Sequence record: LR756500.1
DNA length: 41,940 nucleotides
Direction: 5' to 3' (one strand)
Shown here: positions 1-41,940 of the stretch, in pieces
How positions within the stretch are numbered: the first letter of the stretch is position 1
How the letters are laid out: every line of letters starts with the position of its first letter
Notes under the pieces: generated by a model
Databases searched by the model: none
The model's input: the letters and a program-made list of their open reading frames with translations, nothing else
What the model was told of the DNA's origin: nothing
Position numbers and translations under genes: made by a program

Positions 1-81
1 ATCTTTAATTAAAAAATCTGCATCTTTTTTAAAATTTTCACTTTCTATTATATAATCTTCTAATGATAATATATTTTTCAT
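1..81 (-). CDS. Partial ORF (runs off left edge), hypothetical protein with CTS-like N-terminus MKNILSLEDYIIES
   Basis: Manual translation from ATG at 81: MKNILSLEDYIIESENFKKDADFLIKD, open to window edge; late-promoter-like GATATATAA at 101-109 upstream. Not in the ORF track. Confidence 0.7.
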   Translation of the reverse strand, partial: MKNILSLEDYIIESENFKKDADFLIKD

Positions 82-92
82 TTTAGTTATTT

Positions 93-1997
93 TTATTTAA
101 TTATATATCCCATTTTATCCCATTCAAATTTATAGTTACCTGTTCCAAAACATCTATAATATCCTTTATCATGCATTATCTCCACTTCAGTCATCGATGG
201 ATCCGCTCCTTCTTTAACCAATATATCTTTTCTAAATTTAAATCTATTCTCTCTTATGCCATCTACTACCCACCAATAATTCAAACCAGTATGCCCTAAA
301 TAGTTAAAACCTAATTTTGTATATAAATTATCTTGCTCATTTGGACNNNNNNNNNNNNNNNNNNNNNNNNNTAGCCGTTCAGGTTTATACTCTTTTATAA
401 AGTGTTTGAATAATCTAGAAGCTCCACCTACAACTGTTGTATTTAATTTATTAGCAAATCTAGTTAATTCATAATCTCCTTCAATAGCCTTCTGTCCTAA
501 ATTCTTTCTCAATGATCCAAAGGTCATTAATAATACTAACTCATCATTGTAATATAAACCTAATTTAACAGCTGCATTTGCATTACCTTGCAAATGATTC
601 ATATTTAAAAACTCTCTACTATCACTAGAGGACGCCTTTTTAACTATACACTTTCTAGCATATATTTTATTCGGAGATAAATTTAATAAATTTAAAATTC
701 TAGATTTTACTATCTCTTGCTTATTCAACCATAAATCTTCCCATATATGCACTAACTTAACTCCCCTTTCTTTAGCTAATACTGTCTTATCTAAATGATA
801 ATCTTTAGGTTTATTAAATTCATTATGCCAATATACTCCATTATGTTCAAACCCTATTTTATAATCTTCAATATAAACATCTATCTCATTACCATTTAAA
901 ATTGTTCTATCTTTTTTTGTTTCTATATTTAAACTCTCTATAAACTCTTTAATCTCTTCTTCACTCTTACTTGTATAATTAACACTTGAATAAAGAGGAT
1001 TACATATTGTACATAATTCATTATTAAATTTATATCTTTGATGCAACAGATGTATATTTATATTTTTATAATCTTTGCATTCACTACAATAAAAATCTAA
1101 TGTTCCATTTTCATATACCTCTTTAATATTTAAACNNNNNNNNNNNNNNNNNNNNNNNNNNNNNNNNNNNNNNNNNNNNNNNNNNNNNNNNNNNNNNNNN
1201 NNNNNNNNNNNNNNNNNNNNNNNNNNNNNNNNNNNNNNNNNNNNNNNNNNNNNNNNNNNNNNNNNNNNNNNNNNNNNNNNNNNNNNNNNNNNNNNNNNNN
1301 NNNNNNNNNNNNNNNNNNNNNNNNNNNNNNNNNNNNNNNNNNNNNNNNNNNNNNNNNNNNNNNNNNNNNNNNNNNNNNNNNNNNNNNNNNNNNNNNNNNN
1401 NNNNNNNNNNNNNNNNNNNNNNNNNNNNNNNNNNNNNNNNNNNNNNNNNNNNNNNNNNNNNNNNNNNNNNNNNNNNNNNNNNNNNNNNNNNNNNNNNNNN
1501 NNNNNNNNNNNNNNNNNNNNNNNNNNNNNNNNNNNNNNNNNNNNNNNNNNNNNNNNNNNNNNNNNNNNNNNNNNNNNNNNNNNNNNNNNNNNNNNNNNNN
1601 NNNNNNNNNNNNNNNNNNNNNNNNNNNNGACTCCATATTTTTTAATACATGTTTCTTTCTTTTTTATTTCTATTTGTTTTCTTAATTCTGAATCATTAGT
1701 AGCACATTTAGTAGAACAATAATTACTATAGCCTTTATCTATTCCGGAAAAATTACATTTATTTATTTTACATACTCTACATATAGGTATATCTAAAGTA
1801 TTATTTAAAAAATGCCATATTTTTTGCATAAATACTAAATTATAATCTTTAGTATAATCTACTATTTTTAAATACAGATCTAAATATCTTTTTTTTACAC
1901 TTACTTCTTTTATGTAAGGACCTTTTAAATTCAATAATATATCTTTATAATCTTTCATATAAATAAAATGGTTCATATAATTAATTATATGAACCAT
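93..1997 (-). CDS. Hef-like putative homing endonuclease, copy 1 (Zn/KYG-repeat N-terminus + Vsr/DUF559-like nuclease + Mom-like GNAT domain)
   Basis: CxxC..YCSxxC, KKYGV, nuclease motif EIDVYIEDYKIGFEHNGVYWH, then IYARKC/NHLQG/YELTRF/LYTKLGF. True start may be ATG 1976 or 1958. N-runs 347-371 and 1136-1628. Confidence 0.8.
   Translation of the reverse strand: MVHIINYMNHFIYMKDYKDILLNLKGPYIKEVSVKKRYLDLYLKIVDYTKDYNLVFMQKIWHFLNNTLDIPICRVCKINKCNFSGIDKGYSNYCSTKCATNDSELRKQIEIKKKETCIKKYGVXXXXXXXXXXXXXXXXXXXXXXXXXXXXXXXXXXXXXXXXXXXXXXXXXXXXXXXXXXXXXXXXXXXXXXXXXXXXXXXXXXXXXXXXXXXXXXXXXXXXXXXXXXXXXXXXXXXXXXXXXXXXXXXXXXXXXXXXXXXXXXXXXXXXXXXXXXXXXXXXXXXXXLNIKEVYENGTLDFYCSECKDYKNINIHLLHQRYKFNNELCTICNPLYSSVNYTSKSEEEIKEFIESLNIETKKDRTILNGNEIDVYIEDYKIGFEHNGVYWHNEFNKPKDYHLDKTVLAKERGVKLVHIWEDLWLNKQEIVKSRILNLLNLSPNKIYARKCIVKKASSSDSREFLNMNHLQGNANAAVKLGLYYNDELVLLMTFGSLRKNLGQKAIEGDYELTRFANKLNTTVVGGASRLFKHFIKEYKPERLXXXXXXXXXPNEQDNLYTKLGFNYLGHTGLNYWWVVDGIRENRFKFRKDILVKEGADPSMTEVEIMHDKGYYRCFGTGNYKFEWDKMGYIIK
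101..109 (-). promoter_or_regulatory. Late-promoter-like motif GATATATAA
   Basis: Same motif recurs 5-35 nt upstream of many starts. Confidence 0.55.
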
Positions 1998-1999
1998 TT
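1966..1999. repeat. Perfect 34-bp palindrome AAATGGTTCATATAATTAATTATATGAACCATTT
   Basis: Base-by-base self-complementary about 1982/1983; contains two candidate start codons of Hef-like copy 1. Confidence 0.95.
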
Positions 2000-2026
2000 A
2001 TTAAATGTTTATGTTATTTTAAACCA

Positions 2027-2578
2027 TTAAGTTAACTCTTCTGTCCAGTGATCACATCTAAAATTCATTGTAAGTTCCTGTGGGTCACTTGATTCATAAT
2101 CTAAAGAATCCATAGCTTCTGGATTTCCAGTAGGAAAAACGTCTTCAAATGTTATTTTTCTGAAAATATCACCTTTTCTATTATACATAACTACAATCAT
2201 AGTACCTACATATTCAACTTTTAGTCCCATTTCACCAGTTAATGGGTTATAGATAAGAGCATACCAATCTCTTAATTGTTTATAAAGGTATAATTCATTA
2301 GAAGTGTTAACGTTTAATGTAAATACAATACTAAGACTTACTGCTGTTTCACTTGGCATTCCTGCAAAACTTCTATCAGCAAACTTATATTTTTGTCCTA
2401 CTGAATCTACAGCTGGATTAACGCCTTGCAAACCTCCAATACTTTTAACATGCTCTAAAATTAAAGCAGAATCATGATTTAAAGGAGTCATTAAAGTTAC
2501 CTCAAATAAATTAGGATATACTGGTTCATACATATCCCTTGATGCTTTTGATTGATTATAATGTGGAAATGGACACAT
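2027..2578 (-). CDS. Tail tube protein (T4 gp19-like)
   Basis: 183 aa, FRKITFEDVFPT..LDYES..ELTMNFRCDHW typical of myophage tube C-terminus; downstream of the sheath gene. Confidence 0.85.
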   Translation of the reverse strand: MCPFPHYNQSKASRDMYEPVYPNLFEVTLMTPLNHDSALILEHVKSIGGLQGVNPAVDSVGQKYKFADRSFAGMPSETAVSLSIVFTLNVNTSNELYLYKQLRDWYALIYNPLTGEMGLKVEYVGTMIVVMYNRKGDIFRKITFEDVFPTGNPEAMDSLDYESSDPQELTMNFRCDHWTEELT

Positions 2579-2602
2579 AGTTTATTTCTTTTTTTTATTT
2601 AA

Positions 2603-2611
2603 TTATATATC
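2603..2611 (-). promoter_or_regulatory. Late-promoter-like motif GATATATAA (tail tube)
   Basis: Upstream of tube ATG, A-rich leader. Confidence 0.65.
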
Positions 2612-2673
2612 ACTTATTCAAAACAATTTTTTAGTTATTGAATACTTTTATTTATAATATATATTGAAAGTTT

Positions 2674-4314
2674 TTAGCTTTTTTTCCATTCAAATTTATA
2701 ATTTCCTGTTCCAAAACATCTATAACATCCTCTATCATGCATTATTTCCACTTCAGTCATCGAGGGATCTGCTCCTTCTTTAACCAATTTATCCTTTCTG
2801 AACTTAAACCTATTTTCTCGAATTCCATCTACCACCCACCAATAATTAAGTCCTGTATGCCCTATATATTTAAACCTTAATTTAGTATATAAATTATCTT
2901 GCTCATCAACCNNNNNNNNNNNNNNNNNNNNNNNNNNNNNNNNNNNNNNNNNNNNNNNNNNNNNNNNNNNNNNNNNNNNNNNNNNNNNNNNNNNNNNNNN
3001 NNNNNNNNNNNNNNNNNNNNNNNNNNNNNNNNNNNNNNNNNNNNNNNNNNNNNNNNNNNNNNNNNNNNNNNNNNNNNNNNNNNNNNNNNNNNNNNNNNNN
3101 NNNNNNNNNNNNNNNNNNNNNNNNNNNNNNNNNNNNNNNNNNNNNNNNNNNNNNNNNNNNNNNNNNNNNNNNNNNNNNNNNNNNNNNNNNNNNNNNNNNN
3201 NNNNNNNNNNNNNNNNNNNNNNNNNNNNNNNNNNNNNNNNNNNNNNNNNNNNNNNNNNNNNNNNNNNNNNNNNNNNNNNNNNNNNNNNNNNNNNNNNNNN
3301 NNNNNNNNNNNNNNNCACCAACTTAACTCCCTTTTCTTTAGCTAATGCTGTCTTATCTAAATGATAATCTTTAGGTTTATTGAATTCATTGTGCCAATAT
3401 ACTCCATTATGCTCAAAACCTAAATTATATAAAGGTATAAATATATCTATTTCATCTCCATTTAAAATAGTTCTATCTATTTTTGTTTCTATATTTAAAC
3501 TTTCTATAAATTCTCTAATTTCATTTTCTTTACCACTAGATCTATAACTATTTAATGGATTACAATTAAGACAAGGATTAATTGAATATACATTAATTCT
3601 TTGATGAAGTAAAAAAGAATTGATATTATAATTTTTATTACATTTATTACAAATAATATCTATAGTTCTATTTTTATTTATTTTAATTATATTTAAATGA
3701 TTATATTTGTTTTTAATATATGTTTCATATTTCTCAAATAATGTTTCTTTTCTTTTATCAGTTATTATTTTGTTTTGTTGTGGATGATTAACTCCATATA
3801 TTTTATTCCAAGTTTCTTTTCTATTTTTTAAAAAATCTTCAGTTTTAAATATACTATCTTTACCATATCGTTTAATATATGTTTCTTTTATTTTATTTTG
3901 AATTTTTTCATTTGATATAAAATTTTCACCATATTTTTCTTTTAATGTTTCTTTTCTTTTATTAATAAAATATTCACTTTGAAATAAATTTTCTGTTCCA
4001 TATTTTTCTTTTATTTTTTTATATCTATTATCTTTTACTAATTGATCATTTGCTGCACATTTTTTTGAACAATATCCAGTATAATTAAATTTATTTGGAT
4101 TAAATTTAGATTCTACTGAATTACATATTTTACAATTTGGAATTTTTAAAGTATTATTTAAAAAATGCCAAAGTTTACGAGAAAAATTAATATTTAATAA
4201 TTTCGTATATAAAATAATTTCTTGATATATTTCAGAAAAATTAATTTTTATTTTATATTCTGTTCTTTCTTTTCTAGAAAGTTTTAATATTTCTTTATTC
4301 ATTTTTCCATTCAA
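2674..4314 (-). CDS. Hef-like putative homing endonuclease, copy 2
   Basis: Same architecture: LWHFLNN..CKIC..YCSKKC, KYG repeats, FEHNGVYWH, C-terminus near-identical to copies 1, 4, 5. Likely start MNKE overlapping the stop of copy 3. N-run 2912-3315. Confidence 0.8.
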   Translation of the reverse strand: MNGKMNKEILKLSRKERTEYKIKINFSEIYQEIILYTKLLNINFSRKLWHFLNNTLKIPNCKICNSVESKFNPNKFNYTGYCSKKCAANDQLVKDNRYKKIKEKYGTENLFQSEYFINKRKETLKEKYGENFISNEKIQNKIKETYIKRYGKDSIFKTEDFLKNRKETWNKIYGVNHPQQNKIITDKRKETLFEKYETYIKNKYNHLNIIKINKNRTIDIICNKCNKNYNINSFLLHQRINVYSINPCLNCNPLNSYRSSGKENEIREFIESLNIETKIDRTILNGDEIDIFIPLYNLGFEHNGVYWHNEFNKPKDYHLDKTALAKEKGVKLVXXXXXXXXXXXXXXXXXXXXXXXXXXXXXXXXXXXXXXXXXXXXXXXXXXXXXXXXXXXXXXXXXXXXXXXXXXXXXXXXXXXXXXXXXXXXXXXXXXXXXXXXXXXXXXXXXXXXXXXXXXXXXXXXXXXXXXXVDEQDNLYTKLRFKYIGHTGLNYWWVVDGIRENRFKFRKDKLVKEGADPSMTEVEIMHDRGCYRCFGTGNYKFEWKKS

Positions 4315-6001
4315 ATTTTAATGAACCACTATCATATATTCTATAAATTTTTCTAGACATCATTATTTCATGTTCTGTCATATTAGAATCATAACCTTCT
4401 TTAACTAATACATCTTTCCTATAATTAAATCTATGTTTTTTAATTCCATCTACTACATACCAATAATTTGGAGGTGTATTATTTATAAAATTGAATCCTA
4501 ATTTATAATAAAGATTTCCTTTACTCCAACTCCTATCAGCATAACTAATTATTCTTATTGGATTATATTCTTTAATAAAATGTTTAAATAAGCGATCAGC
4601 ACCACCAATAACATTAGTATTTAAAATTGTACAGAATCTAAGTAATTCATACTCATTTTCAATTGAAATTTGTCCTAGTGCTTTTCTTAATACACTAAAT
4701 GTCATTAAACTAACTAATTCATTATTATAATATAGCCCATATTTTATTTTAGATGGAGTATATCCTTGTATGTGATTTTTTTCTAAGAAATCTTTTTCTT
4801 CTTTTGTATTAATTTCTTTTATATCACATTTTCTAGCATATATTTTATTATCAGATAAATTTAATATATTTTTTATTCTAGATTTAATTATATCTTTTTT
4901 ATAATACCAATCATCTTCATATATATGTATTAATTTTATATTATTATTTTCAGCTAATTCTGTTTTTTCTAAATGATAATCTTTATCCTTTTGGAGTTCA
5001 TTATGCCAATAAATTCCATTAAATTCAAATCCTATTTTTAAATCAGGTAAATATATATCTATTTCTTTACCATTTAAAAATATTCTTCTATTTAATTCTA
5101 ATGTATTATCATATATTTCACTTATAAATAATTTTAAACTATTTTCAGGTTTTGATAAATTTAATTGATTACAATTTGTGCATGTTTCCTCTTTATTATA
5201 TCTATATCTAAATAAATCTCTACTTATTTTATATGATTTTTTACAATTGTTGCACATAATAGTGAAAAAATCTCTTTCAATAAGAAGTATTTGTTTATCT
5301 GGATATGTTTTTATTATATTTTCTTTTCTTGTTTGTAGTATTTTATATTTAATATTTTCAACTTTATTTGGATTATCTTCTCCATATAGTTCTATCATTG
5401 TATTTTTAAATACATCTTTAACTATTTCCGATTGCCATGGATGATTAGTTCCATAACGTTCTTGGGATGTTTTTTTATATGACTCTTTCCAACTATCTAT
5501 ATTTTCTTTGAATGATTCTATTCTTTTTTCTTGTATCTCCTTTAATTGGGCTACATTTTCTACACCATAACGTTCTAAATTAGTATTCTTTAACTTATTT
5601 TGAATATCTTGTTTTTCTTCTTCGGATTTATTTAATTTAGTATTACTTAATTTATCTTTTATATTCTGTAATTTATTTGGATTATCAACTCCATAACGGT
5701 TTAGACTAGTTTTACGTCTAGATTCTTTCATTTTTTCCTTTAACTCTGGATCATTAACCATACATTCTTTTGAACAGTATCCTGTATATCCAATATCTAA
5801 ATTTTTAAAATTAGAATCTTTATTATTACATACTTTACACTTGGGAACTTCTTTTATTTTATATATGTAGTGCCATATTTTTTGTAAAAAACTGATATCT
5901 AAATCTAAATAACCATTTATCAATTCATACTTAATTGGATAATTTTTCTTTACACTGCGTTCTTGTAATAAATTTCCTTTTAATTCTATAATATTTTCCA
6001 T
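4295..6001 (-). CDS. Hef-like putative homing endonuclease, copy 3 (most divergent, fully visible)
   Basis: RYG repeats, EIDIYLPDLKIGFEFNGIYWH, NHIQG, YELLRFC, ISYADRSWSKGNLYYKLGF. Confidence 0.85.
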   Translation of the reverse strand: MENIIELKGNLLQERSVKKNYPIKYELINGYLDLDISFLQKIWHYIYKIKEVPKCKVCNNKDSNFKNLDIGYTGYCSKECMVNDPELKEKMKESRRKTSLNRYGVDNPNKLQNIKDKLSNTKLNKSEEEKQDIQNKLKNTNLERYGVENVAQLKEIQEKRIESFKENIDSWKESYKKTSQERYGTNHPWQSEIVKDVFKNTMIELYGEDNPNKVENIKYKILQTRKENIIKTYPDKQILLIERDFFTIMCNNCKKSYKISRDLFRYRYNKEETCTNCNQLNLSKPENSLKLFISEIYDNTLELNRRIFLNGKEIDIYLPDLKIGFEFNGIYWHNELQKDKDYHLEKTELAENNNIKLIHIYEDDWYYKKDIIKSRIKNILNLSDNKIYARKCDIKEINTKEEKDFLEKNHIQGYTPSKIKYGLYYNNELVSLMTFSVLRKALGQISIENEYELLRFCTILNTNVIGGADRLFKHFIKEYNPIRIISYADRSWSKGNLYYKLGFNFINNTPPNYWYVVDGIKKHRFNYRKDVLVKEGYDSNMTEHEIMMSRKIYRIYDSGSLKFEWKNE

Positions 6002-6091
6002 AAACTATTTTATTATTATATGAAATAAACTAAATATGTTTCGATAATTAATTATGTTTCAACAAATGTATCTAAAAATTTAATATAAAAC

Positions 6092-6128
6092 AAAGAAGCC
6101 TAATAAAATTAATTTATTAGGCTTCTTT
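6092..6128. terminator. Intrinsic terminator-like hairpin downstream of tail sheath
   Basis: AAAGAAGCCTAATAAA-attaa-TTTATTAGGCTTCTTT, 16-bp perfect stem, 18 nt after the sheath stop. Confidence 0.8.
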
Positions 6129-6145
6129 AAGTTATTAGTTATCTA

Positions 6146-9100
6146 TTAGATAAACTCTCCAGTTGAAATAGCACCAGTCTTAAGAACAGTTGTTCTGTGA
6201 ACAAGAATTTCCAATCCCTTTACTGGTTCAACATATGTATCTAGTATACCTATATTTTTGTCTATTACATCAGGAGTATTATTTGTTTCATCCATAATGT
6301 TTCTAAAATCGTATACACCGTTATCTGCTTGAATTTGTCTCATAAAGTTATCAGCAAGTGTTTTAATTTCTAATCTAGTTTGTGCAGTATTAAATTCAAA
6401 AATAAAGTTTTTAAGAATTGCTGCAATACCATCTTGAATATAAATTAATACTTCTCTTACATGAATACTAGAAAGAGCAGACTTGATATTTTGTTGAGCT
6501 GTTTTATTACCAAAGATTACAATACCTGTACCGCTTTGGAAAATAATTGGGTTAAGTCCGAAAGGTTCAATCCAATCTCTATCTTCTTTAGATAAATTAT
6601 ATTCTAATCCAACTAAACCTCTTCCACCTACTACACCTCTTCTAGGACCTGCAACAATTGCCCAAGGTACTGAAGATGTATATTTTTCTACGAAGTTATT
6701 TGACACATAACCAGCAGGAGGAATAGCTAAATTTTTACCTCTATCTCTTACTAATACATAAGGAATATAAAAACCTGCATAATTTGATCCTTGTTCAACA
6801 CCTGGAAGAGTATATACTACTTTAGGATTTTTAGTTAAATCTCCACCTTCAGAAATCATTTTGGTATCAAGTAAACCTTGAGCATCTAAGAATGAAGGAT
6901 CTGTAGATTCTTTAAAATCTTTTATTGCTGGTGCATTAAGAATTGCAAATGCATTTTGTCTAGTTTTAGCTAAGTTACAAAGAACTGCTTTAGAACCTGA
7001 TTCAATACCTAATCCAAATGAATCAACAATATATCTAAAAGTTATATTATCTTTATCTATAAGAGCTTTATATAATTTTGTTCCAGATATAGTATCGTAT
7101 AAGATATTATTTTGTTGTTCCATAGAACCATCTGGTAAATGATAGCTAGTATAAGTAAATCCATTTAATGAAAATAAAGTATAATAATCAACCCAATCTC
7201 CAATTTTGCTATATACTTCAACTGAAGGAACAGCATTTACAGTTTTAAATAAAACTTTACCTACTGTTGTAACTGTTAATGTAGTAGCATTTTGTGAAAT
7301 TCTAACTATTCTAGTTAATCTAGAAGGACCTGTTGTACCACCATCATCGGCTACTATATATTTACCTACTGCTAATTTATTTGCATAATCAGAATGTACT
7401 TCAATAACATTACTTAATGATGTAGCAGTTGCAGGTATAGTTGAATTTAATGCTCCTTTTAAAGTTTGAATTACTAATGTATCTGTTGCAGCAGGAGTAT
7501 CAGTATTATCAAAAAATACTTCAGAGAAATTAAATGTTCCTTGAGTTACAAAACTTGAATCTTCGTATCCTTCAATTTTAGCAACTGGAATTAAATAATT
7601 TGTATCAGTAATAGCTCCACTTAAATATAAACCTCCATATACTATAGAATCAAATGTAGTTATAGTACTATCAATATATAATACTTCTGCAGCTTGTGGA
7701 TCTCCACTACCGTCTGCATCCCATATCATTTTATCTCCATCTGTAATTGTTCCTTGTTCAACGCTAGTATACATATCATTTGAATATGCTGCTATAATTG
7801 AATCAGCAGGTGCTGCAACTAAATCATCAACTAAAAAGTCAATATCTGTATAATTAACATATTTAAGATCATTTCCTGATAGAGCAGTATCAAATGATGT
7901 TTCAGTAATTCCTCCTACTACACTTACTTCAATTAATGCAGTTGTTGCAGTTACCTGTTTAGTAATAACTGGTACAAATTCTCCACTATCTGCTTGTAAA
8001 TAAGAACCTAATATTCTAGGAGATAATTCATTTTCTCTAAATTCTTCTTGTGCAACAATATTATAAAATGTTGCATTAGTTGAACTATCAACACTTATTA
8101 AAAGATTTCCAGATGATGCTAATACTGGATTTAATCCTGTACAATCATTTATAGCTTTTAATGTTACTGATTTCTTAGCATAATCTAAATTAGCTTTAAT
8201 TGTTTCTTTATAAGAAAGAAAATCTATTGTTGTAGGTTGTTCCCATTCTAAATTATGTCCAATTAAATCTAATCCACCATCTACTCCTGAAAGTAATTCA
8301 CCACTATCATATGCTTCTTTATTAATAGAACAAAATAATCCTGTTTTAGAAGTTTCTGTATTAATAATTGTTTCAATGAATAGATTATTACTATTTAAAT
8401 CAATAAAATCTGGAATTAAACATCCTGTATAAGTTGCAATATGATTTACTTCTGGTAAATTTAAGAATGCTTCAAGAGATGTATCAGTCGAATCTGCTAC
8501 TGATACTTTTCTTTTTATACCTCTAGATTTATCAAAATAACTAGCAAATAAAGGATCTGATGCTAATCTTTCATATGGAGTTGTATCAGTTGATTTAGGA
8601 CCAAAATCTCCTTCAATAACTATTACATCAATCATAAAATCTGATATATAATCATCTTTGTGTAAAAACTCAGGTATATTAGATATACCATACCATTCTT
8701 TAACAGTAATATCAAAACCACTTATAAAATCTGCTCTTTTAACAATTACAGTTAAAGGCTTTTTATCGATATTTGTTAAATTAAATAATTTATTTCCAGA
8801 TGAAGTAACATTTTTAATAAATGCTTCTGTATCAGGAAACCAAAATTTATCTCTATTGAAAAATCCTGCAAATAAATCTGATGATTTTGTATCATTAATT
8901 TGTGTTGCACTAGTTGAAAATACAACATCTTCAATTTTATCAGCATTTCCTTCTGAATCGTCATTATTTAATCTTAATAAATTAAGAGCTAAAATTGGAC
9001 CTCTTTCTAAAGCAGCTAAACATGTTCTGTGAAAATAAGAACCTTTTCTTTCTAAAGTTCTATCTATACTTCCATATACATCGCTAAAAAAGCCAGTATC

Positions 9101-9256
9101 TGATACATAAATAGGCGTATTGAAAGGGCCTTTCTTACTAAATCCAACGATCATTCTAATTTGCTCAGCAGGTATAGAAACTGTTTGAGATTTATCAAAC
9201 TCAAATCTATAGGTGCCGGAACTACGAAGCGATGCAATTTGTGGTGATATTGCCAT
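6146..9256 (-). CDS. Tail sheath protein (T4 gp18-like), 1036 aa
   Basis: N-terminal GTYRFEFDKS..IVGFSKKGPFNTP; C-terminal AGPRRG, GNKTAQ..SALSSIHVREVL, FIFEFN..TR, DETNNTPDVID. Confidence 0.95.
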   Translation of the reverse strand: MAISPQIASLRSSGTYRFEFDKSQTVSIPAEQIRMIVGFSKKGPFNTPIYVSDTGFFSDVYGSIDRTLERKGSYFHRTCLAALERGPILALNLLRLNNDDSEGNADKIEDVVFSTSATQINDTKSSDLFAGFFNRDKFWFPDTEAFIKNVTSSGNKLFNLTNIDKKPLTVIVKRADFISGFDITVKEWYGISNIPEFLHKDDYISDFMIDVIVIEGDFGPKSTDTTPYERLASDPLFASYFDKSRGIKRKVSVADSTDTSLEAFLNLPEVNHIATYTGCLIPDFIDLNSNNLFIETIINTETSKTGLFCSINKEAYDSGELLSGVDGGLDLIGHNLEWEQPTTIDFLSYKETIKANLDYAKKSVTLKAINDCTGLNPVLASSGNLLISVDSSTNATFYNIVAQEEFRENELSPRILGSYLQADSGEFVPVITKQVTATTALIEVSVVGGITETSFDTALSGNDLKYVNYTDIDFLVDDLVAAPADSIIAAYSNDMYTSVEQGTITDGDKMIWDADGSGDPQAAEVLYIDSTITTFDSIVYGGLYLSGAITDTNYLIPVAKIEGYEDSSFVTQGTFNFSEVFFDNTDTPAATDTLVIQTLKGALNSTIPATATSLSNVIEVHSDYANKLAVGKYIVADDGGTTGPSRLTRIVRISQNATTLTVTTVGKVLFKTVNAVPSVEVYSKIGDWVDYYTLFSLNGFTYTSYHLPDGSMEQQNNILYDTISGTKLYKALIDKDNITFRYIVDSFGLGIESGSKAVLCNLAKTRQNAFAILNAPAIKDFKESTDPSFLDAQGLLDTKMISEGGDLTKNPKVVYTLPGVEQGSNYAGFYIPYVLVRDRGKNLAIPPAGYVSNNFVEKYTSSVPWAIVAGPRRGVVGGRGLVGLEYNLSKEDRDWIEPFGLNPIIFQSGTGIVIFGNKTAQQNIKSALSSIHVREVLIYIQDGIAAILKNFIFEFNTAQTRLEIKTLADNFMRQIQADNGVYDFRNIMDETNNTPDVIDKNIGILDTYVEPVKGLEILVHRTTVLKTGAISTGEFI

Positions 9257-9280
9257 AATTTTTAATTTTTTTTATTTTTA

Positions 9281-9289
9281 TTATATATC
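9281..9289 (-). promoter_or_regulatory. Late-promoter-like motif GATATATAA (tail sheath)
   Basis: Upstream of sheath ATG. Confidence 0.65.
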
Positions 9290-9330
9290 ATCAACAAACT
9301 TTAAAAATTAAAAATTATAGAAATAATTTA

Positions 9331-11178
9331 TTAATTTGTATTAATGTAATTAAATTTTAAATTACCTGTTCCAAAACATCTATAATATCCTTTATCATGC
9401 ATTATCTCCACTTCAGTCATTGATGGATCCGCTCCTTCTTTAACCAATTTATCCTTTCTGAACTTAAACCTATTTTCTCTTATGCCATCTACTACCCACC
9501 AATAACTAAGCTCTGAATGCCCTATATATTTAAAACCTAATTTTATATACAAATTATCTTGCTCATTTGATGTCCAATCACAATCAGTATAACTAATTAC
9601 TTGTTCTGGTTTGTATTCCTTTGTAAAATAATTAAACAAACGACTTGCACCTCCTGTAACAGATATATTCAATTTATTAGCAAACCTTAAAAGTTCATAT
9701 TCTCCTTCAACTGCCTTTTGTCCTAAATTCTTTCTTAATGATCCTAACGTCATTAATGATACTAATTCATTNNNNNNNNNNNNNNNNNNNNNAACAGCAG
9801 CATTAACATTACCTTGCAAATGGTTCCTATTTAAAAACTCTCGACTATCACTAGAGGACACCTCTTTAATTATACACTTTCTAGCATATATAGTTTCATT
9901 TAAATTTAATAGCCCTTTTATTCTTGACTTAATAATATCTTTTTTATAATTCCAATCATCTTCCCAAATATGCACCAACTTAACTCCTTTAGATTTAGCT
10001 AATAATGTTTTATTTAAATGATATTTATCATCTTTATATAATTCGGAATGCCAATAGACACCATCTACTTCAAATCCTACTTTATAATCTTCTATATAAA
10101 TATCTATTTCATTATCATTTAAAATGGTTCGATCTTTTTTTGTTTCTATATTTAAACTTTCTATAAATTCTCTAATTTCATTTTCTATTTTACTTTCAAA
10201 AGAATTTGAATAATATAAAGGTTCACAATTTAAACATGTATTTTTATTTATTAATGATCTTTTATGAAGTAAATAGCTTGTTATAGTATATTCTTTATTA
10301 CATTTATCGCATGTTATAGTAACATTTAAATTATTATCAATATTAATAATATTTAGAGTATTAAATTTATTTAAAATATCATTTTTATATTTATTTTTTA
10401 ATTTTGATTTATAAAAATTAGATTGAGTTATAAATTCAGTTNNNNNNNNNNNNNNNNNNNNNNCTTTTGATTTTTCTTTTATTTGTTCTGATTGTAATAC
10501 ATGATTAGTACCATATTTTTCTAAGCATGTTAATTCTCTTTTTTCTAAACTTTCTTTTGTTACATTATGAAACTGATTATATCTTTTAAAATTAGTTTCT
10601 TTTATTTTTTGTTTAATTTCATTATTTCTAAATACATTATCACTTCCATATTTTTCAGTTAAAGTTTTTATAGATTTTTGTTTAATTTTTATATTATCAA
10701 AAACATATTCAACTCCATAANNNNNNNNNNNNNNNNNNNNNNNNNNNNNNCTTATCTTTTTAACAGATAATATTTCTTCATTACCATATTTTTCTAAACA
10801 TGTTGATTTTCTTTTTTCTATTGCTAATTTACTTTGACTTGGATTTATTGTTCCATATCTTTCTAATGAAGTTTTTCTAATTTTATTTATAGATAATTGT
10901 TTTGAACATTCATTTGAACATGATGTATAACCAATAGAAATAGATCTAAATTTTTTTAAATTATTTTTACATATTTCACATATAGGTATTTCACATATAT
11001 CATTTAAATATAAATAAAGAATTTCTTTAAATTGTATTTTAGTAAAATTATATTTTGTAATAAAAATATTTAAATCATTTAAAATTTCTGGTTCAAATTT
11101 TTCGAACCATTTTTTATTCATTCTAGTTGATAAAAAACGATTATTTATTTTTATTATATGCAGTAATTTATTTTTCAT
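9331..11178 (-). CDS. Hef-like putative homing endonuclease, copy 4
   Basis: CEICK..CSNEC, multiple KYG repeats, FEVDGVYWH, NHLQG, YELLRFA, ISYTD..LYIKLGF. Confidence 0.85.
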   Translation of the reverse strand: MKNKLLHIIKINNRFLSTRMNKKWFEKFEPEILNDLNIFITKYNFTKIQFKEILYLYLNDICEIPICEICKNNLKKFRSISIGYTSCSNECSKQLSINKIRKTSLERYGTINPSQSKLAIEKRKSTCLEKYGNEEILSVKKIXXXXXXXXXXXYGVEYVFDNIKIKQKSIKTLTEKYGSDNVFRNNEIKQKIKETNFKRYNQFHNVTKESLEKRELTCLEKYGTNHVLQSEQIKEKSKXXXXXXXXTEFITQSNFYKSKLKNKYKNDILNKFNTLNIINIDNNLNVTITCDKCNKEYTITSYLLHKRSLINKNTCLNCEPLYYSNSFESKIENEIREFIESLNIETKKDRTILNDNEIDIYIEDYKVGFEVDGVYWHSELYKDDKYHLNKTLLAKSKGVKLVHIWEDDWNYKKDIIKSRIKGLLNLNETIYARKCIIKEVSSSDSREFLNRNHLQGNVNAAVXXXXXXXNELVSLMTLGSLRKNLGQKAVEGEYELLRFANKLNISVTGGASRLFNYFTKEYKPEQVISYTDCDWTSNEQDNLYIKLGFKYIGHSELSYWWVVDGIRENRFKFRKDKLVKEGADPSMTEVEIMHDKGYYRCFGTGNLKFNYINTN

Positions 11179-11271
11179 TTAAAAATTTTATATTATATGC
11201 ATATTTATCAGTTTGTTTTTAAAATAAAAAAGTCTATATTTCTATAAACTTTTAAATTACTATAACTTTAT

Positions 11272-12084
11272 TTAAATTTTAAAATATTTATCTTTTATTT
11301 TAAATGATAAATTATATTCATGCATAAAGTTTTCTTCACCTATATTTTTTATAGTATCTTCTTTCCATTTTTCATTTCTTTGTGGATGATCATACCAATA
11401 AACTTTTTTAACTTTAAATATTTCAGAATCTTGTACAAATTTATAAAATAAATCAAAATGAATATCTGAAGACATAATAATTATTCTAGAATTATTAATT
11501 GAAGCATATAATGGTACTATTTCTTTTATTAAAATTTTTTTATTATTATCAGACATGTTAGAAATATTATCAATTATAAAAATATCATAAAGTTTACCTT
11601 TATAATTATTACTATTTACTAATTGTATACTTGAATTATTATCGAATTCTATTACTTCTGATGTGCTTTTTATAATACCTGGTTTCAAATACATAGGTAA
11701 TTTAGAATAAAAAATTTTAAATTTATTAAATAATTCTCTACCAATTTCATGTTTAATTGAAAATAAAGCTATTTTTTTTTGTTCAAATACTGCAAAATAT
11801 AAAGATAATAATGTATTTAACATTGAAATTCCCATTTGTCTAGAACTTAATAATATTGAAAATCTATTTTCATTCCAAAATTTTAAAATATCTTTTTGAT
11901 ATTCATATAAATTAATATCCAATTTTGATATAAAATATTCAATATCTTTTCTACATTTATAATATTCATCTAATTCATCATAATCTAAAACATATTTAAA
12001 TTTACTATTTTTACTATTAGGTATATTTCTATAACAATATTCATTGCTATTTATACTATTTTTATTTATATAATTCATAACCAT
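11272..12084 (-). CDS. Terminase large-subunit ATPase-domain paralogue with degenerate motifs
   Basis: YKCRKDIEYF, LYEYQ (Q motif), SRQMGIS (Walker A without Lys), FIIDNIS (Walker B DE>DN), YSKLPMYLKPG, VYWYDHPQR; no nuclease domain. Confidence 0.8.
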   Translation of the reverse strand: MVMNYINKNSINSNEYCYRNIPNSKNSKFKYVLDYDELDEYYKCRKDIEYFISKLDINLYEYQKDILKFWNENRFSILLSSRQMGISMLNTLLSLYFAVFEQKKIALFSIKHEIGRELFNKFKIFYSKLPMYLKPGIIKSTSEVIEFDNNSSIQLVNSNNYKGKLYDIFIIDNISNMSDNNKKILIKEIVPLYASINNSRIIIMSSDIHFDLFYKFVQDSEIFKVKKVYWYDHPQRNEKWKEDTIKNIGEENFMHEYNLSFKIKDKYFKI

Positions 12085-12087
12085 TTT

Positions 12088-12099
12088 TATTTATATATT
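12088..12099 (-). promoter_or_regulatory. AATATATAAATA (contains T4 late consensus TATAAATA), terminase paralogue
   Basis: Directly upstream of ATG 12084. Confidence 0.65.
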
Positions 12100-12154
12100 A
12101 ACAATAGAGTCAGAAAAAATTTAAAAATTAATTTTTTCTGACTCTATTGTTAAT
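12097..12154. terminator. 25-bp perfect inverted repeat, 8-nt loop, after TerL-C
   Basis: ATTAACAATAGAGTCAGAAAAAATT (12097-12121) and its exact complement (12130-12154). Confidence 0.8.
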
Positions 12155-12175
12155 TTTTTTAATAGTTAGTTACTT

Positions 12176-14062
12176 TTAAATAATATCATAAATATCGAAA
12201 AATAAACTACCATCTTCTCCTTTAGATCCCTTATTTAATTCTTTATCAACTAAATCTTGAATATCTTTTTCTATTATTTCATATAATTCTTCTGCAAAAT
12301 CTGAGAAATCCATAGTAGAAAAGAATTCATTACTGGTTATGCAAGACATTATTAAATCATCGTGTCCCTTCATTCCAGCATAGGATCCAGCTGGAGTTTT
12401 TCCAAATTGTTTAGCTTCTTCTATTGTATTAAATTCAAATAATTGTATTCTATTTTCTCTAATTGATTTTTTAAATTTTTGACATATTATAGGTTTATTA
12501 TCAGTTTTAATTCTTAATCCAAAACTAGGAGTCTTTGCGTCATTTCTATGTTTAAATTTTACTATCATTTCTTCATCAAATTCATTTCTAGATGGAAAAA
12601 TAGTTTGTAAATTTTTAATTAATTCACCACCAAAAGTATTCCATTCTATTATTATTTTTATATTTTCTGCATAAAAAATATCAAAAATTAAAGTATATAA
12701 TATTTTAGCATATTGTTCAGGAGAATGTTCATTACTTCTAAATACTCCTATTTGTTTTAAAGCAAAAAAGTCCATAAAAGAGCCAGGCTGTTTTAGATGT
12801 TTAAACATATCTTTATCTAATAATTCTAGTTTAAAGATATTTATTACAGCATGATCTCCAAAATTACCAGCAGATAAATCACAACTAAATAACCAATAAT
12901 TTTCTTCATTACCTATTTCATCAATATCAAATTTTGGATGCCATTTCAAAAATATTTCATAAGGTATTTCTAAATCTTCTAATTCATCAAATTGATGTGA
13001 TATAAATTCTACTTTTGCATTTTCTAATTTTTTAAGTTCTCCTGGACCTAAAAGTAAATTATCTCCTGATATAAATTGATTACCATATTGTCTATTAAAT
13101 GCATCTTCACCACCTAAATTAGAAATTTCTTTTCTCATCCATTCATTATCTCTTCCTGGAACCTCCCACCAATCAACTCTAAAATCTTTAAATTCATTTT
13201 GTTTTCTAACAGCTCCATCATAAATATCATGAAACTTATTAAATCCATTTGGTGTACTAGTAATAATAATTCTAGATATTTGTGAAGACGATAATGTAGG
13301 AAATACATTTTCATAAAAACTATGTACAAAATTAGGATGTATGTGAGCAAACTCATCTAAAAATAAAAGGTGAATAGTAAAACCTATACCTGCTTTTTTA
13401 GTAGTAGATTGAGCAACAATCCTACAGCCATTATCAAATTTTAAATTAAATACATCATTTTTTAATAATCCTGGTTTCATAAAAAATGGTAAATTATCTA
13501 ATATAACTTTTGCTTTATCTACAATTTCTCTCGTCGTGGCACCTTTATTCGATAAAATTAAACAATTCTTATCAAAATTAAATAATACGTACCATGCTAT
13601 ATAAATTGACGAACATATTGTTTGACTTGAAAGTATACCATTAGTATATAATCTATGATTTGGATGATTTACTGTAACATCAAACATACCTATTTTATTG
13701 TTACTTTTTGATATACTAATAATTTTTTCTAAACCATCGACTGTTATTATTTCCGTATTTAATTCAAGTTTATCGAAAGATATTTTATTATAATTTTTAT
13801 CATAAACTTTATGTAAATCAGCGCCTTCTAAAATTTTACCTGACTCTGTTATTATTGTCCATACTTTATAAGGTTGAGTATTATGAAGATATTGTAATTC
13901 TTCATATCCAGTATCAGTTAAAACTTGTATATATGATAACTTAATAGATTTAATTATTTTTTTAGATATATTATTTTCATCTAAATCTAAATTTCTATAC
14001 TGTATTTTTTCTATTAATTCTATTAAGTATAAAATTATTTTTTTTAATATTTTTTTTATCAT
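12176..14062 (-). CDS. terL: Terminase large subunit, C-terminal part, preceded by split-intein IntC (aa 1-147)
   Basis: Intein blocks EGADLH, MFDVTV..HRLYTNGILSSQ|T, then TICSSIYIAW, Walker B LFLDEFAH, STPNG, nuclease motifs CDLSAG..GD and HDDLIM. Confidence 0.92.
   Translation of the reverse strand: MIKKILKKIILYLIELIEKIQYRNLDLDENNISKKIIKSIKLSYIQVLTDTGYEELQYLHNTQPYKVWTIITESGKILEGADLHKVYDKNYNKISFDKLELNTEIITVDGLEKIISISKSNNKIGMFDVTVNHPNHRLYTNGILSSQTICSSIYIAWYVLFNFDKNCLILSNKGATTREIVDKAKVILDNLPFFMKPGLLKNDVFNLKFDNGCRIVAQSTTKKAGIGFTIHLLFLDEFAHIHPNFVHSFYENVFPTLSSSQISRIIITSTPNGFNKFHDIYDGAVRKQNEFKDFRVDWWEVPGRDNEWMRKEISNLGGEDAFNRQYGNQFISGDNLLLGPGELKKLENAKVEFISHQFDELEDLEIPYEIFLKWHPKFDIDEIGNEENYWLFSCDLSAGNFGDHAVINIFKLELLDKDMFKHLKQPGSFMDFFALKQIGVFRSNEHSPEQYAKILYTLIFDIFYAENIKIIIEWNTFGGELIKNLQTIFPSRNEFDEEMIVKFKHRNDAKTPSFGLRIKTDNKPIICQKFKKSIRENRIQLFEFNTIEEAKQFGKTPAGSYAGMKGHDDLIMSCITSNEFFSTMDFSDFAEELYEIIEKDIQDLVDKELNKGSKGEDGSLFFDIYDII
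13622..14062 (-). mobile_element. Split intein C-fragment (147 aa, atypically long, ends Ser-Gln; +1 Thr)
   Basis: Block B-, F- and G-like motifs; junction codons TCA AGT CAA|ACA. Confidence 0.8.
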
Positions 14063-15162
14063 TATTTATTTTTATTTTCTATAAATTCTAAGCAATTATT
14101 TATTACTAAATCAGGATCTTTATAATATTCTAATTCATTTACATGATATACTTCATATCCTGATCTTAATATTGCATCATCTCTATCTTTTTCTCTTTTA
14201 TTATTTTCGGGATTATTTTTATGATAATATACACCATCAAATTCTATAATTTTATTTATATCTTTTATAAAAAAATCTGGTAAAATTATTCTATTACATA
14301 ATCTTAATCTATATTCTGAATTAGTACCATCATCTAAAATAATTTTATTTTTATTTAAAGTTGCAAAATATATCTCATTATATTTATCTTTTATAATTTC
14401 ATATAAAGAAATAAAAAGTTTCTGTGATACTTTAGAATAACTACTTACTTTAAAATTATTACTCCATCTATTTATTTTTAAATTCCATTTTTCTATACCT
14501 ATTTCTTCTCCATATTTATTTATAAAAAAATTTAAATCTCTACACTGAATTTTAGAAATAATATTTTTTGCTTCTTCTAAAGAAAAACCTCTTCGTATCC
14601 AATATTCTTTATGTATAGGCATAACTCTATTTTTCATAAAATACTTATAATTATCTTTTTTCATAATAAAATATTCTTCATCTGTTAAATTAGGATATCT
14701 CTTTTTATAAAACTCAATAGAAAATGGACTAGTCTCTTTACGTTTTTGCTCAGTAGTTTTACTTTTAGACATAATGTTTCCTTCACCTTTCATTCTATCA
14801 GAAATCCATTTTCTCCATTTATCTTCTTTCATATGTTTACCTCCATTTATAGTTGTTGCCGCTTTATCACTAGGTATACATAATAATGCATCTACACCAA
14901 AATCTTTTCTATAATCACTATTATTTTTATCGGGATGAAATCTTTTGAAATGACCACTATATATTCTTTTAACAGCCATTCCACAATATTTACATATAAC
15001 ATAATCTGTATTTTCTATACTGTTTAATTTTAATTTTTCCGATTCTTTATAAGCACCATAAATACCTTTACATTTATTTGAACAAAATTTAGCACTTATA
15101 GTAGAAGAGTTAAATTCATTTTTACAATGAATGCATTTTATTTTTCTAATTATATTTGACAT
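14062..15162 (-). CDS. Free-standing Vsr/DUF559-like endonuclease between the terL halves
   Basis: Zn motifs CIHC..FCSNKC and CKYC..HFKRFH, KYGEE repeat, LPDFF..IIEFDGVYYH; own TATAAATA promoter; TAATG overlap with TerL-C. Confidence 0.85.
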   Translation of the reverse strand: MSNIIRKIKCIHCKNEFNSSTISAKFCSNKCKGIYGAYKESEKLKLNSIENTDYVICKYCGMAVKRIYSGHFKRFHPDKNNSDYRKDFGVDALLCIPSDKAATTINGGKHMKEDKWRKWISDRMKGEGNIMSKSKTTEQKRKETSPFSIEFYKKRYPNLTDEEYFIMKKDNYKYFMKNRVMPIHKEYWIRRGFSLEEAKNIISKIQCRDLNFFINKYGEEIGIEKWNLKINRWSNNFKVSSYSKVSQKLFISLYEIIKDKYNEIYFATLNKNKIILDDGTNSEYRLRLCNRIILPDFFIKDINKIIEFDGVYYHKNNPENNKREKDRDDAILRSGYEVYHVNELEYYKDPDLVINNCLEFIENKNK

Positions 15163-15166
15163 TTTT

Positions 15167-15178
15167 TATTTATATATT
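15167..15178 (-). promoter_or_regulatory. AATATATAAATA, endonuclease/TerL-C
   Basis: Directly upstream of ATG 15162. Confidence 0.7.
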
Positions 15179-15188
15179 AGATATAGTA

Positions 15189-15764
15189 CTAGCTTCTTGA
15201 TAGATAAGAATATGTTTTATATAAATAATATTTAATTTTATCTAAAAAAGATAATGTTTTATTTGTTTTAGATATAACATAATATAATTCAAATATAGGA
15301 AGTGTATAAGTATTATCTTTATTTTTAAATTTACTTAAACTATTAATTAAAGTAATATCATTTAACTTTATAGTAATTAATATATTATGGAAAAAACATT
15401 TCCCCGTTTGTCTCGCCGCGAGGCAGATACTGAAGCGATTATCAACAAAATGTCTAAGCATTTTTTCTTGATAATCTCTTAATACAATTGTTCTAAGACC
15501 TTCATCGGTCATTACTGTACAATACTTATTAGCAAAATATACTATATCTTTAGCACATTTTCTTATTTCACTTATTTCAAAATCTGTATAATCAAATATT
15601 ATGTTACCTTTTCTTATTGTTGGATTGCCTTCATAAAAGGGAGTTGATTTGGGTTTATAACCTTCATCAATCATATTCATTAATTCATTGATTTTTTCGG
15701 TACTCCATGCTGTTCTTTCTTGCACATTATCTTCTTTATGTGCTAGCGCGTATTCTTCTTCCAT
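15189..15764 (-). CDS. terL: Terminase large subunit, N-terminal part (aa 1-122) + split-intein IntN (aa 123-191)
   Basis: KCAKDIVYFANKYC, LRDYQ, Walker A AARQTGK directly followed by Cys1 (CFFHNILI..LPIFELY). Confidence 0.92.
   Translation of the reverse strand: MEEEYALAHKEDNVQERTAWSTEKINELMNMIDEGYKPKSTPFYEGNPTIRKGNIIFDYTDFEISEIRKCAKDIVYFANKYCTVMTDEGLRTIVLRDYQEKMLRHFVDNRFSICLAARQTGKCFFHNILITIKLNDITLINSLSKFKNKDNTYTLPIFELYYVISKTNKTLSFLDKIKYYLYKTYSYLSRS
15192..15398 (-). mobile_element. Split intein N-fragment of terL (69 aa)
   Basis: Cys after GK; block A-like; no block B, which is in the other half. Confidence 0.75.
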
Positions 15765-15774
15765 ATTTTAATTA

Positions 15775-16686
15775 TTAATCGAAAAAACCGAATTCAGTGG
15801 CATTTTCTATGTGTTCATATTTAACTCGTAAATCTTTAGGTAATAATTTAACTAAATGATTTAAATCATTTAAATTATTATCAAATATTTTTACAAAATT
15901 TGTTTTTATTTTTTTAAACATTATATCTAATATTTTAATTAAATATTGTTTATCCATTTTAATTTCTTTAACAACTATATTAAAAGTTTTTAATATTTCT
16001 AATAAATATTCTAAATTAGTTTCACTATAATCTAAATATTTATTGTTAAATATATTATATAATCTTACATCATTTTCATTATTATCACCTGTTTCTATAC
16101 TATTATATTTTGATATCATTTTCAATACTAAATTAATATCATTTATAGTAACATATTTATGTAAAAAATCACTATGTATAAAATTGTTTATCTTTTTTTC
16201 TATGTTATCATATTCCTTTTTTGCATTAGCTTTTAGATCGCTACTTGTTTCTAAATGATTTTGTAAAAAGAAAGTACTTTCATAATATTGAGTAGTTACT
16301 AAAAAAAATTTATCATTTCTATTTAAAACTTCTATTTCTGGTCCAGGCACAAATTCACTATTCATAGAAGGATGTTCTTCTTGATAATAATGTTTTCTAC
16401 TTATTCCTATTTCTGGAAAATCTTTAGCCATCAATAAAAAACAAGGTTGGTTTAAAACAGGTAGTTTGATATCACCTATTTCTAAATTATGTGGAGTATT
16501 TGATCTATTAGAAATTAATAATCTAGTAACTTCTTTTATAACATTTCCACTTTTTTCTCTAAGTAACCATGCAACAAGTCCGTCTTTATCATAAATTTCT
16601 TTAAAATATTTTTTACTAATATTATGATTAATTGAATCATGAACAGATTCAATTAAAAAATCTTTATATGTTTGAATATATTTCAT
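15775..16686 (-). CDS. Hypothetical protein with CTS-like leader [14 protein letters not shown]
   Basis: 303-aa ORF, no recognisable domain; ends KYEHIENATEFGFFD. Confidence 0.75.
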   Translation of the reverse strand: MKYIQTYKDFLIESVHDSINHNISKKYFKEIYDKDGLVAWLLREKSGNVIKEVTRLLISNRSNTPHNLEIGDIKLPVLNQPCFLLMAKDFPEIGISRKHYYQEEHPSMNSEFVPGPEIEVLNRNDKFFLVTTQYYESTFFLQNHLETSSDLKANAKKEYDNIEKKINNFIHSDFLHKYVTINDINLVLKMISKYNSIETGDNNENDVRLYNIFNNKYLDYSETNLEYLLEILKTFNIVVKEIKMDKQYLIKILDIMFKKIKTNFVKIFDNNLNDLNHLVKLLPKDLRVKYEHIENATEFGFFD

Positions 16687-16695
16687 TTAGTTATT
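16654..16695. repeat. 42-bp direct repeat, copy A (identical to 17439-17480)
   Basis: Minus strand AATAACTAAATGAAATATATTCAAACATATAAAGATTTTTTA. Confidence 0.95.
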
Positions 16696-16697
16696 TT

Positions 16698-17471
16698 TTA
16701 ATTATCGAAANNNNNNNNNNNNNNNNNNNNNNNNNNNNNNNNNNNNNNNNNNNNNNNNNNNNNNNNNNNNNNNNNNNNNNNNNNNNNNNNNNNNNNNNNN
16801 NNNNNNNNNNNNNNNNNNNNNNNNNNNNNNNNNNNNNNNNNNNNNNNNNNNNNNNNNNNNNNNNNNNNNNNNNNNNNNNNNNNNNNNNNNNNNNNNNNNN
16901 NNNNNNNNNNNNNNNNNNNNNNNNNNNNNNNNNNATTCTTTAAATTGCCAATCTCCTTTGGCAACTCAGTTAATTTATTATTATCTAAATTTAAATATGT
17001 TAATTTAGTTAAATTACCAATCTCCTTTGGCAACTCAGTTAACTGATTATTATATAAATTTAAAATTTTTAAATTCATTAAATTACCAATCTCCTTTGGT
17101 AACTCAACCAACTGATTTCTATTTAAATTTAATTCTTCTAAATTCTTTAAATTTCCTATTTCCTTTGGAAATTCCTTCAACTTATTATCACGTAAATTTA
17201 ATTCTGTTAATNNNNNNNNNNNNNNNNNNNNNNNNNNNNNNNNNNNNNNNNNNNNNNNNNNNNNNNNNNNNNNNNNNNNNNNNNNNNNNNNNNNNNNNNN
17301 NNNNNNNNNNNNNNNNNNNNTATTTAACTTATTATTATTTAAAGTTAAAGCTGTTAAGTTAACTAATTTTTCAATTGAAACTTTAGCTAAATTAGCTATT
17401 AACTCTAATGTATCTAATTTAACTTCTTTAGCTTCTAATAAAAAATCTTTATATGTTTGAATATATTTCAT
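16698..17471 (-). CDS. Leucine-rich-repeat protein with CTS-like leader [14 protein letters not shown]
   Basis: 23-aa repeats [23 protein letters not shown], visible as ~69-nt DNA repeats; N-runs 16711-16934 and 17212-17320. Confidence 0.9.
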
Positions 17472-17480
17472 TTAGTTATT
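17439..17480. repeat. 42-bp direct repeat, copy B
   Basis: Spans the last two codons and stop of terS and first 11 codons of the LRR gene. Confidence 0.95.
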
Positions 17481-18239
17481 ATCATTTTCAAAATCTTCAG
17501 GATCTGGTCCAAAATCCTCTTCATCATCTACATCTAAATCTTCATCTAAATCAATCACAGGTTCAATAGTTTCAGCATTTTGATAATTTTTAGTAATTAA
17601 ATCTTCTTGAGTTATTGATTCTTCTTGATCAATTATTTCTTCTTTTTTAAGACTTTGCTGTATAGCTTTCATTAAATCTTTTTGTCCTCTTGAACTGACG
17701 CCTGATTTGTTAGTAGCTTCTTTACTATTAGATGTTGTAGATTTTCCTTTGTATACTTCATAATCTCTTCCTATTCTTTTAATATCTTCTTCAGCAGCCA
17801 TCATATACATAGTTTGACTTTTAATAATATCAAGCATTGTCTTTTGAAGTTGACCTAATACCTCAAACATTCTTGGATGCATATCTCCATCTTCTATTGC
17901 TTCTAATAATCTTGTCATAGATCGTTCAGAAGTTTCTAATAAATAAATTAATTTTGAAAGACCTGAATTTTTAGCTTCTATTTTAGCTTTAATATATTCT
18001 TCATGTTCAATTATATCTTCATCTAAATAGAATTTTAGTAATGAAATAATTGTATTACGAGCTCTATCTTCTGCCTTATCTTTTATTGTTTTAAATATTG
18101 TACCAGACATTTTAACTGAAGGAAGAGCATCATCGGCCTTTTCATTAGTATTAATTTCATCAGGAAGACCGTCTATTATTAAATCACTTATAGACATTCT
18201 TACGAATTCCTTATCATCTTCACTTATTTTATCGTTCAT
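17472..18239 (-). CDS. terS: Probable terminase small subunit (T4 gp16-like)
   Basis: HPRMFEVLGQLQKTMLD resembles the gp16-family HPRxxEVxxQL motif; acidic tail; upstream of terL. Confidence 0.7.
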   Translation of the reverse strand: MNDKISEDDKEFVRMSISDLIIDGLPDEINTNEKADDALPSVKMSGTIFKTIKDKAEDRARNTIISLLKFYLDEDIIEHEEYIKAKIEAKNSGLSKLIYLLETSERSMTRLLEAIEDGDMHPRMFEVLGQLQKTMLDIIKSQTMYMMAAEEDIKRIGRDYEVYKGKSTTSNSKEATNKSGVSSRGQKDLMKAIQQSLKKEEIIDQEESITQEDLITKNYQNAETIEPVIDLDEDLDVDDEEDFGPDPEDFENDNN

Positions 18240-18257
18240 TATTTATAATATTAAAAA

Positions 18258-19733
18258 TTATACTCTTTTTTTAGCACCCTTATTTTCTTCAACAGAAGAA
18301 ATATTTATTTTTTTACCGAATGATACATTAGTATTATTCATTATATCATCTGATATTATCCAAAGTACTTTTTTAGCATACTTTGGAGTTGGTGGCATAG
18401 GAGCCAATCCATCAGTAAAGTACATCATTGCACCTAATTTTTGACCTTTATTTAAATTAGCATTAACCCATTCAAATGGTGGTTCAAATGAAGTTCCACC
18501 TCCACCTTTAAAAGATAATAAATCTTTTGCTATATTATCTCCTTTTAATTTGTGTATTACTGGATCTTGTATATTATAATCACAATGTATTATATAAATA
18601 TCTCTAATATCATAGTTATTGCAAAGATTAAGTATCTCAGCTCCAAATACTTCTAGCATACTAGTACTAACACTTCCAGAAGTATCAACAGCAATAACAA
18701 GATTTCTCATTGAATCTTCTTTATATTTAAGACCTGGTATATAAATTCCTTTACTAATATATCTCCTGTTAGGCATTTTATATTCCATGTTTCTAACAGC
18801 GAGTTTTAAAAATTTTCGTACTTCAGCTCTCCAATTAATTTGTGGAACACTTAATCTTGCAATAATTCTATCTATAGATGAACTACCTAATCCTCTTCCT
18901 TTAGATGCATTTCTTCGCATATAATCTTCCCACCATGTTCCACTTTTTCCTTCTGATTTATTTTCTCCTTCAATTTTACCAAATGTTCCTTTTTTCCATA
19001 CAGCACCAGCATTACCTAATTCAGATCCATGACCTTGTCCGGTTCCATTACATGCAGGACAAGTCGAACTACCTTGACCCTGACCTTGACCCTGTCCTTG
19101 ACCCTGACCTTGACCCTGTCCTTGACCTTGACCCTGACCTTGACCCTGTCCTTGACCTTGACCCTGTCCTTGACCCTGACCCTGTCCTTGACCTCCTGGA
19201 ATAGTTCCTGATCCATTACATCTAGGACATCCTTGTTTTGGAAATTTAGATTTTATTTCATCATAAATATCTTCTGCACTTTCACCATGATATTTTATAT
19301 CATACATTACATCATTAGGCATTTTTATTCCTGATGATTGTTCCATTTCTTTAAGAATACTATTAATAGCATAATCTGCTGCTACATTCCAAGGTTTATG
19401 TTCTCTATTTTTTATTCTTTCATGATGCATTAATGTACAATGTAATACTTCGTGCATAATAACAAATTTAAGTTCGTCCATCGTAAGTTTTAATGTAAAA
19501 TCTGGATCATATACAACAACAATTCCATCTGTTCCCATTGTACCTTGTGCTTCACCATTAATATCTTGTTTCCATTCTAATGCCGCAATAGCTTCTGCAA
19601 AAAATGGAAATTTACCTGAAACTTGACTAATAGCAGTTCTTATTTTTTTATCAGCATCAGGATTATATTTTAATGGATAATTTATAATAAGATTTTCAAA
19701 TATAAAATTTTCATAACTTTTAATATATTTCAT
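18258..19733 (-). CDS. DUF2201-type metallopeptidase + vWA protein with CTS-like leader
   Basis: MGTDG, HEVLH (HExxH), NVAADYAIN, MIDAS motif VDTSGSV, GGGTSF, YFTDG; leader MKYIKSYENFIFEN. Confidence 0.9.
   Translation of the reverse strand: MKYIKSYENFIFENLIINYPLKYNPDADKKIRTAISQVSGKFPFFAEAIAALEWKQDINGEAQGTMGTDGIVVVYDPDFTLKLTMDELKFVIMHEVLHCTLMHHERIKNREHKPWNVAADYAINSILKEMEQSSGIKMPNDVMYDIKYHGESAEDIYDEIKSKFPKQGCPRCNGSGTIPGGQGQGQGQGQGQGQGQGQGQGQGQGQGQGQGQGQGQGQGQGSSTCPACNGTGQGHGSELGNAGAVWKKGTFGKIEGENKSEGKSGTWWEDYMRRNASKGRGLGSSSIDRIIARLSVPQINWRAEVRKFLKLAVRNMEYKMPNRRYISKGIYIPGLKYKEDSMRNLVIAVDTSGSVSTSMLEVFGAEILNLCNNYDIRDIYIIHCDYNIQDPVIHKLKGDNIAKDLLSFKGGGGTSFEPPFEWVNANLNKGQKLGAMMYFTDGLAPMPPTPKYAKKVLWIISDDIMNNTNVSFGKKINISSVEENKGAKKRV
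19071..19196 (-). repeat. (Gly-Gln)20 hexanucleotide microsatellite between two CxxCxGxG motifs
   Basis: 20 in-frame GGN-CAR units; much higher GC than surroundings. Confidence 0.95.
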
Positions 19734-19739
19734 AATATA

Positions 19740-21434
19740 TTACTTTTTATTATATTTTTCTTGATCTTCAGGTCTCCAAAATTCTTGTTTATATGTATCA
19801 CTCCATAATTTAATTGCTTTTTGTACTCCATCAGGATCTTCTGTTTTTAAATATGGATGAACATCTAATATCATTTTAACTAAAAGATTAGCCCATTCCA
19901 TTTGTTTTAATCTAATTGAATATTTTACAACATTTATTAATTCTTTAGAAGTAATTTTTTTTCTACTTCTTTTATAAGCAATTGCAGACATCATAGCTTG
20001 AGCAACATTTGCATTAAGTGATTGTTTATCTTTTCCTCCACCTACATTAAATGTTAAAGGAGCACTAGGTGGAATTTTTGCTTTATCTGGATCAGAGTAT
20101 ACATAATCTATATCTTTATCATCCATATGACCAGCTATAGTATTTTTAAATGCTATAAACATCATAGCAGGAGTTTTGCCTATTGTAGTTTCTAATGCAT
20201 CTAATATATCTTGATCGGTTAATTCTTTTCCTTCTGTTTTAGCTATTTTTTCATACCATGCATATTTTTTTGCTGCTTCAACCCAAGATCTTGGAGAAGC
20301 CCATACTGGAGATTCTTCTCCAATAATATATCTATGAAAATATTTTTCATTAAATTTAATAAAAGCTAGCATATGGCTACTTAATAAAATTTCTTTAGCT
20401 ATTTGTATATCAGAATCTGGATCTTTTTCTTTTGTTTTAAGCCATTTTTCCCATGAAGCAGGATCTGCTACTAAATTAACATGATGAAATCTATTTCCTA
20501 ATGCAGAACCTAAATCTTCAACATCTGCATTTTCTTCTCCACTAGATCTATTTCCAGCAGATATTATAACCCATTCGCTAGGAAGTTCATAATCACCTGT
20601 TTTTAATCCACCTCCTAATTTTCTATCTAAAACAAATTGTAATGAAGCTTTTATTACAGGAATAGCAGCTCTATTCATTTCATCGAAAAATATAATTCCA
20701 CCTTTTCCGTTTTCTCCATTTGTTGTTGGAAATACTAATGGAGTAGCATATCTGGTTCTACCTACTTTAACTATTTTACCAGTAGCATCTGGCATATCAA
20801 CATATACAATTTCAGGTACTCCGACAAAATCTGTTGGATCTTTTAATGATAAATTAAATATAATTAAATCTTTTCCATATTCATCTGCAATTTGTTTAAC
20901 TATATCAGTTTTACCAACACCTGGAGCTCCCCATATAAATAATGGTGATTTTTTTTCTACTGCATATCTTAAATTCATTTTAAGACCTTTAACATCTACA
21001 TTTTTAACTTCTTTACTTGGATGACTTAAATCTAATGGATTTTCTTCACCAACTATTCCTTCTTCCAAATTTTTAATATTAATATCTGGAACATTTTTAT
21101 TTTTTAATGTATTACAATAATATTCTATTCCCCATTTTTTAAGTTGTCCTTTTTTTTGTAAAAATAATAAATTATATGACCAAGCATGTTTTCCAAATTT
21201 TTCAATAAACCAATTTGTTATTTTAGTCCATATTGCATTAAATAATCCTTCATTTAATTCATCATTTAATTCATCATTATTATTAAAATTAGAATATATT
21301 TCATCTAATTCATCATAAGCTGAATTAAATTCAGGTTCAGGTTCAGCTTTATTTACAATTTTATTAAATTTATATTCTGCCAATAAATTAATAGAAATAT
21401 GTTCAGAATACTGCGTAAAATTTTTGAAACTCAT
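19740..21434 (-). CDS. MoxR/dynein-related AAA+ ATPase
   Basis: Walker A WGAPGVGKT, Walker B IFFDEMNRA, sensor SAGN, ALGNRF, SPRSW; adjacent to vWA partner. Confidence 0.92.
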   Translation of the reverse strand: MSFKNFTQYSEHISINLLAEYKFNKIVNKAEPEPEFNSAYDELDEIYSNFNNNDELNDELNEGLFNAIWTKITNWFIEKFGKHAWSYNLLFLQKKGQLKKWGIEYYCNTLKNKNVPDINIKNLEEGIVGEENPLDLSHPSKEVKNVDVKGLKMNLRYAVEKKSPLFIWGAPGVGKTDIVKQIADEYGKDLIIFNLSLKDPTDFVGVPEIVYVDMPDATGKIVKVGRTRYATPLVFPTTNGENGKGGIIFFDEMNRAAIPVIKASLQFVLDRKLGGGLKTGDYELPSEWVIISAGNRSSGEENADVEDLGSALGNRFHHVNLVADPASWEKWLKTKEKDPDSDIQIAKEILLSSHMLAFIKFNEKYFHRYIIGEESPVWASPRSWVEAAKKYAWYEKIAKTEGKELTDQDILDALETTIGKTPAMMFIAFKNTIAGHMDDKDIDYVYSDPDKAKIPPSAPLTFNVGGGKDKQSLNANVAQAMMSAIAYKRSRKKITSKELINVVKYSIRLKQMEWANLLVKMILDVHPYLKTEDPDGVQKAIKLWSDTYKQEFWRPEDQEKYNKK

Positions 21435-21448
21435 AACTTTTATTTTTT

Positions 21449-21457
21449 TTATATATT
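21449..21457 (-). promoter_or_regulatory. AATATATAA, AAA+/vWA/terS operon
   Basis: Overlaps gp14-like stop, upstream of ATG 21434. Confidence 0.55.
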
Positions 21458-23405
21458 AACGATTGTTTGCTTTTCTTGCTAGACGTATACCAGGCATTGC
21501 ATTATCTACTATTTCACTTAAATGAGTATCAGCAACAACATATTGATTTAATATTAAAGATTGTTCTTCTTCTTCAATAGGTGATTTAAATATTCTTATA
21601 TTGGTTAACTCTATTGGGCATGAAATTAATTTCCAATCTAACCCATCTGTTATAATATATTTTTCATTTAATTGTTTAGTTTCAGTAAATGAATTTTTTA
21701 GTGTACTACCAATATTAAATGCTCCAGTACCTGTTATTTTTTCTATTTCATATACGAATAAACTTAATTGTTTAAATGTATTAGAAAAATTGATAACTAT
21801 TCCATACCAATTATCAGTTAAAATTTGAAAATCTTTTGCTTTTAAATCAAAGTAATAATCATAATTATTAATATTTATAATAAATGCATCCTTTATAAAA
21901 CCAATTTCAAATTTATCGCTATATTGTAAATATTTGCAATATTCATATTTTCTGGACCTTGCATTAATACGCACATTTGTTATATATATGGTACTAATTG
22001 TAAATTTATTGCTATTAACAGCTATAATGCGATGTATACCATTATAATCTTGTGTACCTGTTATTCTAACGATATCACCAACTACATAGTCATTTGTAGC
22101 TAATTGAAATACAGTGTTATTATTGATATCAGATTCTATATTTTCTATAACCAATGAATTATATGATATTCTGCTAGAAGATTTTATCCACATTGTAAAT
22201 GCTCTATTTTCATCAACTGTTATTCCTTTATTATATCTATAAATAGCTGCAATGCTATCTTTAGTTATAGAAGATAGATCATATTGATATTTTGATATTA
22301 CAGTATAATTATTTCTAATTTGATTATCATTAATTTTTAATCTTATATCTATTTCTTTTCTTATATAATCTTTATCATTAGTTCCTAATGTATTATATTG
22401 ATTAGCTTTTCTAACTTTAATTATCTCTTCTTCTTTTTCTTCTTTAAATCTTTCTTCTGTACTATCAATTATACTATCAATTTCTTCTCTAATTTCAGGA
22501 CCAGCTTCTTCTTGTTCATAATCTCTATTCTGTCTATCTTGCCAATCAGTTAAATTAACTTTATAAAAAGGAGTTTCATATAAAGAAGCATTTGGTAAAG
22601 CTATAGAATTTATTTCAAACATTCTATCAATCATTGGAAACCATATTGCATCTCCTTGTCCTGGTCTTTCTCCTTTTCCAAATGCTGCTTCAAAATGAGT
22701 TTTAATTATATGTACTTCAAACATATCTGGAACTTCCATATCTAATTGACTAAAATGAATTTCACGGCTTGGAAATTCATTATTAGGAACAACAACTTTT
22801 AAATCATCAACTTCCTTAACATTGTATAAAGAATATTCTTTAAATATAACATCTCTAGAATCTGATTTTGGATTTTGTTTATAATATCTAACAGGTAGTC
22901 CAAATATTGTTCCTACTAAACAACTTAATTGATTATAATTAGATCTAGCATTTTGTAAATTTGCATATGGATCAAATACAGCTTCTGGACAACAATCGTC
23001 AATTATTAATGTTTCATTTGGAGCACAATCATCACCATTACAATATTCAACACATGGAATATCTACAATAGATCCATTAGTTGTTATTGTTTCTAACGAT
23101 ATTGATTCAAAAGTTAATGTATTTCCAGTACTTATAGATTCAACTTCATATTTATATTGTATCCAAAAAGGCTTAGTTGAATCTAATTCTAATTCTTGTA
23201 AATTATCATTAGTTAAAATAATCCAATCTGAATAAAATTTATTATCAATTGACCATCTAAAATATTTATAAAAAAAATTATATGTATCTTCACCAGAAAT
23301 TTCATCTTGATAAGATTCAATACTTGAAATATTCTCGTAAGGTTTAATTAAACTTATAAATAAAATATCTCCCTTTTGTGTAGCTGATCTTCCTTCTACT
23401 GCCAT
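21456..23405 (-). CDS. Neck/head-closure protein (T4 gp14-like) with N- and C-terminal extensions
   Basis: RPGQGDAIWFPMIDRMFEINSI matches the gp14 motif PxxGDxIxFPxxxxLFEI; GLPVRYY..DVIFKEY. Confidence 0.7.
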   Translation of the reverse strand: MAVEGRSATQKGDILFISLIKPYENISSIESYQDEISGEDTYNFFYKYFRWSIDNKFYSDWIILTNDNLQELELDSTKPFWIQYKYEVESISTGNTLTFESISLETITTNGSIVDIPCVEYCNGDDCAPNETLIIDDCCPEAVFDPYANLQNARSNYNQLSCLVGTIFGLPVRYYKQNPKSDSRDVIFKEYSLYNVKEVDDLKVVVPNNEFPSREIHFSQLDMEVPDMFEVHIIKTHFEAAFGKGERPGQGDAIWFPMIDRMFEINSIALPNASLYETPFYKVNLTDWQDRQNRDYEQEEAGPEIREEIDSIIDSTEERFKEEKEEEIIKVRKANQYNTLGTNDKDYIRKEIDIRLKINDNQIRNNYTVISKYQYDLSSITKDSIAAIYRYNKGITVDENRAFTMWIKSSSRISYNSLVIENIESDINNNTVFQLATNDYVVGDIVRITGTQDYNGIHRIIAVNSNKFTISTIYITNVRINARSRKYEYCKYLQYSDKFEIGFIKDAFIININNYDYYFDLKAKDFQILTDNWYGIVINFSNTFKQLSLFVYEIEKITGTGAFNIGSTLKNSFTETKQLNEKYIITDGLDWKLISCPIELTNIRIFKSPIEEEEQSLILNQYVVADTHLSEIVDNAMPGIRLARKANNR

Positions 23406-23431
23406 TTTTTATTTTGTTATACATTTATTTA

Positions 23432-23440
23432 TTATATATC
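23432..23440 (-). promoter_or_regulatory. GATATATAA, neck gene
   Basis: Between terminator hairpin and ATG 23405. Confidence 0.65.
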
Positions 23441-23450
23441 CCAAAATAAA

Positions 23451-23478
23451 AAAGGGATAACTTAATTGTTATCCCTTT
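23451..23478. terminator. Terminator-like hairpin between replication block and neck gene
   Basis: AAAGGGATAAC-ttaatt-GTTATCCCTTT, immediately upstream (minus sense) of a GATATATAA motif. Confidence 0.75.
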
Positions 23479-23503
23479 AAAGTAATATAAGTTTATAGTA
23501 AAA

Positions 23504-24175
23504 TTAAAAATCGGTTTTAATTATTAAAAAGCAATCATCTTCTTCTATTTTAGTTTCAAGCATTTCATATATAATTGAAATTACATCTTGAATATCTTGA
23601 ATAAATAGTGGATCAATTTTTTCAACAGCCATTAATCTAGATATAAAATCTTTTGATTTAATAATATAATAAGGATCTATTCCAATTGATAAATCTTTAT
23701 CATATACATTCATAAAACTTAAAAGTTCATTTAAATTATGTAATTGTTCTAAATTTAAATATTTAGGAAAATCTAATATACCTTGATGCACTTTATAATC
23801 AAATCCAACTAAACGCTGATGATTAGAATAAAATACTCTACTAAAATTTCTTTTATCAGAAATTTCAACATTTAACATTTTTAAATTTTCGAAATTACTT
23901 AATATATTATTTAAAAAATATGCGCTATTAACATTATTAAATAACGTTTCAGATGGCACTGCATTTATTCGTTCTATTTCTTTATTAAATTTATTTTTAA
24001 TAATTTTTTCTAAATCTTCTTTATTTACAGAATAAATATTCTTCTGATTAGTTATATAATATGTACTTTTTCTAATTTCATTAATAATTAAATTATCAAA
24101 ATAATTATTTTTATAAAGAATAATATTTATAATTAATGGTACACTGTAAAATTTAGATTCTTTTTTAACAAACAT
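23504..24175 (-). CDS. Hypothetical protein
   Basis: 223-aa ORF in operon, no motif recognised. Confidence 0.7.
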   Translation of the reverse strand: MFVKKESKFYSVPLIINIILYKNNYFDNLIINEIRKSTYYITNQKNIYSVNKEDLEKIIKNKFNKEIERINAVPSETLFNNVNSAYFLNNILSNFENLKMLNVEISDKRNFSRVFYSNHQRLVGFDYKVHQGILDFPKYLNLEQLHNLNELLSFMNVYDKDLSIGIDPYYIIKSKDFISRLMAVEKIDPLFIQDIQDVISIIYEMLETKIEEDDCFLIIKTDF

Positions 24176-24179
24176 AATG

Positions 24180-24620
24180 TTATTCTTTTAAATTTCTTTT
24201 TTGAATCTTTGTCATTTGTTTTTCAAGTGTTTTTAAATCATTTACAACAATAGTTTCATTATATTTTAATGCATCTTTATATTCTTTCATTCCTATTTCA
24301 TTAATCTGAAGATACATATCTAATATTTCATCTTCAGGAGAATATTCTTTAGTATCTTTTTGATTTTTATTAGTTTTAGTAAAAATCCAACTAGGAGTTT
24401 TTTTATATTGTTGAGCAACCATTTGCCAACAATCAACTAGTCCAGCAGGATCCATTCCTACCTTATTAAATAAAGCAGCTTGTACTGGATATTTTATACT
24501 GCAAAATCTATTCATCATAAATGCATGTTTAGCTTTTTGATGTCTAGTTAACTTTTTATAATTTTGAGGTTCATTAAAAAATACTCTAATAAAATCAAAT
24601 AATTTATCTACATCTATCAT
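24180..24620 (-). CDS. Hypothetical protein, possibly clamp-loader small subunit (gp62-like)
   Basis: Size, FMMNRFCS..PSW pattern loosely like gp62 family, near gp44-like gene; weak. Confidence 0.4.
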   Translation of the reverse strand: MIDVDKLFDFIRVFFNEPQNYKKLTRHQKAKHAFMMNRFCSIKYPVQAALFNKVGMDPAGLVDCWQMVAQQYKKTPSWIFTKTNKNQKDTKEYSPEDEILDMYLQINEIGMKEYKDALKYNETIVVNDLKTLEKQMTKIQKRNLKE

Positions 24621-24623
24621 ATT

Positions 24624-25826
24624 TTAAAATAATGAATTATCACTAATAATATCTTTAATATCAAAATTATCTTCTTCATCATCCTTAAAGAAATTAAATT
24701 GAGACGGAACAAATACATTATTAACATGTTCAGTATCTTTTAATATAGATTCTTTTGTTACAAAATTATTAATATCTTGTTGTAATTTTGAAAATACTTC
24801 TATATCTTTAAACATTTGTTGTTGAATTTGTTGTGGTATAGCTCTACTATGTAGCATAATTAACATAGTATTATTTTCAATATTATTTAAAATATCTTGA
24901 TAAGTCATTTTAGTTGCATTAAGTTCATGTATTATTATTTTAGCAACTTCTTCTCTATATGATTTATCAAATAAATAAATACTTTTAAAATCTTTATGTT
25001 TTTCAGTTAATACATCCCATACTCTATCAGCTTTTTTATCACTAACTCCGTATCTTCTTCCATTTTTTTCATACCAATATACAGATTTTATATTATCACC
25101 AGCATCACCACTTAATATTTTTTTAAATATAAATTCATTAGAATTAACTGTAATTGTTTGTAATTGATGTTTTTTAACTAAATCTTTAAGTAAAGTTTTT
25201 GTTATATTATCTCCATGAATAGTTTGATTCATTTCAAATATATTTGTAATTTCGTTACTTATATCAGATTTAAGCCAATCTATAAATCCAGGATATCCAA
25301 CTATTTTTTTACTCATTCTATTTTTGGTATAAAATATAGTATGAGCTTTAGTTGATTCATTATAATCAACTAATTGCATTAAATCTCCGTCACCTGAAAC
25401 TATTATAACATTATCTCCCTCTAAATTCAAAGCTTTAGACCAAGCAAAAACTAAATCATCACCTTCAGCACCAGGAACTCTGTGTATAATCATTCCCTTA
25501 TTTTTTAATATAGTTGAAAATTCATCTATACAATTATAGAAACTAGACCAATCGATATTATCTGATGGAACTCTATTTCCTTTATATGCTTGTTCAGGAT
25601 AAAAATCCTTTCTCCATGACGATGAATCAATTACAAAAACTATCCTTTTAAGAATAGGTTTAAACCTTCTAATTTCAGCTGCGAAATCTAATGCTAACTT
25701 ACCAATAAAAGTACTTTGATCATTTTTAGATTCTAATAATTTTCCTTTACTTTCATTAGGCAGAACATAAAGCGTCTTATGAAAAAAATAGTTGCCATCG
25801 AAAATAATTGTATGTTTTTTACTCAT
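24624..25826 (-). CDS. rnh: RNase H / 5'-3' exonuclease (T4 rnh-like)
   Basis: IIFDGN, SWRKDFYP..YKGNR, EGDD, SGDGDLMQL, GDAGDNI. Confidence 0.92.
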   Translation of the reverse strand: MSKKHTIIFDGNYFFHKTLYVLPNESKGKLLESKNDQSTFIGKLALDFAAEIRRFKPILKRIVFVIDSSSWRKDFYPEQAYKGNRVPSDNIDWSSFYNCIDEFSTILKNKGMIIHRVPGAEGDDLVFAWSKALNLEGDNVIIVSGDGDLMQLVDYNESTKAHTIFYTKNRMSKKIVGYPGFIDWLKSDISNEITNIFEMNQTIHGDNITKTLLKDLVKKHQLQTITVNSNEFIFKKILSGDAGDNIKSVYWYEKNGRRYGVSDKKADRVWDVLTEKHKDFKSIYLFDKSYREEVAKIIIHELNATKMTYQDILNNIENNTMLIMLHSRAIPQQIQQQMFKDIEVFSKLQQDINNFVTKESILKDTEHVNNVFVPSQFNFFKDDEEDNFDIKDIISDNSLF

Positions 25827-26043
25827 TAGTATATTTTATTAATAGTACTTTATTTTCTTTTAAGATATTAGTACCATTTTGTATATAGATTTTTTCTTTA
25901 TTTTCATCTATTACAGCTAGTTTTATAGAAGTAATATCTATTTCAGTATAACCTATAATTCCATGTTCATCATTAATTATTTCATATGCTAATCCTTGAG
26001 TAGCTATATTTTTTAATTTTTCTTTTGATAATTTTATTTCCAT
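25819..26043 (-). CDS. Small hypothetical protein
   Basis: 74 aa, overlaps rnh start, promoter-like motif at 26068-26076. Confidence 0.6.
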   Translation of the reverse strand: MEIKLSKEKLKNIATQGLAYEIINDEHGIIGYTEIDITSIKLAVIDENKEKIYIQNGTNILKENKVLLIKYTNE

Positions 26044-26075
26044 TTTATTTAAATTTAATAATTTAGTTTATATAT

Positions 26076-26837
26076 TTATACATTATTAACTACGTTTTGA
26101 ATCTCATAAATCGCGGCCAATAGTGAAATCTGTGGATCAATTACCTGTTGACGAGTAGATTGATATTTATTTACAGTTATAATAATTTGTGGAAGATATT
26201 TTAATTTATCAGGTTTTTCTTGTTGTAAATATTCAATAAATTCTGTACCTAAAGATGCTAATACATCATCAACTCTATTAGAATAATTAGAAACTAAATA
26301 TTGATAATTTTTAACAGGATCTATATTATCGAAAATTAATTGAAATATATCTTTATAAACGCTATTAAATTTTTTAATATCATCTATTGATATTTTTTCT
26401 TTACCTTCATTTTTATATCCTTGTAAAGTATTTAGCATACTTCTAAAGTCAGGAAATTTTCTTTTAACTAATTCTAATAATGCTTCTTTATCTATAATTA
26501 AATTTTCAGCTTTACATATATTCCACAATCTAATTAAATAACCTTTCATTAATTCAGATTCTTCTTCTTTAGAAAAATCAAAATTAATTAATTCAAATCT
26601 AGATTTAACTGCTTCATCTATTTTATTAATATAATTACTAGTAGCAATAAATCTAGAATTAGCATGAAATTCTTCCATAGATGCTTTAAATGCTTTAAAA
26701 AATTGCTGTGAAGCACCATCACAATTATGAGTACATATTCCATTTTCTGTTAAAAATGTATGATTTTTATATACTGTTAAATTTAAAACTCTTCCTTTAT
26801 CTATTTTTTTAATTTGTTTTATTTTAAATGTTTTCAT
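26076..26837 (-). CDS. Clamp loader (gp44/RFC-like) C-terminal part, preceded by split-intein IntC (aa 1-38)
   Basis: MKTFKIKQIKK..NLTV..NHTFLTENGICTHN|CDGAS, then RFIATSN..KIDEAVKSRF, FPDFRS. Confidence 0.92.
   Translation of the reverse strand: MKTFKIKQIKKIDKGRVLNLTVYKNHTFLTENGICTHNCDGASQQFFKAFKASMEEFHANSRFIATSNYINKIDEAVKSRFELINFDFSKEEESELMKGYLIRLWNICKAENLIIDKEALLELVKRKFPDFRSMLNTLQGYKNEGKEKISIDDIKKFNSVYKDIFQLIFDNIDPVKNYQYLVSNYSNRVDDVLASLGTEFIEYLQQEKPDKLKYLPQIIITVNKYQSTRQQVIDPQISLLAAIYEIQNVVNNV
26724..26837 (-). mobile_element. Split intein C-fragment (38 aa, His-Asn end, +1 Cys)
   Basis: Canonical block F/G, Lys-rich. Confidence 0.9.
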
Positions 26838-28155
26838 TTATTAAAAAATTTTTGATTTTATTATTTACTTTTTCTGGAATTTTAAAATTATTTTTTTTAA
26901 CAATATTATCGAAATGTATATATGTATAATTTTTAAAAAAAAATTCATCAATTCTTTTATATGTAAAAAAATTTAAGTTACACCAATAAATTAAACTTTC
27001 TTCTTTTAAAATATTAATATCTTTATTCATATAAATTGATGGTTTTATTTCATATACAACTTTATTTTTATAATCTATAAAATCTATTATATAAATTTTT
27101 TCAATATTATTATAAGTATAAGGTATTCTTAAATCTTCATATTTTAAATCTAAATTTTCATTTAAAATAAAAAAACATAATTCCCAAGAACTTCTAAATT
27201 TATACTCAATATTATTGTGTCTTAAATAAATATCTAATTTTGTCCAATAATTATTAATATTAGGTTTAAATCTATTTTCTGATATAGCCTTCTTAAGAGC
27301 AATACTTTGTTTTTTCCTTCTTTCATCGGTAACATAAAATTTAAAATTTTTATGATAACATTTTAATGAACAGGTATATTGTGATTTTGTTTTTCCTTTT
27401 CCAAATAATTGTTTATATTCATATTCTTTATCACATATTTTACATATTTTAATATTTTCATGATAATATGTTTTTACAAAATCTAAAAATTTATCTTTAT
27501 ATAGTTTTTTATAAAAAAATCTTTTATTTCTTAAATTCTTTTTAATATAAAAACAAGTATCCTCACTTAAATAATAATCTTTTAAATCAATTTTCTTTTT
27601 ATTATAAAAATAATTTAATCTAAAATCATTAAACATATTAATGGGATTTTCAACTTTGTTTAATATGAAATTTTTATATAAAATATGTTTTACCTTTTTA
27701 ATATCTTTATATTCATTTAATAATTTATAACTTATTAAATTTAAATATGAATAATCATAAGGTTGAAAATTATCAATTATATGTTCATTTTTAAAAAAAT
27801 ATCTTTTATATTTTTGACAATAATCATCATTACATTTATAAATTCTTCTATTTTTTAAATCTTTAATCTTTATATTATTATTACATATTTTACATTTTAC
27901 AATCTTTTCATCATTTTTTTCCTTTTTTAATTTATTACGTTTTTTTGCACATTCTATTAAAAATGTTTTTTGACATTTTTCATTACAACATATTTCTTTA
28001 TATCCTGTAAAAAAACCTCTAAATTTTGCATTAGATCCACAATATTTACACTTAGGTATATTTATATTATTTTCTTTTAAATATGCTTCTTCAATAGAAG
28101 CATATTTAAATCTAAATTTATTAATTAAACTTCTATTATAACTACTATAACCCAT
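26824..28155 (-). CDS. Free-standing TnsA-like PD-(D/E)xK endonuclease between the clamp-loader halves
   Basis: Several CxxC Zn motifs, FRSSWE..IPY..YIIDFID..YEIKP; own TATAAATA promoter. Confidence 0.8.
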   Translation of the reverse strand: MGYSSYNRSLINKFRFKYASIEEAYLKENNINIPKCKYCGSNAKFRGFFTGYKEICCNEKCQKTFLIECAKKRNKLKKEKNDEKIVKCKICNNNIKIKDLKNRRIYKCNDDYCQKYKRYFFKNEHIIDNFQPYDYSYLNLISYKLLNEYKDIKKVKHILYKNFILNKVENPINMFNDFRLNYFYNKKKIDLKDYYLSEDTCFYIKKNLRNKRFFYKKLYKDKFLDFVKTYYHENIKICKICDKEYEYKQLFGKGKTKSQYTCSLKCYHKNFKFYVTDERRKKQSIALKKAISENRFKPNINNYWTKLDIYLRHNNIEYKFRSSWELCFFILNENLDLKYEDLRIPYTYNNIEKIYIIDFIDYKNKVVYEIKPSIYMNKDINILKEESLIYWCNLNFFTYKRIDEFFFKNYTYIHFDNIVKKNNFKIPEKVNNKIKNFLINENI

Positions 28156-28164
28156 TAATATTTT

Positions 28165-28176
28165 TATTTATATATC
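28165..28176 (-). promoter_or_regulatory. GATATATAAATA, TnsA-like endonuclease
   Basis: Upstream of ATG 28155. Confidence 0.7.
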
Positions 28177-28194
28177 CCATTATATTTTTAAATG

Positions 28195-28821
28195 TTATAA
28201 AAAACATATTATATTATCCGTCAAACTTAGTCCATTTTTTATAGATTTTTCCATAATTTTACTATCCTTTGTGAGAATCATAAAGGGATGATTCTCAGTA
28301 ACATTGATAGTTTTTCCATCTTCTAATTCTATTTCATATAAATCATCAATTTTATCAGAAATTATTTCACATGTATCATTTTCTAATTTTCCAGTTTCAG
28401 TATTCATAGAAATACAATCATATATAGTATTTTTTTCTAAATTTTTTAATTTTATAGATTTCCAATTATTAAGTTTACCTATTCTTACCTTTTCATCTTC
28501 TTGTAAACATTCGTCTAGAATAACAACTTTAAGTTTTCCAGGTTCATCCATTATTGATCTAGTAGAACAAAAATCTGTTATTTTTTCTCTAACAACATCT
28601 ACTGATGTTTCTTTAGATGAATTAATATAAATATATGGATATCCAAATTCTTTAACAATAGCTTTAGCAACAGAAGTTTTACCTAAACCCGGACTTCCAT
28701 AAAATAAATAATTTTGAAGTTGACCAGATTTGAATTTTTCCTTTAAAAAATTTGGAACTACTATGTCATCTATTTTTGTTGGACGATATTTTTCTGTCCA
28801 TAATATTTCAGATATCTTCAT
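28195..28821 (-). CDS. Clamp loader (gp44/RFC-like) N-terminal part (aa 1-104) + split-intein IntN (aa 105-208)
   Basis: LWTEKYRP, Walker A GSPGLGKT, Walker B VILDE|C, intein block B VTENHPF. Confidence 0.92.
   Translation of the reverse strand: MKISEILWTEKYRPTKIDDIVVPNFLKEKFKSGQLQNYLFYGSPGLGKTSVAKAIVKEFGYPYIYINSSKETSVDVVREKITDFCSTRSIMDEPGKLKVVILDECLQEDEKVRIGKLNNWKSIKLKNLEKNTIYDCISMNTETGKLENDTCEIISDKIDDLYEIELEDGKTINVTENHPFMILTKDSKIMEKSIKNGLSLTDNIICFL
28198..28509 (-). mobile_element. Split intein N-fragment of clamp loader (104 aa)
   Basis: CLQEDEKV block A, LYEIELEDGKTINVTENHPF block B. Confidence 0.9.
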
Positions 28822-29199
28822 TTATTCAGGTATAAAGCTTCTTAATAAAAAAATGTTATTTGACATTGAATATGTATAAACATAGACTTCTTTTTGATTT
28901 TTTAAATATTCAATCATTTCATCTAAATCTTTAAATTGATTAGATTGACAAATATAATTTCTAATTGTATTATCTTTTTGTTTAAATTGTGCTACAGGCT
29001 GTTCAACTATTTTAACATTATATAATCTTGAAATTGTATCTGCAATATAATCTAATAAATCAAAATTTACATTATTAGAATTAATTAAAGACATACTATA
29101 TAATAGAAATCTTTTTCTTTCAACAGTATATAGTTGTTCATTTGTATATTTTACTTTTTGATGATATAAAACATCATCTATTATTTCATTTTGTAACAT
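28822..29199 (-). CDS. Hypothetical protein
   Basis: 125 aa, stop abuts clamp-loader ATG. Confidence 0.65.
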   Translation of the reverse strand: MLQNEIIDDVLYHQKVKYTNEQLYTVERKRFLLYSMSLINSNNVNFDLLDYIADTISRLYNVKIVEQPVAQFKQKDNTIRNYICQSNQFKDLDEMIEYLKNQKEVYVYTYSMSNNIFLLRSFIPE

Positions 29200-29261
29200 T
29201 TATTTGAATTTTAAATTATTAATATTAATATAATTATATGCAAAAATAATTTTTTGTTTCA

Positions 29262-29960
29262 CTATTTATCTAGTATTTCTAAAGCCTCTTTAGTTCTATC
29301 CATCCCGTCTTTTAGTTTTTCAAGTGATTCTGTTATATCTTGACCTTTAGTTATTTTGTATTTATAATTAACTGCTCTAACATAATCAGAAGCTTTAACA
29401 TCGCATTCTTCTTCAACTTTTCCACCTTTATCTAATTTAATTTGATCGGCTAAAGCACAAATAGTTGCTTGTTTATCACATGCTCTATCTAGTAAAGCTT
29501 TTAATATATCTTTAGGTTCAGTAGGCAAATCATAATCAAAAAGAGCTTTCCAATTATCTTCTACCATTTTTTTTCTTTTTTTATCTAATTGCCAATCTAT
29601 GTCTTCTAGAAGAAATTCTCCATGATAATCACGATCATCATTCACGGGTACAATTCGTAAACCTCTGTCCCTTAAATAAATATTTAAATCTAAATCATAA
29701 CCTACGAAACTTAATAACAAGTATGCATCTGCAATATGATCTGCTAATATTTTTGCTCTAGGCGGGGTATTTTCATTAGGCCATCCTCCTAAATAATATT
29801 TGATATCTTTTGCATATCTAAATTCTTTAGGATCTCTATTAAAAAATCCTTTATAAATTCTACTAAGAGTAGATAACTCTTTATTATGATCTTCATTAAT
29901 TTCATATCTAATTAAACTACCATCTTCAATTTCTTTTTCGTAAACTTTTTCGTTTTTCAT
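29262..29960 (-). CDS. Hypothetical protein; C-terminal half faintly like T4 DsbA/GapR-type dsDNA-binding helices
   Basis: ORF is solid; resemblance (LLDRACDKQATI..ADQIK..EEECDV..YVRAVNYKYK) is weak and by eye only. Confidence 0.5.
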   Translation of the reverse strand: MKNEKVYEKEIEDGSLIRYEINEDHNKELSTLSRIYKGFFNRDPKEFRYAKDIKYYLGGWPNENTPPRAKILADHIADAYLLLSFVGYDLDLNIYLRDRGLRIVPVNDDRDYHGEFLLEDIDWQLDKKRKKMVEDNWKALFDYDLPTEPKDILKALLDRACDKQATICALADQIKLDKGGKVEEECDVKASDYVRAVNYKYKITKGQDITESLEKLKDGMDRTKEALEILDK

Positions 29961-30045
29961 AATATAANNNNNNNNNNNNNNNNNNNNNTTTAATTTATAT
30001 GCAAAATATTTAATTTGTTACATGGAATATATATTAAAATAGCTG

Positions 30046-30840
30046 ATGAAATACAAATTTGAAAAAAATAGATTTTATAGAAAAGTTTTAGTTGAACCTT
30101 TAACAACTATAACTGTTAAAGAAATTAATATGGATAATTTAGATAGAAAACGAAAAGTAATTGATATTCCTAAAAGAGAACCAATAAGACAAGAAGTAGA
30201 TAGAGCTAATAGAGCAAAATTTTCAAATACTTATAAAAAAATTGATACATTAAATCCAATATTTAAAGATAAAACAATATTTATAATAGGTGGAGGTCCT
30301 TCTTTATTAAATTTCGATTTTTCTGTGTTAAAAGATAAATTTGTTATTGCAATTAATAAAGCATTTTTAACATATCCGAATGCTGATGTATTATATTGGA
30401 CTGATTCAAGATTTTATAAGTGGTTTGAAACTGATATAAATAAATTTAAAGGTTTAAAAATTACTAATAAGCCAAGACCCGCTGTTAATGATATTATTAA
30501 TTTAAGAGATACTGGAAGGGATGGATTAGAATTAAAACCTGATGGAATAAGACATGGAAATAATTCTGGTTATGCTGCAATTAATGTTGCAATACACTTG
30601 GGCGCAAAGAATATAATTTTATTAGGTTATGATATGGAATCAAAGGGAAATAAAACTCATTTTCATGATGGATATCAAATTAAACATAATCCTAGAATAT
30701 ATGAAAATAATATGATGCCTCATTTTAATACATTAATTAAACCTTTAGAAGAAAAAGGTGTTAAAGTATGGAATATAAATAAAGATTCTAAATTAAGATG
30801 TTTTCCTTTTTGCACACTATTGGAAGCACTAAATTTTTAA
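30046..30840 (+). CDS. DUF115/MptE-like (sialyltransferase-related Rossmann fold) protein
   Basis: IFIIGGGPSL, IAINKA, NSGYAAINVAIHLGAKNIILLGYDM, HFHDGY. Confidence 0.8.
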   Translation: MKYKFEKNRFYRKVLVEPLTTITVKEINMDNLDRKRKVIDIPKREPIRQEVDRANRAKFSNTYKKIDTLNPIFKDKTIFIIGGGPSLLNFDFSVLKDKFVIAINKAFLTYPNADVLYWTDSRFYKWFETDINKFKGLKITNKPRPAVNDIINLRDTGRDGLELKPDGIRHGNNSGYAAINVAIHLGAKNIILLGYDMESKGNKTHFHDGYQIKHNPRIYENNMMPHFNTLIKPLEEKGVKVWNINKDSKLRCFPFCTLLEALNF

Positions 30841-31334
30841 CGATTTCTTTTGGTATATTTAATGTAATTTTGATGTTCTTCTTTTAATAGATTTTTGCAA
30901 TATAACGTAAAATTTACTGATGATTCTATTACTTTTTTATCAATTTTAAATCTCACCTTATAGTATGCGTGTCNNNNNNNNNNNNNNNNNNNNNATTTAG
31001 GTTTTCTTTCATACATATTTATAATAATATCTTTATTGCATATAGCACAATACCATTCTATATTATCATAATCTACTTCTATATCACTATACGTAGTTAT
31101 TTTATTTTGATAAGGATTAAACCAATATTTTCTATTTCCTTTATGTAAAGATTCCATATCGGCTATACGAAAAAGTATATGAAGAGTATGATCATCTTCA
31201 GATACTTTTTTTATGAATTTATTATTTTTTAAAAGATCTTTTTGAACTTTAGGTAATGGATCTGTTAATATACCATATTTTCTATGAAACCATCCAAAAT
31301 TTAATCTTTTAATTTTATATAATCTGTTATACAT
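30837..31334 (-). CDS. Hypothetical protein with possible Zn ribbon
   Basis: WYCAIC; second pair may be in N-run 30974-30994. Confidence 0.65.
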   Translation of the reverse strand: MYNRLYKIKRLNFGWFHRKYGILTDPLPKVQKDLLKNNKFIKKVSEDDHTLHILFRIADMESLHKGNRKYWFNPYQNKITTYSDIEVDYDNIEWYCAICNKDIIINMYERKPKXXXXXXXXHAYYKVRFKIDKKVIESSVNFTLYCKNLLKEEHQNYIKYTKRNR

Positions 31335-32123
31335 TTACCAACGACTAAAAAATTTTCTTCTTCTTGTATTTTTACCTGTTAAATCTCTACCTCCTGGACC
31401 TATTACAGCATTTTGTTTTCTTGTATCTTCAGCTTTTTTTGCAACTTGATATGTAGCTACATGTTTTTCTTTACTAAATCCTTGTTGTATATTTTCAAGT
31501 CTTTTCTTTTCTAATTCTCTATATTTTTTTTCTTCTTCAGCTTCAAATCCTTTTTCTATATCCTCAAGTCTTTTTTTTTCAAGTTCTTTAATTGCTTTTT
31601 CGTCTTCTTTCATTTTAATATTAACTTCTTTTGTATCAGATGCAATAATTCCCATCTTTTCAGTATTTTGTCTCATAAGTTCTTTTCTTTCTTCTCCTTC
31701 TGCAATTTTAACTCTTTCGTTATTTACTCTTAATTGACCTTTTAATCTAGAAATTCTTTGAACTTTTCTTAAATATTCATTACTGCCTGCAATTTCTAAA
31801 GCTTCTGCTTCATATTCTTTAGCATTATCTTCTAATGCATCTAATTTAGTTTGAAGTAATGCCCACATTCTTTCAATATTAGGTTTTTTTCCTTCACTGA
31901 AAGCTCTTTCAATTTGTCTTCTTTGATCAATTTCTTGTCTTGCTGCTTTTAATCTTAATAAATTAGCTTTTTCTTGAAGATTTTTAACTTTAGGAGCATA
32001 AATAAACCAGTCACTTATTCTACCTTCATTTAATTGATTATTAAATAAATCAATTAAAGTATTTATTAACTCTTCATTAAAAGATTCTTCTATATGATTT
32101 TCATATGTTTCTAAAAACTTCAT
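31335..32123 (-). CDS. Coiled-coil protein with CTS-like leader MKFLETYENHIEES
   Basis: E/K/R-rich heptads, LNEG motif, late-promoter-like motif at 32139-32147. Confidence 0.7.
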   Translation of the reverse strand: MKFLETYENHIEESFNEELINTLIDLFNNQLNEGRISDWFIYAPKVKNLQEKANLLRLKAARQEIDQRRQIERAFSEGKKPNIERMWALLQTKLDALEDNAKEYEAEALEIAGSNEYLRKVQRISRLKGQLRVNNERVKIAEGEERKELMRQNTEKMGIIASDTKEVNIKMKEDEKAIKELEKKRLEDIEKGFEAEEEKKYRELEKKRLENIQQGFSKEKHVATYQVAKKAEDTRKQNAVIGPGGRDLTGKNTRRRKFFSRW

Positions 32124-32138
32124 GTAAATGTATTTTTA

Positions 32139-33032
32139 TTATATATTGGGATTTTTCATATAATTGTGTGTAGCAGTCTTACCAATATCATACCATTTAG
32201 CAATAGTTTCTTTACTAAATTCATACATACCTTTACCATCAGATAAAACATATGGCATAAATATTTTATGATTTTTAATTCCTCTTTCTTTAGATAATAA
32301 ATCCATTTTTTCTTCATCATTTTTAGATATTTCTATCATCATAATATCGAATCCTCTAAATATAGGTTTAAGAACATTAGTAGCTTTCCAATTATCTTCT
32401 ACTATCATTGCATTTTCAGGTCGTGAAAAGATAGAATAATTTTCAGTTATATTAAATTTTTCAACTAACCAATGTGATCCAATATGATCTCTTACTCCAC
32501 CATCATAATAATATTCATCATTCATTAAAACTGGTTCAACAAAAGCTGGAATGCTCGATGTAGATTTAACATTATCTAAAAATTCTTCATATGTAAGTTG
32601 TTTACAATTAGCGTATTTTCTAGATCCGGTTTTAAAACCAACTGAACATAAAAATACAGTAGGATATATTTTATTCTTTTTATAATCATTAAAACGCTTT
32701 TCAGTCATAACTTTCTTAAAAGTATTTATTAATTGATCTTGTTTTCCTAATGAAGGTTTTCCAGTTAATAATCTAACTAATGCTCTTAAAGTTATTTTTC
32801 CTTTAGAATTAACAGGTTTGTATTTTCCAAATATATCAGTTAATGTAAAATTAGTTATTAATTCTTTAACTTCATCATATAAACCCATAGCTAATGGAAC
32901 TGATAATATTCCACCAGCAGATGTACCAACTATATAATTAGGTTCATAATTATAATCACATAATAATGTAATAGCTGCACCACCTAAAGCTGCAATCTTT
33001 GTACTTCCACCTGATATTGATAAACTTTTCAT
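32139..33032 (-). CDS. Patatin-like phospholipase
   Basis: SGGSTK (oxyanion loop variant), GTSAG (GxSxG), SSIP..F, DGG. Confidence 0.9.
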   Translation of the reverse strand: MKSLSISGGSTKIAALGGAAITLLCDYNYEPNYIVGTSAGGILSVPLAMGLYDEVKELITNFTLTDIFGKYKPVNSKGKITLRALVRLLTGKPSLGKQDQLINTFKKVMTEKRFNDYKKNKIYPTVFLCSVGFKTGSRKYANCKQLTYEEFLDNVKSTSSIPAFVEPVLMNDEYYYDGGVRDHIGSHWLVEKFNITENYSIFSRPENAMIVEDNWKATNVLKPIFRGFDIMMIEISKNDEEKMDLLSKERGIKNHKIFMPYVLSDGKGMYEFSKETIAKWYDIGKTATHNYMKNPNI

Positions 33033-33046
33033 TTTATAGTTTTATT

Positions 33047-33748
33047 TTAATAATTTCCATTTTTTAATATATCTAATAGTTTAACAGAAAATTCTTGTAT
33101 TGTTGAATAACCTTCTATAATATAAGTATGATCTAAAAATCCATTATTTTCAAATGATGATCCTACTTGAGATCTAAAATAATCAAATAAACCTTCTGGA
33201 TCACCTTCTAATAAACCTTCTCTACCATAATAAATATACGATTCTCTAAGATTATGTGTTAATAATGAAACACTTTTTTCTATTTCATTTAATACTTCAT
33301 TAGCATCATTAAAATTTAATCTATTATATAATTCATACTTAGCTTTTTTATGTCTTATATCTCGTGATATTACTGAATTCATATCAAATATTTCTGCAAA
33401 AGCTATTTGTTCTTCAATATTATACACAGTATCTCTTAATTCTTTTGGGACAACAAACCATTCAGCTGCTATTAATTTTTCAATATCTGTCAATAATATC
33501 CAATTATTAGGATCTCCCATCATTTTAGTCCATACTAAAGTCATAATTTCATTACGTATAAATTTATAATCTTTATTTATACATGTTCCAAATTTATGCC
33601 AATTTTCTATTGAAGATATATCTTCATATCCTACTGTTACTGTATCTTCACATAATATAGGTTGATTTTCTCCTATTTCAGTTTTATTCCAAGTAAAAAC
33701 TTGTGATATAACAGGTTGTCCTTCTATTAAATATGCTGTTAATTTCAT
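33047..33748 (-). CDS. Hypothetical protein in fibre operon
   Basis: 233-aa ORF tightly linked to neighbours. Confidence 0.7.
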   Translation of the reverse strand: MKLTAYLIEGQPVISQVFTWNKTEIGENQPILCEDTVTVGYEDISSIENWHKFGTCINKDYKFIRNEIMTLVWTKMMGDPNNWILLTDIEKLIAAEWFVVPKELRDTVYNIEEQIAFAEIFDMNSVISRDIRHKKAKYELYNRLNFNDANEVLNEIEKSVSLLTHNLRESYIYYGREGLLEGDPEGLFDYFRSQVGSSFENNGFLDHTYIIEGYSTIQEFSVKLLDILKNGNY

Positions 33749-33765
33749 TTTAAATTTTATTTTTA

Positions 33766-35073
33766 TTAACTAACTCTCCAAAATTCATATGATGAAGAAT
33801 TAAATGTTTGAGTTACTGCCGTACTTTCGGATGCACTTCTTAATTGAAGTGTATGTGATCCAGATGTTAATGTAGTATAGAAAAAATTAGTCCATGTTAT
33901 ATCATCACTTGTATCTTTTGATTCAATTTCAACTACATCTCCTAATGCAGTTCCATCTAAATACCATCTAAATTTTGCAGAGCTACTTGTTGAATTAGTA
34001 GTAAAATTAAATTTAGTTCCTATTCTATATGTTCCTGTATTAGTAGCAGATATTGTATAGGTATAAATTACTACAGTTAAGTTATTAGTTGTATATCCGC
34101 TGTTTGAATTATTATTAATATTTGAATTATTAGTACTTTGAGAAAATGATTCTCCAAATTTTATTGAAACATTACCAGATCCTAATAAAGTTGTTCCATC
34201 AACAGTTTTTATATTTGTTCCACTAACTAAAATAACTTGATATAAAGTATCAAAATATGTTTTAAGTGTTGCTTTAATATTAGCCCATGTTAATTTTTTC
34301 TTATCATTAGTAGCAGCAGAATCTTCTATTACAGTTATATCTGCATCTACTGGAGTTGTTTTACTTGTTAAACCATTAATTTCAGAAGATGCATTTAAAT
34401 GTATTGCATTTGTATCTGTTCCTATTGAATCCAATCTACTATCGTTTCCTTGACAAACAGTTCCTGCAGTTATACCAAAATCTTTATTAAATGCAGTATT
34501 TTTAGAAAAAGCTGCTTCATAAACTCCCGTATGATTGTGATTTCCAGTAGCAACAGTACCAGCAATAGTTCCAACATTTAATGTAGCACTATCTCCTAAA
34601 CCTAAACTAGTACGAGCTGTTACATTGTTATTTAAATCACTTAAATTACTGGCTATCTTTAATTGTGCATCATTAGATACATTACTTAATCCAATATCAC
34701 TACTGTTTAATGTAATATTACTAGATAATGCTTTACTGTTTATTGTTGTTGTTTTAGGTACTTTAGTATCAGAATATGTTTTTATAGCTTTTTCAGATAC
34801 TGCCACAAGATCAGAATTAGATGATAATGTTCCATCAGCACTTAAATTTATAGCTATTGATTGAGAACTTAATTCTGTTAATGTGTTACCATTATTATCT
34901 TTAATTGTAATATATGAATTATCTATAGCATTTTGTAAATCTGCACTATCTCTAATCTCCTCTGCTGTAAATTCAGTAATAAGATTATAATCAGTAACTG
35001 GATGTGTAAATGCTATAGATCCTAAATCTTCTATTGTAACTGTTTGATTTGTTGTTAAATATATTGCTGTCAT
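33766..35073 (-). CDS. Tail-fibre-like structural protein
   Basis: T/S/N/G-rich; fibre-type motifs ARTSLGLG, GTVATGNHNH, GTVCQGNDSRL, IKTVDGTTLLGSGN; beta-rich C-terminal domain. Confidence 0.7.
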   Translation of the reverse strand: MTAIYLTTNQTVTIEDLGSIAFTHPVTDYNLITEFTAEEIRDSADLQNAIDNSYITIKDNNGNTLTELSSQSIAINLSADGTLSSNSDLVAVSEKAIKTYSDTKVPKTTTINSKALSSNITLNSSDIGLSNVSNDAQLKIASNLSDLNNNVTARTSLGLGDSATLNVGTIAGTVATGNHNHTGVYEAAFSKNTAFNKDFGITAGTVCQGNDSRLDSIGTDTNAIHLNASSEINGLTSKTTPVDADITVIEDSAATNDKKKLTWANIKATLKTYFDTLYQVILVSGTNIKTVDGTTLLGSGNVSIKFGESFSQSTNNSNINNNSNSGYTTNNLTVVIYTYTISATNTGTYRIGTKFNFTTNSTSSSAKFRWYLDGTALGDVVEIESKDTSDDITWTNFFYTTLTSGSHTLQLRSASESTAVTQTFNSSSYEFWRVS

Positions 35074-35085
35074 AATTTATTTATT

Positions 35086-38000
35086 TTATACTTCTATCAT
35101 AAATATTGAAATCGCTGGACTCTGAACTGATCCTGAAGATCCAACCAAAAATCTTAATCTTATTCTGTCTCCTGTAGATATTGAGACTGATAAATCACTT
35201 CTATAAGCATAAAAAGTATTATTTATAGATAATGTTGCAACTTCTACATTATTTACAAGTACAGAAGCAGTCCAAGTTTCATTTGTACTTGTTAAATTTG
35301 ATGCTGAAATAGATTTTAATTTACAATTAACTGGAACAACAAATGGTGATATATTTGTAGGTACTCCATCTCCATATCTCAAATCTATATCTGAATTTAC
35401 ATTAGAATTCCTTGACGCGGAAAATGTAATAGATTGTTTCTTTAAATTTTCTAGCTGTACATACTTTTTAACTCCCAATGCACCTGAATCTTCTATAAGA
35501 ATCACATCTGTTGTAGATATAGATGTTTTTTCTGTAAATGTATTAAAATCATTAGCTGAACGTTTTAATTGTGCATCATTTGTTACATTACCTAATGATA
35601 AATCAGATTTAGATAAAGTAACATTACTAGATAATGCATAACCATTTACTGTTATAGAAGTACTAACTTTACTTGATAATTTCGTATCTGTATCATCTCT
35701 AACTTCAACTATAGCAGATTGTACATTTATTGCAGTAATGTCACCATTAGGTGTAAATGGAACTTCTGATGCTATCTGATCTATAGTAGCTCCTGATTCA
35801 ATTCCATCTAATTTTGAACCATCAATGCTTAAATCTCGTCCATCAACTGTTCCAACATTTGTAATATCATTACCTCCTACATTTAAGTCTCCTGATAAGC
35901 TTCTTGTTCCATTTGCTAATAAATATTGTGGATGATCATCATTATTTAATCCTATTAACGAACTGTGATCTGTAATATTACTACTTCCTTGATATATTGT
36001 ATCAAATGCACTTTCAATAATATATCCAGTAGTAGCACCTTTTTGAACAATTATTCTACCCATAAGCATGCCATGTGATGTTATTAATGATGGCAACATG
36101 CTTATAGTTTTTGATGCTTTTGCCAAATCACTAGTAGCAAATTCTTCATTACCTAAAATAGTATAGCAGTGATCTTGTAACTCTATTCCTTTCCATAAAT
36201 AATTAATTGTCCAGTATGTATCTGTTAATGTTACTAAATTTGTACCATCATCATATTGAGTATTATTAATTACTGGAGATGTATGACTTGTTACAGTCCA
36301 AACTCCACCAACATGATAATTAAAAAATTGTCTTGTAGCTACTGATATTGGACTAATAGTATTTTCGTAAACTATACTATATACTATTCCACCGTTTGAT
36401 GTTATATTTAAAGAACTATCTACTGCTATAATATCTAATCCAGATTCTCTTCCATATCTGTTTGTATGTGCTATCCTTGCATAATTTTTGGCATCTTGTT
36501 CATAGCCATATATCGGTAACATTTGTATATGTAAATTGTTTCCAGATCTGTAGCATTCTGCATATAATAAATATCTTAAATTATGTATAATAGAATGATC
36601 GTTAGTAGTAATCCAAGTTCCTGTATCTCTATCTGCTAAAATATAATTAATATCAAGATCAATTAGAGACAAGGATGAATTTAATGCAATATTAATTCTA
36701 GATATCGATGTTTTAGCATCATTTAAAAAACTTGCAGAATTTGCAGGTACTGTACAAGTACCATCACCATTTGATGTAACTATATAATCAAAATCAAATC
36801 CAGTATTTACAGGTAAAGTTTGTATAATTGGATTAACTTGGGCGCCTTCTTCTATACCTGCAACCTTTGAAACAACTGATGATAAATCATTAGTCACTAA
36901 ATCATATGAAGCTTGACTCAAATGCATGAATGGTGATTCACCATTCATGTTGGTTAAATCATTATGACTTGTAATTGATGAAGACTGATTTGCAAATTGT
37001 CCCAATTTTGGTCTCTCATCAACTATTGAAACTATTGTAGATCCTAATGAACATATAATTCCTGCTATACGTAAAGAATAACTTAATAAAACTTCTGGAG
37101 TTATTGGATAAGATCCAATTTCAGCAGTAAGTTGAGTATCATATAATGTATTTCCATATAATACATGATACTCTGTATATTCTTCATTTTGTGTAACAAA
37201 TAAAATATCTTTTTTAAATTTTCCTAATGGAATTGCAGTTATTCCAGTATCAATATCATTATAGTTATTATCATCTATTTGTGTTTGATTTTGTATTTGA
37301 TACCAATTGCTTCCAATATTATACCAATATGTAAATGTTACATTAGTTGCAGATGACGTCAAATATCTATTATCTGATATATAATAATCACCAGCAGTTA
37401 CATCAAATGATAAAGGATCTAGATTATTGATGCTTGTTATGTTTCCTGAATTTGATAATGGTCCAAGAATTAATGATTTATATCTATGATCTCTTTCAGT
37501 TGTTTGTAATAAATCAATATAATGTTTATTTAAAAATACTATATCAGTATCATTAGTTTGAACTACTGCAAGTTCTATTTCTGTTTCATGATTAGGATGT
37601 CCTAACATAGTTCCAGCAATTCCAAGACTATTAATAAATACATATAGTCTAGCATTTAAATCAGTTATTTCAATTTCTTGTGCATCCCAATTTATTTGTG
37701 AAATTTCTCCATTATTATTTATGTATCCTTTTCCTGCATTTACATGTAAAAATAATCCACCAGTTACTGTAAAAACTTCTCCACCATTAACTCTACCAGT
37801 GCCAATAGTATCATGCATATAGCTTGATAATGGGAAAAAATTAATGTTTTCAGATTCTATATTAACAGGCCCTAAAAAAATTTCACCCATATTAACGTTG
37901 CCCTCATTTCCATTTGAAGTATCTATTGAATTTATAGTAGATTTTGTTCCAATAACTAAATCTAATTTACTTTTGGTCAAAGATCCTGAATAATATATTT

Positions 38001-39591
38001 CACCAGTAGCAGACTCACATAGTATATCAGTCGTAAAAAAATTATCATTATCATTTTGTATAGCAACAGAATTTGCAAATATTTTTGAACTACCATCAGG
38101 CCCAATATGCAATGCTATATTCCCAGTAGATAAAATAGAATTACTTATTCGTAATATTGCATCATTATTTATATAAATAGCGTCTGAACCTGCATTTTTA
38201 AAAGTTGCTCCTATTAATACCATTTCTGCATTTGGTCCATCTGCATAAAAAGCTTTTACTACTTTTGCCGGTGCTCCACACATATATGAACAATTAGTAC
38301 CAACAATTGTACTATATCCCGTGCATCTAATTAAATTTTCATATTGAGTACCGATATAATAATTTGCTACATTAAATAGATGAATAACTCCTCTAGATGT
38401 TGCTTGATTTCCCCATATTCCATAATATCCTGCTCTGATAAATACATAGTCTAAAATAAATGGTATATAACTTTCTCTTATATAATATATAGTAGAATAA
38501 CCGGTACCTGTAGGTCCCTCTAAACTTAAATTTTTTAATATAGATGCTTCATAACCTATAATAAAATTATTATTATTATCCGATGTTTTAATTATAGTAT
38601 TTAAAAATCCTGCACCTTCTATTATAACATAACTTTTAAGTGTAAATGGATCTTCAATAAAAGTACCTGGACCTACTTCAATTTTATAATAATTACTTGA
38701 ACTATTATCTAATATAGAATCATTTGCATCTTTAACTGAAGTAAAATCTACATCTCCTGATTTTCCAACTTTTATAATATGTTCTATTTTACCAATTTCT
38801 ATTCCATTATATAATAAATCTCCAGCAGTATTAACATTTAAATTATCTAACACATCTTTATTTATATGATTATGTCTATCTATAGTGTTAGCCGCAACAT
38901 CTATATTATTAGAAACTTCAATATCAAAATCTGATATAGATAAAGCAGTTTGTGTTCCAGTATGATTATTTCTATCTAAATAATATGATGGTAATTCTGC
39001 ACCTAATTTTTCAGAATCATCTACTATGCCATTATTATTAATATCATAAGTAGATTTTTCCATGTCTCCTACTGCAAAACCAGGAACATTTGTAATATTA
39101 TTCCAATGTACTAAAGCACTTCCGCTTGTTTGTAAATTAGTTTTTGTATAATAATTATCGAAATTTAAAGCTAATTCATCTATTGCATATTGAACCTGAA
39201 CTGCCATTAATCCACTAGTACCATTATCATATATAATTTCACTAGCATCCCATTGAGGATCTCCGGCATATTCCCAAGTAGCTCCATTAGATCTATATAA
39301 TCCTCTTAATTTTCTATTTAATAAAAATACACTACCTGTTTCTGTAATTACATAATAAACTTGTCCAATATTAGAAGCTGCAGCTGGTAATAAAGCAAAT
39401 GTATTTACTGTTGGATATGCAGATCCACCACTTGGAAGATTACTCACATTAACCTTTATACGATTTTGTGCAGAATCATATACAAAGTTAAGAATATCTC
39501 CTATTGTATAAATTGCATTTAATTCACCTGAACCACTTTCATAAACATCATTCCATATATGCGATGCTGTATATACTTCTCCATTAGCCAT
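35086..39591 (-). CDS. Large fibre/spike-like structural protein with possible pectin-lyase-like beta-helix
   Basis: 1501 aa; VGKSGDVDFTSVKDA..IEVGPGTF, DHxxLxGLxxDDHPQY, KLDGIESGA, RxNHTGTQ motifs. Confidence 0.7.
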   Translation of the reverse strand: MANGEVYTASHIWNDVYESGSGELNAIYTIGDILNFVYDSAQNRIKVNVSNLPSGGSAYPTVNTFALLPAAASNIGQVYYVITETGSVFLLNRKLRGLYRSNGATWEYAGDPQWDASEIIYDNGTSGLMAVQVQYAIDELALNFDNYYTKTNLQTSGSALVHWNNITNVPGFAVGDMEKSTYDINNNGIVDDSEKLGAELPSYYLDRNNHTGTQTALSISDFDIEVSNNIDVAANTIDRHNHINKDVLDNLNVNTAGDLLYNGIEIGKIEHIIKVGKSGDVDFTSVKDANDSILDNSSSNYYKIEVGPGTFIEDPFTLKSYVIIEGAGFLNTIIKTSDNNNNFIIGYEASILKNLSLEGPTGTGYSTIYYIRESYIPFILDYVFIRAGYYGIWGNQATSRGVIHLFNVANYYIGTQYENLIRCTGYSTIVGTNCSYMCGAPAKVVKAFYADGPNAEMVLIGATFKNAGSDAIYINNDAILRISNSILSTGNIALHIGPDGSSKIFANSVAIQNDNDNFFTTDILCESATGEIYYSGSLTKSKLDLVIGTKSTINSIDTSNGNEGNVNMGEIFLGPVNIESENINFFPLSSYMHDTIGTGRVNGGEVFTVTGGLFLHVNAGKGYINNNGEISQINWDAQEIEITDLNARLYVFINSLGIAGTMLGHPNHETEIELAVVQTNDTDIVFLNKHYIDLLQTTERDHRYKSLILGPLSNSGNITSINNLDPLSFDVTAGDYYISDNRYLTSSATNVTFTYWYNIGSNWYQIQNQTQIDDNNYNDIDTGITAIPLGKFKKDILFVTQNEEYTEYHVLYGNTLYDTQLTAEIGSYPITPEVLLSYSLRIAGIICSLGSTIVSIVDERPKLGQFANQSSSITSHNDLTNMNGESPFMHLSQASYDLVTNDLSSVVSKVAGIEEGAQVNPIIQTLPVNTGFDFDYIVTSNGDGTCTVPANSASFLNDAKTSISRINIALNSSLSLIDLDINYILADRDTGTWITTNDHSIIHNLRYLLYAECYRSGNNLHIQMLPIYGYEQDAKNYARIAHTNRYGRESGLDIIAVDSSLNITSNGGIVYSIVYENTISPISVATRQFFNYHVGGVWTVTSHTSPVINNTQYDDGTNLVTLTDTYWTINYLWKGIELQDHCYTILGNEEFATSDLAKASKTISMLPSLITSHGMLMGRIIVQKGATTGYIIESAFDTIYQGSSNITDHSSLIGLNNDDHPQYLLANGTRSLSGDLNVGGNDITNVGTVDGRDLSIDGSKLDGIESGATIDQIASEVPFTPNGDITAINVQSAIVEVRDDTDTKLSSKVSTSITVNGYALSSNVTLSKSDLSLGNVTNDAQLKRSANDFNTFTEKTSISTTDVILIEDSGALGVKKYVQLENLKKQSITFSASRNSNVNSDIDLRYGDGVPTNISPFVVPVNCKLKSISASNLTSTNETWTASVLVNNVEVATLSINNTFYAYRSDLSVSISTGDRIRLRFLVGSSGSVQSPAISIFMIEV

Positions 39592-39642
39592 TTCAAACTA
39601 TATTTTATTATATATATTAGAATAATTTTAGAAAGTTTGAAT

Positions 39643-39652
39643 GATATATAAT
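39643..39652 (+). promoter_or_regulatory. GATATATAAT upstream of tnpB frame
   Basis: Same motif as phage late genes, on plus strand, ~17 nt before the open frame. Confidence 0.5.
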
Positions 39653-39668
39653 TTATATAAAAAAATAA

Positions 39669-40886
39669 TATAAAATTAAAACTCTCAAACTTAAAATAAA
39701 AAACCTTTCTAAACCTAACTATTCTAAACTTCTAGAACAATGCAACCACTCAAGAGCCCTTTACAACTCGGCTCTCTATATAGCAAATGAACATTATAAA
39801 CAAACTCTTTCCTACATCGGCTACAACGACCTCTATAAAGAACTTAAAGACAACATCCATTATAACTCACTTAACAAACCGACTGCTCAACAAATCATTA
39901 AACTTGTAGACAAAAACTTTAAATCGTTTTTTGCTCTACTTAAAAAGAAAAAATCAAACTCATCTATAGGACAAATTAATTCACCTCAATATAAAAAGTC
40001 TGATTCATTATTTAATTTGATTAAGCCGATTCAGAAAGAGAGTAATTCGATAAGAAAGGGATTTTTAAATATTTATAATTGGCTTAAGATACCATATACA
40101 CATGAAATAGACGGAAACATTAAGCAATTTACAATCAAACCTATAAACAATGGTCAGTTTTTTTATTTGTATATTGTTTATGAAGAAAATAAAAAAGAAG
40201 AAGTAAAAATAAATAAAAATAGATACTTAAGTATAGATTTAGGCATTAATAATTTGATGGCTACATTTGATTCAACTGGACGTTCAATAATAATAAACGG
40301 TAAACCTCTTAAAGCATATAACAGTTGGTTCAACATAAAGAAATCAAGTATTCAGTCAGAGCTAGAAATAAAAAATAAAAAGAAATGGAGTAAAAGATTA
40401 CAGAATTTAAATGAAGATAGAAAGAATTTTATAAATAATTATTTTAATCAATCAGTAAATAGAATAGTTAAGCATTGTATAGTTAATGATATTGGAACAG
40501 TAATTGTTGGATATAATAAGAAATGGAAGCAGGATACTAAAGAGTTAGGTAAAAAATTTAATCGTAAATTCCAACAAATTCCGCATTTTATATTGAAGGA
40601 AAAGTTGAGTAATAAATGTAGTGATTATGGAATAGATTTGGTATTTCATGAAGAGAGTTATACTAGTAAGTGTGATGCATTAGCGATAGAGAAGTTAAAG
40701 AAGCAAGATGTTTATTTAGGTAAAAGGATAAAAAGAGGATTGTTCCAGTCAAGTGTAGGAAAGTTGATAAATGCTGATGTGAATGGAGCGATGAATATAA
40801 TGAGAAAAGTAGTCAGTGATTCCCAGTTTAAAGGGATAGTTGATAATAGGTTAATAGTACAACCTTTAATGATTAACATCTTATAA
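39669..40886 (+). mobile_element. tnpB: IS200/IS605-family TnpB RNA-guided nuclease (solo, no tnpA); frame open from 39669, ORF track shows only 40017-40886
   Basis: RuvC-I SIDLGINNL, RuvC-II EESYTSK, RuvC-III NADVNGAMNI; upstream same-frame residues ..CNHSRALYNSALY..AQQIIKLVDKNFKSFF are typical TnpB N-terminus. Confidence 0.92.
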
Positions 40887-41053
40887 ATGTACTATATATT
40901 AGAATTGAAATCTCTCTATAATAATATTTGCTGTATTAATTATTTTAAATTTAGTATGCTTAGTTATATCTAGACACTTCTATTACAACTATAAATTATT
41001 TAAATATATTCCTATTTAAAATAATTGCGTATACTATGATTCACGATTTAAAC

Positions 41054-41085
41054 AAAAAAGACTCTTAGAAATAAGAGTCTTTTTT
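41054..41085. terminator. Bidirectional terminator-like hairpin between tnpB and Hef-like copy 5
   Basis: AAAAAAGACTCTTA-gaaa-TAAGAGTCTTTTTT, 14-bp stem incl. A/T tails. Confidence 0.85.
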
Positions 41086-41940
41086 CCATTCAAATTTATA
41101 ATTTCCTGTTCCAAAACATCTGTAATATCCCCTATCATGCATTATCTCCACTTCAGTCATTGATGGATCCGCTCCTTCCTTAACTAATTTATCTTTTCTA
41201 AATTTAAACCTATTCTCCCTAATTCCATCTACTACCCACCAATAATTTATATCAGTATGTCCTAAGTATTTAAAACCTAATTTAGTATATAAATTATCTT
41301 GCTCATTTGGTGTCCAATCACAATCAGCATAACTAATTACTCTATTAGGTTTATATTCATCTAAAAAGTATTTAAACAAACGACTTGCACCTCCTATTAC
41401 ACTAATATTCAATTTATTAGCAAACCTTAAAAGTTCAAATTCTCCTTCAATTGCCTTTTGACCTAAATTCTTTCTAAGAGATCCAAATGTCATCAAAGAT
41501 ACCAACTCATCATTATAATACAAACCTAATTTAACAGCTGCATTTGCATTACCTTGCAAATGATTCATATTTAAAAACTCTCTACTATTACTAGAATTAA
41601 CGGTTTTAATTACACACTTACGTGCATACATAGTTTCATTTAAATTTAATAATCCCTTTATTCTAGATTTTACTATCTCTTGCTTATTTAACCATAAATC
41701 TTCCCATATATGCACTAACTTAACTCCCTTTTCTTTAGCTAATTTAGTTTTATTTAAATGATAATCTTTAGGTTTATTAAATTCATTGTGCCAATAAACT
41801 CCATTATGCTCAAAACCTAAATTATATAAAGGTATATAAATATCTATCTCATCACCATTTAAAACATTTCTATCTTTCTTTGTTTCTATATTTAAACTTT
41901 CTATAAACTCTTTAATCTCATTTTCAGATTTACTTGTATA
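41065..41940 (-). CDS. Hef-like putative homing endonuclease, copy 5 (partial, runs off right edge)
   Basis: Frame is open to 41940: YTSKSENEIKEF..EIDIYIPLYNLGFEHNGVYWH.., then Mom-like domain as in the ORF track. Confidence 0.88.
   Translation of the reverse strand, partial: YTSKSENEIKEFIESLNIETKKDRNVLNGDEIDIYIPLYNLGFEHNGVYWHNEFNKPKDYHLNKTKLAKEKGVKLVHIWEDLWLNKQEIVKSRIKGLLNLNETMYARKCVIKTVNSSNSREFLNMNHLQGNANAAVKLGLYYNDELVSLMTFGSLRKNLGQKAIEGEFELLRFANKLNISVIGGASRLFKYFLDEYKPNRVISYADCDWTPNEQDNLYTKLGFKYLGHTDINYWWVVDGIRENRFKFRKDKLVKEGADPSMTEVEIMHDRGYYRCFGTGNYKFEWKKDSYF

What the first reader, a model, noticed from the sequence alone, without database searches (positions are those of the whole stretch)
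1..32123. A family of unrelated proteins sharing a T4 CTS-like N-terminal leader
Seen: MKNILSLEDYIIE-S (81), [14 protein letters not shown] (16686), [14 protein letters not shown] (17471), MKYIKSYENFIFE-N (19733), MKFLETYENHIEE-S (32123), weaker MSFKNFTQYSE (21434); the last two also have LNEG. Several follow the late-promoter motif. Replication and tail genes in the window lack this leader. Inference: these are the ejected head cargo of this phage, so the motif predicts the injected proteome.
Basis: partly seen in the sequence, partly recalled or inferred. Interest (0 to 1): 0.75.

Follow-up and report, generated by a model that had tools for sequence, protein, structure and literature searches.

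The report
Capsid-targeting-like leader on huge-phage proteins
About 35 mostly unrelated proteins of this uncultured 462-kb phage start with the same 13-residue tag, which closely resembles the phage T4 signal that loads proteins into the head and is then cut off, so the tag probably marks this phage's packaged (and perhaps injected) proteins.

Summary
The window is bases 182061-224000 of LR756500.1, an uncultured 462-kb "huge phage".

**In this genome**
- All five leaders sit at minus-strand ORF starts (81, 16686, 17471, 19733, 32123).
- About 35 of 667 ORFs begin with MKYI(K/L)EYEEF(L/I/V)xE. At 10 bits or more, 31 of 667 N-termini match, against 3 of 129,817 internal positions.
- The mature parts fall into 25 BLAST-unrelated groups.

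**Likeness to T4**
- The conserved columns (Tyr7, Phe10, Leu/Ile/Val11, Glu13) align with the residues shown by mutagenesis to drive targeting and processing in the T4 IPII/IPIII capsid targeting sequence, MKTYQEFIAE.
- A T4 gp21-type prohead protease fused to a scaffold, with its catalytic His and Ser kept, lies just outside the window beside a gp23-like capsid gene.

**In other phages**
- The leader recurs in at least 119 IMG/VR stretches.
- All 10 large contigs tested carry the same protease-scaffold fusion.
- In 7 of 9, a small acidic leader protein sits between the portal and protease genes.

**Verdict**
This is most likely a T4-like capsid-targeting propeptide, in a 13-residue variant with a much larger cargo set. 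Packaging, cleavage and ejection are inferred, not shown; there is no cultured relative or proteome.

The parts
43..81 (-). Leader MKNILSLEDYIIE, codons 1-13 of a 132-aa ORF that continues past the window start. PSSM score 26 bits.
101..108 (-). ATATATAA late-promoter-like box, 27 nt upstream of the ATG at 81.
   Evidence: The same box lies 13-48 nt (mostly 20-35) upstream of the sheath, tube, capsid and protease genes.
15775..16686 (-). 303-aa ORFan protein. Leader [13 protein letters not shown] at 16648-16686. C-terminal tail NATEFGFFD at 15778-15804.
16698..17471 (-). 257-aa leucine-rich-repeat protein, partly masked. Leader [13 protein letters not shown] at 17433-17471. It ends in ...FDN, and it is one of six LRR paralogues that carry the leader.
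18258..19733 (-). 491-aa protein of family phrog_1314 (annotated there 'HNH endonuclease'; some GenBank homologues are annotated Zn-dependent hydrolase or metalloprotease), with a Gly-Gln repeat. Leader MKYIKSYENFIFE at 19695-19733. The family match starts at residue 25, and homologues in other phages match only from residue 20-78 onward, apart from one weak match from residue 5.
19740..21434 (-). 564-aa AAA (MoxR-like) ATPase with a 140-residue N-terminal extension. Degenerate leader MSFKNFTQYSE at 21402-21434. A candidate second cleavage site, LNE|G, at 21246-21257. ATATATAA box at 21449-21456.
   Evidence: A homologue in another phage (locus L068) starts MKKIYNFKEFVNES..VDEG.
31335..32123 (-). 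262-aa coiled-coil protein with a basic C-terminus. Leader MKFLETYENHIEE at 32085-32123. Second LNE|G at 32022-32033. ATATATAA box at 32139-32146.

Best explanation
The 13-residue leader, consensus MK-(Y/H)-I-K-x-(Y/F)-E-x-F-(L/I/V)-x-E followed by a small residue, is a capsid-targeting propeptide of the T4 kind.

Proposed mechanism:
1. Late in infection, proteins carrying the leader bind the scaffolding core of the prohead. Here that core is built by a gp21-like protease fused to a long coiled-coil scaffold.
2. The capsid shell closes around the core and its bound proteins.
3. The protease then cuts after the final Glu of the leader, and in some proteins at a second L-x-E|G site downstream. 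This frees the mature protein inside the head.
4. At the next infection, at least some of these proteins leave with the DNA.

Because the tag is short and portable, very different proteins have acquired it: LRR proteins, an AAA ATPase and its phrog_1314-family neighbour, an ATP-grasp enzyme and many ORFans.

Shown here: the motif, its strict N-terminal position, its statistics, its modularity, its co-occurrence with the protease-scaffold, and its match to the functionally mapped T4 residues. Inferred: binding to the core, cleavage, presence in virions and ejection.
For: 1. **Position and excess.** 31 of 667 N-termini against 3 of 129,817 internal positions at 10 bits or more.
2. **Match to T4.**
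   - T4 IPII and IPIII start MKTYQEFIAE|A. With a 3-residue offset they score 22.3 bits on this genome's PSSM. On an independent IMG/VR PSSM they score 15.2 bits; only 15 of 129,923 windows in this genome reach that.
   - T4 mutagenesis maps targeting to residues 4 and 7, and processing to residues 8 and 10 (PMC9026906). These align with the most conserved columns here: Tyr7, Phe10, [LIV]11 and Glu13.
3. **Cleavage-site signature.** Position 14 was not fixed by the DNA pattern. It is Ala, Ser or Gly in 123 of 178 IMG/VR leaders, against about 20% at positions 15-18.
4. **The enzyme is present.** L005 2725-4623(-) matches phrog_207 head maturation protease at E 1.4e-40. T4 gp21 finds it by tblastn at 5.6e-9. 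Its only PDB match is T4 gp21, entry 5JBL. It aligns with the T4 gp21 residues His85 and Ser140, which I take from my own knowledge to be the catalytic pair. It lies between a gp20-like portal gene and a gp23-like capsid gene.
5. **Co-occurrence.** All 10 large leader-bearing IMG/VR contigs tested, plus contig G003, encode a protease-scaffold fusion of 606-747 aa (open reading frames). Each of the five genomes counted has 5-23 strict pattern matches against 0 for the reversed control.
6. **Synteny.** In 7 of 9 such genomes a leader-bearing acidic protein of 112-130 aa sits between portal and protease, where T4 has the core proteins gp67 and gp68.
7. **Modularity.**
   - 25 unrelated groups in this genome.
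   - 202 leader ORFs elsewhere fall into 147 clusters.
   - Homologues keep the leader at about 32% identity in the mature part, and the same domain occurs with and without the leader.
   - The phrog_1314 family match starts at residue 25.
8. **The constraint is on the protein.** Nucleotide identity is 0.70 in the leader, 0.39 upstream and 0.36 downstream, and synonymous codons vary.
9. **Late-type box ATATATAA.** It precedes 9 of 35 leader ORFs against 52 of 632 others (Fisher p = 0.003), and it also precedes the sheath, tube, capsid and protease genes.
Against: - There is no direct evidence of packaging, cleavage or ejection. The phage and its whole clade are uncultured, and the closest GenBank relatives are other metagenomic huge phages.
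- About 35 cargo species (5% of ORFs) is far more than T4 carries.
- Several variants have Asp, or no acidic residue, at position 13. In T4, Asp at the equivalent position blocks processing.
- The leader is 3 residues longer than the T4 CTS.
- Cultured relatives with the same protease family (PTm1, pT24, PAU, PA5oct, S-B68) have no exact match to the 13-residue DNA pattern, and neither do three huge phages, LR745206, LR756501 and Lak-A1. With one mismatch allowed, LR745206 and LR756501 yield a few plausible variants.
- Most leader genes lack their own ATATATAA box, though many sit in tandem arrays.
- The complex prediction of protease domain with leader gave no answer.
Confidence: 0.72

Rival explanations
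1. The leader targets proteins to the prohead core, but most of them are accessory core or scaffold components. They would be degraded and expelled during maturation, as T4 gp67, gp68 and gp22 are, rather than delivered as cargo to the next host.
For: - In 7 of 9 relatives, a small acidic leader protein occupies the gp67/gp68 position between portal and protease.
- Many leader ORFs are short: the median is 146 aa across other phages.
- In T4 the protease cuts the core proteins into short fragments (PMC5694885).
Against: - Many leader proteins are enzyme-like or binding domains with no obvious scaffold role: LRR, AAA ATPase, the phrog_1314-family protein, ATP-grasp and a nucleotidyltransferase-like domain.
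- The repertoire is highly variable between related phages, as T4 internal proteins are: 9 of 202 have a homologue here, and the phrog_1314-family protein has no homologue in 5 genomes.
Confidence: 0.12
2. The leader is an N-terminal signal unrelated to the capsid. It could be a degron or regulatory protease tag, an address for another intracellular site, or a common interaction helix for a phage or host hub protein.
For: - No virion data exist.
- About 35 members per genome is unusually many for head cargo.
- Some variants lack the terminal Glu.
- Cultured phages with the same protease family lack the motif.
Against: This reading does not explain any of the following:
- The residue-by-residue match to the mapped T4 CTS.
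- The small residue after Glu13.
- The perfect co-occurrence with the protease-scaffold fusion.
- The leader gene inside the head operon.

In addition, the leader has no hydrophobic core (6 of its 13 consensus residues are charged), so it is not a secretion signal.
Confidence: 0.11
3. The conservation acts on the nucleic acid. It would be a shared translation-initiation or mRNA element, or a recombination cassette that moves genes around, as promoter-early stem-loops do in T4.
For: - The leader genes form tandem arrays.
- G/C-ending codons are somewhat enriched in codons 2-6.
Against: - Conservation starts at the ATG and stops at codon 13. The upstream 39 nt are at background identity, 0.39.
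- Synonymous codons vary within the genome. In other phages of about 22-40% GC the same amino acids are written with different codons.
- Codon positions 1 and 2 are more conserved than position 3 (0.76 against 0.60).
Confidence: 0.03
4. The proteins are diverged paralogues of one ancestral gene, and the leader is just the best-preserved remnant.
For: Eleven of the 35 are linked by LRR repeats or by a common C-terminal tail.
Against: - There are 24 BLAST singletons, with different recognisable folds.
- Homologues of these folds in other phages lack the leader.
- Identity drops from 70% to background exactly after codon 13.
Confidence: 0.02

Closest known systems
Capsid targeting sequence of phage T4 internal proteins IPII and IPIII (MKTYQEFIAE, cleaved by the gp21 prohead protease; Mullaney and Black 1996, as reviewed in PMC9026906)
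   Same: - It sits at the extreme N-terminus, and it is short and portable.
- It starts Met-Lys and carries the core aromatic-x-(E/D)-Phe-(Ile/Leu/Val)-x-Glu followed by Ala or Ser.
- It is attached to otherwise unrelated proteins.
- The phage encodes a gp21-family protease, a scaffold and a gp23-like capsid protein.
   Different: - It is 13 residues rather than 10, with three extra residues after Met-Lys.
- About 35 carriers per genome, against a handful in T4.
- The protease and scaffold are one fused polypeptide.
- The carriers include large enzymes and LRR proteins rather than small basic internal proteins.
- A subset also has a conserved C-terminal tail.
- Function is untested.
N-terminal propeptides of T4 IPI, Alt and gp24 (10-19 residues, cut after [L/I]-x-E)
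   Same: - A short propeptide ending in hydrophobic-x-Glu.
- Possible extra sites downstream. LNE|G here may parallel multi-site processing, and T4 Alt is processed at both ends, which may be relevant to the C-terminal tail.
   Different: Apart from the cleavage motif, the sequences differ.
Long propeptides of ejection and inner-body proteins in phiKZ, 201phi2-1 and SPN3US (PMC5694885)
   Same: Giant phages that load many proteins into the head through propeptides removed by a gp21-related protease cutting after Glu.
   Different: Those propeptides are mostly more than 100 residues long and are not a shared short consensus. Their cleavage motif is (S/A/G)-x-E (my own knowledge, not read here). 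The phages belong to a different clade.
Dar antirestriction proteins of phage P1, and the P22 ejection proteins
   Same: Proteins packed in the head and delivered to the host.
   Different: Incorporation depends on specific partner proteins, not on a common cleavable N-terminal tag.

Membership tests
T4-type capsid targeting sequence (gp21-processed N-terminal propeptide) | A short peptide (10-19 residues) at the extreme N-terminus of the precursor. | tested here: met
   The leader is 13 residues and starts at the first ATG. There are 31 of 667 N-termini against 3 of 129,817 internal positions at 10 bits or more.
T4-type capsid targeting sequence (gp21-processed N-terminal propeptide) | Targeting determinants: the aromatic residues at T4 IPIII positions 4 (Tyr) and 7 (Phe). 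| tested here: met
   These align with Tyr7 (17 of 18 seed leaders) and Phe10 (16 of 18). T4 IPII and IPIII score 22.3 bits on the PSSM with a 3-residue offset.
T4-type capsid targeting sequence (gp21-processed N-terminal propeptide) | Processing determinants: Ile/Leu at P3 and Glu at P1, followed by a small residue. | tested here: met
   Position 11 is [LIVM] and position 13 is Glu in the 18 seed leaders, but the seed pattern required both residues, so this is not independent. About 10 of the 35 wider hits lack Glu13. Position 14, which the DNA pattern did not fix, is Ala, Ser or Gly in 69% of 178 IMG/VR leaders against about 20% at the next positions. This is sequence evidence only.
T4-type capsid targeting sequence (gp21-processed N-terminal propeptide) | The tag is carried by otherwise unrelated proteins, that is, it is modular. 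| tested here: met
   There are 25 BLAST groups in this genome and 147 clusters among 202 leader ORFs elsewhere. The same domains occur with and without the leader.
T4-type capsid targeting sequence (gp21-processed N-terminal propeptide) | The phage has a gp21-family prohead protease and a scaffolding core. | tested here: met
   phrog_207 at E 1.4e-40; T4 gp21 by tblastn at 5.6e-9; PDB 5JBL is the only structural match; the residues aligned with T4 gp21 His85 and Ser140 are kept; about 430 residues of scaffold-like, low-complexity sequence are fused to the C-terminus.
T4-type capsid targeting sequence (gp21-processed N-terminal propeptide) | The peptide is sufficient to load a foreign protein into proheads, and it is absent from the mature virion protein. 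| not testable with these tools
   The phage is uncultured and no virion proteome exists. The complex prediction gave no answer.
T4-type capsid targeting sequence (gp21-processed N-terminal propeptide) | The cargo is ejected into the host with the DNA. | not testable with these tools
   This is inference from T4 only.
phiKZ/SPN3US-type head propeptides | Long propeptides (about 80 to more than 100 residues), protein-specific, cut at (S/A/G)-x-E. | tested here: not met
   The leader is 13 residues, is shared by all carriers, and has Leu/Ile/Val at P3 (PMC5694885).
Sec, Tat or lipoprotein signal peptide | A hydrophobic core of about 10 or more residues following a basic N-region. | tested here: not met
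   Direct reading: 6 of the 13 consensus residues are charged (K, K, E, E, E, E), and there is no hydrophobic stretch.

The most novel reading that the evidence does not exclude
The 13-residue leader and the T4 CTS are versions of one ancient head-cargo address that is read by the gp21-type protease-scaffold core across much of the T4 superfamily. If so, the packaged and ejected proteome of many uncultured large and huge phages (10-35 proteins per genome, hundreds of unrelated families, probably rich in host-takeover and anti-defence factors) could be read directly from sequence. In addition, the C-terminal tail ...NADDFGFFDN found on a subset would be a second sorting or processing signal.
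Probability: 0.35. Interest if true: 0.85.

Novelty: new variant of a known kind. Interest (0 to 1): 0.72.

Why it matters
Huge phages are known almost only from metagenomes, and most of their genes have no assigned function. A short sequence tag that marks what is loaded into the head would help in three ways:
- It would give a direct, testable list of candidate virion-internal and injected proteins for a whole uncultured clade. These are the proteins that act first in the host, such as anti-defence and takeover factors. In T4 they are hypervariable arms-race genes.
- It would show that the T4 packaging address is older and more widespread than the T-even phages.
- It could provide a second portable tag for loading foreign proteins into capsids.

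I found no paper in the searchable library that links capsid targeting sequences to huge phages or that quotes these leader strings.

Tried and rejected
- **Whole genome file.** It is not held. I rebuilt the genome from LR756500.1, leaving out the window part so that the masks were not looked up.
- **Complex prediction.** Protease domain (residues 1-215) with residues 1-40 of the 15775-16686 protein scored 0.00. The verdict was 'no answer', so it counts neither for nor against binding.
- **Homologues of the 303-aa protein 15775-16686.** The search found only the protein itself.
- **Protein atlas.** Searches with 15775-16686 and with 31335-32123 gave no usable hit. All TM scores relative to the query were below 0.5, on low-confidence models.
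- **PHROGs and NCBIfam on 24 leader proteins.** The informative matches were phrog_1314 for the 491-aa protein, an ATPase family, LRR similarity and a weak ATP-grasp match; two further weak matches were uninformative. The LRR similarity to type III effector models is repeat-level only, at 123 bits against a cut-off of 600.
- **Small acidic leader proteins between portal and protease.** They match no PHROG family, so homology to T4 gp67 or gp68 is not shown; only the gene position is shared.
- **Homologues of the phrog_1314-family protein in five leader-bearing genomes.** None were found.
- **Strict leader pattern in other phages.** There were no matches in PTm1, pT24, PAU, PA5oct, S-B68, LR745206, LR756501 or Lak-A1. 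With one mismatch allowed, LR745206 and LR756501 yield a few plausible variants.
- **Capsid protein cleavage site.** The MAFFT alignment with T4 gp23 shows a homologous N-terminal region, but no site could be assigned with confidence.
- **Isoelectric point.** The leader proteins do not differ from the genome average (median 6.7 against 6.5), so they are not T4-like small basic internal proteins as a class.

Full report
**What the window is.** The tail-sheath ORF (6146-9256, minus strand) is 100% identical to LR756500.1, an unannotated 462,018-bp 'uncultured phage' record. Its nearest relatives by tblastn include four other metagenomic phage genomes of 634-735 kb (five records) and the Lak phages. 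In PMC7162821 the largest genomes and the Lak phages form the 'Mahaphage' clade. The window is record bases 182061-224000 in the same orientation. GC content is 17-30%. I therefore fetched the rest of the record in nine pieces and left out the window part, so that masked letters were not looked up.

**N runs.** The window-to-record offset is 182060 at three places: base 81 (an ORF reads across the junction, and an independent contig shows the same 411-nt spacing to the next leader gene), the sheath gene and 18258-19733. The N runs before base 19733 therefore preserve length. ORFs stay open through the N runs. None of the leaders lies in an N run. The masks do hide the middle and C-terminus of the LRR protein 16698-17471, and the sequence upstream of 16686 from 25 nt before the ATG.

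All five leaders are at the first ATG of minus-strand ORFs starting at 81, 16686, 17471, 19733 and 32123. A loose core pattern occurs six times in all six frames of the window, five of them at residue 7 of an ORF.

**Extent across the genome.**
- A PSSM built from 18 strict instances finds about 35 of 667 non-overlapping ORFs starting with MKYI(K/L)EYEEF(L/I/V)xE.
- Ignoring the Met column, 31 of 667 N-termini reach 10 bits against 3 of 129,817 internal positions. At 20 bits it is 24 against 0.
- The genes cluster in arrays at genome positions 11.7-17 kb, 181-182 kb, 198-202 kb, 255-271 kb, 313-323 kb and 455 kb.
- The mature parts form 25 BLAST-unrelated groups. One linked group of 11 consists of LRR paralogues and proteins that share a C-terminal tail.

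**The constraint is on the peptide.** Pairwise nucleotide identity is 0.70 in the 39 leader bases, 0.39 in the 39 bases upstream and 0.36 downstream. Codon positions 1 and 2 are more conserved than position 3. Synonymous codons vary at least as much as genome usage predicts.

**Comparison with T4.**
- T4 IPII and IPIII begin MKTYQEFIAE|A.
- With three extra residues after Met-Lys, they score 22.3 bits on this genome's PSSM. On a PSSM built only from IMG/VR leaders they score 15.2 bits; only 15 of 129,923 windows in this genome reach that.
- The review PMC9026906 reports that in IPIII, targeting depends mainly on residues 4 and 7 and processing on residues 8 and 10, and that Asp at position 10 blocks processing but not targeting.
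- Those four residues align with Tyr7, Phe10, [LIV]11 and Glu13, the most conserved columns here.
- A few variants carry Asp at position 13. By the T4 precedent they would be targeted but not cut at that site.

**The head machinery is T4-like and lies next to the window.**
- Directly to the right of the window lie a gp23-like capsid protein (phrog_138), a 632-aa protein and a gp20-like portal (phrog_213).
- Residues 21-197 of the 632-aa protein match phrog_207 head maturation protease at E 1.4e-40. The rest of the protein is scaffold-like, low-complexity sequence.
- T4 gp21 finds this protein by tblastn at 5.6e-9. Its only PDB match is T4 gp21, entry 5JBL.
- His85 and Ser140 of T4 gp21, the catalytic pair by my own knowledge, are conserved in the alignment.
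- An ORF that by my reading resembles the T4 late factor gp55 is nearby (not tested against a family model).

**Late-promoter-like box.** ATATATAA lies 13-48 nt (mostly 20-35) upstream of the sheath, tube, capsid, protease and fibre genes. It also precedes 9 of 35 leader ORFs against 52 of 632 others (Fisher p = 0.003). The leader ORFs with the box include those at 81 and 32123, and the ATPase at 21434 has it too.

**The leader is a clade-wide feature.**
- An exact degenerate DNA pattern finds it in 18 IMG/VR stretches.
- In those loci, 160 of 178 PSSM hits lie within 20 codons of an upstream stop. The median ORF is 135 aa. One 15-kb locus holds 15 such genes.
- The consensus there is MKHIK(L/T)FExF(I/V/L)NE.
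- The next residue, which the DNA pattern did not fix, is Ala, Ser or Gly in 69% of cases against about 20% at positions 15-18. The PSSM cut-off gives this column a small bias.
- All 10 large contigs tested (130-482 kb), plus contig G003, encode a phrog_207 protease within a 606-747 aa open reading frame, that is, the same protease-scaffold fusion.
- The five genomes counted have 5-23 strict pattern matches each and none for the reversed control. This genome has 20.
- Two of the metagenomic huge phages have 8 and 5 matches, all at ORF starts. Three have none.
- Cultured phages with the same protease family have none.
- The closest GenBank relatives of the IMG/VR group are again the metagenomic huge phages, so no cultured member or virion proteome exists.

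**Synteny.** In 7 of 9 leader-bearing genomes, a 112-130 aa acidic protein lies between the portal and protease genes. It starts with MKIIKTFEEF..., MKTIKTFEQFINS..., MKIYNTFESFIKE|A or a similar sequence. T4 has the core proteins gp67 and gp68 at that position. Homology to gp67 or gp68 could not be shown.

**Modularity and turnover.**
- 202 distinct leader ORFs from other phages fall into 147 clusters, and only 9 have a homologue in this genome.
- Where homologues exist, the leader persists while the mature part has diverged to about 32% identity. One example is MKFLKSYEEFLNE|NLILE|GGSYGHLNHPFED here against MNKLFTYEEFLTE...LFE|GGAYGHLTHPFED elsewhere.
- A homologue (30% identity over 384 residues) of the window's ATPase starts MKKIYNFKEFVNES..VDEG.
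- The same small domain occurs with a leader in one phage and without one here.
- The phrog_1314 family match to the 491-aa protein starts at residue 25. Its homologues in podophages of about 70-80 kb, Bacillus phage G and other jumbo phages match only from residue 20-78, apart from one weak match from residue 5.

**Interpretation.** The simplest reading is a T4-type capsid targeting and processing propeptide, in a 13-residue variant, used by a large uncultured clade to load 10-35 diverse proteins into the prohead core. I put this at about 0.72.

What is inferred rather than shown: binding to the core, cleavage after Glu13, presence in virions and ejection.

The main alternatives are these:
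- The proteins are core accessories that are degraded rather than delivered.
- The tag serves another purpose, such as a degron, another intracellular address or an interaction helix.
- The constraint is at the nucleic-acid level. This is contradicted.
- The leader is a remnant of paralogy. This is contradicted.

**Novelty.** The CTS concept is established for T4, and CTS-like sequences are noted in close T-even relatives (PMC9026906). Giant phiKZ-like phages use long, protein-specific propeptides (PMC5694885). I found no paper linking a CTS to huge phages or quoting these leader strings, within the limits of the searchable library. I therefore rate this as a new variant of a known kind.

Noticed in passing
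window 15778-15804 and 16701-16709; also genome positions 11706, 12631, 13446, 14298, 15898, 17016, 125087, 181730, 313912, 332545 and 411169 (loci L001, L003, L004, L006, L007, L008): A second shared motif at the extreme C-terminus, ...KYEHLxNADDFG(F/L/M)(F/L/I)(DN)-stop, ends 12 proteins. A 13th, the masked LRR protein in the window, shows only the final ...FDN. Ten of the 12 are among the 35 leader ORFs. The exceptions are the ORF at genome 17016, which has only a weak leader (7.2 bits), and one LRR paralogue (genome 411169) that has the tail but no leader. It could be a second sorting or processing signal (T4 Alt is cut at both ends) or a docking peptide.
   Followed up: partly
T4 record NC_000866, bases 65689-65727 and 66386-66424 (locus L029): In T4 ipII and ipIII, the nine bases before the ATG (AGGAAACAT) read in frame give (R)KH-MKTYQEFIAE. 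This is the same register as the 13-residue consensus MKHIKLFEEFVNE. It could mean that the T4 CTS arose by a start-codon shift of three codons, or it could be a coincidence with the ribosome-binding site.
   Followed up: partly
window 93-1997, 2674-4314, 4295-6001, 9331-11178, 41065-41940; L005 1-924 and 7551-9164: At least seven paralogous ORFs of 537-634 aa (two of them cut by a sequence end). They have Cys-rich N-termini, repeated 'YGV.NP' units and a conserved C-terminal half, and they look like a large family of homing-endonuclease-like mobile genes. Several are partly masked.
   Followed up: no
window 11272-12084, 12176-14062, 14062-15162, 15189-15764; 26076-26837, 26824-28155, 28195-28821: The large terminase subunit seems to be in three pieces, separated by an endonuclease-like ORF. 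The clamp-loader-like gene also seems to be split, by a 443-aa Cys-rich ORF, and its first piece may have an intein-like tail. This is my reading of the translations only.
   Followed up: no
window 40017-40886 (+); L005 11497-12732 (-): Two ORFs that look like TnpB (IS200/IS605-type RNA-guided nuclease family), judged by eye from the translations. One lies between head and replication genes.
   Followed up: no
window 18258-19733, residues about 180-225: A run of about 24 Gly-Gln dipeptides, flanked by CxxC pairs, sits between the N- and C-terminal parts of the phrog_1314-family protein.
   Followed up: no
G001:C1:417586-417879 (nearest IMG/VR record); a second match in LR756500.1: A second, diverged and short (135-aa ORF) paralogue of the prohead protease is present. 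G011 and G012 have one too. PMC5694885 reports such a diverged protease paralogue in SPN3US and its relatives.
   Followed up: no
locus L094 (IMGVR_UViG_3300031566_000207): Fifteen leader-bearing ORFs lie within 15 kb in tandem. Contig G008 has a run of ten near-identical MKRI(S/I/V)NYKTFINE genes at about 0.9-kb spacing. These arrays are reminiscent of the hypervariable internal-protein loci of T-even phages.
   Followed up: partly
relatives LR756504 and LR756502 (loci L036-L048): Many leader genes there are preceded by TAATATATA(C/G). This suggests a conserved late-promoter box in the clade, similar to ATATATAA here and to the T4 late promoter TATAAATA.
   Followed up: partly

What the first reader, a model, noticed from the sequence alone, without database searches (positions are those of the whole stretch)
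93..41940. Five nuclease + Mom-like GNAT fusion genes: possible single-gene restriction/modification or self-protecting homing elements
Seen: each copy has a Vsr/DUF559-like nuclease motif (EID..FE[H/F/V][N/D]G.YWH) followed by a domain with FL..NH[I/L]QG, GLYY..ELV..MTF, YEL.RF, ISY[A/T]D, LY.KLGF. Known: phage Mu Mom (GNAT fold, adenine modifier) has the collinear pattern KHYS, LGVF..DLVG, YMELNRM, QSFAD, VYQASNF; the His and Asp I recall as metal ligands are retained here. These proteins are usually labelled only Hef-like endonucleases. Inference: one polypeptide may both cut competitor DNA and modify its own target, or the GNAT fold may read modified bases. Five copies in 42 kb suggests active spread.
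Basis: partly seen in the sequence, partly recalled or inferred. Interest (0 to 1): 0.82.

Follow-up and report, generated by a model that had tools for sequence, protein, structure and literature searches.

The report
Hef-type homing nucleases with Mom-like domain
The five genes are diverged copies of a known, very widespread phage family of free-standing homing endonucleases (Hef type), whose cutting domain is always fused to a domain related to the phage Mu DNA modifier Mom. The fusion is real and already published, but what the Mom-like domain does has never been tested.

Summary
Five minus-strand ORFs carry a Vsr/EDxHD-like nuclease followed by a GNAT domain of the Mom family. One copy is intact, three are partly masked by N, and one is cut by the window end.

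Support for the Mom assignment:
- PHROG Mom-like family, E 2e-10.
- Pfam PF25680 (Mom) on close homologues.
- An AlphaFold model (pLDDT 96.7) whose best Foldseek match is the Mom crystal structure 8bv8.

The window lies in a 462-kb uncultured huge phage (LR756500.1) with about ten such genes. They belong to the family of U5 Hef, a reported homing endonuclease with the same architecture.

Evidence for mobility: 78 of 79 related phages have the sheath and tube genes adjacent, whereas this phage has two Hef-like genes between them.

The copies are old paralogues (dS 0.35 to 1.6), not a recent burst.

The fusion and a restriction/modification reading were already published (Iyer et al. 2021).

New here: the GNAT pocket is nearly invariant across 150 distant relatives. 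However, Mom's essential Ser124 is replaced by a canonical Gly-Gly-Ala loop, and Arg151 is not conserved.

Whether the domain marks DNA is unresolved. My estimate for target marking that gives self-immunity is about 0.3.

The parts
93..1997 (-). c1: Hef-like ORF, 634 codons. It starts 30 nt downstream of the tail tube gene. N runs at 347-371 and 1136-1628.
   Evidence: Nuclease motifs at 873-887 and 825-851. NHLQG at 585-599, GGA at 420-428. The frame is kept across both N runs.
2674..4314 (-). c2: Hef-like ORF, 546 codons, directly upstream of the tail tube gene. The N run 2912-3315 hides the end of the nuclease domain and most of the Mom-like domain.
   Evidence: EID at 3439-3453, FEHNGVYWH at 3391-3417. 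Only the last ~78 residues of the Mom-like domain are readable (LYTKLRF at 2872-2892).
4295..6001 (-). c3: the only fully readable Hef-like ORF (568 aa, P0001), directly downstream of the tail sheath gene.
   Evidence: phrog_3339 full length, E 6.5e-133.
5267..6001 (-). c3 N-terminal half: CxxC...CxxC zinc finger (5762-5839) plus repeats of the K-x-T-x-x-x-(R/K)-Y-G-(V/T) type (Pfam DUF7487). This is the presumed target-recognition array.
   Evidence: This half is only 32-40% identical between copies. It tracks the insertion site: L070 matches c3 at 160 bits and the other copies at 43-72 bits.
5171..5254 (-). c3 second CxxC...CxxC zinc ribbon, ahead of the nuclease.
   Evidence: Present in c1-c4.
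4862..5149 (-). c3 Vsr/EDxHD-like nuclease domain (residues 285-380).
   Evidence: The profile hits 3r3p (I-Bth0305I) at E 8.7e-4. The D of E-I-D aligns with Asp196 (Vsr Asp51), the N of F-E-F-N-G with Asn208 (Vsr His64), and the H of Y-W-H with His213 (Vsr His69).
4298..4849 (-). c3 Mom-family GNAT domain (residues 385-568). Pocket residues: His410, Gln412, Glu452, Arg455, Gly466-Gly467-Ala468, Asp489, Tyr498. It also has a basic helical insertion between the last two strands.
9331..11178 (-). c4: Hef-like ORF, 615 codons, directly upstream of the tail sheath gene. N runs at 9772-9792, 10442-10463 and 10721-10750.
   Evidence: It has FEVDGVYWH (Asp rather than Asn) and SYTD.
41065..41940 (-). 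c5: Hef-like ORF with its 5' part outside the window. The nuclease and Mom-like domains are complete and unmasked.
6146..9256 (-). Tail sheath gene: a conserved gene flanked by c4 (upstream) and c3 (downstream).
2027..2578 (-). Tail tube gene: a conserved gene flanked by c2 (upstream) and c1 (downstream). In 78 of 79 relatives it lies 40-50 bp after the sheath gene.

Best explanation
The five genes are free-standing homing endonuclease genes of the Hef family, inserted between conserved genes of a huge phage.

Each protein is modular:
- A zinc finger and a variable array of DUF7487 repeats, inferred to read a long, copy-specific DNA target.
- A zinc ribbon.
- A Vsr/EDxHD-type nuclease that cuts (shown by homology).
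- A Mom-family GNAT domain, packed rigidly against the nuclease. It is a constant part of the cutting module of the whole family, including U5 Hef.

The genes persist and move as selfish elements. Presence/absence at a syntenic site is shown here; cleavage and homing are inferred from U5 Hef.

For the GNAT domain I commit to the following as the single most likely role, at about 0.3 to 0.4. It is a working acyl-transfer pocket that engages a flipped base of the same target through its basic insertion. It marks that base in the phage's own DNA, so that a free-standing element, which does not destroy its own target on insertion, is immune to itself. The donor is more likely an acyl-CoA than glycyl-tRNA, because the domain has the canonical GNAT phosphate-binding loop that Mom lacks.

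The confidence value below applies to the identification as Hef-type mobile endonuclease genes with an integral Mom-family domain. It does not apply to the marking step.
For: Family and architecture:
- phrog_3339 full length.
- 417 phage records carry the nuclease+GNAT module, many annotated Hef-like.
- U5 Hef itself covers 99% of the module at 36.7% identity (H71) and is reported to cleave nrdB (PMC2988022).
- The nuclease matches I-Bth0305I, and Taylor 2011 places Hef-type proteins in that family.

GNAT/Mom:
-.
- Model pLDDT 96.7 and pTM 0.91 for the two domains together.
- 8bv8 is the top Foldseek match, E 2.9e-7 over 196 columns.

Mobility:
- 78 of 79 relatives have sheath and tube adjacent, with no Hef-like gene within 9 kb.
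- L070 has a clean 2.49-kb insert in the same spacer.
- The N-terminal array of the L070 gene matches c3 specifically.

Constraint on the GNAT domain:
- dN/dS is 0.07-0.43 in the Mom-like domain.
- Pocket conservation over 153 aligned sequences (150 cluster representatives plus c3 and U5 Hef): His 100%, Gln 99%, Glu 98%, Arg 99%, Tyr 100%, first Gly 99%.

Argument for self-immunity:
- The EDxHD-like nuclease inside the split terminase gene of this same window (14062..15162) ends right after the nuclease and has no GNAT domain.
- I-Bth0305I, which is intron-encoded, also has none.
Against: - No cleavage, homing or modification was measured for these genes.
- Mom's essential Ser124 has no counterpart.
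- Arg151 is Cys/Asp in c4/c5 and is Arg in only 43% of representatives.
- The Asp149 position is Asn or Ser in about 12%, including U5 Hef and L070.
- The profile-profile match to Mom is modest (probability 61%, E 8e-5).
- By structure alone the core is as close to CoA-dependent N-acetyltransferases as to Mom.
- Other free-standing homing endonuclease families manage without a modification domain (general knowledge).
- The homodimer prediction gave no answer.
Confidence: 0.8

Rival explanations
1. The GNAT domain is a non-catalytic DNA-handling module. Its pocket and basic insertion hold or flip a base next to the cut, or hold two subunits together. This gives the single-site Vsr-type nuclease its grip and specificity, and nothing is transferred.
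For: - Mom's Ser124 is missing, Arg151 is not conserved, and the Asp149 position is Asn in the only tested member, U5 Hef.
- The two domains are predicted as one rigid unit (pTM 0.91).
- Mom's own insertion is proposed to bind the DNA major groove with the adenine flipped out.
- The strongly conserved basic residues R-F-x-x-R-K lie in the insertion.
Against: - A purely structural GNAT remnant would not be expected to keep the Gly-Gly-Ala phosphate-binding loop (99/87/92%).
- Nor would it be expected to keep an almost invariant His, Gln, Glu, Arg, Tyr set over clusters below 50% identity.
- The dimer prediction gave no support either way.
Confidence: 0.3
2. It is a single-chain restriction/modification weapon, as proposed by Iyer et al. 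2021. The GNAT domain modifies adenines throughout the phage genome, and the nuclease degrades unmodified host DNA or the DNA of superinfecting phages.
For: - Published prediction for jumbo phages (PMC7824862).
- The architecture resembles single-chain type IIG/IIC enzymes (own knowledge).
- Multi-copy occurrence in PA5oct-like phages and others.
Against: - About ten paralogues, each with a different long N-terminal array.
- Insertion polymorphism between conserved genes.
- The N-terminal array tracks the insertion site.
- U5 Hef is reported to cleave a phage gene (nrdB) and is classed as a homing endonuclease.
- No PADLOC defence model matches.
Confidence: 0.1
3. The GNAT domain is an active acyltransferase with a non-DNA acceptor (itself, a host or phage protein, or a small molecule), or a sensor that couples cutting to acyl-CoA levels.
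For: - The structural core is closest by Z-score to protein N-terminal acetyltransferases such as RimI and Naa50 (Z 13.5, rmsd 2.3-2.6 A over 130 residues).
- The loop resembles canonical motif A.
Against: - Sequence profiles place it in the Mom family, not in protein acetyltransferase families.
- It shares with Mom a long helical insertion at the same place in the fold.
- It is fused to DNA-binding and DNA-cutting domains.
Confidence: 0.12

Closest known systems
Hef of phage U5 (Sandegren, Nord, Sjoberg 2005) and 'Hef-like' free-standing homing endonucleases of T4-like, ViI-like, Campylobacter and jumbo phages
   Same: - Same order of parts: zinc finger, K-Y-G-type repeats, Vsr-like nuclease, Mom-like domain.
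- 36.7% identity over 99% of the nuclease+GNAT module.
- Free-standing position next to conserved genes.
   Different: - The N-terminal arrays are unrelated in detail.
- U5 Hef has Gly-Asn where the window copies have Ala/Thr-Asp (the Mom Asp149 position).
- U5 Hef lacks about seven residues between helix 3 and the next strand.
I-Bth0305I and the EDxHD family (Taylor et al. 2011, PDB 3r3p; Dassa et al. 2009 fractured genes)
   Same: Homologous Vsr-like nuclease with the same catalytic positions.
   Different: - I-Bth0305I is intron-encoded.
- It uses NUMOD/HTH DNA-binding regions.
- Its nuclease is C-terminal, and it has no GNAT domain.
Mom of phage Mu (PDB 8bv8; Silva et al. 2026; Karambelkar et al. 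2020)
   Same: - GNAT fold with a helical insertion before the last strand.
- Same Pfam family (PF25680).
- Counterparts of His58, Glu108, Arg111, Asp149 and Tyr159 are kept.
   Different: - Mom is a stand-alone 241-aa protein.
- Ser124 (essential) is replaced by Gly-Gly-Ala.
- Tyr59 is Ile/Leu.
- Arg151 (essential) is not conserved.
- Sequence identity is about 14%.
Mom + REase-fold fusions of jumbo phages (Iyer, Anantharaman, Krishnan, Burroughs, Aravind 2021)
   Same: This is the same class of protein. That paper already describes the fusion and notes five copies in phage PA5oct. PA5oct relatives are among the matches here, with five places per genome (H47, H48).
   Different: That paper reads them as restriction/modification systems and does not connect them with Hef or homing. 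The evidence here favours mobile, site-specific elements.
Single-chain type IIG/IIC restriction-modification enzymes such as MmeI (own knowledge, not tested here)
   Same: One polypeptide with a nuclease, a modification domain and a shared target reader. This is the logic proposed for the marking hypothesis.
   Different: - Those enzymes use SAM-dependent methyltransferase domains and short targets.
- They are cellular defence genes, not mobile phage genes.

Membership tests
Hef-type / EDxHD (Vsr-like) homing endonucleases | Vsr-like nuclease domain with the family's catalytic positions (I-Bth0305I Asp196, Asn208, His213, conserved Glu) | tested here: met
   The A1 profile hits 3r3p at E 8.7e-4, with E-I-D, F-E-x-N/D-G and Y-W-H aligned to those positions. 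The motifs are present in all five copies.
Hef-type / EDxHD (Vsr-like) homing endonucleases | Full-length homology to the founding member, U5 Hef | tested here: met
   tblastn H71: 99% of the nuclease+GNAT module, 36.7% identity, E 2e-43. Same domain order. phrog_3339 full length.
Hef-type / EDxHD (Vsr-like) homing endonucleases | Free-standing gene between conserved genes, present in some genomes and absent from the same site in relatives | tested here: met
   78 of 79 relatives have sheath and tube 40-50 bp apart. One (L070) has a related gene there with clean insertion borders.
Hef-type / EDxHD (Vsr-like) homing endonucleases | Site-specific double-strand cleavage of the gene-less allele and biased inheritance (homing) | not testable with these tools
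   Needs cleavage assays and mixed infections. Only known for U5 Hef, from the literature.
Mom family (Pfam PF25680) of the GNAT superfamily | GNAT fold | tested here: met
   Model pLDDT 96.7. Foldseek gives 85 matches at E <= 0.001, and every one of the 50 listed is Mom or another GNAT acetyltransferase. VIA-align Z up to 13.5.
Mom family (Pfam PF25680) of the GNAT superfamily | Sequence-profile membership | tested here: met
   phrog_1384 (Mom-like), E 2e-10. PF25680 is precomputed on many close homologues. hhalign against a Mom alignment gives E 8e-5 but probability only 61%. NCBIfam is uninformative, because Mu Mom itself finds no model.
Mom family (Pfam PF25680) of the GNAT superfamily | Helical (HTH-like) insertion between the last two strands, essential in Mom | tested here: inconclusive
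   - The model has three short helices (residues 240-265 of the model) between the last strands.
- The Foldseek alignment to 8bv8 spans 196 columns, against about 130 aligned residues for ordinary GNATs.
- No residue-level superposition was available.
- hhalign stops before the insertion.
Mom family (Pfam PF25680) of the GNAT superfamily | Essential catalytic residues Arg111 and Ser124 (Silva 2026), plus Asp149 and Arg151 | tested here: not met
   - Arg111 is kept (99%).
- Asp149 is kept in c3, c4 and c5 and in 84% of the family.
- Ser124 falls in a gap or is replaced by Gly-Gly-Ala.
- The Arg151 position is Ser in c3, Asp in c4/c5, and Arg in 43% of the family.
Mom family (Pfam PF25680) of the GNAT superfamily | Gly-tRNA-dependent modification of N6 of adenine in double-stranded DNA | not testable with these tools
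   Biochemical assay needed.
Single-chain restriction-modification system | Genome-wide protective modification plus cleavage of unmodified foreign DNA at short sites | not testable with these tools
   The indirect evidence points the other way: many paralogues with long variable arrays, insertion polymorphism, and no PADLOC match.

The most novel reading that the evidence does not exclude
Hef-type homing endonucleases are 'cut-or-mark' enzymes. The fused Mom-family domain, guided by the same target-reading array as the nuclease, covalently acylates a base in the element's own target site. This makes the carrier genome immune while unmarked competitor genomes are cut. It would be the first homing endonuclease with built-in epigenetic self-immunity. 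It would also be a second chemistry of Mom-type DNA modification, probably acyl-CoA dependent and site-specific rather than genome-wide.
Probability: 0.3. Interest if true: 0.8.

Novelty: new member of a known kind. Interest (0 to 1): 0.45.

Why it matters
The family is very large: 19,180 cluster representatives at 50% identity match the C-terminal domain, and nearly all of the best 150 have the fused architecture. It occurs in many well-studied phages, including T4-like, ViI-like, Campylobacter, Klebsiella jumbo, Lak and PBS1 phages.

Two literatures describe it under different names, 'Hef-like homing endonuclease' and 'Mom-REase fusion', and draw different conclusions. In the papers I could search, nobody has tested the Mom-like domain.

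If the domain marks the target, it would explain how free-standing homing genes avoid cutting their own genome. It would also add a site-specific DNA acylation to the known phage DNA modifications. If it only grips DNA, it is an example of a GNAT fold turned into a DNA reader.

Either answer is within reach now that the Mom structure and mechanism are known.

Tried and rejected
- Homodimer prediction of the nuclease+GNAT module: no answer, so it is not evidence either way.
- Single-sequence search of the PDB with c3: nothing found. The profile was needed.
- Direct BLASTP of the C-terminal domain against Mu Mom: not significant (E 0.09). The relationship shows only with profiles and structure.
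- NCBIfam: no model, even for Mu Mom, so uninformative.
- PADLOC: no match.
- Apparent stand-alone Mom-like proteins of about 190-200 aa among the homologues: the one I checked on a long contig (P0116) is a mis-called piece of a 480-codon Hef-like frame. These are not evidence for a free domain.
- The window's own assembly is not held. The nearest record, G001, has no sheath or tube match at all. I used it only to count five further intact paralogues and their DNA identity, and read no sequence from it.
- Locus L004 (100% identical tube gene, probably the same genome) was fetched but deliberately not read or used, so that no masked letters were looked up.
- Sandegren 2005 and Iyer 2009 are not in the held library. 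Statements about U5 Hef's activity rest on reviews that cite it.
- I considered 'recent burst of duplication' and rejected it.
- I considered pseudogenes and rejected that. All readable parts are open, dN/dS is well below 1 in the shared module, and the five other copies have no internal stops.

Full report
**Where the window lies.** The window is 100% identical in protein to LR756500.1, an unannotated 462-kb 'uncultured phage' record. G+C is 17 to 30%, and almost all genes are on the minus strand. In transcription order, the region holds:
- c5, then a long tail-fibre-like gene, then replication and packaging genes.
- c4, then the tail sheath gene.
- c3, c2, then the tail tube gene, then c1.

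**The observation.**
- Five ORFs share one layout.
- The layout is a CxxC zinc finger, repeats of a K-x-T-x-x-x-(R/K)-Y-G type (Pfam DUF7487), a second CxxC...CxxC ribbon, a nuclease domain, and a C-terminal domain of about 190 residues.
- c3 (4295..6001) is the only copy without N. c5 is cut by the window end.
- In c2 nearly the whole C-terminal domain is masked, and in c1 the S-Y-A-D stretch is masked.
- N-run test: four of the six N runs in these ORFs are not multiples of three. Even so, every ORF stays open, with family-homologous sequence in one frame on both sides.
- The X counts equal the residue counts of the unmasked paralogues.
- The runs therefore behave as one-for-one masks. I did not try to read what is under them.

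**What the two domains are.**

Nuclease:
- A profile of 62 homologues finds the I-Bth0305I catalytic domain (3r3p) at E 8.7e-4.
- The D of E-I-D aligns with Asp196 (Vsr Asp51). The N/D of F-E-x-N/D-G aligns with Asn208 (Vsr His64). The H of Y-W-H aligns with His213 (Vsr His69).
- The Asn in F-E-F-N-G is therefore the normal state in this family, not a lost catalytic Asp.

C-terminal domain:
- It hits the PHROG family of Mom-like proteins at E 2e-10, while Mu Mom hits the same family at 8e-84.
- Many close homologues carry a precomputed Pfam PF25680 hit, and that family's name is Mom.
- A profile-profile comparison with 33 Mom-family proteins gives E 8e-5 over 126 columns, with probability 61%.
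- An AlphaFold2 model of nuclease plus C-terminal domain has pLDDT 96.7 and pTM 0.91. The two domains are thus predicted as one rigid unit.
- Foldseek ranks the Mom crystal structure 8bv8 first (E 2.9e-7, 196 columns), ahead of ordinary GNAT acetyltransferases.
- By structural Z-score alone, the core is equally close to CoA-dependent N-acetyltransferases such as RimI and Naa50 (Z about 13.5, rmsd 2.3 to 2.6 A over about 130 residues).
- The extra aligned length with Mom fits a shared helical insertion before the last strand, which the model shows. In Mom that insertion is essential and is proposed to bind DNA.

**Which known family.**
- c3 matches phrog_3339 'homing endonuclease' over its full length.
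- In the phage collection, 417 records carry the nuclease+GNAT module at 1,044 places. Many are annotated Hef-like, and a few 'nuclease/acetyltransferase'.
- The founding Hef of phage U5 covers 99% of the module at 36.7% identity and has the same domain order. It is reported to cleave nrdB.
- Taylor et al. placed the Hef type in the Vsr-like EDxHD family.
- Iyer et al. [quoted passage not shown] They proposed protection by momylation plus attack by the nuclease, and noted five copies in PA5oct. They do not mention homing.
- The family is very large. 19,180 cluster representatives match the C-terminal domain, 8,997 of them at E <= 1e-30. Among the best 149 new representatives, 139 are at least 400 aa long, with the domain at the very C-terminus.

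**Are they mobile?**
- I fetched 79 IMG/VR relatives by the tail tube protein (62 to 69% identity). I left out L004, which is probably this same genome.
- In 78 of them the sheath and tube genes are 40 to 50 bp apart, and no Hef-like gene lies within up to 9 kb.
- The window has two Hef-like genes (c3, c2) in that spacer, plus c4 and c1 on the outer sides.
- One relative, L070, has a 2.49-kb insert in the same spacer: a 631-aa Hef-like gene and a small ORF. Its flanks are contiguous in L071 and L067.
- The N-terminal array of the L070 gene resembles that of c3, the copy at the same position (44.6% identity, 160 bits). It resembles the other copies much less (43 to 72 bits). Its nuclease+GNAT module is equally distant from the readable copies c1, c3 and c4 (41 to 43%; c2 is mostly masked there).
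- The variable half therefore tracks the insertion site, as expected if it reads the target.

**Are they spreading now?**
- No. Between c1, c2, c4 and c5 the shared module is 77 to 89% identical in DNA. Against c3 it is 63 to 68%. The N-terminal halves are only 32 to 40% identical in protein.
- Synonymous divergence is 0.35 to 1.6. dN/dS is 0.07 to 0.43 in the Mom-like domain.
- In the nuclease domain dN/dS is 0.20 to 0.48 among c1, c2, c4 and c5, and 0.69 to 0.86 in comparisons with c3.
- The nearest held record has five more intact paralogues. That record appears to be the rest of this genome without the window region.
- The phage thus carries about ten old, specialised copies.

**Does the Mom-like domain look active?**
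- Essential or important Mom residues are Arg111, Ser124, Asp149 and Arg151, followed by His58, Tyr59, Tyr159, Trp48 and Trp181. Numbering in Karambelkar 2020 is ten lower.
- I aligned 153 sequences: c3, U5 Hef, 150 cluster representatives and one further matched stretch. The counterparts are His 100%, Glu108 98%, Arg111 99%, Tyr159 100%, and Asp149 84% (Asn 10%, Ser 3%). A family-specific Gln is 99%.
- Tyr59 is Ile or Leu.
- The Arg151 position is Arg in 43% and Ser in 36%. It is Ser in c3 and Asp in c4/c5.
- Ser124 has no counterpart. At the start of helix 3 the family has x-x-G-G-A (99, 87 and 92%). From general knowledge, this is the canonical GNAT motif-A loop that binds the pyrophosphate of CoA. 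Mom itself lacks this loop.
- U5 Hef and the L070 protein lack the Asp.
- The Asp/Asn/Ser alternation recalls motif IV of amino-methyltransferases, where these residues hold the target amino group. This is an analogy from my own knowledge, not a test.
- Overall, the pocket is conserved like a working ligand site but is not a copy of Mom's. An acyl-CoA donor looks at least as likely as glycyl-tRNA.

**An argument for self-immunity.**
- The window also holds an EDxHD-like nuclease gene (14062..15162) between the two halves of a split terminase gene.
- Its nuclease aligns with that of c3 (E 1e-4), and the protein ends there, with no GNAT domain.
- I-Bth0305I, which is intron-encoded, has none either.
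- Elements inside introns or inteins destroy their target on insertion; free-standing ones do not.
- A marking domain found only in the free-standing type would make sense. This is a pattern from a few cases and needs a proper survey.

**Verdict.**
- The finding is real and the domain calls are right.
- The genes are new members of a known, already described family.
- The most likely identity is free-standing Hef-type homing endonuclease genes (about 0.8 to 0.9).
- For the GNAT domain, my estimates are: target marking that gives self-immunity about 0.3, a non-catalytic DNA grip about 0.3, another acceptor or sensing about 0.12, and a genome-wide restriction/modification weapon about 0.1.
- The open question is experimentally tractable.

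Noticed in passing
window 12176-15764 (minus strand), plus 11272-12084: The terminase large subunit gene is split. The N-part (15189..15764) ends in an intein-N-like stretch after the Walker A motif. An endonuclease ORF (14062..15162) follows, with an EDxHD-like nuclease and no Mom-like domain. Then comes an ORF (12176..14062) that starts with an intein-C-like stretch and continues as terminase. This is the 'fractured gene' arrangement of Dassa et al. 2009. A further terminase-ATPase-like ORF lies at 11272..12084.
   Followed up: partly
window 26076-28821 (minus strand): The clamp loader gene is split in the same way. 28195..28821 matches phrog_168 positions 7-117, followed by a Hint-like start. 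26824..28155 is an endonuclease ORF (phrog_15427). 26076..26837 ends an intein-like stretch in H-N-C and matches phrog_168 positions 110-309.
   Followed up: partly
window 40017-40886 (plus strand): A TnpB / IS200-IS605-type transposase-like ORF (phrog_506, E 6e-35) lies next to c5. It is one of only two sizeable plus-strand genes. No guide RNA or element ends were sought.
   Followed up: no
window 15775-16686, 16698-17471, 18258-19733, 31335-32123 (minus strand): Four proteins begin with nearly the same 13 residues: [11 protein letters not shown](I/L)E, MKYIKSYENFIFE and MKFLETYENHIEE. These resemble the capsid-targeting leader of T4 internal proteins (own knowledge), so the proteins may be packaged in the head and trimmed by the prohead protease. 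One is a leucine-rich-repeat protein (partly masked). One has a long (GQ)n run and a metallopeptidase/VWA-like look, and sits beside a MoxR-like AAA ATPase (19740..21434).
   Followed up: no
L070 6479-8967 (IMG/VR relative): A clean 2.49-kb insertion in the sheath-tube spacer, holding a 631-aa Hef-like gene and a 137-aa ORF of unknown function. About 20 bp of the spacer in L071 align to both borders of the insert.
   Followed up: partly
window 4295-4314: The listed TTG start of c2 overlaps the end of c3 by 20 nt. An ATG four codons downstream (about 4300-4302) is an alternative start. The two Hef-like genes are packed head to tail with no spacer.
   Followed up: no
L002 3158-4600: A public gene call of 199 aa (P0116, labelled with a weak Mom hit) is the tail of a 480-codon open Hef-like frame. 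Many short 'Mom-only' entries in the protein collections are probably such mis-calls or contig-end fragments.
   Followed up: yes

Follow-up and report, generated by a model that had tools for sequence, protein, structure and literature searches.

A lysine-less paralogue of the terminase ATPase domain beside a split terL gene represents an apparently undescribed family of large and huge T4-like phages

The minus-strand reading frame at positions 11272–12084 of the DNA studied here (41,940 nt of LR756500.1, from an uncultured 462-kb phage; the whole stretch is called the window below) encodes a stand-alone protein of 270 residues, P0001, that is confidently predicted to adopt the complete ATPase fold of the large terminase subunit (TerL) without the residues required for hydrolysis and without a nuclease domain. 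Its relatives make up an old, widespread and so far apparently undescribed family of dead paralogues of the TerL ATPase in large and huge T4-like phages, in which the lysine of the P-loop is almost always missing. We favor the reading, with a probability of about 0.45, that P0001 is a noncatalytic mimic of TerL that binds the partners of TerL and has an accessory or regulatory function in DNA packaging, as its pattern of conserved residues would suggest; the probability beyond this reading and the four rivals weighed below is assigned to none of them.

Results

An Intact Frame with Lost Catalytic Motifs

The sequencing runs containing the stretch come from groundwater and soil metagenomes, with no RNA runs among them, and the DNA is AT-rich, the G+C content being 16–30% in the window and 17% in the frame of P0001. 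On the minus strand, the genes run in the order of a candidate small terminase subunit (TerS), two unknown genes, the N piece of terL, a 366-aa frame, the C piece of terL, P0001, a homing endonuclease and the tail sheath. The TerS candidate (17472–18239), two genes upstream of terL, has a weak match to phrog_735 (E = 2.6e-4), and the two terL pieces, P0002 (15189–15764) and P0003 (12176–14062), were recognized by BLASTP and PHROG. The free-standing frame between them (14062–15162) is probably a homing endonuclease, judging by its motifs and position, its PHROG match being weak. The gene of P0001 lies downstream of the C piece across a spacer of 92 nt and is directly followed by the homing endonuclease (9331–11178; phrog_3339, E = 2.4e-112), a gene with masked N stretches, and then by the tail sheath (6146–9256; assigned by PHROG); the portal gene is outside the window. 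Three other samples yielded short contigs identical to the window, with zero variants, and the genome record G001 is from the same phage, begins inside terL and lacks the paralogue gene, providing no independent copy. In the public gene call, P0004, the protein starts at the second Met and has 268 residues.

With a stop probability of 0.115 per codon from the local base frequencies, a stop is expected at about every ninth codon at 17% G+C, and a frame of 270 open codons (P ~5e-15) is thus not open by chance. None of 20,000 shuffles of the sequence was free of stops, and there are 23 and 61 stops in the two alternative forward frames. The protein is recognizably derived from TerL: its best PHROG match is phrog_5989, "terminase large subunit" (E = 2.9e-29), and BLASTP aligns it with the N piece of the neighboring terL at 36% identity over 74 aa (E = 6e-10) and with the C piece at 28% over 166 aa (E = 3e-11). 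The adenine-binding YQ motif is retained, with the codon of Q63 at 11896–11898 (minus strand, as are the motifs below), and this Gln is invariant in the 49-member family alignment A1, present in 99% of 85 lysine-less proteins and in 100% of TerLs. According to the alignment, the Walker A motif is degenerate, reading SRQMGIS (residues 81–87; 11824–11844) with Ile86 in the place of the P-loop lysine; the Walker B motif reads IFIIDN (residues 168–173; 11566–11583), D172 being kept and the catalytic Glu replaced by Asn173; and the coupling (C) motif (I)TSTPNG has given way to MSSDIH (residues 204–209; 11458–11475). As S-x-P-N-G is present in most family members, the last of these losses is particular to P0001. 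The protein ends at the hinge that precedes the nuclease domain, at about gp17 residue 357, and no nuclease homology was found downstream of the gene, where the homing endonuclease and the tail sheath follow.

P0001 has the predicted ATPase fold of a functional TerL but not its Walker A, Walker B and C motifs or its RNase H-like nuclease, and the frameshifts, stops and lost family-conserved positions that would mark a pseudogene were not found. The original prediction, made from the letters of the DNA, had described an intact frame, the motif losses (as GIS, DN and SSDIH) and the absence of a nuclease domain, and on all these points it was right.

The Predicted Fold and the Question of a Decoy

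A comparison of the predicted structure with the gp17 ATPase had been proposed as a check, and it recovered the full domain. The AF2 model of P0001, built on the alignment A1, has a pLDDT of 95.1 and a pTM of 0.91, and its top PDB matches in Foldseek are structures of the ATPase domain of T4 gp17, 2o0j (E = 1.4e-18, TMq 0.85, rmsd 2.2) and 2o0h. The family profile aligns to gp17 residues 78–357 (E = 2e-57), and thereby covers the N-terminal domain completely, as far as the hinge.

At rank 5 of the fold matches (TMq 0.67) stands 8dgc, the complex of Avs3 and TerL. This match touches on the proposal of the original prediction that P0001 is retained as an antidefense decoy, soaking up the Avs-type sensors of TerL: Avs3 binds TerL, and a protein like P0001 would present a TerL-like surface without the enzymatic risk. 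In the complex, however, Avs3 reportedly contacts the ATPase active site and the nuclease domain, and P0001 lacks the active-site residues of the former and the latter in its entirety. Binding of the ligand is also said to activate Avs proteins via oligomerization, which would make a binder more likely to set off the defense than to block it, and we see no obvious route by which a partial ligand would block. With the PADLOC scan giving no match either, the decoy is unsupported by our analyses, and we consider it highly improbable.

A Family of Lysine-Less Proteins

An exhaustive HMMER search with P0001 across 1.84 billion cluster representatives produced 2837 matches, the best 150 of which were analyzed; the top of the list is made up of dozens of stand-alone proteins with 260–320 residues. 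Among these 150, 77 proteins are at most 345 aa long, and the Walker A lysine is missing from 70 of them, the position being taken by I (17), M (14), F (10), S (7), L (6), V (5), T (4), Y (3), N (2) or R (2). The turn around it, S-R-Q-x-G, is well kept in the 77 short proteins (Arg in 69, Gln in 66, Gly in 73 and Ser/Thr in 57). Of the proteins of at least 480 aa in the same set, 61/62 have G-K-[ST], Asp-Glu and S-T-P-x-G, and the lysine is missing from one. The stand-alone relatives of P0001 have 254–330 residues and consist of the ATPase domain only; P0001 itself, a separate protein of 270 aa with the S-R-Q-x-G turn and Ile86, falls in the clade of lysine-less proteins described below. For each family member tried, the best PHROG is phrog_5989 (1e-30 to 1e-49), and the Pfam assignment, where on record, is Terminase_6N. 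One relative, P0012 (612 aa, from a JGI contig of 2.4 kb), is made of two lysine-less domains in tandem, with the P-loops SRQTGIS and SRETGLT.

We found no name and no curated family for these proteins, NCBIfam holding no model, and our literature searches turned up no account of TerL paralogues that lack the lysine; the paper introducing these huge phages, when searched for "intein" and "paralog", gave zero occurrences of either term. Scans with NCBIfam, PADLOC, Rfam and for tRNAs revealed nothing relevant. A word-based protein search with P0001 matched only P0001 itself and the N piece of one split TerL. In IMG/VR, the 80 loci retrieved with the subset A2 were all true TerLs, P0008 likewise found true TerLs only, and P0010 gave one useful locus, L103. 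The family appears to be absent from cultured phages: among the tblastn matches listed for P0001 and P0010 (40 each), all those outside the uncultured LR7565xx records fall on genes with a large-terminase annotation. Three of these regions were inspected and contain full-length terminase genes or, in phiM12, one in two parts, and a second TerL-like place exists in only ~15 of the 2559 records with a match.

What the Family Has Lost and Kept

For 35 alignment columns that are at least 85% conserved in 77 TerLs, we compared the residues with those of 85 lysine-less proteins, counting the consensus as lost if the top residue had changed or had fallen to about half. Eight columns were lost: those of the lysine in Walker A, of the Asp in Walker B, of the catalytic Glu with the Ala that follows, of the coupling Thr, and of one Phe, one Gly and one further Ala; the other 27 are conserved in the family at similar frequency. 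In the column of the Walker A lysine, all of the 77 TerLs have K, and the commonest residue among the 85 family members is I, at 25%. Among the 85, retention of the Arg, the Gln and the Gly in the P-loop is 87–95% for each residue and that of the Pro of LPFFLKPG is 100%, and the Trp-Pro-Arg-Trp positions of subdomain II (W-x-x-P-G-R-D-x-x-W) are also kept. Of the 41 best-conserved columns of the family, P0001 retains 34, ranking 20th of 85, and its only extra loss beyond the family pattern is that of the C motif.

Loss of the catalytic residues combined with conservation of the fold and surfaces is the signature of a pseudoenzyme under purifying selection rather than of decay. The ratio dN/dS, which had been suggested for a comparison across relatives, agrees where it could be computed, being 0.22 for one pair of relatives 98% identical, a value that rests on 6 synonymous and 6 nonsynonymous changes; the remaining pairs are too divergent.

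Phylogeny and Location of the Relatives

The phylogeny was inferred by maximum likelihood (LG+G4, fast search, SH-aLRT) from 165 sequences aligned to the family HMM. Of the 87 lysine-less proteins, 85 form a single clade (SH-aLRT 96.6) with only one lysine-bearing member inside, and the sister of this clade (89.2) consists of the TerLs found in LR756501, in L103 and in four further large contigs. On this tree, the lysine-less family is shown to descend from one duplication of a TerL ATPase domain. Within the family, the nearest companions of P0001 are P0007 and P0052, whereas the TerL encoded in the window branches one node outside the lysine-less clade and the sister TerLs combined; as P0001 is part of the old clade and its neighboring TerL falls further out, it is an old paralogue that is merely located beside terL. 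The original claim of a terminase paralogue next to terL thus holds insofar as P0001 is a retained, dead, ATPase-only relative of TerL, for which the large family and the selective losses speak, but not in its suggestion of a local duplicate of the fractured gene, which the tree contradicts. The branch lengths of the family are about twice those of the sister TerLs (1.42 vs. 0.73), with P0001 at 1.70.

A separate observation concerns P0009 (302 aa; L235, 6001–6909), a stand-alone, ATPase-only protein that has intact SRQTGKT, LDEF and STPNG motifs and lies inside the lysine-less clade, its gene being surrounded by small unknown genes. Its position could mean either that the lysine was lost several times or that it was regained by reversion.

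The family genes are complete stand-alone reading frames in many unrelated contigs, some as long as 186, 462 and 735 kb, and at ten other loci of the gene, no TerL nuclease domain was found within flanks of ~2–10 kb. For most members, terL is not adjacent. In the window, the paralogue lies directly downstream of a split terL, and in L103 (IMG/VR, 50 kb), it lies directly upstream of the N piece of a terL that is likewise split; these two copies, both abutting terL, fall in different subclades of the family. In LR756501 (735 kb), where the pieces of the split terL are ~12 kb apart, the paralogue is flanked by an epimerase and a Nudix gene at a distance of ~90 kb from terL and keeps Asp-Glu and S-G-P-N-G. 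The terL genes of LR756504 and LR756502 are unsplit; the former phage has a short and much more degenerate paralogue, and the latter has none at E ≤ 1e-5, from which it follows that the protein is dispensable in some relatives. The idea that the paralogue is always paired with a split terL was rejected on the same two genomes.

The order epimerase, paralogue, Nudix is found both in LR756501 (L001, 3813–7673) and in L172 (2196–6390). In L017, L160 and L162 (~8800–10900), the epimerase is a divergently oriented neighbor, and genes for an NTP-transferase, a HAD protein and a DNA methylase are nearby. The copy in L193 (308–1233) is in two frames of 97 and 222 aa, which may reflect a frameshift or an assembly error, and in the copy in LR756504.1 (635706–636363), the frame is open but the YQ motif is gone and little of the P-loop remains (NSEGTDMI); both are possibly decaying relatives.

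Such copies bring up the explanation that P0001, too, is a decaying relic, a partial duplicate of terL that arose by endonuclease-driven recombination and is open by luck. Its gene does have terL on one side and a homing endonuclease on the other, in a region rich in endonuclease genes, its G+C content is very low, and with the C motif, it has lost more than most of its relatives. The affinity with the old clade rather than with the adjacent terL, the ~5e-15 chance of an open frame, the 34 of 41 family-conserved positions kept and the confidently predicted fold nevertheless all run against this account, and we regard it as largely refuted, the least probable of the alternatives.

The Neighboring Split terL

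The terL gene beside P0001 (12176–15764, minus strand) is broken by a split intein in the P-loop, in the arrangement ARQTGK/C...intein...SSQ/T. The N piece starts with an N-extein of residues 1–122, ending in ARQTGK (15399–15764), and continues with a 69-aa N-terminal intein part of which the first residue is Cys. In the C piece, residues 1–147 form the C-terminal intein part (13622–14062), and residues 148–628 provide the rest of TerL from the Walker A Thr onward (12176–13621). The same layout of the C piece is found in LR756501 and L103, with the intein inserted at the same site and ending in HN/T in L103 and in LN/T in LR756501, where the window has Gln. Independent confirmation of the junction comes from an 85-nt contig (depth 20.9) of the source sample, which joins position 13621 to 15399, exactly the predicted extein junction, and skips the 1777 nt that comprise both intein parts and the endonuclease frame. 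A contig without the intein indicates that the sample contains either an intein-less allele of terL or a close relative with an unsplit gene; given the five mismatches in 49 nt, the contig is probably from a relative. In LR756501.1, the pieces are found at ~609.2–611.5 kb and 623.9–624.3 kb (L011, L013) with unrelated genes between them, and a radical-SAM-like gene is directly upstream of the C piece; at a distance of ~12 kb, the mature TerL must arise by trans-splicing.

Five copies or fragments of phrog_3339 homing endonucleases are wedged among conserved structural genes (93–1997, 2674–4314, 4295–6001, 9331–11178 and 41065–41940, all on the minus strand), and at least five more copies, at 72–80% identity, exist elsewhere in the genome. 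The clamp-loader gene also seems fractured (26076–28821, minus strand): its N part (28195–28821) covers phrog_168 positions 7–117 and has an intein-like tail, its C part (26076–26837) covers positions 110–309, and an endonuclease frame (26824–28155) separates the two. A transposase gene (40017–40886; phrog_506, E = 6e-35) lies on the opposite, plus strand at a local flip of the GC skew.

The Spacer Upstream of P0001

The original prediction had given the gene a promoter of its own on the basis of the octamer TATAAATA. A sequence scan does place this octamer at 12088–12095 (minus strand), 3 nt upstream of the ATG, a distance so short that transcription from a T4-type late start would begin inside or after the start codon. 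Moreover, the octamer is common, occurring 42 times in the window against an expectation of 28.9 ± 5.6, a mild excess in AT-rich DNA, and the promoter itself is thus weakly backed. The same octamer is found 0–9 nt upstream of three other start codons on the minus strand (15167–15174, 18240–18247 and 28165–28172), in each case too near for a T4-type late promoter. It may be part of an A/T-rich translation start region or be associated with leaderless transcripts.

The 92-nt spacer further contains a perfect inverted repeat of 25 bp with an 8-nt loop (12097–12154); no other perfect hairpin in the window is as long. A run of T comes after it on the plus strand only, and there is no U-run on the coding strand. 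In this phage, P0001 would probably be expressed with terL or just after it.

Discussion

With the ATPase residues and the nuclease gone, P0001 would neither drive translocation nor cut DNA and would act by binding. Since all features of TerL other than catalysis are kept, the simplest targets would be TerL's own partners, and a mimic of the N-terminal domain could occupy the sites by which TerL meets adjacent subunits of its own kind, the portal or TerS. The C-terminal segment, which is strongly conserved in the family, is the equivalent of gp17 subdomain II, which has reportedly been modeled against the portal in the T4 motor. The adjacency to terL in two different subclades, those of the window and L103, speaks for a link to packaging, and the tandem fusion P0012 offers a hint of an oligomeric mode of action. 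A regulator or dummy subunit of the motor, the other suggestion of the original prediction, is plausible in that it would fit the conserved features of the sequences. Our complex prediction for the TerL N-extein and C-extein with P0001 scored 0.00 and speaks neither for nor against binding. A role as a substitute for the small terminase was considered less likely, a weak TerS candidate being present at 17472–18239.

Most family members are not next to terL, and the neighbors of several raise another interpretation, since the epimerase and Nudix genes could point to a role outside packaging. In that case, the dead fold would have been kept to bind a ligand or to serve as a scaffold, for example in a sensor of nucleotides or nucleotide sugars tied to genes for the modification of DNA or surface sugars. 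The retention of the adenine-binding Gln and of the P-loop Arg, Gln and Gly implies that a nucleotide-like ligand may still bind, and the paralogue is flanked by the epimerase and Nudix genes in LR756501 and L172 and faces a divergent epimerase in L017, L160 and L162. Loss of the P-loop lysine, on the other hand, usually abolishes nucleotide binding, and the synteny was observed in two sets of related phages, where common ancestry may account for it. The copies of the window and L103 abut terL instead, and a pure ligand sensor would have no need for the TerL-like subdomain II and surface motifs that the family has kept. We find such a role unlikely, although it is the most credible of the rivals to an accessory function in packaging.

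Still less probable, in our view, is that P0001 is a weapon between phages, a dominant-negative mimic of TerL that poisons the portal or motor of coinfecting relatives and spares that of its own phage. The many homing endonucleases in the genome are a sign of frequent coinfection and conflict, the family has about twice the evolutionary rate of the sister TerLs and is patchily present among relatives, and a dead subunit that could still dock would be a classic dominant-negative design. Against this, long vertical retention and conserved synteny fit a housekeeping function better, and the T4 motor tolerates some inactive subunits, so the poisoning may be weak. PMC8589836 describes that motor as a flexibly coordinated pentamer.

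The accessory or regulatory function in packaging that we favor can be taken one step further. The dead paralogue may be an unrecognized extra component of the terminase in large and huge T4-like phages, docking on the portal or in the TerL ring and controlling the timing or mode of the motor, which would then be a heteromeric machine; in this specific form, the idea is rather doubtful. Conserved dead paralogues of a TerL domain would provide a handle on the regulation and assembly of the motor in the largest phages, and the family would be a clean viral example of a pseudoenzyme, making the finding of interest for research on packaging motors and huge phages alike. There is a practical side as well: as the proteins score as "terminase large subunit" (PHROG 5989, Terminase_6N), they can be mistaken for TerL in annotation, in TerL phylogenies of huge phages and in marker-gene surveys, and they are recognized by the joint absence of the P-loop lysine and the nuclease domain.

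Among known systems, the split gene next to P0001 has a counterpart in a terminase gene that is fractured by a split intein and accompanied by a free-standing endonuclease, a rare terminase case (Dassa et al. 2009, PMC2677866). The layout is shared with the window, with the intein in the P-loop (GK/T) and an endonuclease-like frame between the pieces; an unusual length of the C-terminal intein part is common to both, 147 aa in the window vs. 122 aa there. The gene of that report is a split terL, whereas P0001 is an intein-free paralogue, and the passages on "terminase" and "gp17" do not mention a dead paralogue. The closest structural relative is the N-terminal ATPase domain of T4 gp17 (Terminase_6N; 2O0H, 2O0J, 3CPE), which has the same fold with subdomains I and II. 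The family shares with gp17-type TerLs the YQ, S-R-Q-x-G, LPxFLxPG and PNG motifs and the end motif F-x-Q-E-Y/H; P0001 differs from gp17 in lacking the Walker A lysine, the catalytic Glu, the coupling motif and the nuclease and in being the product of a separate gene with its own clade. The PHROG 5989 profile (347 positions) carries a name that implies an active terminase, and P0001 is dead; as the true TerL N piece also has this profile as its best match, the profile cannot separate the dead paralogues from TerL ATPase domains.

Viral packaging motors have been described as rings of identical TerL subunits. Elsewhere, proteins that bind without hydrolyzing and regulate or scaffold a motor are well known, such as F1 alpha, the clamp-loader and Rad51 paralogues and, in herpesviruses, pUL28 and pUL33. 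For the lysine-less family, these offer an analogy only, and the accessory terminase subunits of herpesviruses, unlike the proteins described here, are not paralogues of TerL.

Follow-up and report, generated by a model that had tools for sequence, protein, structure and literature searches.

A Putative Mobile Split-Intein Cassette With a Ser-Gln End Fractures the Large Terminase Gene of a Huge Groundwater Phage

The large terminase gene (terL) of a 462-kb groundwater phage (record LR756500.1) was found to be fractured in the window, the stretch of 41,940 nucleotides analyzed here. The gene is interrupted between the Lys and the Thr of its P-loop by a sequence with the features of a class-1 intein, which is predicted to splice. 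The reading that we favor, with moderate confidence, is that a mobile cassette of intein and endonuclease fractures the gene and that this cassette is still competent for splicing. The identification of the parts themselves (the exteins, the intein halves and the endonuclease) is close to certain. The novelty lies only in the Ser-Gln end of the intein, the remainder of the architecture being established.

The Interrupted Terminase Gene

The host protein is assigned by its motifs to the T4-type large terminases (Terminase_6), with the Walker A sequence RQTGK/T (the slash marks the insertion point), a Walker B motif and a nuclease domain. PHROG terminase families matched TerL down to E 4e-30. 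The N-extein, with which the N-terminus of intein-free TerLs aligns, was recognized as a terminase large subunit (phrog_5989, E 1.2e-24), and the C-extein, which contains the nuclease domain and, with Walker B (LLFLDEF), the remainder of the ATPase domain, matched Terminase_6N (PF03237, E 2e-11, score 44.4, cut-off 22 bits). More than 100 TerLs, mostly of 603–609 aa and some of them intein-bearing, aligned with 100% of the length of the C-extein at 62–69% identity, and this alignment was free of stops. Splicing would join 122 and 481 residues to a terminase of 603 aa with GK/T restored, as the initial annotation had calculated, and this conceptual product was colinear with intein-free TerLs of 606–609 aa (63.5–69% identity, end-to-end over 592–603 residues, with 1–4 gaps). 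In close intein-free homologues the junction reads without interruption as RQTGKTICSSIFIAWY. The coordinates of all the features are collected in Table 1.

Table 1. Features of the fractured terL locus, in positions of the window.
Feature	Position	Strand	Basis or remark
TerL-N ORF (P0001, 191 aa, ..AARQTGK(122)/C(123)FFHN)	15189-15764	-	ORF call
N-extein of TerL (P0001 residues 1-122, end AARQTGK)	15399..15764	-	ORF and translation; first half of Walker A P-loop
Leu103 codon	15456..15458	-	window CTT, majority sample contig TTA, synonymous
Cys123 codon (TGT), intein residue 1, block A nucleophile	15396..15398	-	invariant in 49 IntN relatives
IntN, 69 aa (P0001 123-191) and TAG stop	15189..15398	-	sequence, relatives, complex model
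Free-standing, putative homing endonuclease (P0003, 366 aa)	14062..15162	-	Pfam below cut-offs, locus homologues
TerL-C ORF (P0002, 628 aa)	12176-14062	-	ORF call
IntC, 147 aa (P0002 1-147), ends NGILSSQ	13622..14062	-	sequence, family profile
Ser146-Gln147 codons AGT CAA, non-canonical intein end	13622..13627	-	family His-Asn; sister P0007 CAT AAT
Thr148 codon (ACA), +1 nucleophile and P-loop Thr	13619..13621	-	sequence
C-extein of TerL (481 aa and stop, starts TICSS)	12176..13621	-	Pfam Terminase_6N

The second intact terL that the initial annotation had named as counter-evidence was not found in the 462-kb record, and neither was a second nuclease domain of a terminase. A terL-like ORF of 270 aa was considered as a substitute terminase and rejected, as it holds the ATPase domain only, with RQMGIS as Walker A and IIDN as Walker B. 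An alternative genetic code was also discarded: the ORFs tile densely under code 11, with 28 TAA and 2 TAG stops, and the TAG after IntN, if read as sense, would add just 4 residues. The count of promoter-like sites was not above that in shuffled sequence.

Anatomy of the Intein Halves

TerL-N passes from RQTGK directly into the intein Cys, and the 69 residues first counted for IntN are correct when they include this Cys, but not as Cys plus 69. IntN is laid out as a block A beta-hairpin followed by a C-terminal amphipathic helix, LSFLDKIKYYLYKTYSYL. The translation also agreed with the description of TerL-C as starting with a 147-aa IntC that holds GADLH and ends directly before Thr. IntC consists of an N-terminal helix (residues 1–29) and a HINT core, and carries blocks B, F and G, since the break falls between blocks A and B. 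Block B is GADLH at 80–84, in which His84 is invariant and the Thr of the TxxH motif is replaced family-wide by Ala (A81, also invariant); block F is MFD..NHR, with Asp128 and His136 both in invariant columns; block G ends in Ser146-Gln147. With separate ORFs, block B in IntC and an endonuclease gene in between, the locus is a fractured terL with an atypically split intein, as first described.

Relatives of the intein matched IntC at E 7.6e-53, far beyond chance, and a profile of the family matched solved inteins in the PDB at E 4.4e-13 to 8e-4: VidaL (4.4e-13), gp41-1 (2.1e-11) and CatC (9.5e-9), and also the DnaX and NrdJ-1 inteins. The single IntC sequence reached E 0.004 against VidaL. In these alignments IntC 31–147 corresponds to VidaL 25–142, and IntC 30–147 to CatC 3–112. 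The VidaL intein presumably sits in UvsX and that of gp41-1 in the gp41 helicase. The profile check proposed in the initial annotation was thus positive for the family (E 4e-13) and negative for the copy alone, as no Pfam intein model matched the window's own proteins with an E value as low as 1; several of the relatives do have a record of PF14890. A profile of IntN gave nothing meaningful against the PDB.

The two halves, encoded in separate ORFs, are predicted to associate. The model of the IntN/IntC complex had an ipSAE of 0.82 in three runs, versus 0.02 for the best control; 58 of 80 solved complexes and 2 of 110 mismatched pairs attain such a mark. Partner pLDDT was at least 80, and at least 75% of the contacts were common to the runs. 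In the model, a helix of P0001 (170–189) pairs with IntC 3–21, a strand (P0001 130–133) pairs with IntC 45–48, and the interface also brings S145, S146 and T148 against the N-junction. The prediction may mirror the likeness to solved split inteins, and it is silent on catalysis.

In the mechanism that we propose, one late transcript would yield TerL-N, the endonuclease and TerL-C, with TerL-C probably coupled in translation to the endonuclease, whose stop overlaps the TerL-C start (TAATG). The locus was not found in any RNA run. IntN and IntC would dock by the strand pairing and an antiparallel helix pair and thereby rebuild the HINT fold. Cys123 would then make the thioester and Thr148 accept the N-extein, after which Gln147, in place of the usual Asn, may cyclize to a glutarimide, assisted by the retained block F His136 instead of the lost penultimate His. 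An O-N shift would finally restore RQTGK-TICSS in a TerL of 603 aa.

The Endonuclease Gene and the Family of P-Loop TerL Inteins

The putative endonuclease has Cys-rich motifs in its N-terminal part and a Vsr/DUF559-like motif, PDF..EFDG..YH..DRD, in its C-terminal part. Its Pfam matches, MTES_1575 (E 2.5e-5, 24.7 bits) and DUF559 (E 0.0026, 18.1 bits), are below the curated cut-offs of 38.2 and 20.6 bits, respectively, and no solved structure in the PDB matched at E up to 1; the protein is a tentative member of the Vsr-like homing endonucleases (I-Bth0305I type). In two other fractured terL loci, the ORFs at the corresponding position are 43% and 35% identical to this protein, and the C-terminal motif is conserved with the homologue in locus L019.

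Within a large metagenomic family of P-loop TerL inteins, the architecture, the atypical split site and Thr at +1 are usual, and descriptions of them date from 2009 and 2014. The members are mini-inteins of about 190–210 aa with a helical hairpin after block A, and all the P-loop relatives have Thr or Ser at +1, here Thr148. Most are split at the same atypical site because a Vsr-like endonuclease gene is usually inserted in the hairpin loop; the contiguous members (188–210 aa) carry both helices in tandem, directly one after the other. Therefore, what the initial annotation had called an unusual combination is reduced to the Ser-Gln end, the atypical split and Thr at +1 being normal in the family.

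The contiguous members also invite a reading in which the endonuclease gene lies in a self-splicing intron, so that RNA splicing would create a contiguous, cis-splicing mini-intein and trans-splicing would be unneeded; group I introns are indeed frequent in the terL genes of huge phages (PMC12880540). This reading was rejected because a scan of both strands of 9000–16500 matched no intron or other Rfam family at E up to 1. The non-coding sequence is limited to 26 nt between TerL-N and the endonuclease gene, with none between the latter and TerL-C, dozens of split relatives start IntC at the same point, a conserved Met (M.K.LK..), and one relative has no insert at all, its halves overlapping by 8 nt. 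An intron is thus extremely improbable here.

The Ser-Gln End

The codons at the junction are TCA AGT CAA followed by ACA. The penultimate His (G:6), present in 99% of the relatives, is replaced by Ser146 (AGT), and the last intein residue, Asn in 100% of the relatives, is Gln147 (CAA). His-Asn was found at 229 of the 231 family junctions compared, Ser-Asn at one, and Ser-Gln only in the window copy. Both positions that are catalytic in step 3 are altered together in this copy. In the tree, Ser-Gln arose on a terminal branch, with P0007 (His-Asn) as the sister, and the change from CAT AAT of P0007 requires at least 4 base changes over two codons. The initial view that Ser-Gln is not a single-base error was borne out by this count and by an independent, identical Logan contig. 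On this evidence the Ser-Gln end is a derived, lineage-specific variant. Ser146, which is shared with P0004, was considered as a sign of long persistence and discarded, given that P0007 is the sister and that the Ser codons come from different codon families (AGT versus TCG). The sole occurrence of Ser-Gln among about 231 junctions and its origin on a terminal branch give no sign of persistence.

Among the 29 invariant or near-invariant columns of IntC, the window copy deviates only at F87Y, H146S and N147Q. Four of the five non-synonymous steps thus fall in one given codon pair of 29, for which we calculated a probability of about 1e-4, and general decay therefore does not account for them. 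Few residues can cyclize, Gln among them, and Gln and Asp are the accepted substitutes at the C-terminus; inteins that end in Gln do splice, slowly in the case of the Pab and Mma PolII inteins and efficiently in that of CIV RNR (PMC4031507). The penultimate His is missing in about 5% of active inteins, and the block F His can stand in for it (PMC4031507, PMC5050341). The Ser-Gln intein most likely still trans-splices, slowly, by cyclization of Gln, a conclusion that we hold with moderate confidence. A naturally split intein with a Gln end was not found in a full-text search of the literature, which is weak evidence of absence.

Intein-Plus and Intein-Less Alleles in the Sample

The depth of the alleles was read from Logan contigs of the probable source sample. 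A contig matching window 13586–15447 showed 0 differences over 1862 nt, Ser-Gln codons included. The depth of this cassette contig was 8.5, versus 53–60 for the extein flanks, and a contig with the precise intein-less terL junction was present in the same sample at a depth of 20.9. In this sample the cassette is thus a minority allele, and probably a mobile one. The change at Leu103 clusters with 5 further differences, in 15399–15417, immediately 5′ of the insertion site, and this group of SNPs separates the intein-plus from the intein-less alleles. Homing is our proposal for the presence/absence polymorphism: in co-infections, the endonuclease would transfer a copy of the cassette to terL alleles that are free of the intein. 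With a pattern of both flanks and 19 free bases, no longer contig of the intein-less allele was found in metagenome_contigs or viral_contigs, and the protein collection contained no intein-free TerL that was 100% identical, the best being 69%. In a second sample, X3, the phage was present at about 3x only, too thin for the cassette to be assessed.

A six- to seven-fold gap in depth between cassette and flanks could also be produced by a chimera of assembly or strains, with the cassette of a rarer, related phage threaded into an abundant intein-free consensus, so that the 462-kb record would not correspond to a single real molecule here, and, in the extreme case, with Ser-Gln as an error of the consensus. 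The window does have the minority variant at 15456/15458, and the IMG/VR version of the genome, G001, breaks close by, starting at window 15460 without most of the locus. However, the cassette contig has exact 30-nt overlaps with both flank contigs, its identity to the window over 1862 nt includes AGT CAA, and the exact TerL-N protein occurs on a second contig of 50–200 kb. A sequencing slip cannot give four base changes in two codons, and even with mixed strains the terL that carries the cassette would still be near-identical at the junctions. We consider a chimera very improbable.

The dependence of DNA packaging on trans-splicing, initially proposed, holds for LR756500.1, in which no second complete terL was found; the sample, however, also contains the precise intein-less terL, at a higher depth than the intein-bearing allele. 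This co-occurring allele could supply the terminase in trans, and therefore the assembled genome alone is no proof of splicing. The same depths fit a reading in which the Ser-Gln allele is a splicing-impaired or dead selfish cassette, rare and kept by endonuclease conversion and by packaging in trans from co-infecting genomes. Both C-terminal cleavage residues changed at once, as the sole case among about 231 junctions and on a terminal branch, and the single-step codon paths from Asn to Gln run through His or Lys, neither of which cyclizes. Against this reading, nearly all the other conserved intein positions are intact, as are the three ORFs, which contain neither frameshifts nor stops; Gln, at the end, belongs to the small set of workable substitutes and is not a random residue; there are precedents for splicing both with a Gln end and without the penultimate His; and the frequent co-infection that it needs is doubtful in groundwater. 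We rate it as unlikely, though well above negligible, and slightly more unlikely is its strict form, a splicing-impaired minority allele surviving only by endonuclease drive and trans-complementation. Under such a reading, the allele may be heading for rescue, with Gln as a partial reversion from an intermediate in which His or Lys had made the intein dead.

Implications and Comparison With Known Systems

A Ser-Gln copy that splices would be a case of a naturally split intein completing trans-splicing by cyclization of Gln without the penultimate His. The about 230 relatives constitute a natural His-Asn control, including the sister P0007, which differs at exactly those codons, and therefore offer a ready-made system for studying the re-tuning of splicing step 3. 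The locus might also yield a slow or cold-adapted, atypically split intein with built-in helical docking arms. Through the polymorphism in one sample and its SNP cluster by the insertion site, the dynamics of intein homing could be followed directly in an uncultivated huge phage. A copy that fails to splice would illustrate the persistence of a deleterious intein, and a truly selfish one would represent, in a metagenome, a naturally occurring gene-drive "cheater" in an essential packaging gene.

A close published arrangement is GOS-TerL from Lake Gatun (Dassa et al., 2009; PMC2677866), in which a gp17-like terminase is likewise encoded in two ORFs with an unusual intein break, all the N-terminal motifs but N1 lie in the long C-part, and a free-standing endonuclease gene, of the Vsr-like family described there, lies between the halves. 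GOS-TerL differs in its reported Ser1/Cys+1 residues, an IntN of 37 aa and an IntC of 115–122 aa, whereas the window intein has Cys1/Thr+1 at the P-loop GK/T, an IntN of 69 aa, an IntC of 147 aa and the Ser-Gln end; its halves are longer because a helix is added on each side of the break. The naturally and atypically split AceL-TerL and its consensus Cat-TerL (PDB 6DSL) also combine a small IntN with block A and a large IntC with blocks B, F and G. By contrast, AceL-TerL has an IntN of 25 aa, an IntC of 104 aa and Cys at +1, lacks the helical extensions, and is not the nearest solved relative. The IntN of the window thus exceeds the very short IntN of 25–37 aa of AceL-TerL and GOS-TerL; its additional residues form a helical tail, which is predicted in the complex model to pair with the 29-aa helical head of IntC. 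VidaL (PDB 6VGV) and gp41-1 (PDB 6QAZ), the best solved matches of the profile, share block F/G wording such as HPNHRYY..GI.SH; this likeness is confined to the sequence profile, and no host protein is named in the PDB entries.

For the last residue, the precedents are the Gln-ending PolII inteins of Pyrococcus abyssi and Methanoculleus marisnigri and the RNR intein of Chilo iridescent virus, in which Gln cyclizes and splicing has been demonstrated (PMC4031507, PMC8175363). The PolII inteins studied differ in being contiguous and in having the penultimate block G His named as catalyst (PMC8175363); reversion of Gln to Asn in Pab PolII made the C-terminal cleavage 20-fold faster (PMC4031507). 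For the insertion site, the mycobacteriophage TerL1-a inteins (Kelley et al., 2016; PMC5050341) are also inserted at the "classic" place, between the invariant P-loop Lys and the nucleophilic Thr, and phage inteins in which the penultimate His is often replaced (by Gly, Lys or Ser) still splice (PMC5050341). The TerL1-a inteins lie in a Terminase_1-type TerL and are not described as split (PMC5050341), whereas the window intein has a T4-type (Terminase_6) host, is split and ends in Gln.

Organization of the fractured terL locus

The window matched LR756500.1, a genome of 462,018 bp recorded without annotation as an "uncultured phage", with 100% identity, and the only public runs containing the locus were groundwater metagenomes, all from one study. 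The G+C content of the window is approximately 25%, and most of its long ORFs, including every gene treated here, lie on the minus strand. An alternative genetic code was ruled out, since code 11 gave a dense tiling of ORFs and 30 ORFs ended in 28 TAA and 2 TAG stops.

Both outer ORFs of the locus (see table) were assigned to the terminase large subunit by PHROG and Pfam models. Joining 122 residues of TerL-N to 481 of TerL-C gives a conceptual spliced TerL of 603 aa, which aligned with intein-free TerLs of 606–609 aa over 592–603 residues, with 63.5–69% identity and 1–4 gaps; the junction reads RQTGKTICSSIFIAWY in close intein-free homologues. This full-length alignment upheld the initial annotation of a terminase fractured into two ORFs. 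The N-terminal intein half (IntN) proposed after RQTGK|C was correct in sequence but not in extent, as its 69 residues include the cysteine instead of lying beyond it. The 147-aa C-terminal half (IntC) was found as first described in the TerL-C translation, where residues 1–147 contain GADLH, MFDVTVNHPNHRLY, and end in NGILSSQ (codons TCA AGT CAA), followed by TICSS. Almost certainly, the locus is a fractured T4-type terL that contains a class-1 P-loop intein, split atypically, together with a Vsr-like homing endonuclease.

Features of the terL locus and related sites (window coordinates unless another record is named)
Feature	Coordinates	Strand	Description
TerL-N	15764-15189	-	191 aa; residues 1-122 end in AARQTGK; IntN (69 aa) = Cys123 + 68 residues
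Middle ORF	15162-14062	-	366 aa
TerL-C	14062-12176	-	628 aa; start codon ATG overlaps the middle ORF's stop (TAATG)
Cassette	13622-15398
Hairpin	12102-12149		perfect 20-bp stem, in the 91-nt gap between TerL-C stop and 270-aa ORF
270-aa ORF	11272-12084	-	directly downstream of terL; paralogue of TerL ATPase domain only
Second free-standing homing endonuclease	9331-11178	-	615 aa, large; partly masked as N
Tail sheath gene	6146-9256
First paired ORF	15775-16686	-	upstream of TerL-N
Second paired ORF	16698-17471	-	adjacent to the first; N-terminus common to both
47-aa ORF	LR756500.1 396569-396742 (L015 1501-1674)	-	isolated; stops on both sides
Fractured terL of relative P0004	L016 5412-7878

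The middle ORF carries a Vsr/DUF559-like motif, with Pfam matches below the curated cut-offs, and shares 43% and 35% identity with the same-slot ORFs of two further fractured terL loci; in a third such locus, the slot is taken by a 329-aa ORF. On this likeness, it is a putative homing endonuclease. At the P0004 locus, whose intein ends in Ser-Asn, TerL-N and TerL-C share 8 nt of overlap (AATGATTAA) and no endonuclease gene separates them; the split is either a leftover after endonuclease loss or the product of a frame break alone. Neither strand of the terL region matched any Rfam family at E ≤1; this ruled out an intron at the locus and argues against an intron-mediated cis form of the intein, a minor alternative regarded as extremely unlikely.

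Other genes around terL

A second intact terL elsewhere in the genome, a caveat of the initial annotation, was not found in the whole 462-kb record; the search yielded only two terL-like sequences, one just downstream of terL and one distant. The first, the 270-aa ORF, matched phrog_5989 (E 2.9e-29) and is 27% identical to TerL of the window. Both Walker motifs are degenerate, with a Walker A lacking the Lys (SSRQMGIS) and an Asn for the catalytic Glu in Walker B (FIIDN), and related loci have no counterpart of this ORF in their TerL-to-sheath interval. The ORF may encode a pseudo-ATPase, or be a relic brought in with the neighbouring endonuclease. The 47-aa ORF (MTEFEKCKSNIVYFIEKYCLV..KLRKYQKTYL), which matches TerL residues ~60–105 (phrog_5989, E 2.7e-10), looks like a stray N-terminal terL fragment, ~200 kb from the real gene.

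The 615-aa endonuclease, flanked by the terL paralogue and the tail sheath gene, matched phrog_3339 (E 2.4e-112) and DUF7487, with a Vsr/MTES_1575-like core. The hairpin was the only terminator-like site found within 11900–16000. Of the paired ORFs upstream of TerL-N, the second contains leucine-rich repeats and is masked over long stretches; related loci have a Cpn10-like gene in place of the pair.

Intein family, split site and predicted docking

Searching with the IntC region retrieved 82 relatives with 30–59% identity. Most were TerL-C proteins with the same start point and wording (M.K.LK.II..LI..IEKIEYRNLDLDE.DISKKI), and a few were contiguous TerLs of ~800–850 aa with a 188–210-aa intein after RQxGK. 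When 1.84 billion representatives were searched exhaustively, 637 matched at E ≤0.001. The family profile matched the solved inteins VidaL (4.4e-13), gp41-1 (2.1e-11) and CatC, the AceL/GOS-TerL consensus (9.5e-9), as well as DnaX and NrdJ-1, so that the profile comparison proposed at the outset identifies the element interrupting terL as an intein. Residues 3–112 of CatC align with IntC 30–147 and block B lies within IntC; therefore, the break falls after block A, like that of known atypically split inteins, as had been claimed. CatC has no counterpart of two extra helices, the IntN tail (LSFLDKIKYYLYKTYSYL) and IntC residues 1–29; in the contiguous relatives, these segments are directly consecutive. 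The cassette has a higher AT content than the interrupted gene, with a G+C content of 14% in IntN, 20% in IntC and 21.6% in the endonuclease, against 32% in the N-extein and 25% in the C-extein.

The predicted complex of IntC and IntN scored 0.82 in three runs, whereas the highest score among three controls was 0.02. The mark for this score is attained by 58 of 80 solved complexes, as against 2 of 110 mismatched pairs. The prediction is neither a measure of binding nor informative on catalysis, and resemblance to solved split inteins may have contributed to it. The partner pLDDT was ≥80, and ≥75% of the contacts were common to the runs. Confident contacts were predicted for a helix pair (IntC 3–21 with TerL-N 170–189), a strand pair (IntC 45–48 with TerL-N 130–133) and S145/S146/T148 against the N-terminal junction. 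The model supports docking of IntN and IntC to form a HINT fold that includes a helical zipper.

In the sub-branch of the relatives P0073 (contiguous) and P0070 (split), RQAGK is followed by Thr instead of Cys (GK|TQLIDSQ...SHN|SVTT), which suggests either that the intein there is of the Thr1 type or that its junction is shifted.

Rarity and origin of the Ser-Gln end

Among 80 aligned relatives, position 146 was His in 79 and position 147 was Asn in all, and every P-loop intein of the 50%-identity representatives ended in SHN|T or SHN|S. Over all the proteins fetched, the junction was HN in 229/231, the exceptions being SN in P0004 and SQ in the window. In the maximum-likelihood tree, P0007, a relative ending in SHN, was sister to the window (97/81 support), while the placement of P0004 was not resolved. 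Given this sister, and because the Ser codon of P0004 is TCG, the Ser-Gln end arose on the window's own branch, independently of P0004. The junction codons are TCA CAT AAT ACA in P0007 and TCA AGT CAA ACA in the window, a change requiring 4 or more base substitutions across two neighbouring codons, which bears out the earlier statement that a single-base error is not involved.

Of 29 IntC columns that are invariant or almost so, the window departs from the family, outside its end, at F87Y alone. By our arithmetic, the probability that at least 4 of 5 non-synonymous steps scattered randomly over these 29 conserved codons would hit one given pair is ~1e-4. The Ser-Gln end has the look of a focused replacement with constraint maintained, not of decay. 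The Ser-Gln copy would probably trans-splice by cyclisation of Gln147, helped by the retained block F His136; this is favoured because the change is focused, nearly all else is intact, Gln is one of the few workable substitutes and there are published precedents. Further inteins occur at other sites in some related TerL proteins, and in three representatives (P0132, P0163 and P0223) a downstream intein ends in GHQ|T. Gln-ending inteins with Thr+1 thus exist elsewhere in this terminase family, there with a penultimate His.

Intein-bearing and intein-less alleles in the source sample

Population data were obtained from Logan contigs of run X1 placed on the locus; as X1 is the probable source sample, it is not independent of the window. 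The contigs over the C-extein (12176–13615) and the N-extein (15418–15764) had depths of 53 and 60. The cassette was recovered as a 1862-nt contig, exactly 13586–15447, with zero differences from the window and a depth of 8.5; a strain chimera of the assembly at this locus is considered quite improbable. An 85-nt contig with a depth of 20.9 joined 13621 to 15399, and the 1777 nt skipped are exactly those from the Cys123 codon through the Gln147 codon. Therefore, a precise intein-less terL allele is present in the sample and is commoner than the intein-bearing one. Since the depths of the two alleles, taken together, fall short of that of the flanks, further haplotypes are probably present.

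The 85-nt contig had 5 differences from the window, placed within 19 nt adjoining the junction (15399–15417) because 15418–15447 is shared overlap. This SNP cluster directly 5' of the insertion site separates the two alleles, and may be the expected trace of homing with co-conversion or of selection for a cleavage-resistant target. The majority N-extein contig differed from the window at 15456 and 15458, a synonymous change of Leu103 from CTT to TTA. The IMG/VR assembly of the same phage (G001, 429,198 bp) begins at window position 15460, inside TerL-N and 2 nt from this codon; it evidently broke at the intein presence/absence bubble, which fits branching of the assembly graph at the locus.

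The uniqueness of the Ser-Gln end, the minority status of the cassette and the co-occurrence of an intein-free allele would also suit an impaired, selfish allele maintained by endonuclease drive and complementation, a doubtful but possible reading.

Comparison with known systems

Fractured genes and the Vsr-like endonuclease family have been reported (Dassa et al., 2009; PMC2677866), inteins with an atypical split have been characterised (AceL-TerL and GOS-TerL), and the position between Lys and Thr is the "classic" site of insertion in the P-loop (PMC5050341). The penultimate His is often missing in phage inteins (PMC5050341), and Gln-ending inteins splice, slowly in the PolII inteins and efficiently in the CIV RNR intein (PMC4031507, PMC8175363). 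From these descriptions and the family pattern, architecture, split site and Thr+1 are each either known or the family norm; of the combination initially called unusual, the Ser-Gln end (1 of 231 junctions) stands, but not the atypical split or Thr+1. The locus is therefore of a known, widespread kind, with one novel detail, the Ser-Gln terminus, and an informative presence/absence polymorphism.

Follow-up and report, generated by a model that had tools for sequence, protein, structure and literature searches.

A repeated leader-coding sequence that resembles the T4 capsid targeting sequence heads many otherwise unrelated genes in a huge T4-like phage

Introduction

The capsid targeting sequence (CTS) of phage T4 is MKTYQEFIAE and is cleaved once (PMC8442874). 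It is the sole part that the internal proteins of T4 have in common (PMC3012670, PMC12373910). The internal-protein loci of T-even phages are hypervariable, with the CTS alone conserved (PMC3012670, PMC12373910). Repoila et al. (1994), as cited in PMC3012670, PMC2839356, and PMC12373910, proposed that repeated flanking sequence drives the shuffling of these loci. Repeat-mediated shuffling via mini-circles has also been described in T4-type phages (PMC2839356). The general idea considered here is already known from these hypervariable loci and mini-circles. A report on huge phages (PMC7162821) makes no mention of internal proteins, leucine-rich repeats (LRR), or prohead protease.

Here, we analyzed a window of 41,940 nucleotides, which is part of the 462-kb genome of a T4-like 'huge' phage from a groundwater metagenome (LR756500.1). 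Beyond the window, the genome was examined through pattern and family searches of LR756500.1, which is nearly identical to the window, and of its IMG/VR copy. A sequence-only reading of the window had interpreted a leader-coding repeat between terS and terL as a recombination site for swappable, head-packaged cargo genes. This interpretation as a whole is partly supported by the results described below.

Results

The sequence-only reading had claimed an identical 42-bp repeat, and this was borne out: 16654-16695 and 17439-17480 are identical on the minus strand, where all genes of this region lie. A longer alignment (16645-16695 against 17430-17480) was 94% identical over 51 nt. Chance was rejected as the origin of the repeat, with an estimated probability of about 1e-12 for a window of 42 kb with 25% GC. 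Each copy consists of the 9 bases 5' of an ATG and codons 1-11 of the gene that begins there (33 nt coding). Copy 1 (16654-16695) contains 9 nt of the 11-nt spacer past the stop of an LRR gene, followed by the first 11 codons of a 303-aa gene (15775-16686, minus strand). Copy 2 (17439-17480) contains the last two codons and the stop of terS, followed by the first 11 codons of the LRR gene (16698-17471, minus strand). The repeat is not an imperfect palindrome and carries neither promoter nor hairpin. No integrase was found among the ORFs of the window; the one ORF there that resembles a recombinase is a transposase-like gene (40017-40886), which lies 22 kb from the repeat.

The LRR gene has 257 codons and is masked at 16711-16934 and 17212-17320. 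The window was colinear with LR756500.1 at one constant offset on both sides of both N runs (record position = window position + 182060), which makes both runs in-place masks that keep the true length. From the ATG, a single frame stays open across both masked stretches as far as the visible F-D-N-stop; the middle piece that is left unmasked encodes LRR in the same frame. The 92 visible residues contain tandem 23-residue LRR units with a 69-nt period (LRR_14, E 3e-23; LRR_8, E 5e-16). The genome has at least six LRR paralogues, this gene among them.

We then compared the LRR gene with its neighbor and with its paralogues. From -9 to +33, it was identical to the 303-aa gene at 42/42 positions but matched its own paralogues at merely 26-30/42. 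From +52 to +151, it matched two paralogues at 80/100 and the 303-aa gene at 35/100. The identity with the 303-aa gene breaks off sharply within codon 12. The LRR gene is thus a mosaic, with a leader like that of an unrelated neighbor and a remainder like LRR paralogues elsewhere in the genome. These results indicate that recombination happened inside the leader. The sequence-only reading had also described the two genes as otherwise unrelated, and their bodies, trimmed at both ends, indeed gave no blastp match at E<1e-3.

The leader is an N-terminal stretch of 13 residues with the pattern M-K-[YF]-[IL]-x-x-Y-x-x-[FH]-[ILV]-x-E. A whole-genome scan for it had been suggested by the sequence-only reading. 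The strict DNA pattern found 17 genes in LR756500.1 and the reversed pattern, used as a control, found 0; with looser variants, the count rose to at least 25 genes. Leader genes are scattered over the 462-kb genome, several of them in tandem arrays, and their protein cores are unrelated, with the exception of the LRR paralogues. The leader is constant as a peptide: its residues are kept, whereas codons change synonymously (AAA/AAG, TAT/TAC, GAA/GAG). Most leader pairs are just about 73% identical. An array at 313-317 kb holds a second set of near-identical leaders (38-39/39 nt) on different bodies. When about 30 leader proteins were compared with Pfam and PHROGs, a family was assigned to few; one product has a polynucleotide 3'-phosphatase domain (PNK3P).

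In IMG/VR, a tight leader pattern matched the same genome only, and a looser one matched 46 stretches, compared with 1 for the reversed pattern. About 40 of the 52 leader matches in IMG/VR begin ORFs of at least 100 aa, with an in-frame stop just 5' and diverse bodies. On 34 other contigs of large phages, the leader starts genes whose bodies vary; these contigs have 1-2 strict copies each. Only 15 matches, mostly short or internal, were found in 596 Gb of cellular genomes. The leader strings were not found in the literature searched. These results demonstrate that the leader is a gene-family signature, carried by a large set of genes that are otherwise unrelated.

A likeness to the T4 CTS had been claimed from the sequence, and it holds for a core of eight residues, x-Y-x-[ED]-F-[IL]-x-E, which is the same in the leader and in the CTS. 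Since the match comprises eight residues, it does not prove homology. Leaders in the window read ..TYKDFLIE, ..TYKDFLLE, ..SYENFIFE, and ..TYENHIEE. The leader ends in a gp21-type cleavage motif, although the search pattern itself accounts in part for this [ILV]-x-E ending, and D or another residue replaces the final E in some members of the family. Peptidase_S77 is encoded in the genome (E 2.3e-12 and 6.3e-11) and matches the T4 gp21 structure 5JBL; the protease domain covers residues 1-230 of a 632-aa ORF. It also has T4-type head genes, including Gp23 (E 8e-34) and the gp20-like Portal_T4 (E 2.3e-70). This protease family was also found on 11 of the 34 other leader-bearing contigs, most of which are very incomplete. 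These results suggest, from sequence resemblance, that the leader may flag proteins that this uncultured phage packs into its head. Some of the cargo is atypical for head proteins, such as the PNK3P-type phosphatase. The T4 enzyme related to this phosphatase is not known to be packaged.

The 303-aa gene is a strict ORFan, and two very large searches found no homologues of its product. The Atlas model was of too low quality for use (pLDDT 0.40), and its weak kinase-like match (TM 0.35) was disregarded. The sequence-only reading had noted that the two genes end alike, and this was confirmed. The 303-aa ORF ends in ..EFGFFD-stop and the LRR ORF, as visible, in ..FDN-stop. The shared C-terminal 7-mer was rejected as trivial when taken alone. 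However, a genome-wide pattern search showed that the ending of the 303-aa protein, ..KYEHIENATEFGFFD (about 15778-15822), belongs to a C-terminal motif that is common to nine other genes of the same genome, K-Y-[ED]-H-[LI]-x-N-A-D-D-F-G-F-[FL]-(D-N). One match in each of two genome-wide pattern searches fell inside the first masked run and is left out of the counts. In IMG/VR, matches outside this genome were chance matches within unrelated ORFs, and the motif is therefore lineage-specific.

The genes around the repeat all lie on the minus strand. The terS-like gene (17472-18239; phrog_735, E 2.6e-4) lies at the gp16 position of T4 synteny, and its stop abuts the LRR ATG. The gp17-like terL (12176-15764) forms the downstream boundary of the cassette interval and is present as two pieces (15189-15764 and 12176-14062), which are parted by an endonuclease-like ORF (14062-15162); a split intein was considered for terL and had no Pfam support. 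The terS-terL-sheath-tube order is kept in relatives. On the other side of terS, a 491-aa gene (18258-19733) carries the leader MKYIKSYENFIFE on a protein with DUF2201_N metallopeptidase-like and VWA-like domains. In phage G and Acinetobacter phage nACB1, the homologues of DUF2201 begin without a leader, and the leader is thus an add-on to this protein; homologues among the other leader-bearing contigs were too few for comparison. Its partner gene, for a MoxR-like AAA ATPase (19740-21434), has no leader and is an insertion relative to three of four related contigs. A further leader gene of the window, a 262-aa ORFan in the tail-fiber region (31335-32123, minus strand; leader MKFLETYENHIEE), has the promoter-like motif described below 21 nt upstream.

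A late-promoter-like motif, ATATAATAAA, lies at 19746-19755 on the minus strand, 22 nt 5' of the 491-aa gene. This motif also occurs 5' of sheath, tube, and two large structural genes, with 20 matches against 9.1 expected, and is absent 5' of the LRR and 303-aa genes. It could drive the whole run from the DUF2201 gene through terS, the LRR gene, and the 303-aa gene to terL.

In line with the gain and loss of genes inferred by the sequence-only reading, gene content between terS and terL is variable, with 0, 1, or 2 genes in the genomes compared. Three relatives (L014-L016) have an unsplit terL directly after terS. In a fourth, L013, one leaderless ORF follows terS and a different leader gene precedes it. 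The present genome has two leader genes in this interval. Because terS directly precedes terL in three relatives, the LRR and 303-aa cassettes are insertions.

Discussion

On balance, we lean towards the explanation that the leader is a counterpart of the CTS on head cargo and that the 42-bp repeat is a recombination tract in leader DNA. We infer that the leader would act as an amphipathic propeptide and carry the protein into the prohead's scaffolding core. The gp21-type prohead protease would cut it off after [LIV]-x-E, and the body would remain in the head and pass into the host cell together with the DNA. The LRR and 303-aa genes would then be two cargo genes, probably co-transcribed with terS and terL from a late-type promoter. 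Since all members of the family carry similar leader DNA, a body can be relocated, exchanged, or lost at the leader through the homologous recombination of the phage. In this case, recombination gave the LRR gene the leader of its neighbor and left the direct repeats behind, and we read the repeat as a recent recombination or gene-conversion tract in leader-coding DNA. The left-over repeats could in turn delete the LRR gene in frame.

The leader genes are similar to the T4 genes for IPI-III and Alt in several respects. A short leader starting at Met1 is common to otherwise unrelated proteins, it ends in an L/I-x-E protease motif, the same genome has head genes of the gp21, gp23, and gp20 types, and cargo loci differ between relatives. 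However, the leader here has 13 residues and not 10, with an extra Y-I after M-K, and at least 17-25 genes carry it compared with a handful in T4. The T4 internal proteins are small and basic, whereas the predicted carriers here are 80-490 aa long and include LRR, DUF2201/VWA, and PNK3P proteins. Leader genes here are also found genome-wide and within the terS-terL junction, and a subset has the additional conserved C-terminal motif. As in the T-even internal-protein loci, the leader is the only part that diverse genes share. The flanks of those loci, as far as they are described in PMC2839356, are promoter- or stem-loop-like intergenic sequences, whereas the identical tract here is leader coding sequence plus 9 nt. 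The PeSL cassettes of RB49 and phi1 (PMC2839356) likewise have direct repeats around single ORFs and no integrase, and a clean deletion and a mini-circle are the predicted products in both systems. PeSL is an intergenic promoter with a stem-loop terminator, whereas the present repeat is coding and has neither. In the phiKZ-like giant phage SPN3US, head-internal proteins have N-terminal propeptides cut by a related prohead protease, and diverged paralogues have identical N-termini. Those propeptides are mostly longer than 100 residues, have an A/S/G-x-E motif, and belong to another phage lineage (PMC5694885). Unlike integron gene cassettes, the locus has neither a site-specific integrase, among the ORFs of the window, nor an attC-type site.

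The leader might also be a real peptide tag other than a capsid-targeting propeptide. It could be a signal for other machinery, such as a chaperone, the adjacent MoxR/VWA pair, a compartment, or a degradation or secretion route, or it could be an oligomerisation helix, with the repeat still being a recombination tract. Peptide-level conservation and phage specificity would suit any peptide tag, enzymes that are cytoplasmic in other phages (PNK3P) are among the cargo, and the second, C-terminal tag is not predicted by the T4 paradigm. However, the core of the leader agrees with the T4 CTS and has the T4 protease motif at its end, the leader is found together with a T4-type head module and protease, and several members lie within or beside late structural and packaging genes, behind the late-type promoter motif. 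We give this alternative a minor but real chance. Active and frequent cassette exchange, in which PeSL-like mini-circles leave and return in each infection and terS-terL is a dedicated swappable effector site, appears quite improbable. The repeats would delete exactly one gene in frame, mini-circles have a precedent in RB49/phi1 (PMC2839356), and leader genes occur in tandem arrays. The k=31 contig graph fits a terS-303 junction plus a 785-bp circle equally well, since its contigs end exactly 30 nt inside the repeat. On the other hand, no deletion or circle joint was seen in three runs, which is a weak observation with k=31 Logan contigs that end inside the repeat. The gene order was the same in two assemblies, though these are probably from one sample, leader genes are not restricted to terS-terL, and pairs with about 73% identity are a poor substrate for homologous exchange.

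Plain tandem duplication, in which the LRR and 303-aa genes would be diverged paralogues and the repeat a remnant, could account for the 13 common N-terminal residues and the similar C-terminal endings. It is contradicted by the cores, which have no similarity, and by the sharp stop of identity, with 0 differences in 42 nt compared with about 20% divergence among LRR paralogues. The close paralogues of the LRR gene elsewhere also carry leaders unlike its own. Duplication was rejected on these grounds as very improbable. It is scarcely credible that an assembler set the LRR gene between two repeat copies. Contigs built with a short k do break at the repeat, which leaves the graph ambiguous when taken alone. 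However, if Illumina reads were used and had about 100 nt or more, they should span a repeat of just 42 nt and allow an assembler to resolve it, the curated record and the IMG/VR contig agree, and both the reading frames and the junction of stop and ATG are clean.

The proposal that the leader repeat works as a recombination site thus stands as far as the breakpoint inside the leader is concerned, but not for a dedicated site between terS and terL, as the leader heads at least 17 scattered genes. Because leader genes are spread genome-wide and are found in many other large phages, the terS-terL interval is not a special site. Beyond the explanation we prefer, a further and rather unlikely possibility is that a large, fast-evolving set of proteins, largely LRR binders, is tagged at two ends, by the CTS-like N-terminal propeptide and the lineage-specific C-terminal tag. 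Both ends would be sorting signals, for the head and/or a partner such as terminase, portal, or clamp, as well as recombination handles that swap the middle. This would amount to integrase-free diversification of injected effectors in huge phages.

Huge phages are known almost solely from metagenomes, and for most of their genes no function has been assigned. The locus shows clearly, in a natural case, how recombination at a shared signal sequence puts a new body behind an existing leader, a mechanism that was proposed for T-even phages and has seldom been seen so cleanly. The C-terminal tag would be a second signal beside the leader. Should the leader act as the T4 CTS does, the head-loaded, host-delivered proteins of an uncultured phage could be predicted from sequence alone by a motif of 13 residues. 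In this genome, about 20 proteins would then be candidates, among them the six members of an LRR family, a metallopeptidase/VWA protein, and a polynucleotide phosphatase. Since T4 proteins of this kind are dedicated inhibitors of host restriction systems (PMC12373910), such a list would be a catalogue of candidate counter-defence effectors.

Gene Order and the Repeat between terS and terL

Every gene of the terS-terL region lies on the minus strand. Along that strand, a MoxR-like AAA ATPase gene (19740-21434) is followed by a gene for a 491-aa protein with DUF2201_N metallopeptidase-like and VWA-like domains (18258-19733), a terS-like gene of 255 aa (17472-18239), the LRR gene of 257 codons (16698-17471), a 303-aa ORF (15775-16686), and terL in two pieces (15189-15764 and 12176-14062) around an endonuclease-like ORF (14062-15162). 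Tail sheath and tube genes lie downstream of terL, and the order is the same as 16-17-18-19 in T4. The 42-nt repeat noticed in the sequence-only reading was confirmed: 16654-16695 is identical to 17439-17480, and the similarity reaches 51 nt at 94%. Each copy consists of the first 11 codons of a gene and the 9 nt that precede its ATG. In the upstream copy, these 9 nt belong to terS (its last two codons and stop); in the downstream copy, they are part of the 11-nt spacer behind the LRR stop.

The LRR gene contains two masked runs of N (16711-16934 and 17212-17320). The window is about 100% identical to LR756500.1 (uncultured phage, 462,018 bp), and since the offset is 182,060 on either side of both runs, they keep their true length. 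The frame is open from the ATG through both runs to a visible F-D-N-stop, and the visible middle encodes LRR in the same frame (LRR_14, E 3e-23). Matches inside the first mask, one in each of two genome-wide pattern searches, were left out of the counts.

The window has 20 matches to the motif ATATAATWAA where 9.1 are expected. The motif lies 21-32 nt 5' of the tube, sheath, 491-aa, 649-aa, 262-aa and 1501-aa genes (2599-2608, 9277-9286, 19746-19755, 23428-23437, 32135-32144 and 39604-39613, respectively, minus strand), and looks like a candidate late-type promoter of this phage. The 649-aa and 1501-aa genes are large structural genes. The copy before the 491-aa gene could drive the DUF2201-terS-LRR-303-terL run.

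The Leader Is a Genome-Wide Family

The 491-aa gene and a 262-aa ORF at 31335-32123 start with the same type of leader (MKYIKSYENFIFE and MKFLETYENHIEE, respectively). The leader was searched as a DNA pattern, M-K-[YF]-[ILV..]-x-x-Y-x-x-[FHY]-[hydrophobic]-x-E. LR756500.1 gave 17 matches, against 0 for the backwards pattern, and looser variants with D or another residue for the last E, in neighbouring ORFs of the same arrays, bring the family to about 25 members. Codons vary synonymously among the 17 copies while residues are unchanged; it is thus the peptide that is under selection. In IMG/VR, 46 stretches carried the pattern, against 1 for the reversed pattern, with one or two copies on each of 34 other contigs. 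About 40 of the 52 IMG/VR matches start an ORF of at least 100 aa with an in-frame stop a few codons 5', and the bodies differ. Bacterial and archaeal genomes (596 Gb) gave only 15 matches, and these were mostly short or lay inside other frames. The other leader-bearing contigs appear to be fragments of large genomes, because most are 5-45% complete (CheckV) and one complete record is 640 kb.

Two arrays were seen elsewhere in LR756500.1. At about 11.7-15.9 kb (L020:8076-12268, L020 being a stretch of this genome, as are L037 and L044), seven leader genes lie adjacent in tandem, one of them convergent to the other six, which share a strand; five end in the C-terminal motif described below and two are LRR paralogues. 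The second array lies at 313-323 kb (L037, L044). One leader protein, MKYIQTYDDFLNE, has a PNK3P/HAD domain (polynucleotide kinase 3'-phosphatase; L044:489-1121, minus strand; E 2.4e-21), and one has a weak GNAT-like match (L037:5371-5775). Another leader gene, MKYIKDYNDFINE (L044:5792-6400, plus strand; about 322391-323000 of LR756500.1), is interrupted by one in-frame stop behind codon 50, past which the same frame goes on as far as a stop preceded by the family's C-terminal motif. This family member was probably inactivated recently.

Recombination within the Leader

At least five LRR paralogues lie elsewhere in the genome, and no relatives of the 303-aa protein were found anywhere. In ungapped comparison from -9 to +33 of the ATG, the LRR gene matched the 303-aa gene at 42/42 positions and the LRR paralogues at 26-30/42. 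From +52 to +151, the relation was reversed, with 35/100 for the 303-aa gene and 80/100 for two LRR paralogues, and the breakpoint of this mosaic lies in codon 12. Since the LRR gene follows the 303-aa gene over the first segment and its paralogues beyond it, we conclude from the alignments that the leader segment was swapped between these two unrelated neighbours. The exchange was recent, because there are 0 differences in 42 nt compared with about 20% divergence among paralogues. The array at 313-317 kb of LR756500.1 provides a second case: three different bodies there have leaders identical at 38-39 of 39 nt, against an average of 28.6/39 over all pairs.

Recombination between the two direct repeats would remove exactly the LRR gene, and the terS stop would then abut the 303-aa ATG. 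The clean excision with an intact 303-aa start foreseen in the sequence-only reading thus agrees with the repeat layout. In T4-type phages, mini-circles form between flanking repeats (PMC2839356). In groundwater-metagenome runs assembled as k=31 contigs, each contig ends exactly 30 nt into the repeat copies; no deletion or circle joint was among the joints listed for these contigs, and the graph fits both the assembled order and a terS-303 arrangement plus a 785-bp circle.

The terS C-terminus (17472-17530, minus strand; ..EEDFGPDPEDFENDNN) is acidic and aromatic, loosely resembles the family's C-terminal motif, and differs from the terS end in relatives. The exchange may have rewritten this end, as its last two codons fall within the repeat.

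A C-Terminal Motif Shared by Leader Genes

The two genes had been remarked to end alike, and this holds well beyond the pair: the 303-aa protein ends in ..KYEHIENATEFGFFD, and the motif recurs genome-wide. With the masked place left out, nine genes match K-Y-[ED]-H-[LI]-x-N-A-D-D-F-G-[FM]-[FL], often followed by D-N; the pattern had 10 matches in LR756500.1, against 0 for the control. In eight of the nine genes, the motif forms the end and its codons vary synonymously; the 303-aa gene has T-E for D-D. All nine have the leader or a variant of it, on LRR and non-LRR bodies alike, and the visible F-D-N-stop of the LRR gene is consistent with the motif. A search of IMG/VR for the motif at ORF ends outside this genome found none. 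The motif could act as a second signal, for sorting or for docking, or simply be the end that an expanding family has conserved; it would also be a possible second recombination handle.

terS-terL in Relatives

terS was found at 47-53% identity on four IMG/VR contigs. In three of them, a homologue of the window's 649-aa gene (21456-23405) lies directly before terS and an unsplit terL of 606-608 aa directly after it. In the fourth, terS is preceded by a different leader gene of 238 aa (MKYLKDYDEFINE) and followed by a 242-aa ORF that lacks the leader. By this comparison, the AAA, 491-aa, LRR and 303-aa genes around terS in the window, three of them with the leader, are insertions. An IMG/VR copy of the same genome has an identical arrangement and is probably not independent.

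The distance from one leader to its neighbour in that copy is 15 nt longer than in the window. Within the 491-aa gene, a 12-nt periodic repeat (19047-19206, minus strand) codes for a long (G-Q)n stretch with a Cys-rich motif on either side, and given the spacing difference, this stretch may vary in length.

Split Genes and Selfish Elements

The terL break (12176-15764, minus strand) lies right behind the Walker-A G-K, where the N-piece goes on C-F-F-H-N... The 366-aa ORF between the pieces has a DUF559/MTES_1575-type endonuclease end, and the C-piece starts with an extra stretch of about 145 residues, ending ..NGILSSQT, ahead of the resumed terL homology. The layout resembles a "fractured" gene, in which a split intein goes with a free-standing endonuclease; a Pfam search of the split terL found no intein domain. 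The terL ATPase region recurs downstream in a 270-aa ORF (11272-12084, minus strand; phrog_5989, E 2.9e-29). The clamp-loader gene (26076-28821, minus strand) is split like terL: its N-part (28195-28821) covers phrog_168 positions 7-117, its C-part (26076-26837) positions 110-309, and the two are separated by a 443-aa endonuclease-like ORF (26824-28155). Over 15100-15470, the probable source run has separate contigs for 15100-15447 and 15418-16683, and the latter, close to its end, departs from the window at 15456 and 15458; positions 15338-15461 are missing from one contig. Such differences point to strain variation near the terL break. Two paralogous HNH/homing-endonuclease genes (4295-6001 and 41065-41940, minus strand; phrog_3339) and a transposase-like ORF (40017-40886, plus strand; phrog_506) were also found. 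The region is rich in selfish elements.

Resemblance to the T4 Capsid Targeting Sequence

The only common part of T4 internal proteins is a roughly 10-residue N-terminal CTS, MKTYQEFIAE, which directs them into the scaffolding core and which a single prohead-protease cut removes (PMC8442874; PMC3012670; PMC5694885). The last eight residues of the leader match the CTS pattern x-Y-x-[ED]-F-[IL]-x-E, and the L/I-x-E ending is shared. T4-type head genes lie about 4 kb outside the window. The N-terminal part of a 632-aa ORF is a Peptidase_S77 domain (E 6.3e-11), for which the T4 gp21 structure 5JBL was a match; the long C-terminal part of the ORF gave no family match, and we suspect it to be a putative scaffold. 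The genome also encodes a Gp23-type capsid protein (E 8e-34) and a T4-type portal (E 2.3e-70), and although the 34 other contigs with the leader are incomplete, 11 of them have the same protease family. In Bacillus phage G and Acinetobacter phage nACB1, proteins homologous to the 491-aa protein begin with unrelated residues, and their alignment with it starts only at about residue 20-28; the leader is an add-on. We lean slightly towards the leader acting as a capsid-targeting propeptide.

The sequence-only reading, which had proposed a dedicated, swappable site for head-packaged cargo between terS and terL, is supported in part. A recombination tract in CTS-like leader DNA and a variable locus, its content differing among the four contigs as anticipated, were both upheld; the dedicated site was not, the leader being a genome-wide family. 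The repeat itself is a tract of recombination in DNA that codes for a CTS-like leader. We hold the structural findings to be correct with high confidence.

Diverse injected proteins with only the CTS in common, and hyperplastic loci, are already known from T-even phages. Our literature search found no paper on the leader variant, the family, the terS-terL position, the breakpoint or the C-terminal tag. We believe that the new elements are the 13-residue leader variant and its wide occurrence in uncultured huge phages, how large the family is in this genome and what it contains, its LRR members included, the placement of leader genes inside the terS-terL junction, the clean mosaic breakpoint, and the C-terminal tag.

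Follow-up and report, generated by a model that had tools for sequence, protein, structure and literature searches.

An LRR protein of an uncultured phage begins with a leader resembling the T4 internal proteins' capsid targeting sequence

Analysis of a 41,940-nucleotide stretch of phage DNA (the window) reveals an LRR gene on the minus strand, at 16698..17471, whose product begins with a 13-residue leader that is present at the starts of 31 ORFs of the same genome and that resembles the capsid targeting sequence (CTS) of the T4 internal proteins. From these sequence comparisons we propose, with a probability of about 0.5, that the LRR protein is loaded as cargo into the head by a T4-like system and is delivered with the DNA. 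An earlier note on this DNA had described the protein as 'probably virion-packaged', and the presence of a T4-CTS-like leader on 31 ORFs, together with a T4-type prohead protease, lends that description support of an indirect kind.

The window corresponds to LR756500.1 from base 182061 to base 224000, within a 462,018-bp assembly that is labeled "uncultured phage" and unannotated, and has a GC content of 24.6%. IMGVR_UViG_3300025030_000039 is a second assembly of the same genome (the same contig as Ga0209518_1000007); pattern matches in it, one of which seems by its spacing to fall at the 3' end of the LRR gene, were given no weight. The public runs containing the locus are groundwater metagenomes, none of them RNA. 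Genes in the window code for tail tube and tail sheath proteins, homing endonucleases, pieces of terminase, a MoxR-like ATPase and a protein with DUF2201 metallopeptidase and VWA domains; adjoining it, 1-6 kb to the right, is a T4-type head module with matches to the Gp23 capsid (8e-34), Peptidase_S77 (6e-11) and Portal_T4 (2e-70), all in keeping with the earlier assignment of the LRR gene to a phage. The Peptidase_S77 match (PF03420; 226725-228623 of LR756500.1) scores 44.8 bits against a cut-off of 27, and lies in a protein of 632 residues in which an N-terminal T4-type prohead protease is fused to a coiled-coil, scaffold-like remainder. The capsid protein has its closest relatives, with 34-38% identity, in the huge phages LR756501-04 and in Lak phages of Prevotella, followed by the Tenacibaculum jumbo phages (32% identity). 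Under the best explanation, this groundwater phage of 462 kb would belong to the Lak/'huge phage' lineage; because the capsid relatives are Lak phages of Prevotella and Tenacibaculum phages, the host could belong to the Bacteroidota, which is only a guess.

The LRR ORF consists of 257 codons and a stop, and includes two masked stretches across which its frame and length are continuous with LR756500.1. There are ten N-runs in the window, with odd lengths of 21 to 493 nt, and no N in the remaining 420 kb of LR756500.1. Window positions 12176-16690 map to 194236-198750 of LR756500.1, the LRR block (16935-17210) to 198995-199270, and positions 17480-19000 to 199540-201060; the offset of 182060 is identical in these three readable stretches, which lie to the left of, between and to the right of the two N-runs in the gene, so that neither run (224 and 109 nt) departs in length from the contiguous public assembly. 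The N-runs of the window are deliberate masks over a contiguous assembly, not assembly gaps. The note had held that frameshifts or stops in the closed gaps would count against its reading: with the gap lengths exact, the readable pieces place the LRR block in one frame with the ATG at 17471 and the FDN-stop at 16698, over a total of 774 nt of which 333 are masked. It had also placed both N-runs in the repeats, which is correct for the one on the right (17212..17320, 109 nt) and overstated for the one on the left (16711..16934, 224 nt or 75 codons), which is longer than one repeat and, judged by its length and by analogy with paralogs, probably covers the last LRR unit and the family C-terminal domain.

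Reading along the minus strand, the gene encodes the leader (17433..17471; residues 1-13, ending Leu-Leu-Glu), a helical N-cap with the first LRR unit (17322..17432), four readable 23-residue LRR units (P0001; 16935..17210), and, in its last readable codons (16698..16710), ..FDN followed by TAA, an ending as in the family tail ..ADDFGFFDN. The four units, which account for the 92 readable residues of the block, are evident in Pfam matches scoring above the cut-offs (LRR_14, 3e-23; LRR_8, 5e-16) and in TRF output (period 69 nt, 4.0 copies, 80% matches); the motif LxxLxLxxNxL is spaced every 23 residues, and a fifth unit lies before the 109-nt mask. The protein is a canonical LRR protein, as the note had recognized. 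The unit starts flanking the 109-nt mask are 49 residues apart, not 46, which implies that one masked unit is irregular. At 257 aa the protein is within the range of its closest paralogs (252-278 aa), and 78 residues follow the last readable unit, the same length as in the paralog at 14298, where this region contains one last LRR and a non-repeat C-terminal domain of about 55 residues. The gene is real, and in its readable pieces the length, the tail length and the family ending fit an intact gene; the best explanation takes the ORF to be an undamaged copy within an LRR family of seven genes. The first 50 residues of the protein, used as a query, gave no match at the E-value scale of the database.

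In genome coordinates, the seven LRR ORFs are at 13446, 14298, 180972, 198758 (that of the window), 313382, 331856 and 411169. Their products are 176-278 aa in length and near neutral, with pIs of 5.6-9.3, and the repeat number varies from about 3 to 8 units, as the note had expected it could. Six of the seven share one layout, in which the 13-residue leader is followed by a helical cap, the LRR units and a C-terminal domain of about 55-65 residues that ends ..NADDFGFFDN or a close variant; the paralog at 411169 begins directly at the cap, without a leader. One paralog also has irregular unit spacing (47 residues). In an AlphaFold model of the paralog at 14298, strands and helices alternate with a pLDDT of 87-97 over residues 20-190 (about 90 in the cap helices), the leader forms a separate low-confidence helix at residues 5-14, and the C-terminal domain has a pLDDT of 50-69. 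A curved solenoid with a parallel beta-sheet on its concave face is thus predicted for this paralog.

The similarity of the repeats is greatest in their core, where ELPKEIGNL is near-identical in units 2-4 (EFPKEIGNL in unit 1), and to this core alone does the earlier description of near-perfect repeats apply. Whole units are 61-78% identical as protein and 72-86% as DNA; at about 25% GC, the strong codon bias of the genome also raises the DNA identity of similar peptides. The mean identity between units is 72.9% within a gene vs 69.7% between paralogs, and for three of the four readable units the best match is a unit of another gene in the genome. The recent expansion or homogenisation that the note had proposed is thus not supported, and homogenisation of the repeats within the gene is rejected. 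Two consecutive units correspond to two consecutive units of the paralog at 14298 (86-90%), and the unit matches between paralogs suggest either block exchange or shared descent.

LRRs of the 23-residue class are rare in tailed phages, as the note had maintained, being present in only 3 of 50,697 GenBank phage records: LR756500.1 and the Leptospira LE1-type phages KF114877 and KF114878. The LE1 phages have LRRs of the same class that are 53-61% identical over the block, and are temperate and plasmid-like; their host has many such LRRs of its own. Among solved proteins, the nearest are LIC11098, LIC10831 and LIC12234 of Leptospira together with SHOC2 (phmmer 4e-111 to 4u08; Foldseek probability 1.0, with 41-54% identity over 165-201 columns), and the top PDB matches for the paralog at 14298 are LRR solenoids. 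These Leptospira proteins, LIC12759 of the same genus and the eukaryotic SHOC2 share with the phage protein the 23-residue class and the signature ..LP.EIG.L.NL.., and differ from it in being longer, cellular or secreted, and in having neither a T4-like leader nor a ..ADDFGFFDN tail. A search with the whole ORF, as the note had recommended for finding the nearest donor, gave 2,066 matches, all on the 92-residue repeat block and with 40-72% identity, from numerous bacteria, from a giant virus and from eukaryote-like proteins. With thousands of LRR proteins at similar scores, none can be singled out as the donor.

The 31 ORFs of LR756500.1 that start with the leader share the consensus MKYIKEYEEFLNE and the pattern MK[YF]I..Y..F[LIV].E, and are clustered at 12-17, 180-201, 255-271 and 313-323 kb, with others located singly elsewhere. 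The core Y..F[LIV].E is found 18 times at residue 7 and once elsewhere in 134,766 residues (0.004 expected). The leader codons vary (AAA/AAG, TAT/TAC, ATA/ATT, GAA/GAG) while the residues are constant, indicating a constraint on the peptide and not on DNA or RNA. Glu13 is missing in 10 of the 31; the residue that follows it is mostly Ser, Ala or Asn, and in the LRR protein L11-L12-E13 is followed by Ala. Most of the 31 ORFs have no mutual similarity beyond the leader, or beyond the leader and a C-terminal tail. Their median pI is 7.9 vs 6.6 for all ORFs; some of the proteins are enzymes of 330-490 residues (ATP-grasp, DUF2201/VWA), and acidic proteins are also among the carriers. In the window, all on the minus strand, the leader is carried by the 303-aa gene next to the LRR gene (15775..16686), which has the same leader and the same kind of tail (..KYEHIENATEFGFFD); by the gene for the DUF2201 metallopeptidase and VWA-like protein (18258..19733; leader MKYIKSYENFIFE); and by a 262-aa ORF (31335..32123; leader MKFLETYENHIEE), with the promoter-like sequence ATATATAA at 32139-32146. 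The 303-aa neighbor matched only itself in the search; it is an orphan, and its middle part is without relatives.

The CTS of the T4 internal proteins is MKTYQEFIAE (PMC8442874), of which Tyr4 and Phe7 are required for targeting and Ile8 and Glu10 for processing, the T4 prohead protease gp21 cutting after Leu/Ile-x-Glu (PMC9026906). When Tyr4 is aligned on Tyr7 of the leader, the four key T4 residues fall on the four best-conserved leader positions: Tyr4 on Tyr7 (30 of 31), Phe7 on Phe10 (27 of 31), Ile8 on Leu/Ile/Val11 (27 of 31) and Glu10 on Glu13 (21 of 31). This similarity spans only about 7 residues, for which no E-value is possible. The leader of the LRR protein itself has both the targeting aromatics (Y7 and F10) and the Leu/Ile-x-Glu ending; a further T4-type trait, a small and highly basic mature protein, is absent, the readable part of the LRR protein having a net charge of 0.

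The parallels with T4 extend beyond the alignment. In both phages a short N-terminal leader is present on otherwise unrelated proteins, aromatics at i and i+3 are followed by Ile/Leu-x-Glu, an S77 prohead protease, a Gp23 capsid and a Gp20 portal are encoded in one genome, and the leader genes are clustered in variable regions. There are also differences. The leader here is 3 residues longer than the T4 CTS (MK-YIK-..) and has about 31 carriers vs 3 or so in T4; LRR solenoids as well as enzymes would be among the cargo, which is not basic throughout, whereas the T4 internal proteins are small and very basic; and about 14 of the carriers add a second conserved sequence, the C-terminal tail, unlike T4. 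The phages phiKZ, 201phi2-1 and SPN3US are likewise large and load many proteins with propeptides into their heads, the propeptides of their ejection or inner-body proteins being removed after Glu by a gp21-related (gp175-type) protease (PMC9026906). Sites of the phiKZ type are S/A-x-E without a common leader, in contrast to the one well-conserved leader ending L/I-x-E found here, and this phage has head genes of T4/Lak rather than phiKZ type.

Pattern scans reveal ORFs that begin with the leader in another 10 IMG/VR and 32 metagenome loci, with GC contents of 22-42%. These 42 further starts lie on marine, freshwater and groundwater contigs, and the sequences downstream are unrelated, with no LRR among them. 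Every contig long enough to judge encodes an S77 protease, and one of 50 kb carries both Gp23 and S77. A 200-kb contig with an S77 protease has five clustered MKKVKLFEEFI.E genes and another starting MKYIKLYEDFVNE, and the gene directly upstream of its S77 protease starts MKIIKTFEEFTNS. Many of the leader loci are syntenic with the 237-272 kb region of LR756500.1 (local tblastn), and orthologs of two leader proteins that are 32-39% identical overall retain an N-terminal [FY]..F[LI].E. The huge phage LR756502.1 has four leader matches, one of them on an HNH-like protein, vs none with a reversed-pattern control. No match to the leader was found in the Tenacibaculum phages PTm1 and pT24 or in Lak-B5 with two mismatches allowed, and a text search for the leader string and for accession LR756500.1 found no paper in the literature covered.

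The second conserved sequence is located at the C-terminus. About 14 ORFs end ..KYEHL.NADDFGFFDN or a close variant (..DDFGLI, ..DDFGFL, ..EFGFFD), and nearly all of them are leader genes, including the LRR gene of the window (in which FDN is visible) and its 303-aa neighbor. The tail carriers have weak similarity over their last 60-90 residues even where their middles are unrelated. There is no Leu/Ile-x-Glu site before the tail, and the tail would therefore remain on the mature protein. It is acidic and aromatic, resembling short docking tails of other systems. Within IMG/VR the motif is present in this genome only, five other pattern matches being internal chance matches in large proteins.

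The LRR gene is also part of a block of genes headed by a promoter-like element. The sequence ATATATA[AT] is rare in the genome (2.8e-4 per base), and is located no more than 45 nt upstream of 59 of the 487 ORFs (1.1% expected), among them those for tube, sheath, capsid and protease together with 10 of the 31 leader genes; of the other leader genes, most come directly after another one. One copy (ATATATAA, 21449..21456, minus strand) heads a co-directional block encoding the MoxR-like ATPase, the DUF2201 protein, a TerS-like protein, the LRR protein, the 303-aa protein and an N-terminal fragment of TerL. The gene immediately upstream of the LRR gene (17472..18239, minus strand) has a weak match to the terminase small subunit, and its stop codon abuts the LRR gene ATG. 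No terminator-like site was found on this strand from 15000 to 21700, and a scan for sigma-70 promoters and terminators found 47, no more than expected by chance (48.7). The arrangement fits co-expression of the LRR gene with virion genes, which it does not prove.

These features suggest a pathway in which the leader would act in the manner of the T4 CTS and take the LRR protein into the scaffolding core of the prohead, where the S77 prohead protease would remove the leader by cutting after Glu13, in the Leu/Ile-x-Glu site; in T4, a Glu-to-Asp change blocks this cut. Once mature, the protein would remain in the head and then enter the cell with the DNA, and as soon as infection begins the concave face of the LRR would bind a host protein; each of these steps (head loading, cleavage, ejection and the host target) is one that we infer. 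There is a precedent for the function of such cargo in the T4 protein IPI, which blocks a restriction enzyme (PMC3012670), and by analogy the role of anti-defence sponge that had been suggested for the LRR protein would be compatible with its being head cargo. Injected LRR effectors are known in the form of YopM and the LRR domains of IpaH/SspH, in which a short LRR solenoid is a protein-binding module delivered into a target cell; the route of those effectors is a secretion needle vs the proposed phage head here. Counted against head cargo are the non-basic character of the set, the sizeable enzymes, the 10 of 31 leaders without Glu13 and the leaderless paralog at 411169. The leader is also tied to no cultured relative, and hence to no virion proteome, which is counted on the same side.

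Three other explanations need to be considered. The leader could be an address or regulatory tag of another sort (an oligomerisation helix, a tag for another assembly or an activation peptide), such that the LRR protein is never packaged. Its presence on acidic proteins and on ATP-grasp and DUF2201/VWA enzymes, unlike classic DNA-associated internal proteins, would be natural under this explanation, as would an LRR paralog with no leader at all, and the cultured relatives lack the leader, so that no proteome links it to virions. Nonetheless, the match to the mapped T4 CTS residues and the L/I-x-E ending is specific, an S77 protease accompanies the leader in every contig long enough to judge, and the promoter-like element is common to virion genes; furthermore, enzymes are not foreign to such a system, since T4 packs the large enzyme Alt by means of cleaved propeptides (PMC9026906). 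We consider it unlikely, then, that the leader is a tag of this other sort. It is still less probable that the LRR proteins are exposed parts of the virion, decorations or adhesins anchored by the C-terminal domain with the LRR binding a host surface molecule. An N-terminal tag of the T4 internal-protein type indicates a place within the head; at 176-278 aa the proteins are short, and they lack any trimerisation or fibre-like domain; the pLDDT of the modeled C-terminal domain is only 50-69; and the tail motif is found in no other phage. These points are set against a conserved C-terminal module shared by about 14 proteins with variable middles, the arrangement that interchangeable receptor-binding or decoration proteins have, against the closest solved LRRs being surface or secreted proteins of Leptospira, and against the location of the LRR gene among virion and packaging genes.

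A third explanation, that the masks conceal a break in the gene and that the copy in the window is a paralog in decay, seems very improbable. Masking does cover 333 of the 774 nt, under which a stop codon could lie, the unit starts flanking the 109-nt mask are spaced at 49 residues and not 46, and six other copies could make this one dispensable. Yet the three readable pieces share one frame at the exact spacing of the public record, the 257 aa of the protein are within the range of the paralogs, the 78-residue tail region agrees with that of the paralog at 14298 and the family FDN-stop is present; moreover, irregular spacing (47 residues) occurs in one paralog as well.

Should the LRR protein be head cargo, a wider reading could be entertained, tentatively and with considerable doubt. 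This phage and aquatic phages with T4-type heads might devote about 5% of their genes to a large and rapidly changing arsenal of capsid cargo addressed by the leader and delivered with the DNA; the seven LRR genes might be diversified, ready-made binders of host proteins, with repeat blocks exchanged among paralogs; and the tail might be a separate address that docks the mature proteins to a single shared partner, be it a host hub protein or part of the ejection machinery. Leader-directed head cargo is known from T4 and propeptide-directed cargo from phiKZ-like phages, and what is new here is the scale (about 5% of ORFs), LRR solenoids as candidate cargo, the second tail, and the spread of the leader across uncultured aquatic phages. 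To our knowledge there is no previous description of LRR solenoids as head cargo. Huge phages have hundreds of genes of unknown role, and if the proposal is correct, the 13-residue leader would be a simple sequence rule for recognizing head-packed, first-injected proteins of uncultured phages, and one that would extend to many metagenomic phages through the 42 further ORF starts. In T4 the first-injected head proteins are counter-defence factors. LRR head cargo, if it exists, would represent natural modular binders aimed at host proteins. The C-terminal tail paired with the leader is a new short motif.

The LRR gene and its 303-aa neighbor are an exception to the codon divergence among leader copies. 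Over the first 51 nt of the two genes, 9 of which lie upstream of the ATG, the identity is 94%, indicating that a local duplication or a gene conversion took place recently.

The leader MK[YF]I..Y..F[LIV].E, which we liken to the T4 capsid targeting sequence, is present at the start of 31 ORFs across the LR756500.1 genome, and four of these lie in the window (15775–16686, 16698–17471, 18258–19733 and 31335–32123). The C-terminal tail motif ..NADDFGFFDN is carried by about 14 ORFs genome-wide, and a search for it in other phages found it in none. Among the leader-bearing proteins, the strongest core-cargo candidate is a 421-aa product of no assigned function (genome 267941–269206, minus strand), which contains a conserved ..EGG..GH..HPF.. 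segment. Its homologs (loci L027, L062 and L076) come from several environmental phage contigs; they are 32–35% identical to it, and every one of them keeps the leader. One LRR paralog, located outside the window (genome 411169–411819, plus strand), has the cap, the repeats and a ..ADDFGLI tail, with neither a leader nor a leader remnant, and it would offer a natural leaderless comparison for packaging tests.

The sequence ATATATA[AT] is situated 15–35 nt 5′ of start codons, where it is about ten times commoner than expected. Sites are present at 21449–21456 and 32139–32146 of the window, and the element is also located upstream of the tube (2027–2578), sheath (6146–9256) and 1501-aa ORF (35086–39591) genes. 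The element precedes the virion genes, and it may represent a late promoter of this phage; the T4 counterpart with which to compare it is TATAAATA.

The DUF2201 protein (18258–19733, minus strand) contains a long run of Gly-Gln dipeptides (about 27 repeats, GQGQGQ..; window ~19020–19210) that separates its metallopeptidase-like part from its VWA-like part, and several reading frames, on both strands, are open across the DNA of this run. A patatin-like phospholipase gene (32139–33032, minus strand; Pfam, 6e-21) is immediately 5′ of the 262-aa minus-strand ORF that carries the leader. Two large homing-endonuclease-like ORFs (2674–6001, minus strand; one matching phrog_3339, 6e-133) separate the tail tube gene from the tail sheath gene, in a neighbourhood that includes two long masked N-runs (1136–1628 and 2912–3315).

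The terminase large subunit (TerL) gene is interrupted within its Walker A motif (12176–15764, minus strand). The alignment of the 191-aa N-fragment with T4 gp17 runs to ..RQTGK, followed by Cys and 67 more residues; after it comes a free-standing ORF for a DUF559/MTES_1575-type endonuclease (14062–15162). In the C-fragment (628 aa), a lead of 146 residues, with ..NGILSSQ at its end, comes before the gp17 alignment, which runs from Thr147 onwards and starts at the residue directly after the Walker A GK. The pieces are arranged as in a split intein whose homing endonuclease is encoded by a gene of its own; none of the intein models in Pfam matched. A third ORF resembling terminase (11272–12084, minus strand; 270 aa; phrog_5989, terminase large subunit, 3e-29) is found a short way downstream of the C-fragment, which already looks complete, and may be a second copy of the nuclease domain or a remnant.
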